A DNA stretch of 60,099 bases, the filler included, from Basidiobolus meristosporus CBS 931.73 (lineage: Eukaryota > Fungi > Basidiobolomycota), in assembly GCA_002104905.1 (NCBI GenBank). It is 3 parts of 3 records of this genome, joined end to end, with 100 filler letters (N's around TTAATTAATTAA, not from the genome) between each part and the next. Parts side by side here need not be neighbours in the genome. Positions count along the whole stretch, not along the records: positions 25,031 to 45,000 come from MCFE01001018.1; positions 45,101 to 60,099 come from MCFE01001160.1; 1 more part is not named here. One strand, given 5' to 3'. The notes beneath the pieces are model-generated. The model was not told where the DNA came from, searched no databases, and worked only from the letters and a program-made list of their open reading frames with translations. The translations under genes and the position numbers were made by a program. Of this stretch, positions 1 through 60,099 are shown piece after piece; within the stretch, counting starts at the first letter, position 1, and each line of letters begins with the position of its first letter.

Positions 1-2140
1 ATCTTGATAACATGATTTTCATGGAGTCTATAGCTGCTCCTGTACTGATCTCTATGTGTACCAGATATTCAACATGTCCCTTGAGGAATTCATACTTTGC
101 AGGCTTGCAATATGGTGAGTTCACTCATAGCTTCCTGAAGACATTTTGATTTTGCACTAAGGGGACATCTTCTGGCTTGCTCTATACTAATAAATCATAT
201 GAGTAGATTACCACAAGCCTGCCTCCGTACTCCTAAAAGACAGCTTGTATCAAGGTTATGATTGTTACAGGGGCACTGGTGAGGCCAAGATGATCCACTC
301 TTCTACTTCTCCAGTACAATGATGCTCCCAATGAGACTAGCTTGGCCTTATGTATCCTGCTCCAATAGTTTGCCAATTTGTCTTGGTAAAATATTTGACT
401 ATTTGGTATCATTCAGCAGCCAAAAGTCTACTTAACAATTCTACGGTATTAATGCTGGTGTAGATGATGAAGAAAAGATGCTCCATCTACTTTGCAGCCT
501 ACCAGATGAGTGTGAGCCACTCATACTTTCTTTTGAAAGCAGAGAAGATAATTTGACTTTGGACTATGTCAAAGGATGACTTCTTCATGAAGAACTCAGA
601 TGTAATGCTCAAGCAGAGAAAATTGAAGACAATGCTTTATTCAGCTCAGAGTGGCACACAGAAAAGAAGGGGAAGCAACAAAACCAAAGAAAACCTGGTT
701 GCTGTAGCTACTGTAAGAAACCAAGACACTGGGCATCAGAATGCAAGAAGAAACAAGCAGACAAAAGCCAGAAATTGGAGCAGGCAAACCATATAACTAC
801 TGAAGAACAGTTATTTGTAACTGTACAAGAAAGTGCAAGTAACCAAAATATTGAATGGAATATTGACTCTGGAGCATTGCAGCATACTTATGGTATAAAG
901 GAGTGGTCTGCAACTTAAAGACTATTCCCATAAGAATGGCTTATCTGGGAGGAAACTCTGCACTGGAAGCTACCACCAGTGGCTCTATACTACTAAGTAT
1001 GAGTGATATCTCAGGGGCTACAGCAGCAGAACTGACTGACATACTCTACATCCCTGGAATAGTCAAGAACCTACCCTCAGTCAGTAAAGCAACTGCTCAG
1101 GGACTGAAACTTGTTTTTACTAAGCTGAGCTGCTCAATATTCAGTGAAAATGGACAAAAATTAGCTTTGAGTGTCAAATATCACAATATATACAACTTAC
1201 AATGCAAGACCATTGTACCTGAGTATGTAAACACTGCCAAAGCTGATGAGACTAAAATGGATACGTTGCAAAGGAGGCCAGGGCACAGTTGGGAATAGAA
1301 AATGCAATAATTAGTGAAAGTCAGCTTGCTTTAGGTCTAAATTACTCAATTCCAATCAAACTCAGGGTCTGTAAGGTATGTTCATATGACAAACAAGCTA
1401 GGCAACATTTCAGGAGCTCAGGAGGCATCAATACTACTAAGTTACTGGCTATTATAAGCTCAGACTTATGTGGGCCCATGAGAACACTGACCTTTTGAGC
1501 ATAGAAATACTTTATGATGCTTATTGATCATAAGAGAAGATGTACATGGGTGTACTTCCTCCAAACAAAGGATCAGGCTTTAGGGATGTTTTAACAACTC
1601 AAGAACATGACAGAAACACAAACAGGGTGCAAATCAAAGGTACTGTACAGTGATAATGGAGGGGAATACCACTAAAAGGAGTTTGCAAATACTGCTCATC
1701 TACTGGTAAACCTCAGCAGATCACTATTCAGCATACTCCACAGCAAAATGGAGTAGGAGAATGTGCTAATGGAACAATGGTAGTGATGGGAAGATCTATG
1801 CTGCATAATAAGGGAATGGCCTACATGTTTTGGGCTGAATCTGTTGCTACTGCAGTATACATCAGAAATAGATTCCAAGCAGCAGCACTACTTGATTCTA
1901 CACCCTTTGATGCATATACAGGCAAAAAACCTGACCTCCAGCACCTCAGAATCTTTGGCAGTGGTGTATTTTATCACATCCTTGACAAAAAATGCTCAAA
2001 GCTGGAACCACAAAGTAGAACAGGGATCTTGCTTGGGTGCTGTGATGATACCAAAGGGTATGGAGTGTATGATGGCAAAATTCAAAGCTATGTCCCACTT
2101 GTAGGTATTGTGTTTTGTGAGGATATCAATTAAAGGGGCT
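1..2140 (+). mobile_element. Degenerate Ty1/copia LTR retrotransposon (gag-protease-integrase part; many stops and frameshifts)
   Basis: Protease-like motif WNIDSGA near 855, integrase motif SDLCGPM near 1460, and FWAESVATAVYIRNR...HLRIFG in ORF 1777-2133. Cut off by a gypsy fragment at about 2150. Confidence 0.85.
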
Positions 2141-2159
2141 GCAATACTTGCAAAGGACT

Positions 2160-4690
2160 TGACAAATCTTCAATAATAGGAAACCGTTTCAATAAATGAT
2201 CTGAGCTCCAATATGCTGTGGGGTTGTTTCAGATTCATAATAACTTTGACCTTCTTAAGGTCTAAGTTTACTTCTGTGCTAGTCACAATGTGTCCCAGAT
2301 ACTCAATATGTTCCTTGAAGAACTCACACTTGGGTAGCTTGCCATAACGCCTGTTCTCTCTTAGCTTTGTCAAGACCTTTTCAATGTGCACCAAGTGATC
2401 CTCTTCTGTCTTGCAATATTTTGATAAATCATCTAGGTAGATTATCATAAAGTTGTCTAAGTACTCCTGGAAGACAGTCTGCATCAGGGTCATGAATGTT
2501 GCATGGGCATTGGTGAGGCCAAAACTCATGACTAAGAACTTGTAATGTCCATATCTGGTCCTGAATGCTGTCTTAGGGATGTCTTCTGGCATCACCCTAA
2601 TTGGGTTGTATACTGACATGAGGTCAATCTTGCTGAAAATAGTGGCTTGATTGAGTTGGTCCAAAAGCTCATCAATCCAAGGTATGGGGTACTTATTCCT
2701 CACAGTAATTGAGTTGAGGGCTCTGTAATCAATGTATATCCTAAGTGCTCCATCCTTCTTCTTCACAAAAAGTAATGGTGCTCCCCAAGGTGACTTGCTG
2801 GGTCTGATATCGCCTTGCTCCATTAACTGATCTATTTGTCTTTTTGTCTCTTCCAACTTCAATGGACTCAATCTGTCAGGTGTCTTACTCACTGGAGGGC
2901 TATCTCCTGTTTTAATGACATGATTCACGTCTCTGACAGGTGGTAGGCTTACAAGCTCATCTGGAAATACATCTGAATATTCCTTCAAAAGAGTCTGGAC
3001 CTTCTGGGGTATGGGAGTAGAGGAATCCTCCTTTAATACTGTCATGAGGAACATCTGTGTGCCTTTTCTTAGTGCTCTACAGAACTGTATCTTGCTAAGT
3101 TCACTTGTTTTGCACATACTGGAATTGACCAAGTTAAAATACAGTCTGTCAGGTAATAGCTCATAGGTCTTGTTGTCCTTGTAGATATGAGTAGCATGGG
3201 TTCTCCAGTTGATTGATGGATTACAACAAAATAGCCATGTTTTCCCAAGTAGAAGGTCAAACTTGCAGTTCCCAAATATATAGACCTGTAGATCTTCTTC
3301 ATAGTCATTGATCTTCATCTTTACAGGCTGAGCAATACGGTTGATTATGTGAGAGCTCCCATCAGCTGTTGAGACTGAAGCTGATTTGGTGGGTTCCAAG
3401 TTGATTCCAGTTCCCTATGAAAAATTCCAAACTTGGAATTCATCTGATTTTTAGCTGGTATTCTGCTGGTATTCTGATGGTATTTTGCTGGTATTCAGCT
3501 GGTGTTTTGGGTTCAAAATTTCAAATGCAATTTTTGGTGGAAGTAATGGGCAGCAAAATACCAAATTTGGTATGGATGCTAGCTTGCCTAGTCTCCTCCT
3601 GGAGAACTTGTTTGCTTGCCTTCCCATCAGCTTAGAACCGAGATATTGAGAATTGTCAATTTTGAGGAACTTGAAATTCAGCTGATACTATGATGGTATT
3701 TTGCTGGCCTTTTCTCAATTATTTTCTTGGGGAGTTTTCAAAGCAAATTGCTCTGACATGTACTAATGCAATGCTCCTGGCTCAATCATGATCTTGGCAG
3801 GCACTCCATTGATTACTCCATTCAAGTATAATAGCTTTCCTGAGTTTGCGGTCATCTGGGATAGGTATTCTTCTGTCATATGGAAGGTGAGTTTTGAGTC
3901 TTCTTTAAGCTCATCCGCCATGTTACTATTCTCAAGGGCCTTGATATGATTAAAAGTTCTTGATTGCTGGTGTCCATTTCTTCTCTGAGGGCAGTACTTT
4001 GCAATATATCCCTGCTGGTGGCAATTGAAACAAAGTGCTTTCTTCTTACATTCTTCTGAGGTAGGATTCTTCTGCATAGTGCCTATATCCATTGGCACTG
4101 TTTCTGATTATCTTCTTTCATAGTGATTGTAGCCTCTCTGGCTAGTCATTGTGGGCTTCCCAACTCCAAACATTGCTGAGTCATGGTCAATGGCAGTCTT
4201 GATGACTTCTTTGATAGTGTGAGGTCTTCAATAATTAACTTCCTTACAAGTTCTTTCTTTCAACCAATCAATAAGCTATTGAACTTCATCCAGAGGGTCC
4301 ATTTTTGCAATTTGTCCATGTAGACATCTATATTCATAGATGTACTCATGGACCATTCCCTTCTGTCTGAGTTTCTTCAACTTTCTTCTTAGTAATGTCT
4401 GTTTGTGTGAGGGCTCAAAAGCATCCTGAATTTCCAATACAATCTCATCCTAGGTAGAGATTGTAGAGCATCCCATCATGGTGGCTAACCAGATCTTGTT
4501 GTGGTACCACTGTAAAGCTGCATCTGCCAGGTAAGAGGCTGCATAATGTAACTTGCTTTCATGAGCAATTCCCTTAGCTTTGAAAGCTTCTTGAATCTGG
4601 AAGAGCCAAGTCCCAAGGTTTGCAATGACTCAATCCATGATACTGGTTAACTTTCACACAACTATTGCAACTTACCAGTCTATTCAGAAG
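2160..4690 (-). mobile_element. Degenerate Ty3/gypsy element (gag with zinc knuckle, protease, RT)
   Basis: ORF 2170-3399 has PSKSPWGAPLLFVKKKDG, IDYRALN and YLDD. ORF 3763-4098 has a CFNCHQQGYIAKYC knuckle and a decayed protease motif (MIEPGA). Confidence 0.9.
3413..3732. mobile_element. MITE-like non-autonomous DNA element inserted in the gypsy protease
   Basis: Imperfect TIR CCCTATGAAAA / TTTTCTTGGGG, flanking AGTT duplication and internal (T/G)GCTGGTATT repeats. Removing it plus one AGTT restores the frame MSEQFALKTGINLEPTKSASVSTADG. Confidence 0.75.
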
Positions 4691-4779
4691 ACAGATCAAG
4701 AACTACACTCAAATTGCTAAGCCACTAACTCAGCTATTACTGAAAAGCCAGGAATATGAATGTCATGAAGAACAGGCAA

Positions 4780-5050
4780 ATGCTCTGTTGATATTTCTAG
4801 AGTCATAATCAAAGCTACTTGCATTAGCAGCTGTAGAATACAGTGTTATTGACTCACAAACAAACATTGTATCAGTTAATAGCTCTGAAATTGGGGTTGT
4901 CAGGATCATGATTCAAGTTTCAAAAGATCATCATTGACAACCTTATAAGTATCTTGATAGACTACTCAATGGAAATGAGCTTAACTCTCCATCTATCAAG
5001 AAAGAAGCACGGGGAGTACTGTATGTACATAAAAAGCTAAAGCCATACTT
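4780..5050 (+). mobile_element. Probable gypsy RNase H remnant
   Basis: Hand translation ...VNSSEIGVVRIMIQ...LLNGNELNSPSIKKEARGVLYVHKKLKPYL resembles a decayed gypsy RNase H (TDAS..GIGAVL.Q ... E.NY...EKE). Confidence 0.5.
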
Positions 5051-5057
5051 AATAGTA

Positions 5058-5990
5058 TTGTAAAAATTTGTAATTCCACCTAAATATTCATCTGACCAAG
5101 TCTCTTATATCATTACTTTCAAATCTCAGAGAATACTGACCTAAATCCTTGTTGGAATTTACTTAGAATATTCTCACCAAAATATCAGGTGCCCAGAATA
5201 TGAAAATTCTAAGCTGTCAGCCAGCATAATTAAAACTATAGATCTTATCATGTTGCAGCTGTTAAGCGGACCTTTAGATATCTGAAAGGAACTGCTGATA
5301 TCTGCTTAAGATTCACTTATAAGGATTCAGAACAGGATTTTGTGGGATACTCTGATGCTGATTGGGGACAAAATTTGGAAGACAGAAGATCAAGCACAGG
5401 ATGCACCTTTCTTTACTGTAAAGGAGCAATTTCATGGAATTCCAGAAAGCAACCAACTGTAGCACTTTCTACCACCAAGGCAGAGTATTTGGCAGCCTGT
5501 GAAGCTATAAAAGAAGTTATGTGGTTAAGAAAGCTTTTTTTAGACTTTGGCCTATATTGAAAACTGCCTAATACTTTATTTCAAGATAATCAAGGATGTA
5601 TACAATTAGGCAGCAATCCAACTTCTCATGCTAGAAGTAAGCACATAGATATTAGATGCAATTTCATATGTGAAGCTATAGGGAATGACTTAGTTAGCTT
5701 AGATAACTGTCCCTCAGATGAAATGATTGCAGACATAATTACCAAACCATTAGCTAGAGACAAGTTTGAATATCTTAGGTTGGAATTAGGACTAGTCAGT
5801 GTGAACCTTTAGCTGAGTGAGAGTTGAGGAAATTTATAGTTCCACCTAAATATCAACCTAGCTTAGTCACTTAGCTCATTACCTTCAAATATTAGAGAAT
5901 ACTGACCAAATTCCTTGTTGGGATTTACTTAGAACATTTTCACCATAGTAGAGGTACCCTGAACATGAAAATTTTCAAAGTAGTCCAGGC
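5058..5990 (+). mobile_element. Copia RNase H and LTR remnants (same family as 50329-55015)
   Basis: GYSDADWGQNLEDRRSSTG...ISWNSRKQPTVALST in ORF 5342-5560. LTR-derived sequence at about 5058-5200 and 5820-6020. Confidence 0.8.
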
Positions 5991-6599
5991 AGCCCCAAAC
6001 TTTGCACACATGCTCTTGGGACCTTCCTTATCCTACAATATCCAGCTTTGAGGAACAAATGCTCAAGACCCTGAGAAGCAATCCACCCTTGAATATTATG
6101 ATGTGTAGAGCACACAGTAGCCAACACATGTTTCAAATGACAGCTCATTTGAAGCAATATTTAAGGAGTTATGATCAAAAAACTAAGCCCTTTAAGGCAC
6201 CCCTTTAGTGTAAAGTCCATTTTAGTGACTACTGTGAGAAGCTCCTTGACTCTAAAGACCCCTTTAGTGACTCCTACACTGCACCCCTTTAGGTTAATGG
6301 GTAGCCCAGAGTTTCCATAATGAGAAGTATACTCTTAGAAAGGAGAGTGACTTTGAAATAAGCAAAAGCTACTATAAACATGAATTAACCCAATAGTCAG
6401 CAGAAGGTTAGAACACTACTGTTGATGTGAAAAAAACTGCCTATAGTATGCTTTGAGCCTAAGAGTGAGGATACTAATGAAAGTTACATCTTCTATTGTA
6501 TATCAAACTCCCAAGAAACTATTTCAGTGTTAGCATGCTGGAAGTTGTTGTATATTGTTGATCATTCTCTAAATTATGGAACAAGCCCCAAACTAATCA

Positions 6600-9521
6600 T
6601 AAAACAACACAACACAGGGTCTATAACTTGACACTGCTGGCATTATGATGGAATTGTTGCAAGATCCTGATGGCTGACCATATGAAGAATAATTTACTGC
6701 AAAATAAAGTTATAAGACTTGACAGTGTTTGATTGGTGCTGTGTTGATAATTGTGTGGCACTGTTGCCATCTTAAAGTGCTCTACAACTATTTCAAATGG
6801 ATCTAACTGGCCAGTACATCCAATTGTCTTATAAGGCAGCAAACTTGACGGCACTTTGATGGCCTCATTGCAAGTCTGTGATTGGAATTATCATGGCCAT
6901 ATGGTGGCCTACAGCTAGTTCTGTTTAATTCTACCATACCAACTTACCAAATAGTATTTCCTTTTTCTACCTCCCCTTGTGCAACTCATATATTTCACTG
7001 TAGAATCACCCTCTTTATTTGCTTACCCACTACTACCTTTGGTATTCCAAATATAGGTTGAATCAAAGAAAACCATGGCCTCCTGCTTACTAATGTTTAT
7101 AAATGTGTACACCTGCCACAGTTGATACACTTCTATCACTTCAACTTTACAGCTTTTTAGTGTGATACTTGCAAGCTTGCCATATACCTTGTTCTGCTGG
7201 TAAAATATACCTTTTACAAACCTATACTTGGTAGCTGCTACTTCTGCCTTGAACACCTCATTATTGTTGGCAAAGAACTTTTTGGTATTTAGCTTATATA
7301 TTTCTTCTGCCTGCTGGATTCTAGTCCCCCTTATAGGTGCACTCAGACTCTTGTTTGTGTGAGTTCCATGTTGAATGATGTAGATGTTGGCTTATGACAA
7401 AGAGAAATCTGGCATACCTTGGTAGAGTTTTCCTATTAAAAAATATTGGCTTGTTGCACTCAGCCCAACTTTGCATCACTTAACTGATTACCCCTTTATT
7501 GGGGCTGCATAGCTTCTTAATGCCATAGGCATTGGTGTAGCCATGTGCACATCTGTCCTCATTATTTTCCAACTCTCCCTGGCTGTGCTCCATATGCCAA
7601 CTCACTACATCCATGGCAGACTTGAAGGTAACACATTAGATGGGATTGGAATATGGTAGTACCTGCAACTTGACTTGTCTTCCTATCTCCCCATGCATCC
7701 ACTTCAAAAAAAGCTCCCACTAGGTGAAGCAAGGCCCAAAACTCTCAACACACTGTGCAAGATGGAGTAGAGAATGGATACAGTGGTGGCAGAGATCAAC
7801 ACATTCAGCTTTATGCTTGTAGTATAGCCATTCAAATCTTGTTACAACTCCTTGCAGGAGGGCTGCAGATGTGTCAAGTTGGCATTGGTGATCTGCTTCT
7901 GGATAACTATTCCTACAATGTCACATATTACTCCCAATGCTTCCAATGTATGCTTGGTAGGAATGTCTGCAGAACACCACTTGAATAAATACATATCTAA
8001 TTCATCCAGTCTTTGCATTTGTATTGTTGCATATGCATATGAGCAATGATTGGAGCCTGTGATAAGTACTTAGGGTAGGGATACTATTTCATATCTTGCC
8101 AGTTTTTTCAGATTTTTCTGGTATCTTGAAGGGCTCATTTAGCTTGAAATGCCCCATGTACAACTTGGTCATTAATACAGGGATTTTGTTTAAAAGCAAA
8201 TGCATTGCTCCCAGAGGAAAGCTTTTTGCTCCAATATATATGCTCTATCTATAGTATCTCTGGTTTCCAATTGATTGCAGATCCTGGCCAATGGCTTATA
8301 CCTTGCCAACTTTGCTGCAGTTGCATGCTGATTTCTGTATATTCTTTCTGTGAGAAGATGATGTTCTTAGTGTTGTGTATTGGTAATAGTAATGAGTGTG
8401 AGCTAGGGAGTAAATCCCCTGGATCTTACACATTTGACGGCAATACCACACATTGTGCCTAGAAAAGCCAGCTATTGTGCTGATGGCTAGGGTATCACCA
8501 ATGCAGATAATGATATGTGCTTTACATGATGGCCATTTACTGTTATCCTGCTGGAAAGCATACAAAACTCATCCAGCAATGCACACAGGTAACTATCCAG
8601 GTTGGAAGGTGATTTAGGCCCATATACTAGTGAGACTACAATCAGATTTTTGCTCTGCTACTGTATGATATGTGGCAGATTCAGGTTGATAAGAATCAGC
8701 AACCAGCAGGATTTGGTGGTAGAGTACTTGTTCAATAAGAATTCATCAAGTGCTAAAGCAAAGGCATGGTCATGTATACCTTCAAAGTAGCCCTTGCTTC
8801 ATGGCTGTTTGTATGTTTTCCATCAAGTATATAGGATACATTAGCACTTGATTTATGCTGACTGCGGTACTTTATAGCTTTCCAACATTGATCAGGCTGC
8901 ATGAGCTTCTTCAGATTGGGTATTACCAGAATATATCTGGAGTGGGAGCAATGTTCTCCCTCAATGGTGGTGGATACCTGTTAATCTGAACATGTTGCAA
9001 TGGTGGCATTTTTCAATGTCAATGTCATGCAACTGTTAGCACATGCTGGTATCAGGACAGTCTCTGGGTCATATGTGGCCAGTCACATGACTGCTGTCCA
9101 CTTGTACTATGTACATGGTAAGTTGCATACCAGAATGATTTTGGCAAGAAGTAGTTATAAATCCTCAAAGCCCCCATTACTGATATTTGTGAAAATGTGC
9201 CACTTCTCTAGCCACAACATTACATCACTCACCAATGGATGGATTACTGGGCTCACTTGGTTCCATAAAGTATCCTTGGCAATTGTTTCAGTGGGTTTTG
9301 TCTCATTTCATGTTGGGACTTGACCAGGCTCATGCATGGTACTATTGATAGGGTGGATAGGCTCAAAATCCATCAATGAACCTTCTTTGTCAGAGTTTTC
9401 ACTCTGCATGCCATATTGAGAAGGCTGAGGTGAGCCTCAAGGCATCACAAACTCACCTGACTCAGTTTGTGCAAGGTGAGAAAGACAGCCAGATGCCAAT
9501 ATAGAAGTATCAACTGGCTGG
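6600..9521 (-). mobile_element. Degenerate EnSpm/CMC-like (Transposase_21-type) DNA transposon, copy 1
   Basis: CIGDTLAISTIAGFS...CRQMCKIQG motif in ORF 8296-8565. Colinear with 11850-14700. Interrupted on the right by LTR-B. Confidence 0.7.
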
Positions 9522-10034
9522 TGTTGTATCCAAGAGAAAAGTATAAAAAAGCTCTTGAATGGTTTAACTGAGCCTAAGCAACAACTAAGTGCAGAGTCTT
9601 AGAATTGTCAGAGAGTGGCTAAAATACTGGCAAAGAGATTCTGGTCTAATATTGGTATTGTATATAGCTGGGTTTGGCAATAAAGGCAACAGGGTTGGTT
9701 TGCTATGCAGGCTAGGCTTTGTGTTCTTGGGAGTACTAGATATGCTAGGCTTGGGTAGAATCTTATAATGTGATTGTCGAGTTCTTAGTTTTGCTGAGAT
9801 ACTCACTAAGCCAAAAAGTACAGCAAATTTCATCATACTTCTCTGATCAAGTTGATTCAGTAAGCACCAAGAGTCTTGACTTATTGAAATCTGTTGGGGT
9901 GTTCATAGGTGAATAATATAAATGAGAAATTGCATCATTAATCAGCTGATGTTTTGGCAATTGCTAAGTGATTGGAAAGATCTCAGATGACTAATCACTT
10001 GGAAAGTCTTAGCATATCTGTTGAGGAAGTAACA
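9522..10034. repeat. LTR-B (about 510 bp, TG...CA), probably the 3' LTR of the adjacent chromovirus
   Basis: Starts TGTTGTATCCAAG and ends GTAACA. The same sequence recurs at 39126 and 48176, each time interrupting another element. Confidence 0.65.
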
Positions 10035-10199
10035 ATCACATGAAAATTGATCATTTATAACAGCTAAAAATAGATTCTAATTAGTGATAAAATAAACCAT
10101 AACTGGGATCAGTTATGTTTGGGTTGGGGAAAGTCAGTTTGGGTACTAGATTTCCTCATGCAGCAAGATAGGCCAAGTTTTAAATGTTGATGCACAACA

Positions 10200-11722
10200 T
10201 CACTTCCTCCCAGGAGAGGAGTTTTCTGATACCTTCTGGGTTCCCCTACAGCTCCAAAACTCTTCAATGATGGAAACATCATCACAGTTGATGTAAGGCT
10301 CCCAGTTGTTGTGTTTGGCATCATAACCTTTCCACTTAACTCAATAAATGCAATTGGATTCTTCTCCTTCATGACCTACAATAGCTTCAACTTCATAGGA
10401 TTCAGAAGTAACCGGCTCCTTAGATATAAGCTTGAGTGAAGAAGGTGAAAGGCTTTTGGGTAGCAGGGCTCCAGTATTGTCCTGGAGTACATAAGATCCT
10501 CCAGTAGTATGCTCAACAGCTCTGAATGGGCCTTCATATTTAGGGTCAAGCTTAGATTGTTGGAATGGATCTAGTGTCATGATATATGGCCTATCTGGGA
10601 AGCTGCTGTTCCTGTGTCTTGAGGTGAATGCTAAAGTCATCTTTTGTGGTGAGGCTTTACTTCTGGCACTGATAAAAGGGTAGACAATGTTGGTAAGGTA
10701 CTCAAGTTGGCTCGTTAGCTTGTCTGATTTCAAACTTGCCAACTCTGTATTTTGGCAGTCTCCTAAGAGGTTGTATCTTCTTCCAAACATCAAAGGAAAT
10801 GACATTAATCCATGTAGAGCAACAATTATGGTGTTGATAGTGTACTGTACAGCAGGAATATACTTGTCCCAATTCTTCTTGATACCTTTGATAGATTTCC
10901 TGATGATGTTCATAGCAGTATAAACATGTCTTTCTAAAAGTTCATTAGCTTTAGGATGAAATGGAGTGATCACACAGTGAGCAATGGCACTATACTGGCA
11001 AAGGGCTGTGATTACATGATATACAAATTCTGTTCCATTATCCAATTGAATGACCTTAGGGAGTCCAAGAAGGCAGAAGAGCCTGAGTATAGATTGTGTA
11101 ATAGTGGTGGCATACTTGTCTGGGATAGCTTTGAGGAAGACAAAACATGTGCAGGCATCCACAATGACAAAGAGGTAGTGATTACCATCATTGCTAGTGG
11201 TAGAATGCTCAGCTAGATCAATTGCAAAATGATCCATAGGATGGCTTGCATGGATGGGATTTAAAGGGTGATATCTATTGCGGCTGATTTTGAAAAGTTG
11301 ACATTCTCTGCAAGACTTGACAAGTTCCAGGCAGTCAGCTTTTACATTTGGCCAGTGATATCCATCAGAGTGTAGCTTCTTCATAAGTGTGTTTGCTCCA
11401 GAGTGTCCAAGTAAATGGCTCCTCTGTATTGATATTTTTCTTTGATCTGCAGGTGGGACTTTCCAAGTTGCTGGATCTGCTAAGGAATTATTTGGGAAGT
11501 TGTAGTGAGTTTACTGATTAAGTCAGTTATCACATGTCCCTCCCAAGATGATGTTAGAAAAAGTCTTGACAGGTGGCCAGGCAGGATGTTGACAAATCCT
11601 GGGTGATGAACTCAAATGCTTGGTAATAAGCCTTGTTCCATGCTGAGGGAAGATCAGGACTATGGTGTAATGCATCCAAAGGAGCACTCAATGTGGAAAT
11701 GGGAGGAATGTGTTCCCTGAAA
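10200..11722 (-). mobile_element. Ty3/gypsy chromovirus fragment: RNase H end, integrase, chromodomain
   Basis: ORF 10341-11384 has HHCC/rve-type motifs (HPMDHFAIDL, IQLDNGTEF, YEGPF) and ends YEVEAIVGH. After an in-frame stop it continues VKWKGYDAKHNNWEP, a chromodomain signature. Confidence 0.85.
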
Positions 11723-14700
11723 CCCTATGAAAAATAACTTGGTCCCACAGGTGGATCCAATCTGGATCAGCTGTCAGGATCCCATTAAGAGACCATCATA
11801 ATACCAGCAACTTGGAACTAGTGACCCTTCTAGTGATCTTATGATGGGATCATGTTGGTGTTTTGCCAATTTTGCAACCAAATAAAGGGATAAAACTTGA
11901 CAATATTTTATTGGTGCTGTGACAATATTTGCTTGGGATTGTTGTGGGCTTATAGTGCTCTATAACTATTTTAAGTGGATCCATTTTGTCAGGACATCCT
12001 GTTGTCTTATATGGCAAGAAACTTGACAGTATTTTGATGGCCTCACTGCAAGGCTCTGATGGCATTACATTGGCAGTATAACAGACTACCACTGGTCCTG
12101 TGTGGGGCTACTGTACCAATTTAGCAAATGGTATTTCCTTTTTCTACCTCCCCTTGTGCAATCCATATATTTCACTGTAGAATCATCCCTCTTTACTTGC
12201 TTACCCACTACTACCTTGGGTATTCCACATACAGTTCAAATTAACATAAGTATGGCCTCCTGCTTACTGACCTATACATACATGCACACCTGCTGCAATT
12301 GAAATATTTCTATTACCTCAACTTTACATCTTTTTAGTGTGATACTTACAAAGTTACCATTTATCTTGTACTGCTGGTAACATATATATCTTGCAAACAT
12401 ATGCATGGTTGTTGCCACTTCTGCCATGAATACCTCCTGAATATCCGCAGAGAACATCTTGGTATTTAGGCAATATGTTCCTTCTCCCTGCTGGATTCTA
12501 GTCCCCTTTATAGCTTCACTCTGGCTTTTGTTGGTGTGAATTATGCATTGAATGGCATAGAAGTTGGCTTGTGACCATGAGAAACCCAGCATACCTTGGT
12601 AGAGTTTCCCTGAAAAAAGTTAGTTGCTTGTTGCACCCAACCTAACTTTCAATTACTTAACTGATTACCCACACATTGGGGCTGCTTAGCTTCTTAATGC
12701 CATAGATATAGGTGTCTCCATATGCACATTTGTCCTCAGTATTTTCCAACTCTTCCTGGCTGTCCTCCATGTGCCAACTCATCACATCCCTGACAGACTT
12801 GAGAGTAATATTCTTCATGAGATTTGGTTATGGTGGGACCTGCAACTTGACTCATCTTCCTATCTCTCCACAAATCTGCTCCATAGGAAACTCCCCAAAG
12901 GTGAAGCAAGGCCCAATATTTGCTACACAATGTGCAAGATGGAGTAGAGAATGGATACAGTAGTGGCAGAGATCTACGCATTCAGCTTTATGTTTGTAGT
13001 ATAGCTGCTTCAATCCCATCACAAACTCCTCACACAGCCGCTGTAGATGCGTCAAGTTCGCATTGATGATCTGCTTCTGGATAACTATTCCTACAATGTC
13101 CACATATTACTCCCAATGCTTCCAATGTACTCTTGGTAGGAATGGCTTCAGAATGCCACTTGAATAAATATCTATCCAGTTCATCCAGTCTTTGCATTTA
13201 AATTGTTGCATATGCTTATGAATATTAATTGGAGCCTGTGAGAAGTACCTAAGGTAGTGGATACTCAGTAATATCTTGCCAATTCTTTCAAGTTTCTCTG
13301 GTATCTTGAAGGGCTCTTTTAGCTTGAAATGCCCCATGTACAACTTGGTCATTAATACAGGGATATTGTTGAAAAGCAAATGCATTTCTCCCAGTGGAAA
13401 GCTTTTGCTCCAGCAGATATCCTCTATCTTAAGCATATCTGGTTTCCAATTGATTGAATATTTGGGCCAATGGCTTATACCTTGCCAGCGTTCCTGCAGT
13501 TGCATGCCAACTTCTGTATGTTCTCTCTGTGTAAAGATGATGTTCTTAGTGCTGGTGTTTGGGTAATAATAATGTGTGTGAGTTAGGCAGTAAATCCCCT
13601 GGATTTCACATATGTGACAGCAATACTGTTTATTGTGCCCAGAAAAACCTGCTATCTTGCTGATGGCTGGGGTATCTCCAATACAGATAATAATATGCAC
13701 TTTTGCATGATGGCCATTTACTGTTATCCCGCTGGAAAGCATACAAAATACATCAAGCAATGAATACAGGTAGCTATGCAGGTTGGATGGTGATTTAGGC
13801 CCAGATACCAGTGAGACTACAATCAGATTTTTGCTCCACTACCATATGATAAGTGGCAGATTCAGGTTGATGAGAATCAGTGGGCAGCAGGATTTGCTGG
13901 TAGAATACTTGTTTAATGAGAATCCATCAGGTGCTAAAGCAAAGACATGGTCATACATACCTTCAATTTAGCCCTTGCTTCATAGCTGTATGTAATGTTT
14001 GCCATTGAATATATTGGATGTGTTTGCACTTGGGTGATACTGGGTGCAGAACTGTATAGCTTTGCAATATTTGTCAGACTGCATCAGCTTCCACAGACAG
14101 GGTATGCCTGGAATATATGTGGAGTGTGAACAATGTTTTCATCCAATGGTGGTGGATTCCTGATAACTTGGACATGTTGCAATGGTAGCATCTTTGGATG
14201 TGAATGCCATGCAACTGTTAGCCCATGCTGGATTCAGGATAGCCTCTGGATCATATGTTGCCAGCCGCATGATGGTTATCCACTTGTACCATGTACACGG
14301 TAAGTTGCATCCCAGTGTGATTTTGGCAAGAAGTAGTAATAAATCCTCCAAGCCCCCATTACTGTAACTAGTGGAAATGCACCACTTCTCTAGCCACAAC
14401 ATTACATCATTCACCAGTAGATGGATTACTGGGCTCACTTGGCTCCAGAAAGTGTAATTAGTAATTGTTTCAACAGGTGTTGTCTCATTGCATAAAGGGA
14501 TTTGACCAGGCTCCTACATGGTACTGTTGCTAGGGGATATAGGCTCAAAATCCAACAGAGAACCTTCTTTGTCAGAGCTATTTCTCTGCGTGCCATATTG
14601 AGAAGGCTGAGGTGAGCCTAAAGGCATCACAAACTCACCTGACTCAGTTTGCGCAAGGTGACAAAGACAGCCGGGTGCCAATATAGAAGGATCAACTGGC

Positions 14701-14950
14701 TGTCAAGATAATGTTGGTACAGTAGTGACCAATGAATGGTCAAATATGACTTGGATGGCAAAACACTGGCCATGATCCTTGTAATACTTCCTATGCTGTC
14801 TACATGCTTCAGGGCTGAGAGGCTTGCCACAATAGCCGCATAGTCTTTTTTCTTTTCTCTTACAGTGTTGAGTCAAAGTAGTCTTGTCCATGGTGCAACC
14901 AGTTTGACCTTCAACAACATAACATTATTATATCACTTTTTGGTCAATAC
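11723..14950 (-). mobile_element. Degenerate EnSpm/CMC-like (Transposase_21-type) DNA transposon, copy 2
   Basis: ORF 13107-13760 has CIGDTPAISKIAGFSGHNKQYCCHICEIQG. ORF 12852-13103 has HSLLHLAHCVANIGP..FGEFPME. N-terminal CGYC motif in 14703-14891. The left end CCCTATGAAAAA matches the MITE TIR. Confidence 0.75.
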
Positions 14951-15495
14951 TCTTGTGAACTTAAGACAGTCTTATATTTGATACATTGCACCTACATAAA
15001 TGTAAGATTCAATGATGACCCACCATAGTAAGCATTGTTAGTAATGTTGTGGCACCACATGCACATGTATATGTGACACTATTTTGCCTTTGGTTTGACT
15101 CACTTCTATATATATGCCACCAAAAAATAAAGCAGAGTTGTTGGGTTCCCAACCAAATCTCACCTCTGACAGCAACACAAGAACAGTTGGGCAACAGCTT
15201 GCATTGATATTCATTGCAACAAGTGGGACTACATCCAAAATGGGCCCTGTGGACAGTGTGCCCATTGAAGGTAATAATGCGGACTCCTCAGGCTCTCAGC
15301 CAAGTAGGCAATTGGGAACCTTGGTGGAGCCACAAGCTGACCAATATGCTCAGGCAGATGAGAATGTAGCAAATGCAGTACCCTCAGTTCAAGACCAGCA
15401 AGTGGCCATGATAACATCACCACCACACATATTAGTGTTGTAAAAATTTGTATTTCCACCTAAATACCCACCTAACTTAGTCACTTAGATCATTA

Positions 15496-16451
15496 CCTGA
15501 TCTGTAAGCCCCCAATTGCTTTATTGATCATCACACAAGCTACCTGATTTGCCATCAAAAAACCCGTTCTGCCCACTGAGCAGGCAATTCCCTGATTTTA
15601 GTGATTAGACTTGTTCTGTTGGATAGTGCCACATTGAGCCATGAGTCCCAAATGATGCCATAGTGTGCCAGAGAGGCCAATTGAGCCTCTACCTGGCCAC
15701 AGGGTGTGAAACATAGCTCTGCATCTTCATGCAAAGCAGCCCCTGTGTTTCACCCATTGTGTTGGAGAAAATCCTTTTTTTGACCTTTTTTTGTGGATCA
15801 ATGTAGCTCAGGATGCGTAAGAGCACAGGAGAACTGAAGACATGCATCTGGTACTCAATACCCATGGCACTCTGAATCTAGCTCCTGTAGCTTGTATCAT
15901 GTCACAAAAATGAATGGCACTATCTTGGTCCACTGGTACTATCTGGCACTATATTTAAATATTAGCCCTAAAGTAAGATCTATACAAAGCACTTATAGTG
16001 CCAGATAGTACCAGTGGACCAAGATAGTGCCATTCATTTTTGTGACATGATACAAGCTACAGGAGCTAGATTCAGAGTGCCATGGGTATTGAGTACCAGA
16101 TGCATGTCTTCAGTTCTCCTGTGCTCTTACGCATCCTGAGCTACATTGATCCACAAAAAAAGGTCAAAAAAAGGATTTTCTCCAACACAATGGGTGAAAC
16201 ACAGGGGCTGCTTTGCATGAAGATGCAGAGCTATGTTTCACACCCTGTGGCCAGGTAGAGGCTCAATTGGCCTCTCTGGCACACTATGGCATCATTTGGG
16301 ACTCATGGCTCAATGTGGCACTATCCAACAGAACAAGTCTAATCACTAAAATCAGGGAATTGCCTGCTCAGTGGGCAGAACGGGTTTTTTGATGGCAAAT
16401 CAGGTAGCTTGTGTGATGATCAATAAAGCAATTGGGGGCTTACAGATCAGG
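15496..16451. repeat. Long inverted repeat: 458-bp arms (15496-15953, 15994-16451) with a 40-bp spacer
   Basis: Arms are reverse complements with no indel; both end pairs give the same coordinate sum, 31947. No mismatch seen by eye. Confidence 0.95.
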
Positions 16452-16900
16452 ATACTTTTAGAACATTCAATCATTGACATTATGTTCAAATGGAGTGGTG
16501 TCTACCAAAATGGTAAGTATTGGTGTAGCTTATAGTGCAATATGCAAATATGTACATTTACACAAAAGAAGCATATCTAAATACTGGAATTTACCAACCC
16601 TGATTGTGATATTGTCTAACTGTGTGACCCATAGTAAGACTACTTTGATTCAATGCTGTAAGAGAAGAGAAAAAGACCATGTGGCTATTGTAACAAGCCA
16701 CTCAGCTGTGAAGCATGCAGAAAGCACAGGAATTATAACTAGGATCTTGGCCAGTGTATTGCCATGCAAGTCATACATGAACATTCATCATCACTAATGT
16801 ACCAGCAATATCTTGCCAGCTGCTTGATACATTTAGGCTCACACATGGATTGTGAGCTTATCTCCCCTAACAATAGTACATGGCATTAGCCTGACAAAAT
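16452..16900 (+). mobile_element. 5' fragment of the EnSpm/CMC-like element
   Basis: Homologous to the reverse complement of about 14500-14940 (aagactactttga...tgtaagaga...gctattgt). Confidence 0.6.
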
Positions 16901-16943
16901 CCCAATATGCAATCAGAAAACACCCATGAAAAAAATGCCAAGT

Positions 16944-17275
16944 TGTTGTAAGAGTCTTGGATATATTGGAAGTGATTGGGAGAACAAGTAGATTTTGTGG
17001 CTTTCACTTGATGATTTATTGAATGTAAAAGTAGTATTTATACTTTTACATGGTCTTGGTATAACAAACACGTAAAATAGGTTTAAGAAGGTCCCAAGAA
17101 CATGTGTGCAAAGTTTGGGGCAGTTTGGACAACTTATCTAATTTTCATGTTCTGGGTAAATATTCTAAGTAAATGTCAACAAGGAATTTGGTCAGTATTC
17201 TCTAGGATTTGAAGGTAAGGATCTAAGTGACTAAATTAGGTGAATATTTAGGTGGAATTACAAATTTTTACAACT
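16944..17275 (-). repeat. Copia LTR (reverse orientation)
   Basis: Reverse complement of the LTR at 50329-50678. Confidence 0.85.
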
Positions 17276-18734
17276 GATTCAAGTGACCAAGGTGAATATT
17301 ACATATTCCAAGTAGCAGTGAAAGATATGGTAATTATAAAGGTAAAAGTAAGGGGAAAAGTTTACCCAAGCCAGAGACAGAAAAGAAATGAGAAAAAAGC
17401 TGCAATTCTCACCAATTAAGGCCATCACCCCAAAACTGACTGAATCTCACAATAGCCAAGACAAGCTACCCACAAGACAACCACAGTCTTCTCAAGAGTT
17501 GGAAATGCAGCCAGTTGAGCTATACTCCAGTGAGGTATATGAGCTTGCAGAGAAAGGCAATTATTCTACTACAGCCTCCACATTGTCCATTATAGACAGA
17601 GAGGAGATCTCACTGACAGACAAAGAAACAGTGTCAAGAACTCAGAAAACCATCACAATGCCTGACATGGAGTTTTAGAACACCAAGAGGTTGCAGCACT
17701 TCTTCAAGAGCAGTGCTCAAGAAAACATACTTCAATATTGCAAGGACCTAGTGCAAAGACTGGTAGATGAGGTGCTCAGCACTGCAGAGTGGCTGAAGAC
17801 CAGGATGTATGGGAATCAATTAATGAACAATGACATAAAGCCAAAGGGGTTCCTGCCAAAGTTATGGAAAAAGGACATCATGGCAGAAGCAATTATTGAA
17901 TGGCAGCTTTTAATGGAGTTATTAGCTGAGTGTGAGGTTGGGCTTGATGATGGTGTTGTACATGGGAGCTTGTAAATGTCTGAGAAATTTGCAGTTGAGT
18001 TACAGCTGAAGTTTCAATGGAAATAAAACAATTTTTATACATGAAAAGTGCACTGGTGGAGTCAGGAAGTAAGGAGTGTGATAAAGTGGCAATAGCCAAT
18101 CAATGTACACAAATATATGAGGTGATTGAGCGCCCAGGATCAGAAAGTGAGAGAATTTGCAGAGAACCAATCAAGAGCCACATATGTGTCAATGTGATGA
18201 AAATTCTTAACTAGGGTTTTGGTGAAATCTGGAGTGCAATTTTTTTAATGGTTTCTGCATGGTATCCTCATAGCATCAATACCTTGTAGTCATGGGACTT
18301 AGATTTGGTGCCAGTGTTTTGACAGGATCATCACAATTATATCTCATATGGTAATAGATGTGATAAGTAAAAGTAGATTATGTGGTTTTCACCCAAAAAT
18401 ATAATGAGTGTGAAAGTTGATTTGTACCTTTACATGGTTATAGCCAGACATATGCTGAGGAAGGTCCCAGGAACTTGTGTGCAAGGTTGAGGGCTCTTTT
18501 GACAATTAAATGAAATCTCATGCTCAGGCTTTTTGATGTTTTTGTGAAAGTGTACTAAGTGAATCCCAACAAGGAATTTGATCAGAATTCCCTAAGATTT
18601 GTAGTCTATAATCTAGGTAACCAAGCTGGGTGAATGTCTAGGTGTAGTTGGAAAATTCACTACAGTTCTTACTCAGTGATTTATTGAATGTTGAAGTAGT
18701 ATATATAACATTATACACTCTTGACAGGACACAT

Positions 18735-18950
18735 CCATAAGAAAAAAATTAAGCAAACAAATTCTTCAGGAGGAAACTAGGCCTTCTAGCATCCATACAA
18801 AATTTGATAATTTGCTGCCCATCACTTCCATCAAAGATTCCATTTGAAATCTTGAACTAAAACACTGGCAGAATACCAGCTAAATACCATTGGAATACCA
18901 GCAGAATACCAGCTAAGAATCAGATGAACTCCATCCTTGAGATTTCTAAT
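18735..18950 (-). mobile_element. Partial degenerate copy of the MITE family
   Basis: Repeated AATACCAGC motifs; reverse-complement similarity to 3413-3732. Confidence 0.55.
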
Positions 18951-18967
18951 AGTACATACATAGAATA

Positions 18968-19299
18968 TGTTGTAAAAATTTGTAATTCCACCTGAACATT
19001 CACCTAACTTAGTCACTTAGATAATTACCCTCAAATCCCAGAGAATACCAACCAAATTCCTTGTTGAGATTTACTTAGATTATTTACCCAGAACATGAAA
19101 ATTCTCAAAGTTGTCCAAACAGCCCCAAACTTTGCCCACATGCTCTTGGGACCTTCCTTAACCTATTCTACATGTTTATAATGCCAAGATCATGTAAAAG
19201 TAGTATTTATACTTTTACATTCAATAAATCATTAAGTGAAAACCACATAATCTACTTGTCCTCCCAGTCACTTCCAATATCTCCAAGACTCTTACAACA
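18968..19299 (+). repeat. Solo copia LTR with 5-bp TSD GAATA
   Basis: TGTTGTAAAA...TTACAACA flanked by GAATA on both sides. Inserted into an older reverse-oriented LTR. Confidence 0.9.
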
Positions 19300-20379
19300 G
19301 AATATGCTTAGGAAGATCCCAAGAGCATGTGTGCAAAGCTTGGGGCTGCTTGGACAACTTATCAAAATTTCATGCTCTGTGTATCTGATATCTTGGTTAA
19401 AGTGCTCTAAGTAGATCCCAACTAGGAATCTGGTCAGAATTCTCTAGAATTTTAGGTAATGGTCTGAGCAGCCAAGTTAGGTGGTATTTGTGTGTAATTA
19501 CACAGTTCTCAATAGAAGATACTAGTGGAAAACCAGCAGAACATTGTAGGAATATCAGCAAAACACCATTGGATTTGAAGCCTGATGCTCTTCATAGATA
19601 TGGTTTGCTTTTGTAGAATGGTCTAAAGCAAAAGGACTGTAACACATTTTCAAAGGTTGCAACTCTGAGTTATAAGAGAATTGGAGATGCATAGTGATAT
19701 AAAAGAGATTGTGCCTGCTGTAGATATTTAGTTTGCGTGTAAAGAGTTCACATATTGCAAGATTCTACTTAGCTTATTACTAAGTTATGAGTAATTTGCT
19801 TAAGACTTAGTTGGTTAGATTTTAGCTATTTCTTAGAATGGGTGAAGGCCTGGAAGTTATTGATATTATAAGCTCACCTAAAAGCTCCAAACATTGCAAA
19901 CAGCTTCCTGGGAGCTTCCTTAAGGCATTCTTATCATTGGCTTTACAAAGCACTTCTAATAGTATGTATAATATATTTGAACTCAATAATGCACCAAGTA
20001 AATATTATGGAATTCTTCTGGTTCTCCAAATCACTTCCAATACTCCCTAGAGTCTTGCAACAGTACCAAAACATAGGCAAGCATTTCTAATTTGTATTTT
20101 GTGGAGTATCCACCTCACTCCAGCTCCATATCTTTGGCATAGCTTGGTAAAATACAATGCACTTTCAGCCTCTGATGATATTCAGGTACAACATAGGCAA
20201 CACTCTGTGTAACTCCAAAGGTTCAGAGTACAGCTTGGATTTTTGCGCAGTAGATATGTGTAAATAGGAGAAGAATATAGGCGATTGGCGAGTCACATAT
20301 AAGCAATTTATTTATGGGAAACAGAATAGGAAAAGAATATAGGTGATTTGTAATTTACAGACAATTAAAAGTGACTGCA

Positions 20380-22365
20380 TTATAGCTCGTCGTGTTCTGG
20401 GCGAGGGCCATCCTCGTTGGAATAGAGTTTGCTGGTGATTGGATTGACCACGGCCTCGATCTCGGCCTTCTGCTCCTCGATATCTTCCTTGGAAGCGCTG
20501 GCAGTATGGTCATTCAACCAATCGCTCTTGGCCTTGATGGCATCCAAGATCACCTGCTTATCGCCCTTATCGATTCTGCCGCCCAGCTGAGAGTTGTCAG
20601 TGACCTGGGCCTTCAGTTGGTGAAGGAAGTTCTCGAAACCGTTGCGAGACTCGATTCTTTCGCGGTTATGCTTGTCCTCATCGGCGTATTGCTCGGCTTC
20701 CTCGACCATACGGTCGATCTCCTCTTGGCTGAGACGGCTCTTGTCTTTGTTGATGGTGATGGATTCGGATTTACCGGTGCCCTTGTCGGAAGCGGATACC
20801 TTGAGGATTCCGTTCACGTCGATCTCGAAGGTGACCTCGATCTGAGGAACACCGCGAGGGGAAGGAGGGATGCCAGTGAGCTCGAATTTTCCAAGGAGAT
20901 TGTTGTCCTTGGTGAGGGAGCGTTCGCCCTCGAACACTTGAATCAAAACCACGGGTTGGTTGTCGACGGCGGTGGAGAAGATTTGGGACTTCTTGGTAGG
21001 AATAGGAGTGTTGCGGGAGATCAACTTGGCCATCACTCCGCCAGTAGTCTCAATGCCCAAAGTCAAAGGATTGACATCAAGAATGGCCAGTTTGTCGAAG
21101 CGCTCCTCTCCAGAGAGGACACCACCTTGAACAGCTGCTCCGTAGGCAACGGCTTCGTCAGGATTGATCCCCTTGGAGGCCTTCTTGCCGTCGAAGTATT
21201 CCTCCAAGAGTTGAACAACCTTGGGGATACGGGTGGAGCCACCAACCAAAACGATATCGTGAATGTCCGCCTTGGCGAGATTGGCATCCTTGAGAACCTG
21301 TTCGACTGGCTTGACGGTCTTCTTGAACAAGTCGGTGTTCAATTCCTCGAACTTGGCTCTGGTCAGAGTCTCGGAGAAATCCTCTCCGTCGAAGAAGGAT
21401 TCGATTTCGACACGGGCAGACATCTGAGAGGACAAGGTTCTCTTGGCCTTCTCGGCTTCGCGCTTCAACTTGCCCATAGCCTTCAGGTCCTTGGTGACGT
21501 CGGACTTGTTCTTCTTGCGCCACAACTTGACGAAGTAGTCGATGACACGGTTGTCGAAGTCCTCACCACCAAGATGGGTGTCGCCAGAGGTGGCTAGGAC
21601 CTCGAACACGCCATCTTCAATGGAGAGAAGGGACACATCAAAGGTACCACCCCCAAGATCGAACACCAAGATGTGGCGCTCCTCCTCGGATTTGTCAAGT
21701 CCGTAAGCAATGGCAGCGGCAGTGGGCTCGGAGATGATACGAAGAACATTCAGTCCGGCAATGGTACCAGCGTCCTTTGTCGCTTGACGTTGGGCATCGT
21801 TGAAGTAGGCGGGGACAGTGATGACGGCATGGGTGACCTTCTGGCCCAAGTAGGTCTCGGCGATATCCTTCATCTTGGAAAGAACCATACTGGAGATCTC
21901 CTCGGGAGTAAAGATCTTGTCCTCACCCTTGACTTCAACCTGGATGACTGGTTGGCCCTCCTTGTCGATCACCTTGAACGGGAAGTGCTTCATGTCAGTT
22001 TGGACATCCTTGTCGTTGAATCGGCGACCAATGAGGCGCTTGGCATCGAACACGGTGTTGGTTGGGTTAAGGGGGGCTTGATTTTTGGCGGCATCTCCGA
22101 TGAGACGCTCATCGTCGGTAAAGGCAACATAGGATGGAGTAATACGGTGGCCTTGGTCGTTGGCGATGATTTCCACTTGGCCATTCTTGAACACGCCAAC
22201 GCAGGAGTAGGTGGTACCTAGATCGATACCGATGACTGTGCCATAAGCTGCTTTGGATGGGTCCTTTACGGCCACAGAAGGGCTCAAAGAAACCAGCAGT
22301 AACGCTAAGATAGCGAAGATCGCTACTGTGAAACGCCTTAACATAATGAGTGTCAAGGAGCGCAT
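20380..22365 (-). CDS. KAR2: ER Hsp70 chaperone BiP/GRP78, 661 aa, intronless
   Basis: Signal peptide, [32 protein letters not shown] and [10 protein letters not shown] motifs, C-terminal HDEL. Confidence 0.98.
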
Positions 22366-23088
22366 GAATAAAGGAAGGAACTTGAGAACACTAGTTGGTC
22401 AACAACGCCAGCAGGGAATCTAAGGGAGAGGGAAGTGCTGTGGAGGTACGTTTGGCTGTTGTGAGTATAAATAGTACCGAGTCAATGCTGTCAAACAGTC
22501 CACATCCCAATGATCGCACCAGGCAGTGTACGTCCTGGAGCAGAATGAGGGTGTTGTCGAGCTGTGATTGGGTTGAACAGTGACAACGGATTTTGGAATT
22601 AAGCATCAATCTACTCATGTGAACATATCGAGCATTCGTAATCTACAGCCTACGACCATTATGTCCATCTCAGGGGAAGCGGTCATAATGCCGAGTTGAT
22701 TATACACCAATCCGAACCACCCAGCATTCTTAGGAGTCACACTGGCCTTAATGCTGAGCGATTGGCTCCATCCTTTGGAACACGCTTTGCCTAAACATGA
22801 ATGATTAACATGTGATTAAACTAACCAAGAGTCGTGGTTTGGTTAGGTTGGATCAGCAAAATGATCAGCATTTGTCAGCCACTGCGTACAGCAGCTTCGG
22901 CCGTTCCGCAATCCCTTCTTTTTTTTTCTTTTGACGAGCTGACAAATCTTTTTTTCTTAAGTTCTTGATTAGTAGTCGAAGAAAAGGCCAGGGGAATCCG
23001 AATCATAGGGTAGTCGACGTTTCTTGCCTTCGCAAGAGTGGTTTCTATTTGTTTTTTTGTATACTTAGTCCTTGACCCCTAAGCTAGC

Positions 23089-24264
23089 ATGTCTGACAAC
23101 CCCTCCGAAAACGCACAAACCCCTTTGTTCACCTGCCTCGCGTGCCATGTGGCCTTTCGTACACTTGAGCACCAACGCAACCATTATCGTACGGACTGGC
23201 ATCGGTACAACCTGAAGAGAAAGGTGGCCGAGCTTCCACCAATCACCGCCGAGGTTTTCGCTGAGAAGGTGTTGGCCCAGCAAGCGCAAACCGCACAGGA
23301 AGGGGCCGCTTTCAAGGGAGAATGTGTCGCTTGTAAAAAGACCTTCGCTTCCGAAAACGCATACACCAATCACATCCAATCCAAGAAGCACAAGGAAACC
23401 GAGGCCAAGTTCGCCAAGAACCCAGCCAAGCCCAAGAAGGTCGATTCCGAGACCCCAGTCGAGAAGGAGCTCACCATCGAGCAACAATTGGACCGGGTCA
23501 CCGACGAGACCGAGTTGCTTCAGCTCCTGGACAAAAAGAAGGAGCAGGCCGTTCGTCTTACTCCTGAGGACTGCCTCTTCTGCACTCAAAAGAGTCAGAG
23601 TTTCGAGGATAACGTGGATCACATGACCAAGGCTCACAGTTTCTTCATTCCTGATATTGAGTATCTTACCGATATCCAAGGCCTCTTCAAATACCTTGGG
23701 GAGAAGATTTCAGTAGCCAACATTTGCTTATACTGTAACGGAAAGGGCCGCACCTACCGTACTTTGGAGGCAGTTCGTGGGCATATGGTTGACAAGGGTC
23801 ACTGTAAGGTTGCTTACGAGAAGGAAGAGGATATTTTAGAAATCTCCGACTACTATGACTTCACTTCTAGTTATCCCGAGGAGATGCGGGTGGATGATGA
23901 GAACGAAGAGTTGGCGGACGATGACATGGTTAACCCAATTGCTTATGGTGAAGAGGAGACCGAATTGGTCTTGCCCTCTGGTGCTAGGGTGGGTCATCGT
24001 TCCCTTAAGAGATATTACCAACAAAACATCCGACCAGAGGAGGAAAGAGACTCTGTTATTATCAACCGTCTCCTCACTCACTACCAGAGCAATATGGGAT
24101 ATCGTGGCTCTCAAAGCCAGGCACTCATGCTTGCCACCAACAAGCAGCGTGTTGCTCGTGATATGAACACATACCAAGACCAGCGTAGAAGACATGAATT
24201 CAAGTCTGAGATCGGTGTGAAGGCCAACGGGTTACAAAAGCACTTCCGTGCCCAAATCTTGTAA
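23089..24264 (+). CDS. REI1: Cytoplasmic pre-60S maturation C2H2 zinc-finger protein (Rei1/Reh1/ZNF622 family), 391 aa, intronless
   Basis: CLACHVAF...HYRTDWHRYNLKRKVAELPP, second finger CVACKKTF..ENAYTNHIQSKKH, CLFC...HMTKAHSFFIPDIEYL, CLYC...HMVDKGHC, LVLPSGARVGHRSLKRYY. Confidence 0.93.
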   Translation: MSDNPSENAQTPLFTCLACHVAFRTLEHQRNHYRTDWHRYNLKRKVAELPPITAEVFAEKVLAQQAQTAQEGAAFKGECVACKKTFASENAYTNHIQSKKHKETEAKFAKNPAKPKKVDSETPVEKELTIEQQLDRVTDETELLQLLDKKKEQAVRLTPEDCLFCTQKSQSFEDNVDHMTKAHSFFIPDIEYLTDIQGLFKYLGEKISVANICLYCNGKGRTYRTLEAVRGHMVDKGHCKVAYEKEEDILEISDYYDFTSSYPEEMRVDDENEELADDDMVNPIAYGEEETELVLPSGARVGHRSLKRYYQQNIRPEEERDSVIINRLLTHYQSNMGYRGSQSQALMLATNKQRVARDMNTYQDQRRRHEFKSEIGVKANGLQKHFRAQIL

Positions 24265-24706
24265 GTTAACCAGCATGTATTTGAACCTATCTTTCATACT
24301 CCTCCGTCGCATAGCCACTTTCCTGTGCCCTACTTTAGACTTAATTTCATGTAATCCCTTACATTGCCCCTCCCCTCAGTGAGTTGATTCGTCGTCGTTA
24401 CTCACAATTGTCGATCACCTCTACATGAACTGGAAGAAATTTCTTGTAATTAAAGAACGTCGGATAACAACGCGCATGACGATCTGGGCCGATGTGATTG
24501 TAATCATGATTGCTGACATTTATTCGTATTGTAAATGGAAACGGGTTGATGCTTTTGGTACAACATAAACATAAACGATGTGTGGGACGCTGAATTTGGG
24601 ATATCACTGGTGCGGGATGCAGGCTTTCTGTGGACGACCCAATGGGTGGGCCAGTGATGGTGAAGATCTCTAGGAGTAGTGTGGGATAAAGGTGGGGTTG
24701 CTTCGA

Positions 24707-24930
24707 TTACCAGAAAGCGCACCAACCGATGTAGCATTGGCAAAGGTTTTCCAAGGAAGTCGCCTGCTGTATCAGCTTCTCCCACCTGGGTTGACACATC
24801 CAGCGTTTGGTTGGGCTTGAAGTCTCGTCCGGTTCAACTTGTTGAGATTCTATTGACCACGTTCAGGGCCTTTTGATTCAAGACTTCGGGGTTATTGCTT
24901 AGGCTCCTCTTCTTGTGCATACTCCGACTG
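24707..24930 (-). CDS. TOR: 3' end of a TOR kinase gene (FATC domain); partial, with three single-base indels; absent from the ORF track
   Basis: Allowing three 1-nt indels it reads ...[59 protein letters not shown] (stop at 24707-24709), the canonical TOR C-terminus. Confidence 0.9.
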
Positions 24931-25030
24931 NNNNNNNNNNNNNNNNNNNNNNNNNNNNNNNNNNNNNNNNNNNNTTAATTAATTAANNNNNNNNNNNNNN
25001 NNNNNNNNNNNNNNNNNNNNNNNNNNNNNN
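24931..25030. other. Artificial contig spacer
   Basis: 44 N + TTAATTAATTAA (stops in all six frames) + 44 N. Confidence 0.97.
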
Positions 25031-25914
25031 TGCTTCCTATGAAGCAGGCCCCATGGTTTACCTCCCAAGGACACAAATATTGATTTACAAAATGCAAATT
25101 TACCCAACATAAAGGGGTTCACACATTCAGCATTCAATAGTATATCATGTGTTATGGCAACTATATGGCAAATTCATAAGGGGTACCAATCCAGTATCAT
25201 AAGGGTGTTCTATATACTGGTACCTTAAGATAACTCATCTCTCGACCTCCAAATTGGCAGCTAGGAATATACTCACGATCTGATAATCAGGCCAAAAATA
25301 TAGTAGGTATTTTCCGACCAACTTAACCCATGAAATCTAGGCCTGCACCGGATCTGAGATATCCATACGCTAGATTGGTTGATAAATTTATTAAACCACG
25401 GGAGAATTTAATGACTTGTCAGATACCTCACTTCAATGCTTAGCTTACAGAGCTGCCATATTTGTAGGAGAGATGGGTGGCATTTTCTACACTTCGAAAT
25501 ATGCTTGAACAGAATACGGAAAAACTACGCCGGCCTGAGTTCGAGGCATTCATATCTTGGCTTCAACGATGGAATATTCAGGACTGGTATAAGCTAGGCC
25601 AAAACATCAATGGTAGTAAAGCTTGTGACAAACACCACCAGGATATACTAAATTCAGAACAAGCTATTGTTATCATCAGCAGATTTCTATATATAGGAAT
25701 GGCTCATATGTTAGATTCAATAAAGTATCTTACGTAACTTGAGTGAGTTCGGTACCTTAGAATGGGGTCTATATTGGGAAACTCCTTTCTGCCTCCTGGC
25801 CGTTGCCACGTACGGATATTCCTTAACCGATAGAAGTTACTTCAATAGAATCTTTCCAGATATACTTGCCCTAGTAAACACTTCGATAAATGCTAAGCGA
25901 GCCATACACCAAGG

Positions 25915-25922
25915 TATAAATA
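25915..25922 (+). promoter_or_regulatory. TATA box of secreted-protein copy 1
   Basis: TATAAATA starting 56 nt before the ATG; same spacing in all four copies. Confidence 0.75.
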
Positions 25923-25970
25923 CAGACAAAGATCCGTAGCAACCATCACAACCTACTTCAAGTTTATACA

Positions 25971-26555
25971 ATGCAATTCTCAAAGTCTCTCTTCGCTGCT
26001 CTGGCTACCGCTACTTCCTTTATGGGCGCTGCTACCGCTGCGCCTGTTGACAGCTGCAACGTCCTTACACCAGTTCAACAAAGCCAGATCGGACTCAATG
26101 CCTGCTCACCATCCGAAGTTACTGTCCAATCCGTGCCTGAACTGATCACCGAATACCTCGACAAGACCCCCTACACCGTTGGCGCATCTGATTCCATTAC
26201 CAACGCCAACCTGATTGGCTTGCAAGAAGGAAGCACCAGCCTCACCGGCCTGTACGAAGCCTCGTACAACTACTACAACTACAACCAGTGCTACAACTTC
26301 GAGACAGCCACCGATATGCAGGTCTACCTCACCTTTGGACAGTCGGATGAGGCCGGACTCTACTGCTACTACAGCAACTGGGGCTGCTATGGCGAGGAGG
26401 TGTGCATCAAGAACAATGGCAACACCATTGTTCCGGTATCTGACGATGTCCGCAAGACGGGAATCAAGAGCACAATGCTGAAGAGGTTCCATGACAGTAT
26501 TGATACTGATGTACCTGATGAGGCACCCAAGAACGCCATCTCATGGGTGTATTAG
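25971..26555 (+). CDS. Small secreted Cys/Tyr-rich protein, copy 1 (194 aa, function unknown)
   Basis: Hydrophobic signal peptide ending ATA-AP, 6 Cys, GC3-biased codons, TATA box, three further near-identical copies. Confidence 0.9.
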   Translation: MQFSKSLFAALATATSFMGAATAAPVDSCNVLTPVQQSQIGLNACSPSEVTVQSVPELITEYLDKTPYTVGASDSITNANLIGLQEGSTSLTGLYEASYNYYNYNQCYNFETATDMQVYLTFGQSDEAGLYCYYSNWGCYGEEVCIKNNGNTIVPVSDDVRKTGIKSTMLKRFHDSIDTDVPDEAPKNAISWVY

Positions 26556-28683
26556 ATAGTGTTCGGGTGTGTTTCTCATACTCATTGTAAATGTCGCAAT
26601 AGAAATAAAATAATATCAAGCAGAAAGCCTAGTAGATTCCTGCACTGCAATAACCTTGAGTCAAGTGACATAGGAGTAGGAGAAAATATCTGACTATATC
26701 CGAGTTTCCGTTGTTTAATGGATGGATATTGTCCGAGCTCCTCTCCCAGAATTATCGAGTTTCCCCTCCAGAAAATGCTAATTGAAAATGGCGATCCCTC
26801 ATTATTCCCGCTTGCGGTTTCGATAATATTCATTTGGAGGGCAATTTCCATATTCGGAACTCGAAATCATCCGAATTTGCACAGGCTATATCAATGATGT
26901 AACTAGCACTAATTAAAGTATTAGGCGAGTGATATAAACATTGCCATTCAACTGAGGCCGTAGGATTTAGATTCACTCACCAATAGCTACAAGTATTCAG
27001 ATCAGTCATTGTGTGGTCATTATACCATTTAATACAGCATTGGTAAGTTGCAGGTTTTGTCCTACTTGATTGGACCCGTAGCAGAACTGAATAGTAACAG
27101 GGACCGGAAAAATCTTAGAGCTTGTTCTTTCGTTGACCTGGTAATTAAATAACATCTCGAGTTGGCTGAAGTATCGGAGTATGTCACACGAGTAAGTGTT
27201 TGTGGAATTATATAGGAGTATTGTAATTGACCCCATCGATCGTCCTGTTTAAGAATATTCTCGACTCTTATAGCAGTCCCATATTGGATAAAAATGGGCT
27301 ATTAGCTTGGCAGAAAACATTTTGATCACCACTTCAATCAAAATAAGAATGGAGATACCTACACTACTCATTACCTAGAATAATTGGAAAGGACTAGGTA
27401 CTCGGTATAAACCAGAATATTATCGCGATTAAGCTCCCAATGGAGAAAGAATATTGATGGCTAATCAAGCCATTTCTAGCCACGTGCCCATTCTCCTCCG
27501 TAAAATTGCCCAGCTCAAGACGCGATCCCATTGTATCTCGTGCACCACTAATTTTTTCGGCTCAGTATAGGTTACAAATCTGCATAGCAGTCTCAATATC
27601 AAGTTTGCCAAATTATACCAGCAAAATACCCGGCACACATTCCCATGTGCTCCGATGATTTCTTTAGCTAACAAAAGCCAGCTGGACTCACCATATAGTT
27701 AGTGGTGCACGGATCAGAGTCGAAGTTATTCAGTATAATCCAGAATACTTATAAAACAACAACCTGAGTTCTCATGCAACGTGATTCACCATTGTTCTAC
27801 TTGCAGGATTGACACACCAATCTGCTCAATCGTATAGCGCCTCCTTTAGGTCCAGCCCATCATTAAATACAGTCCTATTTCCCACTAAAAGCACCATGAT
27901 AGGAGGAGCCGTTGAATTAGATAAACCACATAAATATTTTAAACTGTACAGGGAGTGACATGGTCTATATTTCTCGGGTTTGTGGTTCCGAAACGCACCA
28001 TTTATATTCCTTCTTCAGCTTCTCACCTTCTATTCTTCATTCGGTTTCAAGGTTTCACGTTTGTAGAAGATCTCGGCATGCCGTTTGTTTTTATAAGTTC
28101 ACTAGGAGGCAGGACTGGAATTTGCCTCCAATGATCTCCAATATTTTGTAAATTATGACGATCACCAACGTGGATAGGCTGATCACAGTCAATGAAATAA
28201 CATTTCAAGATGATATCAATAGTTACGGCAACCATATAGCATAGATGTGGGGACATCAACCAATTATAGTGAGGTTATTCCATAGACTGGGAACCATACG
28301 ATAGCTCATCACACGTTTTCCAAATAGGATTTTTGAAAATCGCACTACTGCCCATAGAATTGGTTAATCAAGGTAGTGATTTGGTACGCATTTTCCGACT
28401 CACATAGCCAATGAGACGTACGCTCCCATCATCTAGGTCGGTACCAGAACCGAAATATCCATGCACAAAATTGGTTGGTAAAATTCGGAAGGGATACAGC
28501 GTGTCATAAATTACGCCCTAATATTTAACGTAATTAAGTGAATACTGAATCTTACCATCTACGATCACTTTTATACCTCCGGCCGATGACCAAGTATGGT
28601 TACACGCCAACCGATCGAACTGCTTGAACGGAATTGTTACCAGATTCACATGTCCCAGCAAAAACCACTTATACACACGAAGA

Positions 28684-28691
28684 TATAAATA
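28684..28691 (+). promoter_or_regulatory. TATA box of copy 2
   Basis: TATAAATA starting 56 nt before ATG 28740. Confidence 0.75.
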
Positions 28692-28739
28692 CAGACATTT
28701 GCAAGTAGCAACCATCACACCCATCTTTAAGTCAATATA

Positions 28740-29324
28740 ATGCAACTCTCAAAGTCTCTCTTCGCTGCTCTGGCTGCCGCTACTTCCTTCATGGACACTG
28801 CTACCGCTGCGCCTGTTGACAGCTGCAACGTCCTTACACCAGTTCAACAAAGCCAGATCGGACTCAATGCCTGCTCACCATCCGAAGTTACTGTCCAATC
28901 CGTGCCTGAACTGATCACCGAATACCTCGACAAGACCCCCTACACTGTTGGCGCATCTGATTCCATCACCAACGCCAACCTGATTGGCTTGCAAGAAGGA
29001 AGCACCAGCCTCACCGGCCTGTACGAAGCCTCGTACAACTACTACAACTACAACCAGTGCTACAACTTCGAGACAGCCACCGATATGCAGGTCTACCTCA
29101 CCTTTGGACAGTCGGACGAGGCCGGACTCTACTGCTACTACAGCAACTGGGGCTGCTATGGCGAGGAGGTGTGCATCAAGAACAATGGCAACACCATTGT
29201 TCCGGTATCTGACGATGTCCGCAAGACGGGAATCAAGAGCACAATGCTGAAGAGGTTCCATGACAGTATTGATACTGATGTACCTGACGAGGCACCCAAG
29301 AATGCCATCTCATGGGTGTATTAG
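28740..29324 (+). CDS. Small secreted protein, copy 2 (194 aa)
   Basis: Differs from copy 1 only at a few signal-peptide residues. Confidence 0.9.
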   Translation: MQLSKSLFAALAAATSFMDTATAAPVDSCNVLTPVQQSQIGLNACSPSEVTVQSVPELITEYLDKTPYTVGASDSITNANLIGLQEGSTSLTGLYEASYNYYNYNQCYNFETATDMQVYLTFGQSDEAGLYCYYSNWGCYGEEVCIKNNGNTIVPVSDDVRKTGIKSTMLKRFHDSIDTDVPDEAPKNAISWVY

Positions 29325-31582
29325 ATATTGCTCAGGAGTGCTTCATACACTCATTGTAAATGACATAGTAGAATAAAGTAATTGAGTAGAAATGAAAGTT
29401 AATATTTCGGCTATACCTTTGTGCATTGATGAGCAAGTATAGGTCATTTTTGTCCACATCTGAGTTTACGTTGTTTAAGCGATGAATATTTTCCCAGCTC
29501 TTCTCAGAATTATTGAGTTTCCACTCCAGAAAATGCTAATTTAAAATGACGATCAGTCATTATTTCCACTGACGATTTCGAATATATTCGTTTGAAGGTC
29601 AATCTCTATATGCGGCACTCAAAATCATCCGAAATTGCTCAGGCTATATCGATGTTGTAACCAGGACTAAATAAAGTATTGAGGGAGCAGACCAACATTA
29701 TTGGGCGGAGTCGGTAGAATTTAAATTCTCTCACTGAAACCCATCGGTGTTCAAATCAGTCTTAGTGTGATGATCATTTTGCCATTTGATACAACATTAT
29801 TAAGTTAAAGGTTTTGCCCCCACTTGATTGAAATGAGAAATATTAGGAATCTTCGAGCATGTTCTGTTTGTTTTCATTTTGTACACCCGTCAAAGGGTTT
29901 GATACTCGCAATAGTGCACAATATTATTACTAGAGCTCCCAAAAGTTTTTTCTGTGATAGGTCTATTGGTTGTTAAATGCCTAATCAGGCCCTTTTTTTC
30001 CACCTATAAGCATGGAGTGTCGCTTATCTTGTGCAAAATTGATAATTTATTAACCACACCTCCTTCTTTCTCATGGGTCTACTAACTTCCTGGAGAGTGT
30101 TGATAGAAAACTGTGCAGCGGCACCTATCTATCGGACGTGCATGTGGCTTACTGCGATTCTCGGACTATATCTTGGTGAATTTGGGTGTACAACACCAAT
30201 GGATTCAACATTTGATTAATAGCTGAAGATTTGGAGATCTATATAGCAGAATATACTTCCAATTTTTTGAACAAAGCCCCTTATATTTTCCGCTTCACCT
30301 GATTCTAAGCATATTCTATCTTACAGGACGGAAGCACGAGTGTATTATGATCATCCAAAAATTCCCACAATGGTAATCCGCCTCTAGATTCCATAATCCA
30401 AAGACATCAACGAATTAATATAAAACGCATAGATATGTTGTCGCTACAAAGATAAGCCAATCTAGTGAAGTTGAGAAACCAACCAGTTACATAATCTTAA
30501 GTATCCGGGTTTACGGTTCCGGAAAATCCAATTGATATTCCTTTTCCAGGATCGCGCCATCCATTTATGCTTGAAGAAAATCTCGGCATAGTATAAAATT
30601 TCGGGGAAGCCTACCAGGAGGCAGGTCCCACGGTTGACTTCCAAAAGCCTCACAAAACTGATTTAGACATTCAGATAGATGGTAATGAGAATACTCAGAC
30701 TCTGTAAGCGACATCTAACAACCATTTCAGGCGATTATAGATTATTCCGGTAACCATAGCGCTCGAATAAAGTAGTGTGAGGATATTGCATATTGGGAAA
30801 TGTGAGCTAGCTATCACTCACCCTCCACACTGGCTTTCGGAAAATCACAGGACTGCCCGCATGCATTGTTAATCTAGACATCTAAAAATATGCCGACCAT
30901 TTTCGGACTGGAAGCGAGTGCAGGTAATCTAGATACCCAAACTGAACCATTAAAGCGTTGGGTTAGTTTATAAGTTCTGCCATAATTGCAGCATGTCGAA
31001 AATACTGGAAGTAAGATTTCGATCCGAGTCTAGAACATGGAATAAGACAAACTTTGTTTATCAGGCCTCATCTTTATTACAAGCTACCTTATAGAGCTAC
31101 TACACCTTTCCAGGTTACGAAACCGCATTACATGCGGAAGAGAGGTCATTCTGGGGTATTGAGTATATGCGAAATCATATGGAGACTCAGCTAGCTGATG
31201 AAGCCGTTTCTCTAGCTTCAGTCGGGAATATCATCAACTTGATTTCAATAATGAGCTGTTCAAGATGACGTAGAATAGGTTATCGACTCGTTAGTTAATA
31301 CTGGAATGTCACAAAACGCAACCAGATATACTAAATCCAGATCAAGCAATTATAACAATCGGGGAAAATACATATAATAGATATTATTCCCTGTTATTTA
31401 CCATGAGATATGTTACGTAATATTCAATGATTGAAGATCATCAATGGTAACTTTGAGGGCGCCTATATTCGGCATTTATTTCTACATCCTGTTCGTTACC
31501 AAGTATAGCCATTCCTCAATCGACAGAAATTACTTGAATGGAGTTGCTACAGATTTCCGCCTAAAAATACTGCGATACATGT

Positions 31583-31590
31583 TATAAATA
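31583..31590 (+). promoter_or_regulatory. TATA box of copy 3
   Basis: TATAAATA starting 56 nt before ATG 31639. Confidence 0.75.
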
Positions 31591-31638
31591 CCGACTTACT
31601 GTGGGCATGTATCATCATAGCCTACTTCAAGTAATACA

Positions 31639-32225
31639 ATGCAACTCATCCAAGTCTCTCTTCGCTGCTCTGGCTGCACGCTACTTCCTTCATGGGCGCT
31701 GCTACCGCTGCGCCTGTTGACAGCTGCAACGTCCTTACACCAGTTCAACAAAGCCAGATCGGACTCAATGCCTGCTCACCATCCGAAGTTACTGTACAAT
31801 CCGTGCCTGAACTGATCACCGAATACCTCGACAAGACCCCCTACACTGTTGGTGCCTCCGATTCCATTACCACTGCCAACCTGATTGGCTTGCAAGAAGG
31901 AAGCACCAGCCTCACCGGCCTGTACGAAGCCTCGTACAACTACTACAACTACAACCAGTGCTACAACTTCGAGACAGCCACCGATATGCAGGTCTACCTC
32001 ACCTTTGGACAGTCGGATGAGGCCGGACTCTACTGCTACTACAGCAACTGGGGCTGCTATGGCGAGGAGGTGTGCATCAAGAACAATGGCAACACCATTG
32101 TTCCGGTATCTGACGATGTCCGGAAGACGGGAATCAAGAGCACAATGCTGAAGAGGTTCCATGACAGTATTGATACTGATGTACCTGACGAGGCACCCAA
32201 GAATGCCATCTCATGGGTGTATTAG
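31639..32225 (+). pseudogene. Small secreted protein, copy 3, with two 1-nt insertions in the signal-peptide region (pseudogene or sequencing error)
   Basis: ATGCAACTCATCCAAG... and GCTGCACGCT each carry one extra base relative to the other copies (587 vs 585 nt). The remainder is nearly identical. Confidence 0.65.
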
Positions 32226-34151
32226 ATATTGCTCGGGAGTGCTTCATACACTCATTGTAAATGACATAGTAGAATAAAGTAATTGAGTAGAAATGAAAGT
32301 TAATATTACTGCACATGTTTGGTAATGGAATGGAGCCTATGGTTATTAGGAGTCTTGACAATTGTAGGGGCAGGTTGTGTAATGCGTAATATAGTAGACA
32401 ACATATACTCAGCACCTTGAGTTGTGCGAAGTTAGAGAATGCTGAAAAGTACTTGTGGAATCATTTCTGAAGCATCTCACACATACCACTAGTCAGTATA
32501 GTAATAGATTGTGACATTCATATGTTTTGTATACCCCTATAGTAGTCCGGTATCGATAAAGATGGTAATGTAGCTTGGCAGGAATCCCTACTCTGATCAT
32601 CAGGATCTGAATACACACGCTACCTAGTTCCTCTAGTAGGCTACTGAAAGGGTTTGATATACCGAATGTTGCAACATCAAGACAATTCTAGACGCACACA
32701 TATCCTTGTAAAGCTTACCTGGTTAATGTCCACACATCCCTCCTTCGTATCTCACTACTATTTTGCCTCGCTTAAACTTCTAAGCGAGTTTCGAAATGCG
32801 GTCGAATAGGAATTACCAAATAATCTTTTACTTTATTACTGATTTTTTAAAGTTCTATGAGTGGGACTTGTGAGAAGGGTCTAGCACGTTCAATATTGTG
32901 TTATCTTCTAGCAAACCCTAAGATTCTCAAAGGATATCGACGCACTATCAGAATGTATGATTATATATTGTGGAATACACTTGAGCTTAATATCAGCATT
33001 TTCTTACATGCTACTCTGACAATTAAGCCTTCATCCATATAATTCTCAAAAGCTTTCTTCTCTTCTATGCCAATTGAAAATCCTGCGATGAGGATGTGTG
33101 TATTATACAGAATAGAGATACGGGTATATTCGACTTGAATGAAAGATTTTCCGAAAAGCAGCATCGCAGGAGTTCCCAACGCTTTGATAATAGAAAGAAA
33201 TGCGTTGAGCAGTACATGTGCAAATATGTTTATTAAAGTAATACTCAGCCTAATGGGTCGCGAACAGAATGGACTCCTTTATCTTATCGGAATTTGAATT
33301 GCATCAAAAGGAGGGCCGATAATCTGACTCACGGCCTCGGATCTGTAGACCCAGAAAGCCGAATAGTAATCGCCTCGATCGGTGGCTAGCCTTCGACCTG
33401 CTCGAAGAATATTTCAACATTTCACGTATGATTTCAGTGATGCTTACTAGGAGGTGGGATTCGCCTCTGGAAGCCACCAACATTTTTTAGGATATTTAGT
33501 TACAAGACAGCGGGAACGAATCGGGTGTTTAGACTAACTTTATATACCACCATTGATATGCATATTTGGATGAAGCATCACAAGCACATTTCACACCTAG
33601 AGAACGGATAATTGGCTAATCTAACCAGTCATGTATTGCATATTTTCCAAATGCTAAATTATTTAGCGTTACATACTTGATTTGCGCCTCAACATTAAAA
33701 TCAATGGAAAATCACAAGCCATTTTAGATTAACCATTTGGACATAGATAGATGTTTCCAGCGCGTGGTTGACAGTTCCCGAGCACTTATTATAATTTTTG
33801 GTTCCATAAGAATTCTGCGAAACTTTGAGCGCTAGGTTTGTTGATGGTATTCCAAAAACTGATTGCAGGATTTCAATGTAGTCCAGAACCATGGAATAGG
33901 TACAAACTGTTGCCCCGTAGAGAATCTCACTCCTATGCTTAATCTGTAAATCGAGCCACTTCAATCGGTACCAAGTATTCTACTGAATATTTAGCTATTG
34001 TAATTTATTATCCGTAGCCTTGGTAGTGGTCATTTACCTCTCATTCGTTACCAAGCGTAATTCTTGGTCAGTTATTAGGTGTTATTTGAACACGCCATTT
34101 CTAGGATTTGCTTCTCATAATATATACTATCAGATAAGGTACACGCAAACA

Positions 34152-34159
34152 TATAAATA
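34152..34159 (+). promoter_or_regulatory. TATA box of copy 4
   Basis: TATAAATA starting 56 nt before ATG 34208. Confidence 0.75.
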
Positions 34160-34207
34160 TCACCTCTCATTCAAATAATTCAACCCAACCTACCTCCAAC
34201 TGACGAT

Positions 34208-34792
34208 ATGCAAATCTCCAAGTCTCTCTTCGCTGCTTTGGCTACCGCTACCTCCCTCTTGGGTTTTGCGACTGGTGCTCCGGTTGATTGTTGCGACGGT
34301 CTTACACAAGAACAACAGAGTCAAATTGGGCTAAACGCTTGTTCATCATCCGATGTTGTAATTCAGTCTGTGCCTGAACTGATCACCGAATACCTCGACA
34401 AGACCCCCTACACTGTTGGTTCCTCCGATTCCATTACCAATGCTAACTTGATTGGCTTGCAAGAAGGAAGCACCAGCCTTACCGGCCTGTACGAAGCCTC
34501 GTACAACTACTACAACTACAACCAGTGCTACAACTTCGAGACAGCCACCGATATGCAGGTCTACCTCACCTTTGGACAGTCGGACGAGGCCGGACTCTAC
34601 TGCTACTACAGCAACTGGGGCTGCTATGGCGAGGAGGTGTGCATCAAGAACAATGGCAACACCATTGTTCCGGTATCTGACGATGTCCGGAAGACGGGAA
34701 TCAAGAGCACAATGCTGAAGAGGTTCCATGACAGTATTGATACTGATGTACCTGACGAGGCACCCAAGAATGCCATCTCATGGGTGTATTAG
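34208..34792 (+). CDS. Small secreted protein, copy 4 (194 aa; divergent N-terminus, near-identical C-terminus)
   Basis: Residues 1 to about 53 are diverged, with an extra Cys (VDCCD). From QSVPEL onward it matches copies 1-2 apart from one A-to-S change. Confidence 0.9.
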   Translation: MQISKSLFAALATATSLLGFATGAPVDCCDGLTQEQQSQIGLNACSSSDVVIQSVPELITEYLDKTPYTVGSSDSITNANLIGLQEGSTSLTGLYEASYNYYNYNQCYNFETATDMQVYLTFGQSDEAGLYCYYSNWGCYGEEVCIKNNGNTIVPVSDDVRKTGIKSTMLKRFHDSIDTDVPDEAPKNAISWVY

Positions 34793-35280
34793 ATATTGCT
34801 CGGGAGTGCTTCATACACTCATTTTAAAGGTCGCAATTGTCATTAATCAAGTGTATTTCTTATTGTAACTGTATAGAATAAAATTGAATCATACTGTTAT
34901 TAAGTATCAACTTGCCTTTCTCTACCCGGGTGAATCCTTGCTTCCCCTTCAAACGGACGTGACCTTACAAATACACTAAAGCTCAACTAGCCCTAAGCAT
35001 AACTAATACAACAAGTAGATGGATGCTGTATTGCTGTAGTATCATTTACAAGGACAAAACAGTCAGCCAGCCGCTTTAGTGGCGTAGCACCATTTACAGG
35101 ATGAAACAATTGTGCATCACGATCCAACCTTTTTGGCTGACAGGGTAAGTACAGGAACGTAGCGATTGATACCTCTCTGATAAAGATGGATGTCACAGAC
35201 GTCTCTAGCGGTATGGTACTTTACGCAAGCAATATCTTTGCTGGGGTCAAGATCCACCTTAGTAATGTACATTTAGAATT

Positions 35281-35478
35281 GGGTGGGGGGAGAGAGTCAC
35301 CAACAGGTGAAATCTCTATCTTAGTCAAACAAAAGAGGCCATCATTGCTGCTGTAGCTCTGATACACAAGTGTATAGCTGAGGGGAGTTGGTAGGCAGGT
35401 TATTAAGAAGAAATGATAACCCTTCAGTGCTCAAGACAAGAGCCAGTAGGATGATGGGTAGCAAGAGTGGTAAGAACC
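35281..35478 (-). mobile_element. Diverged 3'-end fragment of the telomeric LINE (family A)
   Basis: GGGTGGGGGGAGAGAGTCACCAACAGGTGAAATC followed by sequence encoding VLSTEGLSFLLNNLPTNSPQLYTCVSELQQ, versus VLSTEELSSLLINLPTNSPQLHTLVSKLQQ in ORF2. Confidence 0.8.
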
Positions 35479-36060
35479 GTTGTAAAAACCTTAGTGATAT
35501 CTCATGTGATTGGGAAAAGTAGATTTTGCAATTTCCACTTGATGATTTTTTGAATGTGAATTAGAATTACACTTTTACATGGTCTTGCCAAAAAAAACAT
35601 GTAGAATATGCTTAGAAAGGCCCCAAGAGCATGTGTGCAAAGCTCAGGGCTATTTAGACAGCTTTAAGAAACTTCACATCCTGGGTACCTGATATCTTGG
35701 TGAAAATATTCTAAATAGATCCTGACAATGAACTAGGTCAGAATTCTCTGAGAACTGTAGACTATGATCTAGGTGACTAAGCTAGGTGAGTGCTTTGGTA
35801 TAATAACAAAACCTAAAACACTCCCACATCTAAATATTTGTATTGATTAGTCATAAAAGTGATCTAAGATATTCAAATTTGTCTCTAGCCAAGCCCCTAA
35901 GGCTTGGTGAATATGTCCGCAATCAGTTCATATGTGAGACAGTAAGCTAAGTTGACCAAGTTGATCTCTATGTACTTCCCTTTGAGAATCAAATGTAATG
36001 ATTATATCAAGGGCCATCACAGGATTTAAATCCCATGACTAAGAGGAATTAATGCCATTA
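35479..36060 (-). mobile_element. Old copia 3' LTR, PPT and RNase H end
   Basis: Decayed reverse LTR at 35479-35820, then CTCCCAC (reverse PPT) and reverse RNase H sequence. Confidence 0.7.
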
Positions 36061-36064
36061 GTAC

Positions 36065-39000
36065 TGTTGTAAAAATTTGTAATTCCACCTAAATATTCAC
36101 CTAACTAAGTCACTTAGATCATTACCTTCAAATACTGGGGAATACTGACCAAATTCCTTGTAAGGATTTACTTGGAATATTTTCACCAAAATACCAGCCA
36201 CCCAGAACATGAGAAATTCTCAAAGCTGTCCCAACAGCCCCAAACTTTGCACACATGTTCTTGGGACCTTCCTTAGCTTATTCTACATGCTTGTTATACC
36301 AGGACCATGGAAAAGTATAAATACTACTTTTACATTGAATAAATCATTATGTGAAAACCACATAATTTATTTATCCTACCAATCACTTCCAATATGTCCA
36401 AGACTCTTACAACAGGTTATGAGCCCCAAGCTGTCACTCTCTGCAATGTCTACTACTGCTACTACTGGAATTTTCCCTCCGCTGAAATGTTGGATGGGTC
36501 TCATTACCAAGTGTGGAAGGTGAAGATGAAGATGCTGCTACAAGAAAGAGGCCTTTGGGATATTGTCATGGGAGAAGAATGCCTCCTAAAAACGTGGGAG
36601 AGGAAGCCTTTAAGTACCAGAAGAAAGAACAAAGTGCCTTTAGCTGCATTTGCCTCAATGTTAAGGACAAATTGCCAATTCAATGCTCAAGAGCAAAAAT
36701 GGCAAAGAATGCCTGGAAGGCATTATAAGACACCTACCAGTCATGTTCAGCTGCCAAGAAAATGTATTGTAGACAAAAATTCTTTACTCCAAAGATGATG
36801 CCAGGAGAAGAAATGAAAAATCTAATTAACAGAATTACCCTGCTGGTATATGAAAAGGAATCTGTGTGTGTACCAACTACTGATGAGGATGTGATATTTA
36901 CCATCCTGAATAGCCTGACAGACAAGTTTCAGGGCCTTCTATCAGCCCCAGAGTCCAGAACTGAAGATTGGACCTTAAATTACGTATATGGAAGGCTCCT
37001 GGATGAAGAATCACAAAAATGAAGCACCAATAAGAAGGAGGAAGAGAATGCTTCAATAGGCAATGATAACCAGCAAAGGAGGTACTCAAGACCCTACAAA
37101 TGCAACAGCAACCTGTCTTGCAACTACTGCAAAAGGAAAGGACACACATCAGACCAGTGCCTCAAAAAGAGAGATAATCAGCAAAAGAAGCCTGAATATG
37201 GAAATGCTGCAACAGCTGAAGATACACTGTTCAAATCTACACTAAATATGACTACAAACAAGGATTCTCAGACATGGTATATGGACTCTGGAGCTTCTCA
37301 ACACTTTACACACCAAAAAGAAATTTCTATCCAATATCAAGAAATTCCAGTTAAGAAGGTTTCATGGGTGACAATAGAACACTTGATGTAGTGGGAGAAG
37401 GAACTATCCAGGTAAACCTAAGAAGCAGTGAAGGAAGCCATAAACTGTTCTTTAAAGAAGTACTCTATGTACCAGAAATAGCCAAGAACCTACTATCTGT
37501 AAGCTACACCACAGCAGAAGGACTCAGTTTCAGCTTTAACAATTCTGGATGCAAGATGACTGATCATAATGGTGCCCATATTGCTTTGGGTATCAGAGAT
37601 CAGAATCTATATAAGCTGACTTATATTCCTTCATATTTGGAAGCCAATATAAGTAGCTTAAATGAAGAAACACCAATGCTTTGGCACAGGAGATTTGGGC
37701 ACATCAATTTTGATTATTTGTGCAAAATGATCAAAGATCAGTTAATTTCTGGAGTAAATATTGATCCCCAAGCAAATATGGAGCACTGTGAAGCCTGCAT
37801 ATATGGGAAACAAGCCAGACAACTGCTCAAGAGCTCTGGGCTAATCAAAACTAAGAAAAAATTAGATCTAATTCATTCAGATCTGTGTGGACATATACAA
37901 AATTTATCTTTAGGATGGATGAAGTATTTAATCACCTTTATTGATGATTATACAAGATACGCATGGGTCTACTTCATGGAGAGAAAGAAAGAAGCTCTGT
38001 CTAAGCTCAGGGAGTTCAAAGCCATGGTGGAGAGAGAAATCAGTGAAAAAATAAAAAAAAATATGCTCTGACAATGGCGGAGAATATACCTTAAAACTCT
38101 TCATCCACTTCTGCAAAATTTATGGGATAAAGCAAGAGACTACTGCACCATACTCCCCTCAGCAAAATGGAGTAGCAGTGCATGCAAACAGATCAATAAC
38201 TGATATGGCATGATCTATAATCTATGATCAAAAATTATCCTATGATTTTTGAGCAGAATCAGTTGCCACTGCTGTATACCTTAAGAATATGAGTTATAAC
38301 AGAATACTTTGCAATTCTACCCCATTTAAAGCATAGTATGGGTACAGACCAAGTGCAGAGCATCTAAGAATATTTGGGTGTACAGCATATGCCCAGTAAC
38401 TGCCTGGAAATCAGTCAAAATTTGAGCCAAAAAGTGTAAAATGCATATTTTTGGGTTACGGCAATGAGAGTAAAGCATACAGACTCTACAATACCAAAGC
38501 AAAGAAGCTAATCAAGTCCAGGGACTTGTTGTTTAATGCATATTCAAAATTTTCACAAAAAAAGACATCAGATGATGACAAAAATTTGATCTCAAGTCCA
38601 CAATTTGTCAGGATTGAATCAGAGCAAGACAATAAACTATTTTTCACTCCAGAGAACTCTGTAACCATAGTTTAGCCAGAATCAGTGCCCAGGAATATCC
38701 CAGAAGTGATTATTCTGGTATCAAATGCTAGGAGACCCAATTGGACAAGAAATAGCCCAATTTACTAAATCAATGAGGGTACAAACTTAGCCTATGCCTA
38801 TTCAGTCCATATTGATAAGCCCTGGACTGTAAAAGAGACCCTAAATAACCCTCAGACAAAGTTTTGGAGATCTACAATGACTGATGAATATCCGGCCCAA
38901 ATGCAAAATCAAGCTTGGGACTTAGTCAAATTACCAATCAACCAAAAATCAATTGGATGCAGATGGGTCTTCAAGACAAAATTCAAGGCTGATGGTTCAA

Positions 39001-39125
39001 TTGAAAGATACAAAGCAAGAATTGTGGCCAAAGGATACTCTCAAACAAAAGGACTTGACTATAATGAGACCTTTGCACCAGTAGCCAAGTTTAATTCCAT
39101 CAGATTAATATTTGCTATTGCAGCC
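36065..39125 (+). mobile_element. Degenerate copia (5' LTR 36065-36414, PBS, gag, PR, IN, start of RT)
   Basis: Colinear with 50329-53390 but with stops and frameshifts. Ends where LTR-B begins. Confidence 0.92.
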
Positions 39126-39436
39126 TGTTGTATCCAAGGGAAAAATGTAATAAAACTCTTGAATGAGTTATCCAAACCTAAGTGATAACTAAGCGCAGAA
39201 TCTTAGAATTGTCAAGGGTGACAGAAATATTAGCAGAGAAGTTCTGGTCTAATATTGGTTTGTATAAAGTTGAGCTAGGCTATAAAGGCAATAGAGTTGG
39301 TTTGCTATACAGGCAAGGCTTGGTGTTCTTGGGAATGCTAGATATGCTAGGCTTAGGTGGAAACTAGAATGGAATTGTTGAATTCTTAATTTTGCTGAGA
39401 CTCACACTAAACCAAAGGTTCAGTAATCTTTATTTA
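39126..39436. repeat. Partial LTR-B inserted in copia RT and itself interrupted by another copia
   Basis: TGTTGTATCCAAG start; matches 9522 and 48176. Confidence 0.75.
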
Positions 39437-40745
39437 TGTTGTAAAAATTTGTATTTCCATCTAAATATTCACATAACTTAGTCACTTAGATCATTACCTT
39501 CAAATCCTAGAGAATACTGACCAAATTCCTTGTTGAGATTTACTTGGAATATTTTCACCAAAATACCAGGTACCCAGAACATGAAAATTCTCAAAGTTGT
39601 CCAAACAGCCCCAAACTTTGCACACATGTTCTTGGGACCTTCTTTAACCTATTCTACATGTTTGTAATGCCAGGATCAGGTAAAAGTATAAATACTACTT
39701 TTGCATTCAATAAATCATTAAGTGAAAACCACATAATCTACTTGTTCTCCCAATCACTTCCAATATCTCCAAGACTCTTACAACAGGTTATGAGCCCCAA
39801 GCTGTCACTCTCTGCAATGTCTACTACTGCTATTACTGGAATATTTTCCTCTGCTGAAAAGTTGGATGGATCTAACTATCAAGTGTGGAAGGTGAAGATG
39901 AAGATGCTGCTACAAGAAAGAGGCCTTTGAGATATTGTCATGGGAGAAGAATGCCCTCCTAAAAACGTGGGAGAGGAAGCCTTAAAGTACCAGAAGAAAG
40001 AACAAAGTGCCTTTAACTGCATTTGCCTTAATGTCAAGGACAAATTGCTAATTCAATGCTCAAGAGCAAAAATGGCAAAGAATGCCTGGAAGGCATTAGA
40101 AGACACCTACCAGTCATGTTCAGCTGCCAAGAAAATGTATCTGAGACAAAAATTCTTTACTCCAAAGATGAAGCCAGGAGAAGAAATGAAAAATCTAATT
40201 AACAGAATCACCCTGCTGGTAGATGAGATGGAATCTGTGGGCGTACCAACTACTGATGAGGATGTGATAGTTACCATCCTGAATAGCCTGACAGACAAGT
40301 TTCAGGGCCTTGTATCAGCCCTAGAGTCCAGAACTGAAGATTTGATCTTAAATTACGTATATGGAAGGCTCCTAGATGAAGAATTAAGGAAATCAAGAGC
40401 CAATAAGAAGGAAGAAGAAAATGCTTTAATAAGCAATGATAACCAACAAAGGAGGTACCCAAGACCCTACAAAGACAACAGCAACCTATTTTGCAACTAC
40501 TGCAAAAGGAAAGGACACACATCAGACCGGTGTCTCAAAAAGAGAGATTATCAGCAAAAGAAGCCTGAATATGGAAATGCTGCAACAACTGAAGATAGAC
40601 TATTCATATCTGCACTAAATATGACCACAAACAAGGATTCTCAGATGTGGTATATTGACTCTGGAGCTTCTCAACACTTTACGCACCAAAAAGAACTTTT
40701 TACCCAATATCAAGAAATTCCAATTAAGAAGGTTTTCATGGGTGA
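39437..40745 (+). mobile_element. Copia 5' LTR (39437-39785), gag and protease, broken at ATGGGTGA
   Basis: Close to 50329-51640. The sequence switches abruptly to telomere-like repeats after GGGTGA. Confidence 0.92.
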
Positions 40746-40768
40746 GGGTTAGGGTGAGGGTTAGGGGG
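40746..40768 (+). repeat. Short telomere-like tract at a break junction
   Basis: GGGTTAGGGTGAGGGTTAGGGGG. Confidence 0.8.
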
Positions 40769-40802
40769 AGGGAAAGTCACCAAGTTGGTGAAATCTTTAT
40801 TT
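40769..40802 (-). mobile_element. Extreme 3' stub of a family-B telomeric element
   Basis: AGGGAAAGTCACC-loop-GGTGAAATCTTTATTT, as at 43743. Confidence 0.7.
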
Positions 40803-40805
40803 GAG

Positions 40806-41758
40806 TTAGGGGGATGATCATCACCAAAGGGTGAAATCTTTATTTAAATAATAAATAAAGAAGCCAAGTTTGAATATGAATATTTGAGATGCAGTAAGCC
40901 TACAAGATAAACTTGGACTTTGCTGTATCCCAAATATCCTCAATATCAAAGTCTAGAGGAGAGTGTAGCAAGACTGCTTGTTCACTGTAGTATTTCTTGA
41001 GGAAGTTTGTGACTTGAAGGGAAGGAGAGTTTTTCAACAAGCTGGTAAATCTATTGAGGAGTTCTTTTTCCAGAGAGAATGGCACAAAGAGTGGAATGTC
41101 CAAATGATGTCTGAATATATGCTCTGAGAGCTCCCAATCCAGCATATTTTTGACTTCTTCTCTAAAATCTTCAACAATGTCTTTGTCAAGAATAACTTCC
41201 AAGAGATCCCTGGCAATGTACTGAATGTTAATAATCTTAGGCATATGAATACCTAGGTCCTTGAGGTAGTTTCTTTGTTCTGATATTGGGAGATATCCTG
41301 CATTTCTGAAATAGCAAACAGCCCAGTTGGCAGTAGGAGGAGTATCAGGGCTGACAGGGAATCTTCTTCTGGCTTTAGAGTGCACTGGCTTAGGAGACTG
41401 TCTTGATGGAAGGGCAGCTGGTTTTGGATGAGCTTGAAGTGCTTGGGAGTAGGTTTGGGTACAAGTAGTAGAAGTTCCTGGTTGCTGAGAATTTTCAGAT
41501 TGACTGGATGAAGAGCTAATTGAGGGGTTGCAAGGTAAGGAAGAAGCTGAAAGAGAAGTGGAGAGGGCTGGGTGAAGTTCAGAAAAAGTTTTGAAAAGAA
41601 TTTGGATCTGAGATTTCAACATTGAGTTTTCAGCTTCAAGAAGAGAAACTCTTTGTTCAAGGTAAGAAGTCTGTAAAGAGTGAAAGTTGGGTAAAGACAT
41701 GGAAGTAGTAAATAAGAAGAAAGGAGTAGTTGGGGTGGGAGGGTGGGAAAATAGGTAA
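40806..41758 (-). mobile_element. Family C: ORF1-only, non-autonomous telomeric retroelement, apparently complete
   Basis: Pyrimidine-rich 5' leader, one ORF, a 3' double hairpin and a CCCCCTAA end shared with the LINE. No RT. Confidence 0.8.
40900..41700 (-). CDS. ORF1/gag-like protein of family C (266 aa from MSLPNF)
   Basis: N-terminal heptad/coiled-coil-like segment and Ser-rich linker. The C-terminal domain aligns with LINE ORF1 (LEVILD, L.W, FLK, WD.A). The track's 315-aa version is a chimera running into the neighbouring LINE. Confidence 0.8.
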   Translation of the reverse strand: MSLPNFHSLQTSYLEQRVSLLEAENSMLKSQIQILFKTFSELHPALSTSLSASSLPCNPSISSSSSQSENSQQPGTSTTCTQTYSQALQAHPKPAALPSRQSPKPVHSKARRRFPVSPDTPPTANWAVCYFRNAGYLPISEQRNYLKDLGIHMPKIINIQYIARDLLEVILDKDIVEDFREEVKNMLDWELSEHIFRHHLDIPLFVPFSLEKELLNRFTSLLKNSPSLQVTNFLKKYYSEQAVLLHSPLDFDIEDIWDTAKSKFIL

Positions 41759-43738
41759 GGGTTAGGGGGGAGACAGTCACCAACAGGTGAAATCTTTATT
41801 TCAATTGAAACAAAGAAGCCAGCGCTACTGTTGTAGCTTTGATACAAGAGTGTGTAGCTGAGGGGAATTTGTAGGTAAGTTAATAAGAAGTGATGATAGT
41901 TCTTCAGTGCTCAAGACACTGTTCAGTGGGAAGGGGGGTAGCAAGAGAGGTAAGAATGACTTGTGAACAACATTAATGAGGGGAATGTGATAAGGATTGA
42001 TATTTGTCATAAAGGGAGTGTGCTGCTGCAGATATTGCTGCCAAAGGTCTGTCAAGTACTTCAGGTAGGCCAGCTTGGGTTTTTCTGACTGCAGAATAAA
42101 TTCAGCAAACTTCTTGACTTCAGGATCTCCAAGTATAGTTCTCCAGCAGGAGCCAGGTGTTGTGTGGTGTGTTCTCTTCCAGGCCTTAATCAGTGGGTTG
42201 TTGCAGTTGTGAAGTCTGAGGTATAATCTGGTTCTTAGGTAGAGAAGTCTGATCTTATAGGGCATAAACCCAAAAGCACCAAGAATAGCATGTCTGTAGG
42301 GGCATTCAGGCAAATGAGGCACCAAGGAGGTAATGCACCATACTGCAAACTTGTCAAGCTTAGTGCAGTCTCTTGAAGTAAGAGAGAGAAGTGGTAAGCC
42401 AAATTCCAGGACAGGGAAGACAAACTGCTTGAGTAGAAGGAGGCAGCTGGGAGCTGAAGTTGTAGGAGGAGTAACAGCCAGTAGCTTGTGGAGTGCCTGT
42501 CTTGCTAGGATAATTCTCTTCTTCAGGTGTGCTCCAGAGTCTAGTCCAGTAGGAAGGAAAGGAAAGCCAAGATATGTAGCAGAAACCTGAGCAGGTAGAG
42601 TGGAGTTCTCCAAGTTGATGGGAGTGCCCAAAGGTACTGTCTTTGCAATGGAAAGCTGGAGATTATTCTTCTGCAGATACTGGTGGATGGTCTGGGAGTC
42701 TTGTTGCACATTGGAGGAGAATATTCTGATGTCATCAGCAAAGAGAGTAACCAGGCAGTCAGCTGAGAGTCTTGGGAAATCATTCAGGAAGATGGCAAAC
42801 AGTATAGGACCAAGCACAGAGCCTTGAACCACTCCATTAGGAACTGAGAACACTGGTGATTGCTCACTTGGGTGCAGAATTCTTGCTTGTGGATCCAGAA
42901 ACAGAGACCTGACAAGGAGGGTGAGAGAGGTACTGGAGAAGCATTGCAACTTGGACCAAAGCAGATTTCTGTCAACTGAATCAAAGGCCTTAGTAATATC
43001 AAACAGAACAGAGGGATACTTGCACTGGAGAGAGTGATCTTGGCTAAGTATGACTGCATATTCCAAGGAGAGGCCAGGAACAAAGCCAAACTGTGCAGGA
43101 TGAAACTTGAGGGAGTCAGAGTAGAGCTCCTGAGCAAGCAGAAGCTCAAACACCTTTCTGCAGGTGGGCAGCAGAGATATTGGTCTGTAGGAGCTAGGAT
43201 CCAGGTGCTTTCCTTTACCCTTGTACAGTGGCAGAACATTTGCAAAGGACCATTCCTCAGGAGTAGAAAGCTGGGCTGAGCATTGCTGAAACAGTGGAAG
43301 CAGAAGTGCAGACATGGCCTTGGAACTAGTCTTCAGAAGCTCATAGGAGATTGTGTCCACACCTGGAGCAGTAGAGTTGGGAAGCCTCTTGAGCACATTA
43401 TGGATTCTCTCTTGATCAAGTGCAAGTGGGATGGGCAGAGTCTTGAAGTCAGGATGAAAGCCAGGAGTTGAGTACTGCTTTGTAGAGAAGAAGATGTTAG
43501 CCAGCTGTTCTGTTGAAGGTAACTTCCTGGAAGAGGGCCTCATTGCCCTGTAGAGTCTTGATACTGTTCTTGTTATAGAGTTGGAAGATTGCAGAGGCAA
43601 GGAACTCATAATATGATCCCAGAGCTGAGTATGCAGAGTGTGGTGAATTGCCTTGGAGTGGTGTATTGCTGTCAGGAGGAGTTTCTCTGTTTTTGGGTTA
43701 GGGAAACTCAGGTAGCTTTGTTGCAGGGCTGAAACAAT
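41759..43738 (-). mobile_element. 5'-truncated telomeric LINE (family A), RT domain intact
   Basis: Near-identical to 56864-58840. YRPISLL, DITKAFDSV, GVVQGSVLGP and FADD motifs. 3' end fused to GGGTTAGGGGGG. Confidence 0.93.
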
Positions 43739-43933
43739 TTAGGGAGGGAAAGTCACCAAAGGAGGTGAAATCTTTATTTGATTTCAGACAAGTCTAACTA
43801 CAAATAAAGAAGCCAACTGGGAATAGAAGATTCCCAAAGTAAACACTAAGTTGAATATGAATAAATCTAAGCAAAAGTTAAGGCAGTATCCCAGAGTACA
43901 CTGGAGTTCAGGTTCATGGGGGAGTGAAGTAGA
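43739..43933 (-). mobile_element. Family B: 5'-truncated second ORF1-only lineage
   Basis: Minus strand encodes LLHSPMNLNSSVLWDTALTFA*, versus family C LLHSPLDFDIEDIWDTAKSKFIL*, followed by the shared 3' hairpins and TTAGGG. Confidence 0.75.
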
Positions 43934-43958
43934 TAGGGTTAGGGTTAGGGTTAGGGTT
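43934..43958 (+). repeat. Interstitial telomeric tract (about 4 TTAGGG units)
   Basis: TAGGGTTAGGGTTAGGGTTAGGGTT. Confidence 0.9.
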
Positions 43959-44587
43959 CTAGTGCTTTATTGGGAAATTTGCACAAGAAGTGCAATCTTG
44001 AAATATGACAAAGTCATATGAGTATAGCAACTATTATAAAATGAAAACTACTTTGCCAGTAAAAGGGGTGAAGGAAACTGTAAAAGCTATAAAGGAAAAG
44101 CTGGGGACACAAGAAATTTACAGTACCATTCATTGCCCTACACTGCAAGTAAGCTCAAGGAACATATAGGGAAGCTTTACCAGACTGAACTAAAGAATCT
44201 TGCTTCAGATCACAAAGGAAACAATGAGGACTGCAGAAGCTTTAAAGGAAACCAAGGTTCCCATAGTGATGGCTGACTGGGAAATCTACAGAAGCATTCA
44301 CTGATCCAAAAGAAGGAGGCAAGAGGCTAGAGTAATGTCATCAAAAGAAAATGAACCATAAGCTGAAGTTCAGGCACATGCATCAAGTCCAATCATGCCA
44401 AAGACAGCTGCAGAAGCTTGAAAGGAAACAGAAAGTCTCCATTGGGGTGACTCCAGGGGAAATCCACAGTCAGCCCTTTACATCACCAGAGGTGGGCAGT
44501 GTCTGAAAGAAAGGAAAGAAAGAGCAAGAGAAAAGGGAAGGAGAGAAGGAAAAAGGAAGGAGAGAAGAATGGGGTGGGTGGGTGGGA

Positions 44588-44820
44588 AATCTTATAGGTG
44601 AAGGATCTTGTTAAAGATCACATCACTAGGTTAGGGGAGATTGTTAGGGAAGGAGCATCAGGTCAGAAGACCCAATCTTATAGGTGAAGGATCTTGTTAA
44701 AGATCACATCACTAGGTTAGGGGAGATTGTTAGGGAAGGAGCATCAGGTCAGAAGACCCAATCTTATAGGTGAAGGATCTTGTTAAAGATCACATCACTA
44801 GGTTAGGGGAGATTGTTAGG
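44588..44820 (+). repeat. Subtelomeric 86-bp tandem repeat, about 2.7 copies
   Basis: Units start at 44588, 44674 and 44760. Each contains TAGGTTAGGGG and GTTAGGG. The third unit runs into the telomere. Confidence 0.92.
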
Positions 44821-45000
44821 GGTTAGGGTTAGGGTTAGTAGGTTAGGGTTAGGGTTAGGGTTAGGTTAGGGTTAGGGTTAGGGTTAGGGTTAGGTAGGTT
44901 AGGGTTAGGGTTAGGGTTAGGGTTAGGGTTAGGGTTAGGGTTAGGGTTAGGGTTAGGGTTAGGGTTAGGGTTAGGGTTAGGGTTAGGGTTAGGGTTAGGG
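44815..45000 (+). repeat. Telomere (TTAGGG)n, about 30 units, with a few variant units proximally
   Basis: Run of GGGTTA to the contig end. Confidence 0.97.
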
Positions 45001-45100
45001 NNNNNNNNNNNNNNNNNNNNNNNNNNNNNNNNNNNNNNNNNNNNTTAATTAATTAANNNNNNNNNNNNNNNNNNNNNNNNNNNNNNNNNNNNNNNNNNNN
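45001..45100. other. Artificial contig spacer
   Basis: 44 N + TTAATTAATTAA + 44 N. Confidence 0.97.
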
Positions 45101-45539
45101 ACTGGTTCGACTTGGAGAGGGCTCCACTCTCTTGGGCTGAGTATCCGCGCATCTCATCCATGAATGCCCGCTTTGGCTGCATCCCAAACATGGCCATGTT
45201 CATGTCCATTGTCATGGGGGTGTCTTTGTAGCTTTGCATCTCCATTGGGGTCGGGTCTTCCTCCATGGAAGTGTCTTCTGGCTGCTCCATCATCTGATAG
45301 CGGTGACGCTCTGGCATTGTCATCGTCATCATCATTGGCATCTGCTCTGACTCCATGTACTTTGGGGACCTGTGTGACTTGTATCTCATTGAGCATGAGC
45401 CGGACTGATACCTGCAAGCTGAAGTCTGGTAGGTGGTCTTGGCCACCGCGCTAACTCCAGTAGCAAGGTTATGCATTGGGGCGGCCAATGCGGACTGGAT
45501 CAGGATGTATGAGGAGAGCAGAGAGAAGGTCAGTTGCAT
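45101..45539 (-). CDS. Secreted methionine-rich protein, 3' end lost in the gap
   Basis: Start MQLTFSLLSSYILIQSALA-AP (signal peptide) at 45539, with TATAAAA about 60 nt upstream inside the track's longer ORF. 23 Met in 146 visible residues. Confidence 0.8.
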
Positions 45540-45894
45540 GGTCAGGCTGGAGTAGATCAGAAGTTGGATGAGAGATGGTAAGGTCAAAGCAGTCATTTTA
45601 TAGAAATCTAGCCTCATCAAGCAAGCTCTTCATGTGAGGGGGAGTATGATAGCATGGCGACAGATTACTCAATAGGCACATTTGGTTAATTATACTTGCG
45701 TGGTGGGATAGGTGATTGCATAGGGTCAATAATTCAACTTAGGTCTACCAAACTACTTTTTTTGGTTGAAAAAAGCATTTAGGATATTGCCGCATAGTAC
45801 ATGCCAAAAATACTCACTCCATGCTTTTGGCCCATCGACTTCCGGCTTTACCCACTTATCTGCATAGACAACATTCCAGACTGCCTACAGGTAT

Positions 45895-46203
45895 CCCCAT
45901 GAGAAATCTCACAGTTGGAATTCATTGGATTTTTAGCTGGTATTCTGATGGTATTTTGCTGGTATTCAGCTGGAGTTTCTGCATCACATTTCCAGTTGCA
46001 ATTTTTGGCGGAAGTACTGGGCAGCTGATTTTCAAATTTGGTATGAATATAAGTAGGCCTAGTCTTCCCTTGGAAAGGATACTTGCTTGCCTTCGGTGAA
46101 GTTAGTACATGATACACTGAGAGTTGTCACTCTTTGGAAAGTTGGATTTCAGCTGATATTATGATGGTATTCTGCTGGCCTTTTCTTAGTTTTTCTCTTA
46201 GGG
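45895..46203. mobile_element. MITE-like element, same family as 3413-3732
   Basis: TIR CCCCATGAGAAA / TTTCTCTTAGGG flanked by TAT on both sides; GCTGGTATT repeats. Confidence 0.7.
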
Positions 46204-47269
46204 TATGTCAACAGTCTCATATATGTGGTTTACTCTGAGTCAAGAGTTTGGTATCAATTTGGTGTCTGTGGCAGTAACAATTAGGTTAGGATGCAGGTGT
46301 TGTACCAAAGGTTGGAAAAGGCCACAAAATGTACTAAATTGCATATTTCATCTGAATATTTTGTCAATACTGGCATGCATCTCATTGCCAGCAAGTCTGG
46401 GTATTTTTCCCAAGTATTCACTATTGGTATGTACCTTGAGTATTTTACCAAGATACTATATACTCAACACCTATGAAGTAGTTGAGCTGTCTCAAAGCCT
46501 CCAAACTTTGCATGAATATTCTTGGGCCCCTCAATTACCTACCAGTATCTGGTGTAATCATCAATAAATGTGATCAACTACTTTTCTCTGCTAAGGGATA
46601 AATTTGCATAGGGTGACATTGATTTCAGTCAGAAGTATTAGAGATCAGAATATACACTAACTGATCTATGACCAAGTAAAGTAGCTGAGAAAAGGTGTGC
46701 ACAATACTATCATAATAATAGCTGAGTTCCAAGTGTCCCAAGTCTGAGAGCTCTCAACATCTCAGGTATTAGTTGTTGGGGAGACTAGTAGACAAATCTT
46801 TCAAGCAGAGACTATGCCAGCTAGCATATATGCATATTTGGTAATCAGCTGCTCCCTATGTTCATCAAGAGTTGCAACTGAAAACTTGAAGGACAAATAC
46901 CAGCTGATTGCCAGCAAAGTACCATTAGTATACCAGCAGGATACACACTAAATGTGAGATGCATCTCAGGTCTGAGATTTTCAAAGGGTACACTCCATTA
47001 TATCTGGAAGCCAGTATATATAACTGAAGTAAGGAAGCTTTAGTGCTTTTGAACAAAAGATTAAAACCCATCAGCTTGAATATTTGAGAAAAATGATCCA
47101 AAATTAGTTAGTTTGTGAAGTAAAAATTAATCTTCCAGTTAACCTGGAGCACCAAGAAGCTTGTATATATTAGAGATAAGCCATAAACTGTTCAAGAGTT
47201 TGATGTTAATTAATGGTAAGAAAAACCTAAGTCTAGTTCACAGTAAGCTTTGTAGAGCTATACAACATT

Positions 47270-48175
47270 TGTTGTTAAAATTTGTAATTCCACCTGGATA
47301 TTAACCCAACTTAGTCACTTGGTGCTGTAAGAGTCTTGGAGATATTGGAAGTGATTGGGAGAGCTAGTAGATTATGAGGTTTTCACTTAATGCAGATAGA
47401 GTGGGTTAAGGAAGATCCCAAGAGCCTGTGTGCAAAGATTGGGGCTGTAGGAACAACTTTGAGAACTTTCATGTTCTGGGTGCTTGGCATTTTGGTGAAA
47501 ATATTCTAAGCAAATCCCAACCAGGAATTTGGTCAGTATTCTCTAGGATTTGAAGGTAATGATCCAAGTGACTAAGTTAGGTGAATATTTAGGTGGAACT
47601 ACAAATTTTAACAACACTTAGATCATTATCTTCAGATCCTAGAGAATACTGACCTGATTCCTGGTTGGGATTTACTTAGAATATTTACCCAGAACATGAA
47701 AATCACATAGGTTGTACAAACAGCCCCAAACTTTGCACACATGTTCTTGCAACCTTCATTAATCTATTCTACATGCTTATCATGCCAATACCATGCAAAA
47801 GTATAAATACTACTTTTACATTCAAAAAGTCATTAAGGGAAAACCACATAATCCACTTGTTCTCCCAAACTCTTCCAATATCTCCAAGACTCTTACAGCA
47901 GGTTATGAGCTCCAAGCTTTCACTCTCTGCAATGTTCACTACTGCTATTACTGGAATTTTTCCCTCTGCTGAAAAGTTGAATGGATCTAACTACCAAGTG
48001 TGGAAGGTGAAGATGAAGATGCTGCTAAAAGAAAGGGGCCTTTAGGATAATGTCAAGGGAGAAGAATGCCCTCCTAAAAATGTGGGAGAGAAATCCTTAA
48101 AGTGCTGGAAGAAAGAACAAAGTGCCTTTAACTGCATTTGCCTTAACATCAAAGGCAAATTGCTAATTCAATGCT
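47270..48175 (+). mobile_element. Jumbled copia LTR fragments, a 5' LTR remnant, PBS and start of gag
   Basis: LTR pieces in both orientations. GGTTATGAGC PBS near 47901 and EKLNGSNYQVWKVKMKMLL. Confidence 0.8.
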
Positions 48176-48690
48176 TGTTGTATCCAAGAGAAAAGTGTAA
48201 TAAAACTTTTGAATGAGGTAACTGAACCTAAGTGACAACTAAATGCAGAATCTTAAAATTGTCAGGAGTGTCAGAAATATTAGCAGAGAGGTTCTGGTCT
48301 AATATTGGCCTTATATATAGCTGAGTTGGGCTTATAAAGGCAACAGAGTAGGTTTGCTATGCAGGCTAGGCTTGGTGTTCTTGAGAGTGCTAGATATGCT
48401 AAGCTTGGGTAGAAACTAGAATGGATTTGTTGAATTCTTAATTTTGTTGAGACACACACTAAACCAAAAGGTTCAGTAAACTTTATTTATACTTTTCTGA
48501 TTGAGTTGCATTAGTAAGCTCCAAGAGACTGGACTAATTGAGATTTGTTGGGGTGTTGATAGGTGCATAAGATAAATGAAAAAGTGCATCATTGATCAGC
48601 TGATGTCTTGGCAACTGCTAAGTGGTTGGATAAATCTCAGATAACTAATAGCTTGGAAAGGCTTAGCAGATCAGTTGAGTACATTATGAC
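48176..48690. repeat. LTR-B copy inserted in copia gag
   Basis: Matches 9522-10030. Confidence 0.75.
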
Positions 48691-50215
48691 TGTTGTAAGA
48701 GTCTTGGAGATATTGGAAGTGATTTGGAGAACAAGTAGATTATGTGGTTTTCACTTAATGATTTATTGAATGTAAAAGTAGTATTTATACTTTTACCTGG
48801 TCTTGGCATTACAAACACGTAGAATAGGCCAAGGAAGGTCCCAAGAACATGTGTGCAAAGTTTGGGGCTGTTTGGACAACTTTGAGAATTTTCATGTTCT
48901 GGGTACCTGGTATTTTGGTGAAAATATTCTAAGTAAATCCCAACAAGGAATTTGGTCAGTATTCTCTAGGATTTGAAGATGATGATCTAAGTGACTAAGT
49001 TAGGTGAATATTTAGGTGGAAATACGGACTTTTACAACACTCCCACTCAGCTAAATGTTCATACTGACTAGTCCTAATTTTGACCTAAGACATTCAAACT
49101 TGTCTCTAGCTAATGGTTTGGTAAATATGTCTGCAATCATTTCATCTGTAGGACAGTAAACTAAGCTAACTTAGTTATTCTCTATAGCTTCACGTATGAA
49201 ATGATGTCTAATATCTATGTGCTTGGTTCTAGCATGAAAAGTTGGACTTCTACCTAATTGTATACATCCTTGAATATCTTGAAATAACGTAATAGGAGCT
49301 TTTTGACATAGGCCTAAATCTGTAAAGAGCTTTCTTAACCACATTGCTTCTTTTGTAGCTTCACAGGCTGCCATATACTCCGCCTCTGTAGTAGAAAGTG
49401 CTACAGTTGGTTGCTTTCTTGAATTCCATGAAATTGCTCCTTTACAGTAAAGAAAGATGTATCCTGTGGTGGATCTTCTGTCTTCCAAATTTCGTCCCCA
49501 ATCAGCATCAGAGTATCCAACAAGATCCTGTTCTGAATCCTTATAAGTGTATCTTAAGCAGATATCAGCAGTTCCTTTTAGGTATCTAAAAATCCGCTTA
49601 ACTGCTGCAATATGATCAGATCCATAATTCTGACTATGTTGGCTAACAACTCCCACTGAATATGAGATATCTGGACGTGTTCCAAGCATGATATACATCA
49701 GACTGCCAACCATAGATTGATAAGGAAAGTCAGGGCTTTTAGATGGCACCAAGCGCTCTTGATTTGGTTGAGCTTTGACCAAGTTAAGATTTGTCTCCAT
49801 TGGGGTAGCTGCTGGTTTACAGTCTTCCATTTTGTACTTCTTTAGTATATCTTTAATATACTTGGATTGGCTTAGGGAAATAGTCTGGGTACTTCTGTCT
49901 ATGGAGAACTTAATCCCTAAGCAGTAACTAAGTTCTCCTAGATTGGACATCTTGAACTCCTTAGATAGGCTGGATTTAGTCTCTTCCAATGTTTCTAGGT
50001 TATTGGTGGCTATAATAAGATCATCCACGTATAGAGCTAATAGAACTGGATTTGCTCTATCTGGCTTATAGTATATACTATAGTCAGCATTACTCCTTTT
50101 GAAACTCAAAGATTCCAAACAAGAATCTATCTTGCAATTCCAGGCTCTTGGTGATTGTTTGAGACCGTATAGTGACTTTTTAAGCTTGCAGACCAAATGG
50201 GGGTTATCTTGGTCA
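48691..50215 (-). mobile_element. 3' part of a young copia (RT-RNase H, PPT, 3' LTR 48691-49039), 5' portion replaced by the LINE
   Basis: Nearly identical to 53500-55015. Ends at GGTCA, followed by GCT and TTAGGGGGG. Confidence 0.92.
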
Positions 50216-50678
50216 GCTTTAGGGGGGAGACAGTCACCAACAGGCAAAATCTTTATTTCAGTTGAAACAAAGAAGCCAGCGCTACTGTTGTAGCTTTGAT
50301 ACAAGAGCGTGTAGCTGAGGGGAATTTGTGTTGTAAAAATTCGTATTTTCCACCTAAATATTCACCTAACTTAGTCACTTAGATCATCATCTTCAAATCC
50401 TAGAGAATACTGACCAAATTCCTTGTCGGGATTTACTTAGAATATTTTCACCAAAATACCAGGTACCCAGAACATGAAAATTCTCAAAGTTGTCCAAACA
50501 GCCCCAAACTTTGCACACATGTTCTTGGGACCTTCCTTAACCTATTCTACGTGTTTGTAATGCCAAGACCATGTAAAAGTATAAATACTACTTTTACATT
50601 CAATAAATCATTAAGTGAAAACCACATAATCTACTTGTTCTCCCAATCACTTCCAATATCTCCAAGACTCTTACAACA

Positions 50679-50690
50679 GGTTATGAGCCC
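50679..50690 (+). promoter_or_regulatory. Primer-binding site complementary to the anticodon arm of initiator tRNA-Met
   Basis: GGTTATGAGCCC is the reverse complement of GGGCUCAUAACC. It directly follows the 5' LTR, also at 36415, 39786 and 47901. Confidence 0.85.
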
Positions 50691-50709
50691 CGAGCTGTCA
50701 CTCTCTGCA

Positions 50710-53700
50710 ATGTCTACTACTGCTATTACTGGAATTTTTCCCTCTGCTGAAAAGTTGGATGGATCTAACTACCAAGTGTGGAAGGTGAAGATGAAGATGC
50801 TGCTGCAAGAAAGAGGCCTTTGGGATATTGTCATGGGAGAAGAATGCCCTCCTAAAAACGTGGGAGAGGAAGCCTTAAAGTACCAGAAGAAAGAACAAAG
50901 TGCCTTTAACTGCATTTGCCTTAATGTCAAGGACAAATTGCTAATTCAATGCTCAAGAGCAAAAACGGCAAAGAATGCCTGGAAAGCATTAGAAGACACC
51001 TACCAGTCATGTTCAGCTGCCAAGAAAATGTATCTGAGAAGAAAATTCTTTACTACAAAGATGCTGCCAGGAGAAGAAATGAAAAATCTAATTAACAGAA
51101 TTACCCTGCTGGTAGATGAGATGGAATCTGTGGGCGTACCAACTACTGATGAGGATGTGATAGTTACCATCCTGAATAGCCTGACAGACGAGTTTCAGGG
51201 CCTTGTATCAGCCCTAGAGTCCAGAACTGAAGATTTGACCTTAAATTACGTATATGGAAGGCTCCTGGATGAAGAATTAAGAAAATCAAGCGCCAATAAG
51301 AAGGAAGAAGAAAATGCTTTAATAAGCAATGATAACCAACAAAGGAGGTACCCAAGACCCTACAAAGGCAACAGCAACCTATTTTGCAACTACTGCAAAA
51401 GGAAAGGACACACATCAGACCGGTGTTTCAAAAAGAGAGATTATCAGCAAAAGAAGCCTGAATATGGAAATGCTGTAACAACTGAAGATAGACTATTCAT
51501 ATCTGCACTAAATATGACCACAAACAAGGATTCTCAGACGTGGTATATTGACTCTGGAGCTTCTCAACACTTTACACACCAAAAAGAACTTTTTACCCAA
51601 TATCAAGAAATTCCAATTAAGAAGGTTTTCATGGGTGACGATAGAACACTTGATGCAGTAGGGAGAAGGAACTATCCAAGTAAACCTTAGAAGCAGTGAA
51701 GGAAGCCATACACTGACCTTTAAAGAAGTACTCTATGTACCAGAAATAGCCAAGAACCTACTCTCTGTAAGCAAGGCCACAGCAGAAGGACTCAGTTTCA
51801 GTTTTGACAATTCTGGATGCAGGATCACTGATCAAAATGGTGCCCATATTGCTTCGGGCATCAGAGATCAGAACCTATACAAGTTGACTTATATTCCATC
51901 ATATCTGGAAGCCAATATAAGTAACTTAAATGAAGAAACACCAATGCTTTGGCACAGGAGATTTGGACACATCAATTTTGATTATTTGCGTAAAATGATC
52001 AAAGATCAGCTAATTTCTGGAGTGAAAATTGATCCCCCAGCTATTTTGGAGCACTGTGAAGCCTGCATATATGGGAAACAAGCCAGACAACCGTTCAAGA
52101 GCTCTGGGTTAATCAAAACTAAGAAAAAATTAGATCTAATTCACTCAGATCTGTGTGGACCTATGCAAAATTTATCCTTAGGCGGGATGAAGTATTTAAT
52201 CACTTTTATTGATGATTATACAAGATACACATGGGTCTACTTCATGGAGAGAAAGGAAGAAGCTCTGTCTAAGCTCAGGGAGTTTAAAGCCATGGTGGAG
52301 AGAGAAACTGGTGAAAAAATCAAGAAAATACGCTCTGACAATGGTGGAGAATATACCTCAAAACTCTTCATCCACTTCTGCAAAATTCATGGGATAAAGC
52401 AAGAGACTACTGTACCATACTCCCCACAGCAAAATGGAGTAGCAGAACGAGCTAACAGATCAATAATTGATATGGCAAGATCTATGATCCATGATCAAAA
52501 ATTATCCTATGATTTTTGGGCGGAATCAGTTGCCACTGCTGTATATCTTAAAAATAGGAGTTATAACAGAATACTTCGTGATTCTACTCCATTTGAAGCA
52601 TGGTATGGATACAGACCAAGTGCAGAACATCTAAGAATATTTGGGTGTACAGCATATGCCAAAAAACTGGCCGGAAATCAGTCAAAATTTGAGCCAAAAA
52701 GTGTAAAATGCATATTTTTGGGCTACTGCAATGAGAGTAAGGCATACAGACTCTACAATACCGAAGCAAAGAAGCTGATCAAGTCCAGGGATGTGTTGTT
52801 TGATGAAAATTCAAAATTTTCACAAAAAATGACATCAGATGATGACGAAAATTTGATCTCAAGTCCACCAATTGTCAGGATTGAATCAGAGCAAAACAAT
52901 GAAAATTTTTTCACTCCAGAGGACTCTACAACCGTGGTTCAGCCAGAATCAGTGCCCAGGAATATCCCAGAAGTGATCATTCCAGTATCAAATGCCCGGA
53001 GATCCAATCGGACAAGAAATAGCCCAAATTACTATATCAATGAGGGTACAAACTTAGCCTATGCCTATTCAGTCCATGTTGATGAACCCCAGACTGTAAA
53101 AGAGGCCCTAAATAGCCCTCAGACGAAGTTTTGGAGATCTGCAATGACTGAGGAATATCAGGCCCTGATGGAAAATCAAACTTGGGACTTAGTCAAATTA
53201 CCAATCAACCGAAAATCAATTGGATGCAGATGGGTCTTCAAGACAAAATACAAGGCTGATGGTACAATTGAAAGATACAAAGCAAGACTTGTAGCCAAAG
53301 GATACTCTCAAACAAAAGGACTTGACTATACTGAGACCTTTGCACCGGTAGCCAAGTTTAATTCCATCAGATTAATATTGGCTATTGCAGCCAAATATAA
53401 GTTTTTTATTCATCAAATGGATGTAAAAACTGCATTTTTGAATGGAGAACTTGATGAGGACGTGTATATGGACCAGCCTGATGGGTTTGTTGACCAAGAT
53501 AACCCCCATTTGGTCTGCAAGCTTAAAAAGTCACTATATGGTCTCAAACAATCACCGAGAGCCTGGAATTGCAAGATAGATTCTTATTTGGAATCTTTGA
53601 GTTTCAAAAGGAGTAATGCTGACTATAGTATATACTATAAGCCAGATAGAGCAAATCCAGTTCTATTAGCTCTATATGTGGATGATCTTATTATAGCCGC

Positions 53701-54655
53701 CAATAACCTAGAAACATTGGAAGAGACTAAATCCAGCCTATCTAAGGAGTTCAAGATGTCCGATCTAGGAGAACTTAGTTACTACTTAGGGATTAAGTTC
53801 TCCATAGACAGAAGTACCCAGACTATTACCCTAAGCCAATCCAAGTATATTCAAGATATACTAAAGAAGTACAAAATGGAAGACTGTAAACCGGCAGCTA
53901 CCCCAATGGAGACAAACCTTAACTTGGTCAAAACTCAACCAAATCAAGAGAGCTTGGTGCCATCTGAAAGCCCTGACTTTCCTTATCAATCTATGGTCGG
54001 CAGTCTGATGTATATCATGCTTGGAACACGTCCAGATATCTCATATTCAGTGGGAGTTGTCAGCCAACATAATCAGAATTATGGATCTGATCATATTGCA
54101 GCAGTTAAGCGGATTTTTAGATACCTAAAAGGAACTGCTGATATCTGCTTAAGATACACTTATAAGGATTCAGAACAGGATCTTGTGGGATACTCTGATG
54201 CTGATTGGGGACGAAATTTAGAAGACAGAAGATCCACCACAGGATACACCTTTCTTTACTGTAAAGGAGCCATTTCATGGAATTCAAGAAAGCAACCAAC
54301 CGTAGCACTTTCTACTACAGAGGCAGAGTATATGGCAGCCTGTGAAGCTACAAAAGAAGCAATGTGGTTAAGAAAGCTCTTTACAGATTTAGGCCTATGT
54401 CAAAAAACGCCTATTACTTTATTTCAAGATAATCAAGGATGTATACAATTAGGTAGAAATCCAACTTTTCATGCTAGAACCAAGCACATAGATATTAGAC
54501 ATCATTTCATACGTGAAGCTATAGAGAATAACTTAGTTAGCTTAGTTTACTGTCCTACAGATGAAATGATTGCAGACATATTTACCAAACCATTAGCTAG
54601 AGACAAGTTTGAATATCTTAGGTCAAAATTAGGACTAGTCAGTATGAACATTTAG
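50710..54655 (+). CDS. Copia gag-pol polyprotein with a single +1 G near 51661 splitting it into two ORFs
   Basis: CNYCKRKGHTSDRC knuckle, WYIDSGAS protease, SDLCGP/SDNGGEY integrase, HQMDVKTAFLNG and LYVDD RT, GYSDADW RNase H. GTAGGGAGAAGGA here versus GTGGGAGAAGGA in the 37388 copy. Confidence 0.9.
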
Positions 54656-56315
54656 CTGAGTGGGAGTGTTGTAAAAATTCGTATTTTCCACCTAAATATT
54701 CACCTAACTTAGTCACTTAGATCATCATCTTCAAATCCTAGAGAATACTGACCAAATTCCTTGTCGGGATTTACTTAGAATATTTTCACCAAAATACCAG
54801 GTACCCAGAACATGAAAATTCTCAAAGTTGTCCAAACAGCCCCAAACTTTGCACACATGTTCTTGGGACCTTCCTTAACCTATTCTACGTGTTTGTAATG
54901 CCAAGACCATGTAAAAGTATAAATACTACTTTTACATTCAATAAATCATTAAGTGAAAACCACATAATCTACTTGTTCTCCAATCACTTCCAATATCTCC
55001 AAGACTCTTACAACAATTTGTAGGTAAGTTAATAAGAAGTGATGATAGTTCTTCAGTGCTCAAGACACTGTTCAGTGGGAAGGGGGGTAGCAAGAGAGGT
55101 AAGAATGACTTGTGAACAACATTAATGAGGGGAATGTGATAAGGATTGATATTCATCATAAATGGAGTGTGCTGCTGCAGATATTGCTGCCAATGGTCTG
55201 TCAAGTACTTCAGGTAGGCCAGCTTGGGTTTTTCTGACTGCAGAATATAATGAGCAAACTTCTTGACTTCAGGATCTCCAAGTATAGCTCTCCAGCAGGA
55301 GCCAGGTGTAGTGTGGTGTGTTCTCTTCCAGGCCTTAATCAGTGGGTTGTTGCAGTTGTGAAGTCTGAGATATAATCTGGTTCTAAGGTAGAGAAGTCTG
55401 ATCTTATAGGGCATAAACCCAAAAGCACCAAGAATAGCATGTCTGTAGGGGCATTCAGGCAAATGAGGCACCAAGGAGGTAATGCACCATACTGCAAACT
55501 TGTCAAGCTTAGTGCAGTCTCTATAAGTAAGAGAGAGAAGTGGTAAGCCAAATTCCAGGACAGGGAAGACAAACTGCTTGAGTAGAAGGAGGCAGCTGGG
55601 AGCTGAAGTTTTAGGAGGAGTAACAGCCAGTAGCTTGTGGAGTGCCTGTCTTGCCAGGATAATTCTCTTCTTCAGGTGTGCCCCAGAGTCTAGTCCAGTA
55701 GGAAGAAAAGGAAAGCCAAGATATGTAGCAGAAACCTGAGCAGGTAGAGTGGAGTTCTCCAAGTTGATGGGAGTGCCCAAAGGTACTGTCTTTGCAATGG
55801 AAAGCTGGAGATTATTGTTCTGCAGATACTGGTGGATGGTCTGGGAGTCTTGTTGCACATTGGAGGAGGATATTCTGATGTCATCAGCAAAGAGAGTAAC
55901 CAGGCGGTCAGCTGAGAGTCTTGGGAAATCATTCAGGAAGATGGCAAACAGTATAGGACGGACCAAGCACAGAGCCTTGAACCACTCCATTAGGAACTGA
56001 GAACACAGCTGATTGCTCACTTGGGTGCAGAATTCTTGCTTGTGAATCCAGAAACAGAGACCTGACAAGGAGGGCAAGAGAGGTACTGGAGAAGCATTGC
56101 AACTTGGACCAAAGCAGATTTCTGTCAGCTGAATCAAAGGCCTTAGTAATATCAAACAGAACAGAGGGATACTTGCACTGGAGAGAGTGATCTTGGCTAA
56201 GTATGACTGCATATTCCAAGGAGAGGCCAGGAACAAAGCCAAACTGTGCAGGATGAAACTTGAGGGAGTCAGAGTAGAGCTACTGAGCAAGCAGAAGCTC
56301 AAACACCTTTCTGCA

Positions 56316-56660
56316 GGGTTAGGGGGGATGATAATCACCACAGGGTGAAATCTTTATTTATATCATAAATAAAGAAGTCAAATTTGAATATTAATATTTG
56401 AGATGCAGTAAGCCTACAAGATAAACTTTGACTTTGCTGTATCCCAAATATCCTCAATAATAAAGTCTAGAGGGGAATGTAGCAAAACTGCCTGTTCACT
56501 GTAGTGTTTCTTGAGGAAGTTTGTGACTTGAAGGGAAGGAGAGTTTTTCAGCAAGCTGGTAAACCATTTGAGGAGGTCTTTTTCCAGAGAAAATGGTACA
56601 AAGAGTGGAATGTCTAAATGATGTCTGAATATATGCTCTGAGAGCTCCCAATCCTGCATA
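56316..56660 (-). mobile_element. 5'-truncated family C (ORF1-only) element
   Basis: Matches 40806-41150 with substitutions. Same 3' hairpins and GGGTTAGGGGGG junction. Confidence 0.85.
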
Positions 56661-56863
56661 TTTAGGGGGGGGGAGACAGTCACCAACAGGTGAGATCTTT
56701 ATTACAGTTGAAACAAAGAAGCCAGCGCTACTGTTGTAGCTTTGATACAAGAGTGTGTAGCTGAGGGGAATTTGTAGGTAAGTTAATAAGAAGTGATGAT
56801 AGTTCTTCAGTGCTCAAGACACTGTTCAGTGGGAAGGGGGGTAGCAAGAGAGGTAAGAATGAC
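56661..56863 (-). mobile_element. About 200-bp 3' fragment of LINE family A
   Basis: TTAGGGGGGGGGAGACAGTCACC... through ...GTAAGAATGAC. Confidence 0.88.
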
Positions 56864-56926
56864 TTAGGGGGGAGACAGTCACCAACAGGTGAAATCTTTA
56901 TTTCAGTTGAAACAAAGAAGCCAGCG

Positions 56927-59695
56927 CTACTGCTGTAGCTTTGATACAAGAGTGTGTAGCTGAGGGGAATTTGTAGGTAAGTTAATAAGAAGTGATGATA
57001 GTTCTTCAGTGCTCAAGACACTGTTCAGTGGGAAGGGGGGTAGCAAGAGAGGTAAGAATGACTTGTGAACAACATTAATGAGGGGAATGTGATAAGGATT
57101 GATATTCATCATAAAGGGAGTGTGCTGCTGCAGATATTGCTGCCAAAGGTCTGTCAAGTACTTCTGGTAGGCCAGCTTGGGTTTTTCTGACTGCAGAATA
57201 TAGTGAGCAAACTTCTTGACTTCAGGATCTCCAAGTATTGTTCTCCAGCAGGAGTCAGGTGTTGTGTGGTGTGTTCTCTTCCAGGCCTTAATCAGTGGGT
57301 TGTTGCAGTTGTGAAGTCTGAGGTATAATCTGGTTCTAAGGTAGAGAAGTCTGATCTTATAGGGCATAAACCCAAAAGCACCAAGAATAGCATGTCTGTA
57401 GGGGCATTCAGGCAAATGAGGTACCAAGGAGGTAATGCACCATACTGCAAACTTGTCAAGCTTAGTGCAGTCTCTAGAAGTAAGAGAGAGAAGTGGTAAG
57501 CCAAATTCCAGGACAGGGAAGACAAACTGCTTGAGTAGAAGGAGGCAGCTGGGAGCTGAAGTTGTAGGAGGAGTAACAGCCAGTAGCTTGTGGAGTGCCT
57601 GTCTTGCCAGGATAATTCTCTTCTTCAGGTGTGCTCCAGAGTCTAGTCCAGTAGGAAGGAAAGGAAAGCCAAGATATGTAGCTGAAACCTGAGCAGGTAG
57701 AGTGGAGTTCTCCAAGTTGATGGGAGTGCCCAAAGGTACTGTCTTTGCAATGGAAAGCTGGAGATTATTCTTCTGCAGATACTGCTGGATGGTCTGGGAG
57801 TCTTGTTGCACATTGGAGGAGGATATTCTGATGTCATCAGCAAAGAGAGTAACCAGGCTGTCAGCTGAGAGTCTTGGGAAATCATTCAGGAAGATGGCAA
57901 ACAGTATAGGACCAAGCACAGAGCCTTGAACCACTCCATTAGGAACTGAGAACACAGCTGATTGCTCACTTGGGTGCAGAATTCTTGCTTGTGGATCCAG
58001 AAACAGAGACCTGACAAGGAGGGTGAGAGAGGTACTGGAGAAGCATTGCAACTTGGACCAAAGCAGATTTCTGTCAACTGAATCAAAGGCCTTAGTAATA
58101 TCAAACAGAACAGAGGGATACTTGCACTGGAGAGAGTGATCTTGGCTAAGTATGACTGCATATTCCAAGGAGAGGCCAGGAACAAAGCCAAACTGTGCAG
58201 GATGAAACTTGAGGGAGTCAGAGTAGAGCTCCTGAGCAAGCAGAAGCTCAAACACCTTTCTGCAGGTGGGCAGCAGAGATATTGGCCTGTAGGAGCTAGG
58301 ATCCAGGTGCTTTCCTTTACCCTTGTATAGTGGCAGAACATTTGCAAAGGACCATTCCTCAGGAGTAGAAAGCTGGGCTGAGCATTGCTGAAACAGTGGA
58401 AGCAGAAGTGCAGACATGGCCTTGGTACTAGTCTTCAGAAGCTCATAGGAGATTGTGTCCACACCTGGAGCAGTAGAGTTGGGAAGCCTCTTGAGCACAT
58501 TATGGATTCTCCTTTGATCAAGTGCAAGTGGGATGGGCAGAGTCTTGAAGTCAGGATGAAAGCCAGGAGTTGAGTACTGCTTTGTAGAGAAGAAGATGTT
58601 AGCCAGCTGTTCTGTTGAAGGTAACTTCCTGGAAGAGGGCCTCATTGCCCTGTAGAGTCTTGATACTGTTCTTGTTATAGAGTTGGAAGATTGCAGAGGC
58701 AAGGAACTCATAATATGATCCCAGAGCTGAGTATGCAGAGTGTGGTGAATTGCCTTGGAGTGGTGTATTGCTGTCAGGAGGAGTTTCTCTGTTTTTGGGT
58801 TAGGGAAACTCAGGTAGCTTTGTTGCAGGGCTGAAACAATGGATTCCCATTTTCTTGAGGTAACATCAGTAGTCTTGCATGGCAGTGAGAGGGAGGCAGA
58901 CACCAGAATCAGATGCTTCACAAAGAGCCAGGCATAGTTGAGATCATCTGGCAGAGAAAGTAGCAAACTGGCAAGCTTCAAGTAGTTCCCAAAGTCTTTC
59001 TTCTGATTCTTGGTAGCTTTGTGGGTGAGCACAGTAAGTTTTGGCAGCTTCTTCTTCACAACTGGTTGCATAGAAAGGGACCAGGCTGGATGGTCAGAGG
59101 CTCTCAAGGATCCAGGCTCAGCTCCAGAGAATTGCTTAACTTCATTCACAAAGTAGAGGGCAGCAGCAGAAGGGCAGATCCAGTCAACACATCTTTTCTC
59201 AGATTGAGCACCTAGTGCTAGCAGGTGGCTTTCTCTCAGGAAGTTCAGTAGGAATGTAGACCTTGGCTTCATTCTTGCAGTCAGAGTAGTCTTGTTCTCA
59301 GGATGGGGAATGTTGAGATCTCCAAGCAAGATAACAGGTGTTGATATAGATTGTTGGTATTGCTGAACCTTCTGGCATATAACTTGCACTTCTTGAAGGG
59401 CAAGACTTGGAGGCAGATAGCAGAGCACCAGACTGATAGTTGGCAACTGGAGAGCTGCACAGTAAGGGGAGTAAAGAGGAACACAGAGCTGAGGAGTATT
59501 GATGGTAGAAGAGATGAAGCAGATAGAGGAGATATTCTTTGTTCTAGGAGTAGAAAAGCAATATAGATTAGTCAAAAGTATAGAGGGTAGCTGGACATCA
59601 ATCAAACACAGGAGGGAAAATCTTGAAAGAAGTCTTTCTAGAGTTGGTCTTGATGGCTGTATGCTGTTGCAGTTAAGCAACAGAACTTCAGGTAG
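56927..59695 (-). CDS. LINE ORF2: APE-type endonuclease plus reverse transcriptase (922 codons after the ORF1 stop, no initiating AUG)
   Basis: APE motifs LLLNCNS, CYLPP, ILLGDLN, VDWI, SDH. RT motifs APGVDTI, YRPISLL, QFGF, DITKAFDSV, GVVQGSVLGP, FADD. Confidence 0.93.
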   Translation of the reverse strand, partial: LPEVLLLNCNSIQPSRPTLERLLSRFSLLCLIDVQLPSILLTNLYCFSTPRTKNISSICFISSTINTPQLCVPLYSPYCAALQLPTISLVLCYLPPSLALQEVQVICQKVQQYQQSISTPVILLGDLNIPHPENKTTLTARMKPRSTFLLNFLRESHLLALGAQSEKRCVDWICPSAAALYFVNEVKQFSGAEPGSLRASDHPAWSLSMQPVVKKKLPKLTVLTHKATKNQKKDFGNYLKLASLLLSLPDDLNYAWLFVKHLILVSASLSLPCKTTDVTSRKWESIVSALQQSYLSFPNPKTEKLLLTAIHHSKAIHHTLHTQLWDHIMSSLPLQSSNSITRTVSRLYRAMRPSSRKLPSTEQLANIFFSTKQYSTPGFHPDFKTLPIPLALDQRRIHNVLKRLPNSTAPGVDTISYELLKTSTKAMSALLLPLFQQCSAQLSTPEEWSFANVLPLYKGKGKHLDPSSYRPISLLPTCRKVFELLLAQELYSDSLKFHPAQFGFVPGLSLEYAVILSQDHSLQCKYPSVLFDITKAFDSVDRNLLWSKLQCFSSTSLTLLVRSLFLDPQARILHPSEQSAVFSVPNGVVQGSVLGPILFAIFLNDFPRLSADSLVTLFADDIRISSSNVQQDSQTIQQYLQKNNLQLSIAKTVPLGTPINLENSTLPAQVSATYLGFPFLPTGLDSGAHLKKRIILARQALHKLLAVTPPTTSAPSCLLLLKQFVFPVLEFGLPLLSLTSRDCTKLDKFAVWCITSLVPHLPECPYRHAILGAFGFMPYKIRLLYLRTRLYLRLHNCNNPLIKAWKRTHHTTPDSCWRTILGDPEVKKFAHYILQSEKPKLAYQKYLTDLWQQYLQQHTPFMMNINPYHIPLINVVHKSFLPLLLPPFPLNSVLSTEELSSLLINLPTNSPQLHTLVSKLQQ

Positions 59696-60097
59696 TCAGG
59701 CAGAGGTTGTAGCTTCTTCAGAGGCAGCATTGATAATGTGACCTGCAGAGTCCCAGAGCTCTTCAAATGGTGCATCACTTAAGTCAGCAAGGAGGGAAAT
59801 GGCATGATTCTTGAGGAAGTATGCCACATCATAGGAGGGGGCTTGTCTCTTGATGGCAGCAAAGAAAGACAGAATGGCAACATGGGCTGGAGGCTTGTTG
59901 AACAGTAGAGAGTCAGAGGATTCAGATTCTTCAGGCACTATCTTGAAGTCAGTTTTCAGCCAGTTAAGGTTCTTCTCCACAAAGGCAACAAATGGGTCAG
60001 CAATGTTTTGGTCTAGGATAACCTCCAGAATCTTCCCTTTTCTCCAGGCCAGGTTGACAATTCTTGAGAGCTGAATATTGCATGCCTTGAGTGCTTT
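59696..60097 (-). CDS. LINE ORF1 C-terminal part (partial)
   Basis: Open to the window edge: KALKACNIQLSRIVNLAWRKGKILEVILDQNIADPFVAFVEKNLNW...EELWDSAGHIINAASEEATTSA*. Homologous to the family C protein. Confidence 0.8.
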   Translation of the reverse strand, partial: KALKACNIQLSRIVNLAWRKGKILEVILDQNIADPFVAFVEKNLNWLKTDFKIVPEESESSDSLLFNKPPAHVAILSFFAAIKRQAPSYDVAYFLKNHAISLLADLSDAPFEELWDSAGHIINAASEEATTSA

Positions 60098-60099
60098 CC

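Follow-up and report, generated by a model that had tools for sequence, protein, structure and literature searches.

A candidate chromosome-end LINE family with ORF1-only partners in the TTAGGG fungus Basidiobolus meristosporus

Introduction

The telomeric elements HeT-A, TART and TAHRE of Drosophila are described as an APE- and reverse transcriptase (RT)-encoding element with ORF1-only partners, arranged in uniform polarity with the G-rich strand towards the chromosome end and retaining a conserved endonuclease for which the need is unclear (PMC13534243, PMC10088271); the Basidiobolus locus described here shares each of these features. ORF1-only forms are reported to be typical of telomeric Jockey elements and not of other Jockey elements (PMC13534243). 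The Drosophila elements differ from those studied here in belonging to the Jockey clade, in their zinc-knuckle ORF1, in having poly(A) and in living in a host without telomerase, whereas the Basidiobolus family has an ORF1 with a predicted coiled coil, RRM-like and helical domain, ends in the tail CCCCCUAA and lies at an end capped by canonical repeats.

Architecture of this kind is already known in fungi, from MoTeR, FoTeR, Cnl1 and the endonuclease-less (EN-minus) Penelope-like elements. As with the present family, accounts of MoTeR1/MoTeR2 (Pyricularia oryzae), FoTeR (Fusarium oxysporum) and Cnl1 (Cryptococcus) describe TTAGGG ends, head-to-tail arrays in which the 5′ ends point outward, 5′ truncations with seeds of 1 to 7 nt, a non-autonomous partner that shares the ends, and LTR-element insertions within arrays (PMC7367193, PMC12857005). 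Neighbouring elements in MoTeR1/2 arrays are said to be spaced by anything from half a repeat to over 20 (PMC7367193). However, these CRE-clade elements carry a C-terminal restriction-like endonuclease, and the middle of MoTeR2 has no obvious function; the Basidiobolus family has an N-terminal APE in ORF2, a separate ORF1 and partners that retain ORF1. EN-minus Penelope-like elements (Athena, Coprina and family 4 of Zymoseptoria) likewise are described as using reverse-complement telomere repeats to attach to G-rich overhangs, with the same polarity (PMC8557442, PMC4522978), and the Zymoseptoria family is reported to be confined to subtelomeres, with one to three TTAGGG at its 3′ ends and a single polarity (PMC4522978). 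They differ in their PLE-type RT, their hammerhead motifs and their lack of an endonuclease.

The TRAS and SART elements of Bombyx (R1 clade) are, as here, APE-type LINEs associated with telomere repeats, and their host, too, has canonical ones. TRAS cuts telomere tracts by a nick on the G strand, and we know of no ORF1-only partners of TRAS or SART. SART1 is reported to require three repeats and a poly(A) tail (PMC7265360), whereas the Basidiobolus elements are joined by linkers of 0 to 4 units, mostly below one repeat, and lack poly(A).

A first-pass annotation had called the locus HeT-A/TART-like and had stated that the known fungal telomeric LINEs are not of the APE type. In the literature that we searched, fungal telomeric retroelements fall only into restriction-endonuclease and endonuclease-less classes, with no counterexample to that statement, and we found no description of a fungal APE-type LINE with HeT-A-like ORF1-only partners; a catalogue entry (Repbase, Dfam) under a neutral name is possible. 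The annotation understated the fungal parallels, of which the MoTeR and Zymoseptoria precedents are closer. The likeness to HeT-A/TART is sound as an analogy and fails as membership, given the absence of poly(A), the canonical TTAGGG tract and an ORF1 in which no zinc knuckle was seen.

Results

Basidiobolus is a gut fungus. The window (the whole stretch of 60,099 nt that was analysed) consists of three separate Basidiobolus contigs, here pieces 1 to 3, divided by N spacers. Its relevant features are as follows.

35281..35476, minus strand: old, diverged element A 3′ end (~80% identity), the most proximal copy of piece 2, cut by LTR-element sequence
39437..40745, plus strand: Copia element broken in gag, the target of the piece 2 array; the missing part is not resumed before the telomere
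40746..40760, plus strand: telomere-like linker GGGTTA GGGTGA GGG on the broken Copia
40761..40808, minus strand: C-type stub that comprises just the 3′ hairpin and tail
40806..41761, minus strand: element B copy 1, a complete ORF1 and then the shared 3′ structure, without ORF2
41762..43738, minus strand: element A copy 1, 5′-truncated, RT frame open
43739..43936, minus strand: element C 3′ part, an ORF1-type tail (LLHSP...WDTA) and then the shared 3′ structure
43934..43958, plus strand: four interstitial telomere repeats, the longest linker observed
43959..44815, minus strand: element D, non-coding, 857 bp, membership uncertain
44588..44821, no strand assigned: 2.7 identical 86-bp units with two TTAGGG seeds each; the telomere begins at one seed
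44815..45000, plus strand: terminal (TTAGGG)n tract of 31 units, G strand to the contig end
48691..50215, minus strand: reversed 3′ part of a Copia, interrupted within RT, the target of the piece 3 array
50219..56317 (50219-50328 and 55016-56317), minus strand: element A copy 2, split by a later Copia
50329..55015, plus strand: full-length Copia inside A copy 2, flanked by a 5-bp target duplication and with LTRs that differ at 3 of 352 columns
56318..56663, minus strand: element B copy 2, 5′-truncated, 93% identical to B copy 1
56662..56865, minus strand: element A stub, ~200 bp
56864..60099, minus strand: element A copy 4, with 3′ structure, APE+RT frame and ORF1 tail, cut by the contig end

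The motif GGTGAAATCTTTAT (up to two mismatches) matched nine times in the window, always on the plus strand and each time at about 30 nt or less from one of the annotated 3′ ends, against a mean of 0.97 and a maximum of 4 in 100 shuffles; it was absent from piece 1 (1-24930, 24.9 kb and rich in transposable elements) and from the first 10 kb of piece 2. The uniform polarity and head-to-tail order noted in the first pass were borne out. That annotation spoke of ten non-LTR 3′ ends; all nine that it listed are real, and the count is nine because the split copy has a single 3′ end. In piece 2, the only piece in which a telomere is visible (44815-45000, 31 units), the array runs head to tail with the element 3′ ends towards the centromere, ORF1-only members included. 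It does reach the telomere, as had been proposed, but without direct contact: C is followed by four repeats and then by the 857-bp element D. Piece 3 stops inside an element A. The G strand of the elements runs towards the telomere, with a GC skew of +0.24 to +0.35 (Copia, −0.02). The polarised arrays, the short TTAGGG tracts between elements and the non-autonomous partner together match the MoTeR type.

From its sequence and structural models, we class element A as an APE-type non-LTR retrotransposon (LINE), with an N-terminal APE and a non-LTR RT in ORF2. Copy 4 has an open 922-codon APE+RT frame (59695-56930), preceded in the same frame by the last 133 codons of ORF1, with one TGA between; a readthrough hairpin past the ORF1 stop was not supported (z −0.85). 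Pfam matches to ORF2 were RVT_1 (E 2e-25) and, under the curated cut-off, Exo_endo_phos_2 (E 3e-4). The ORF2 model (pLDDT 87) best matched L1 ORF2p and AP endonucleases: the N-terminal domain has an APE1/ExoIII-like fold, the RT is LINE-type with L1 ORF2p as its best solved match, and the C-terminal region was modelled as helices. The elements also combine a fixed 3′ end with variable 5′ truncation, as LINEs do. Of the earlier description of A as an autonomous ORF1+APE-RT LINE, the APE and RT are present, while ORF1 runs off the end of piece 3 and no full-length A was seen. An LTR or solo-LTR origin is ruled out by the APE+RT and the fixed 3′ ends, and a Penelope-like identity by the LINE-type RT, the presence of APE and the absence of any Rfam ribozyme (35000-60099; three weak matches, the best an inverted LTR pair).

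In an RT tree of 224 rows that held no clade reference sequences, the family formed a long branch with no clear sister. Metagenome contigs yielded no close relatives (28 loci, all distant LINEs at 23-52% identity over short segments), and none of 106 pattern matches in genome contigs was a relative. The 3′ motif had no match in viral contigs and three in prokaryote contigs, alike only at the motif, which we take to be chance.

The endonuclease bears on whether the family inserts by ordinary target-primed reverse transcription. A telomere-specific family of that sort, whose APE nicks the telomere G strand in the manner of TRAS or of the mechanism put forward for MoTeR, and whose long internal tracts were later lost to leave short linkers, seems to us unlikely though a serious contender. 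Relatives as distant as 48% identity still carry the APE catalytic motifs (NxN, Y, GDxN, D and SDH), so the domain, with its APE1/ExoIII-like modelled fold, may nick; Drosophila telomeric ORF2s are likewise reported to retain endonuclease motifs (PMC13534243). Against nicking, motif II has Asp in place of the metal-binding Glu in all four sequences that cover the position, which we take from L1 EN and APE1, and no fixed TT/AG site was seen by eye after the break points.

Elements B and C had been described as ORF1-only lineages. For B this is borne out: copy 1 has a complete 266-aa ORF1 (41700-40903) directly followed by the shared 3′ structure, with no ORF2 and with a G-rich 5′ motif at 41732-41747. 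For C, the assignment depends on a 22-codon tail. B ORF1 is homologous to the A ORF1 tail (E 3e-10) and had homologs in B. ranarum only; the ORF1 look-alikes are Mucoromycota proteins. Its model (pLDDT 62) combines a coiled coil, a ferredoxin/RRM-like fold and helices, and the best structural match (Z 7.3) possibly reflects a common fold; Foldseek gave no match at E <0.001, and by eye no CCHC motif was present in the complete B ORF1 or the visible A ORF1 tail. Element D, rather than A, B or C, touches the telomere. It has the 5′ G-rich motif in common with B and contains the 86-bp tandem units, and it lacks the shared 3′ double hairpin.

The 3′ ends of A, B and C share two inverted repeats and then the tail CCCCCUAA. 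The repeats are predicted to fold as a double hairpin, with folding z of −3.4, −2.4 and −3.2 for A, B and C, respectively; stem 1 is paired at 10 of 10 positions in six of the nine ends, and its inner pair varies in a compensatory manner (C-G in A, A-U in B, G-C in C). On the RNA-sense strand the ends carry a reverse-complement telomere repeat, CCCTAA in eight of nine with the ninth decayed, in agreement with the G-rich plus-strand starts, (T)TAGGG(G)n or equivalent, reported previously. The longest A-run at the nine sense-strand ends is 2 to 4 nt, so the ends lack poly(A), as had been noted. No target-site duplications were visible either: for seven of nine elements, a 50-nt window, scored with no control, gave only matches of 3 to 6 nt, which we take as chance.

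Contigs from one sample's short reads supplied at least 20 further distinct head-to-tail joints of the same kind; this evidence covers the elements other than the A 5′ half, distal D and the telomere tract. Run X5 (share 0.07) gave only two short pieces at depth 2-3 and was excluded. Among the joints listed (15 of 73, with 12 of 163 linker rows), 12 of the 15 fall on the 3′ end of an A or C element, and every joint keeps to one strand. An assembly artefact is excluded, since the joints differ among themselves and recur in short-read contigs. Linkers span 0 to 4 telomere units in variable register. The nine distinct joints with known intervening letters comprise five exact telomere pieces (AG, TTAG, GGGTTAG, AGGGTTAG and TAGGGTTAG), three near matches and one GT-rich 27-nt insert. 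At 9 of 16 junctions, 2 nt or more were microhomologous to the telomere register, against 19% in simulation (p ~0.001); 11 of 20 joints were omitted as unscorable, four of the nine contig joints scored had unknown letters between, and one window junction was set to 0 by hand.

Short linkers also bear on target-primed insertion by a nicking APE. MoTeR arrays, which have an endonuclease, are described with the same short linkers, 1-7 nt seeds and LTR insertions; there, tracts of three or more repeats are said to be fragile, and the linkers short because long internal tracts break (PMC7367193). One linker here does have four repeats. Most, however, are under one repeat, whereas the reported requirement of SART1 is at least three (PMC7265360). 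The joints speak as well to a spread of arrays mainly by recombination or break-induced replication between ends, without new retrotransposition. Such exchange is documented in MoTeR arrays (PMC7367193), and the A copies in the window are 98-99% identical (except the old copy at 35281, ~80%). Array copying would repeat junctions, however, and at least 20 contig joints differ in truncation points and linkers, so we regard this explanation as very improbable.

Both arrays begin on broken elements. Targets, which are earlier elements or Copia in either orientation, are cut at arbitrary points, and neither broken Copia target (piece 2, piece 3) resumes beyond its array. LTR-element debris of ~5.3 kb lies between the piece 2 array and the copy at 35281, whose linker, GGGTGGGGGG, is decayed; within piece 2, this copy is both the most proximal and the most diverged. 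In piece 3, private changes number 17 in the proximal A copy 2, which also houses a Copia, and six in the distal A copy 4 (p 0.017, in a test of two copies possibly from different source elements). This age gradient along the arrays is consistent with sequential addition.

A quite different reading, which we consider fairly improbable, is a dispersed family that has a telomere-like tail for poly(A), repairs internal breaks and chains by RT template jumps, the piece 2 array being near a telomere merely because elements accumulate in subtelomeres. Template jumping likewise produces uniform polarity and microhomology. Many 3′ ends are joined to sequence outside the array: loose 3′-terminus ends, attached to diverse outside sequence in 11 and 27 contigs (X1) and 19 and 19 (X2), may be dispersed insertions. 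Two B. meristosporus gene models, on contigs of 117 kb and 177 kb, are stitched from A pieces, and summed contig depth roughly suggests hundreds of copies. Basidiobolus is, however, reported to have ~60 to many hundreds of chromosomes, so hundreds of copies could fit at ends (PMC3281927). Age differences within one array are unlike a single jumping event, the targets are not resumed past the arrays, the polarity of the piece 2 array relative to the telomere is as expected, and no copy lies in the 24.9 kb of piece 1.

Discussion

We hold with about even confidence that the rows of A with B and C grow by repeated addition at chromosome ends, with RT priming on broken or eroded G-strand ends. Because the targets are cut at arbitrary points and not resumed, we infer that the target is a free end. 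A short telomere seed on such an end would pair with the CCCCCUAA RNA tail and prime RT; the seed may be laid down by telomerase or copied by RT from the RNA tail. The A RT would recognise the predicted 3′ double hairpin, and since this is common to A, B and C, the latter two could be copied in trans. cDNA synthesis would presumably halt early, or the new end erode, before telomerase re-caps it and the cycle repeats, which would make distal copies the younger ones.

The window contains a perfect 17-unit TTAGGG run, which suggests a host telomerase. In the literature that we searched, no paper dealt with telomerase and TERT in Basidiobolus. As the host probably retains telomerase, the elements are most likely parasites of chromosome ends that may also help to heal them. 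A bolder and more doubtful proposal, which we offer tentatively, is that Basidiobolus has a second end-healing system beside telomerase, in which the one-repeat CCCUAA tail of an APE-type LINE RNA serves as a telomerase-like primer dock, no nick being needed, and the LINE sustains several ORF1-only lineages conserved across species. If true, this would be an independent origin of the HeT-A/TART arrangement, one that coexists with telomerase, and would offer a living model of how telomeres pass from telomerase to retrotransposons.

The coexistence of such arrays with telomerase cannot be studied in flies, which have lost telomerase. In Basidiobolus, which grows in culture and has many chromosome ends, the need for an endonuclease at ends and the rescue of telomerase loss by the elements can be tested, and the short shared 3′ hairpin would be a compact signal with which to assay the predicted recognition by RT. 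An APE-type family this deeply diverged, accompanied by ORF1-only partners, would add another independent origin of telomeric retroelements, and would show that ORF2 loss recurs at telomeres outside Drosophila.

Organization of the array

The window consists of three pieces, 1-24930, 25031-45000, and 45101-60099, linked by spacers of N. Piece 2 of the window terminates in 31 TTAGGG units, the G strand of which points to the contig end. The order of elements in pieces 2 and 3 (A, a LINE with APE and RT in ORF2; B and C, its partners; D, an 857-bp element adjoining the telomere) and the other features of the window are listed here; A1, A2, and A4 are copies of A.

Piece 2: the old end of A comes first, followed by LTR debris (5.3 kb), the broken Copia, and a linker; next are the C stub, B, A, and C, and beyond four repeats lie D and the telomere
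Piece 3: a broken Copia in reverse orientation, then the split A, B, the stub of A, and a last A that the contig end truncates
41762..43738 (-): A1
50219-50328 and 55016-56317 (-): A2, split by a full Copia element with a 5-bp duplication
56864..60099 (-): A4
50329-55015 (+): this Copia, full-length and young (3 differences between its LTRs over 352 columns), with gag and pol in offset frames around 51662-51690; nested and inverted copies of its LTR family are numerous in all three pieces
47397-47901: LTR fragments as an inverted pair, giving a long hairpin and the source of a spurious MIR2630 match
44588-44821: tandem 86-bp units carrying two TTAGGG seeds plus two hairpins (z -2.5), separating D from the telomere; they may represent a common subtelomeric repeat or else serve the family as 5′ promoters
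25920-34792 (+): immediately proximal to the array, four tandem copies of a ~195-aa gene (90-97% identical over the coding region; signal-peptide-like start; no Pfam family matched), a putative subtelomeric secreted-protein family
Piece 1: REI1 gene, 86% to Basidiobolus ranarum (its best named relative) and at most 55% to other fungi; a B. meristosporus protein belongs to its 90% cluster, and on these grounds the host is a Basidiobolus
6702-9520 and 11880-14702: two direct 2.8-kb copies, 82% identity
13107-13838: inside one of these copies, a weak Transposase_21 (CACTA-like) match
45045-45629 (-): ~180-aa Met-rich ORF, secreted-looking, that extends past the first base of piece 3; Pfam gave no family for it

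A common structure at nine 3′ ends

The first-pass annotation had located nine element 3′ ends on one strand, and we found GGTGAAATCTTTAT at every one of them: at up to 2 mismatches the window holds 9 matches, 9/9 on the plus strand, against a mean of 0.97 and a maximum of 4 in shuffles. Read in the sense direction, every end has AATAAAGATTTCACC-loop-GGTGA followed by a pyrimidine run, which terminates in CCCCCTAA at 8 of the 9. No poly(A) was found at the nine ends, in agreement with the same annotation. Stem 1 forms 10 of 10 pairs in six of the nine ends, 9 in one, and 8 in the old copy; in the stub its 5′ arm is absent. The elements differ at the inner pair of the stem (A, C-G; B, A-U; C, G-C). 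Folding z-scores of the structure were -3.4, -2.4, and -3.2. In stringent LINEs, the RT recognizes a signal at the RNA 3′ end, and by analogy we infer that the common 3′ structure is a putative recognition signal for the RT of A.

Element A

ORF2 of A is an open frame of 922 codons with an RVT_1 match (E 2e-25) and a weak APE match; a domain search found no RNase H domain in it. L1 ORF2p was the best structural match to its model (pLDDT 87), and AP endonucleases also matched. The APE motifs NxN, Y93, GDxN, D171, and SDH are retained; at motif II, all four sequences covering the position have Asp where L1 EN and APE1 have Glu. ORF1 and ORF2 share one frame, with a single TGA, then CTA, between them (59690-59700, minus strand), and the first Met of ORF2 sits past the GDxN motif, with none ahead of the APE motifs. 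We take UGA-CUA to be a readthrough context; judging from the reading frame, the ORF2 product may arise via readthrough or a non-AUG start.

Of 82 matches to ORF2, 5 were close (48-80%), the remainder being ca. 21-39% identical over parts. A profile search raised the number of close matches by three: an APE piece and two gene models of B. meristosporus. In an RT tree (FastTree, 224 rows, each with at least 200 aligned residues), all six members of the family group together as a clade (support 1.0), and the branch leading to them measures 1.16 substitutions per site; their sister is not clear in this tree without clade reference sequences. The B. meristosporus gene models P0233 (ORX99946.1) and P0235 (ORX93213.1) are stitched from several RT pieces of one direction; by eye, P0233 begins with sequence like that of P0005, a divergent lineage, which hints that the arrays include a second autonomous lineage. 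Two relatives of A, P0203 and P0209 (59-62% identity), are deposited under Bacteroides fragilis on 1.6- and 0.7-kb contigs, probably eukaryotic contamination in a bacterial assembly.

Partner elements

B carries a complete 266-aa ORF, with the common 3′ end directly after it. This ORF is homologous to the ORF1 tail of A (29%, E 3e-10) and has two protein matches in all, both B. ranarum proteins. Its model (pLDDT 62; best Z 7.3) comprises a coiled coil that a disordered linker connects to an RRM-like domain, followed by helices, and its Atlas look-alikes (0.91-0.93) are Mucoromycota proteins. Only 22 codons of C are visible, but since this tail has LLHSP and WDTA as in B, C too appears to terminate after ORF1. 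The earlier proposal of two ORF1-only lineages is supported, for B by homology and for C by its tail. D has no coding on the minus strand and has in common with B a G-rich motif at the 5′ end, with a local score of 55 where none of 2000 random windows exceeded 28; its membership is uncertain because the 3′ double hairpin, looked for in D, is absent.

Junctions and abundance

Additional joints came from contigs of the four runs that contain most A words (one sample, possibly the source of the window), mapped on 40600-44500. These contigs contain at least 20 distinct joints; among the 15 listed of 73, 12 fall at the 3′ terminus of A or C, and the strand is kept across all 15. Nine distinct joints have known intervening letters: five exact telomere pieces, three near ones, and one 27-nt GT-rich insert. 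Telomere-register microhomology of at least 2 nt occurs at 4 of 7 window junctions (one put at 0 by hand, another scored on a continuation deduced from a loose end, i.e., a contig leaving the mapped stretch) and at 5 of 9 contig joints (4 of these 9 with unknown intervening letters, and the other 11 of the 20 joints being unscorable), against a null of 19% (p ~0.001 over 16 junctions). The junctions show that telomere-like sequence was added, by telomerase or RT, to arbitrary ends.

Summed depth, which in contigs is not copy number, is 1.18 million at the 3′ terminus of A and drops to 0.43 million at 2 kb inward (single pieces, ~110-350); it is ~0.5 million for C, 0.014-0.14 million for B, and <0.008 million for D. 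Dividing by 31, the largest possible overlap, puts the number of A ends at roughly 150-330 as a minimum, which is compatible with confinement to chromosome ends, given the ~60 to many hundreds of Basidiobolus chromosomes stated in PMC3281927. Loose ends at 3′ termini (11 + 27 contigs in run X1, 19 + 19 in run X2; agreement 0.41-0.47) lead into varied sequence beyond the mapped region; they could represent dispersed copies, the 5′ halves of A elements, or places where arrays are anchored.

Comparison with known systems

We compared the family with MoTeR (PMC7367193), FoTeR (PMC12857005), Zymoseptoria (PMC4522978), Drosophila (PMC13534243), PLEs (PMC8557442), SART1 (PMC7265360), and a telomeric-element survey (PMC10088271); in the survey text covered, MoTeR1 is the only fungal example named. 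MoTeR is closest in array layout and HeT-A/TART in gene content, but the A/B/C family belongs to no known group, because it lacks a defining feature of each as described. No published description of it was found in the literature searched, a scope outside which TE databases and most subscription papers lay. The lack of fungal precedent assumed at first pass stands for the enzyme class and the ORF1-only partners but not for the array architecture, which is already known from fungi.

Copy ages and mechanism

Over 1,303 columns, private columns number 20 in the proximal copy A2 (17 events), 10 in A1, and 6 in the distal A4 (A2 17 versus A4 6, p 0.017); A2 additionally contains the later Copia insertion. 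This age order fits outward growth step by step. It also argues against a single template-jumping event for the whole row, though short element pairs could be template jumps. A dispersed family that forms chains is improbable. Copying of arrays by recombination seems very unlikely. We see an even chance that the RT would prime at free ends bearing a short seed, and regard nicking of telomere tracts by the APE as doubtful, if slightly less so than dispersed chaining. The A/B/C array itself is a real feature, and the specialization for telomeres that free-end priming and APE nicking have in common is likely.
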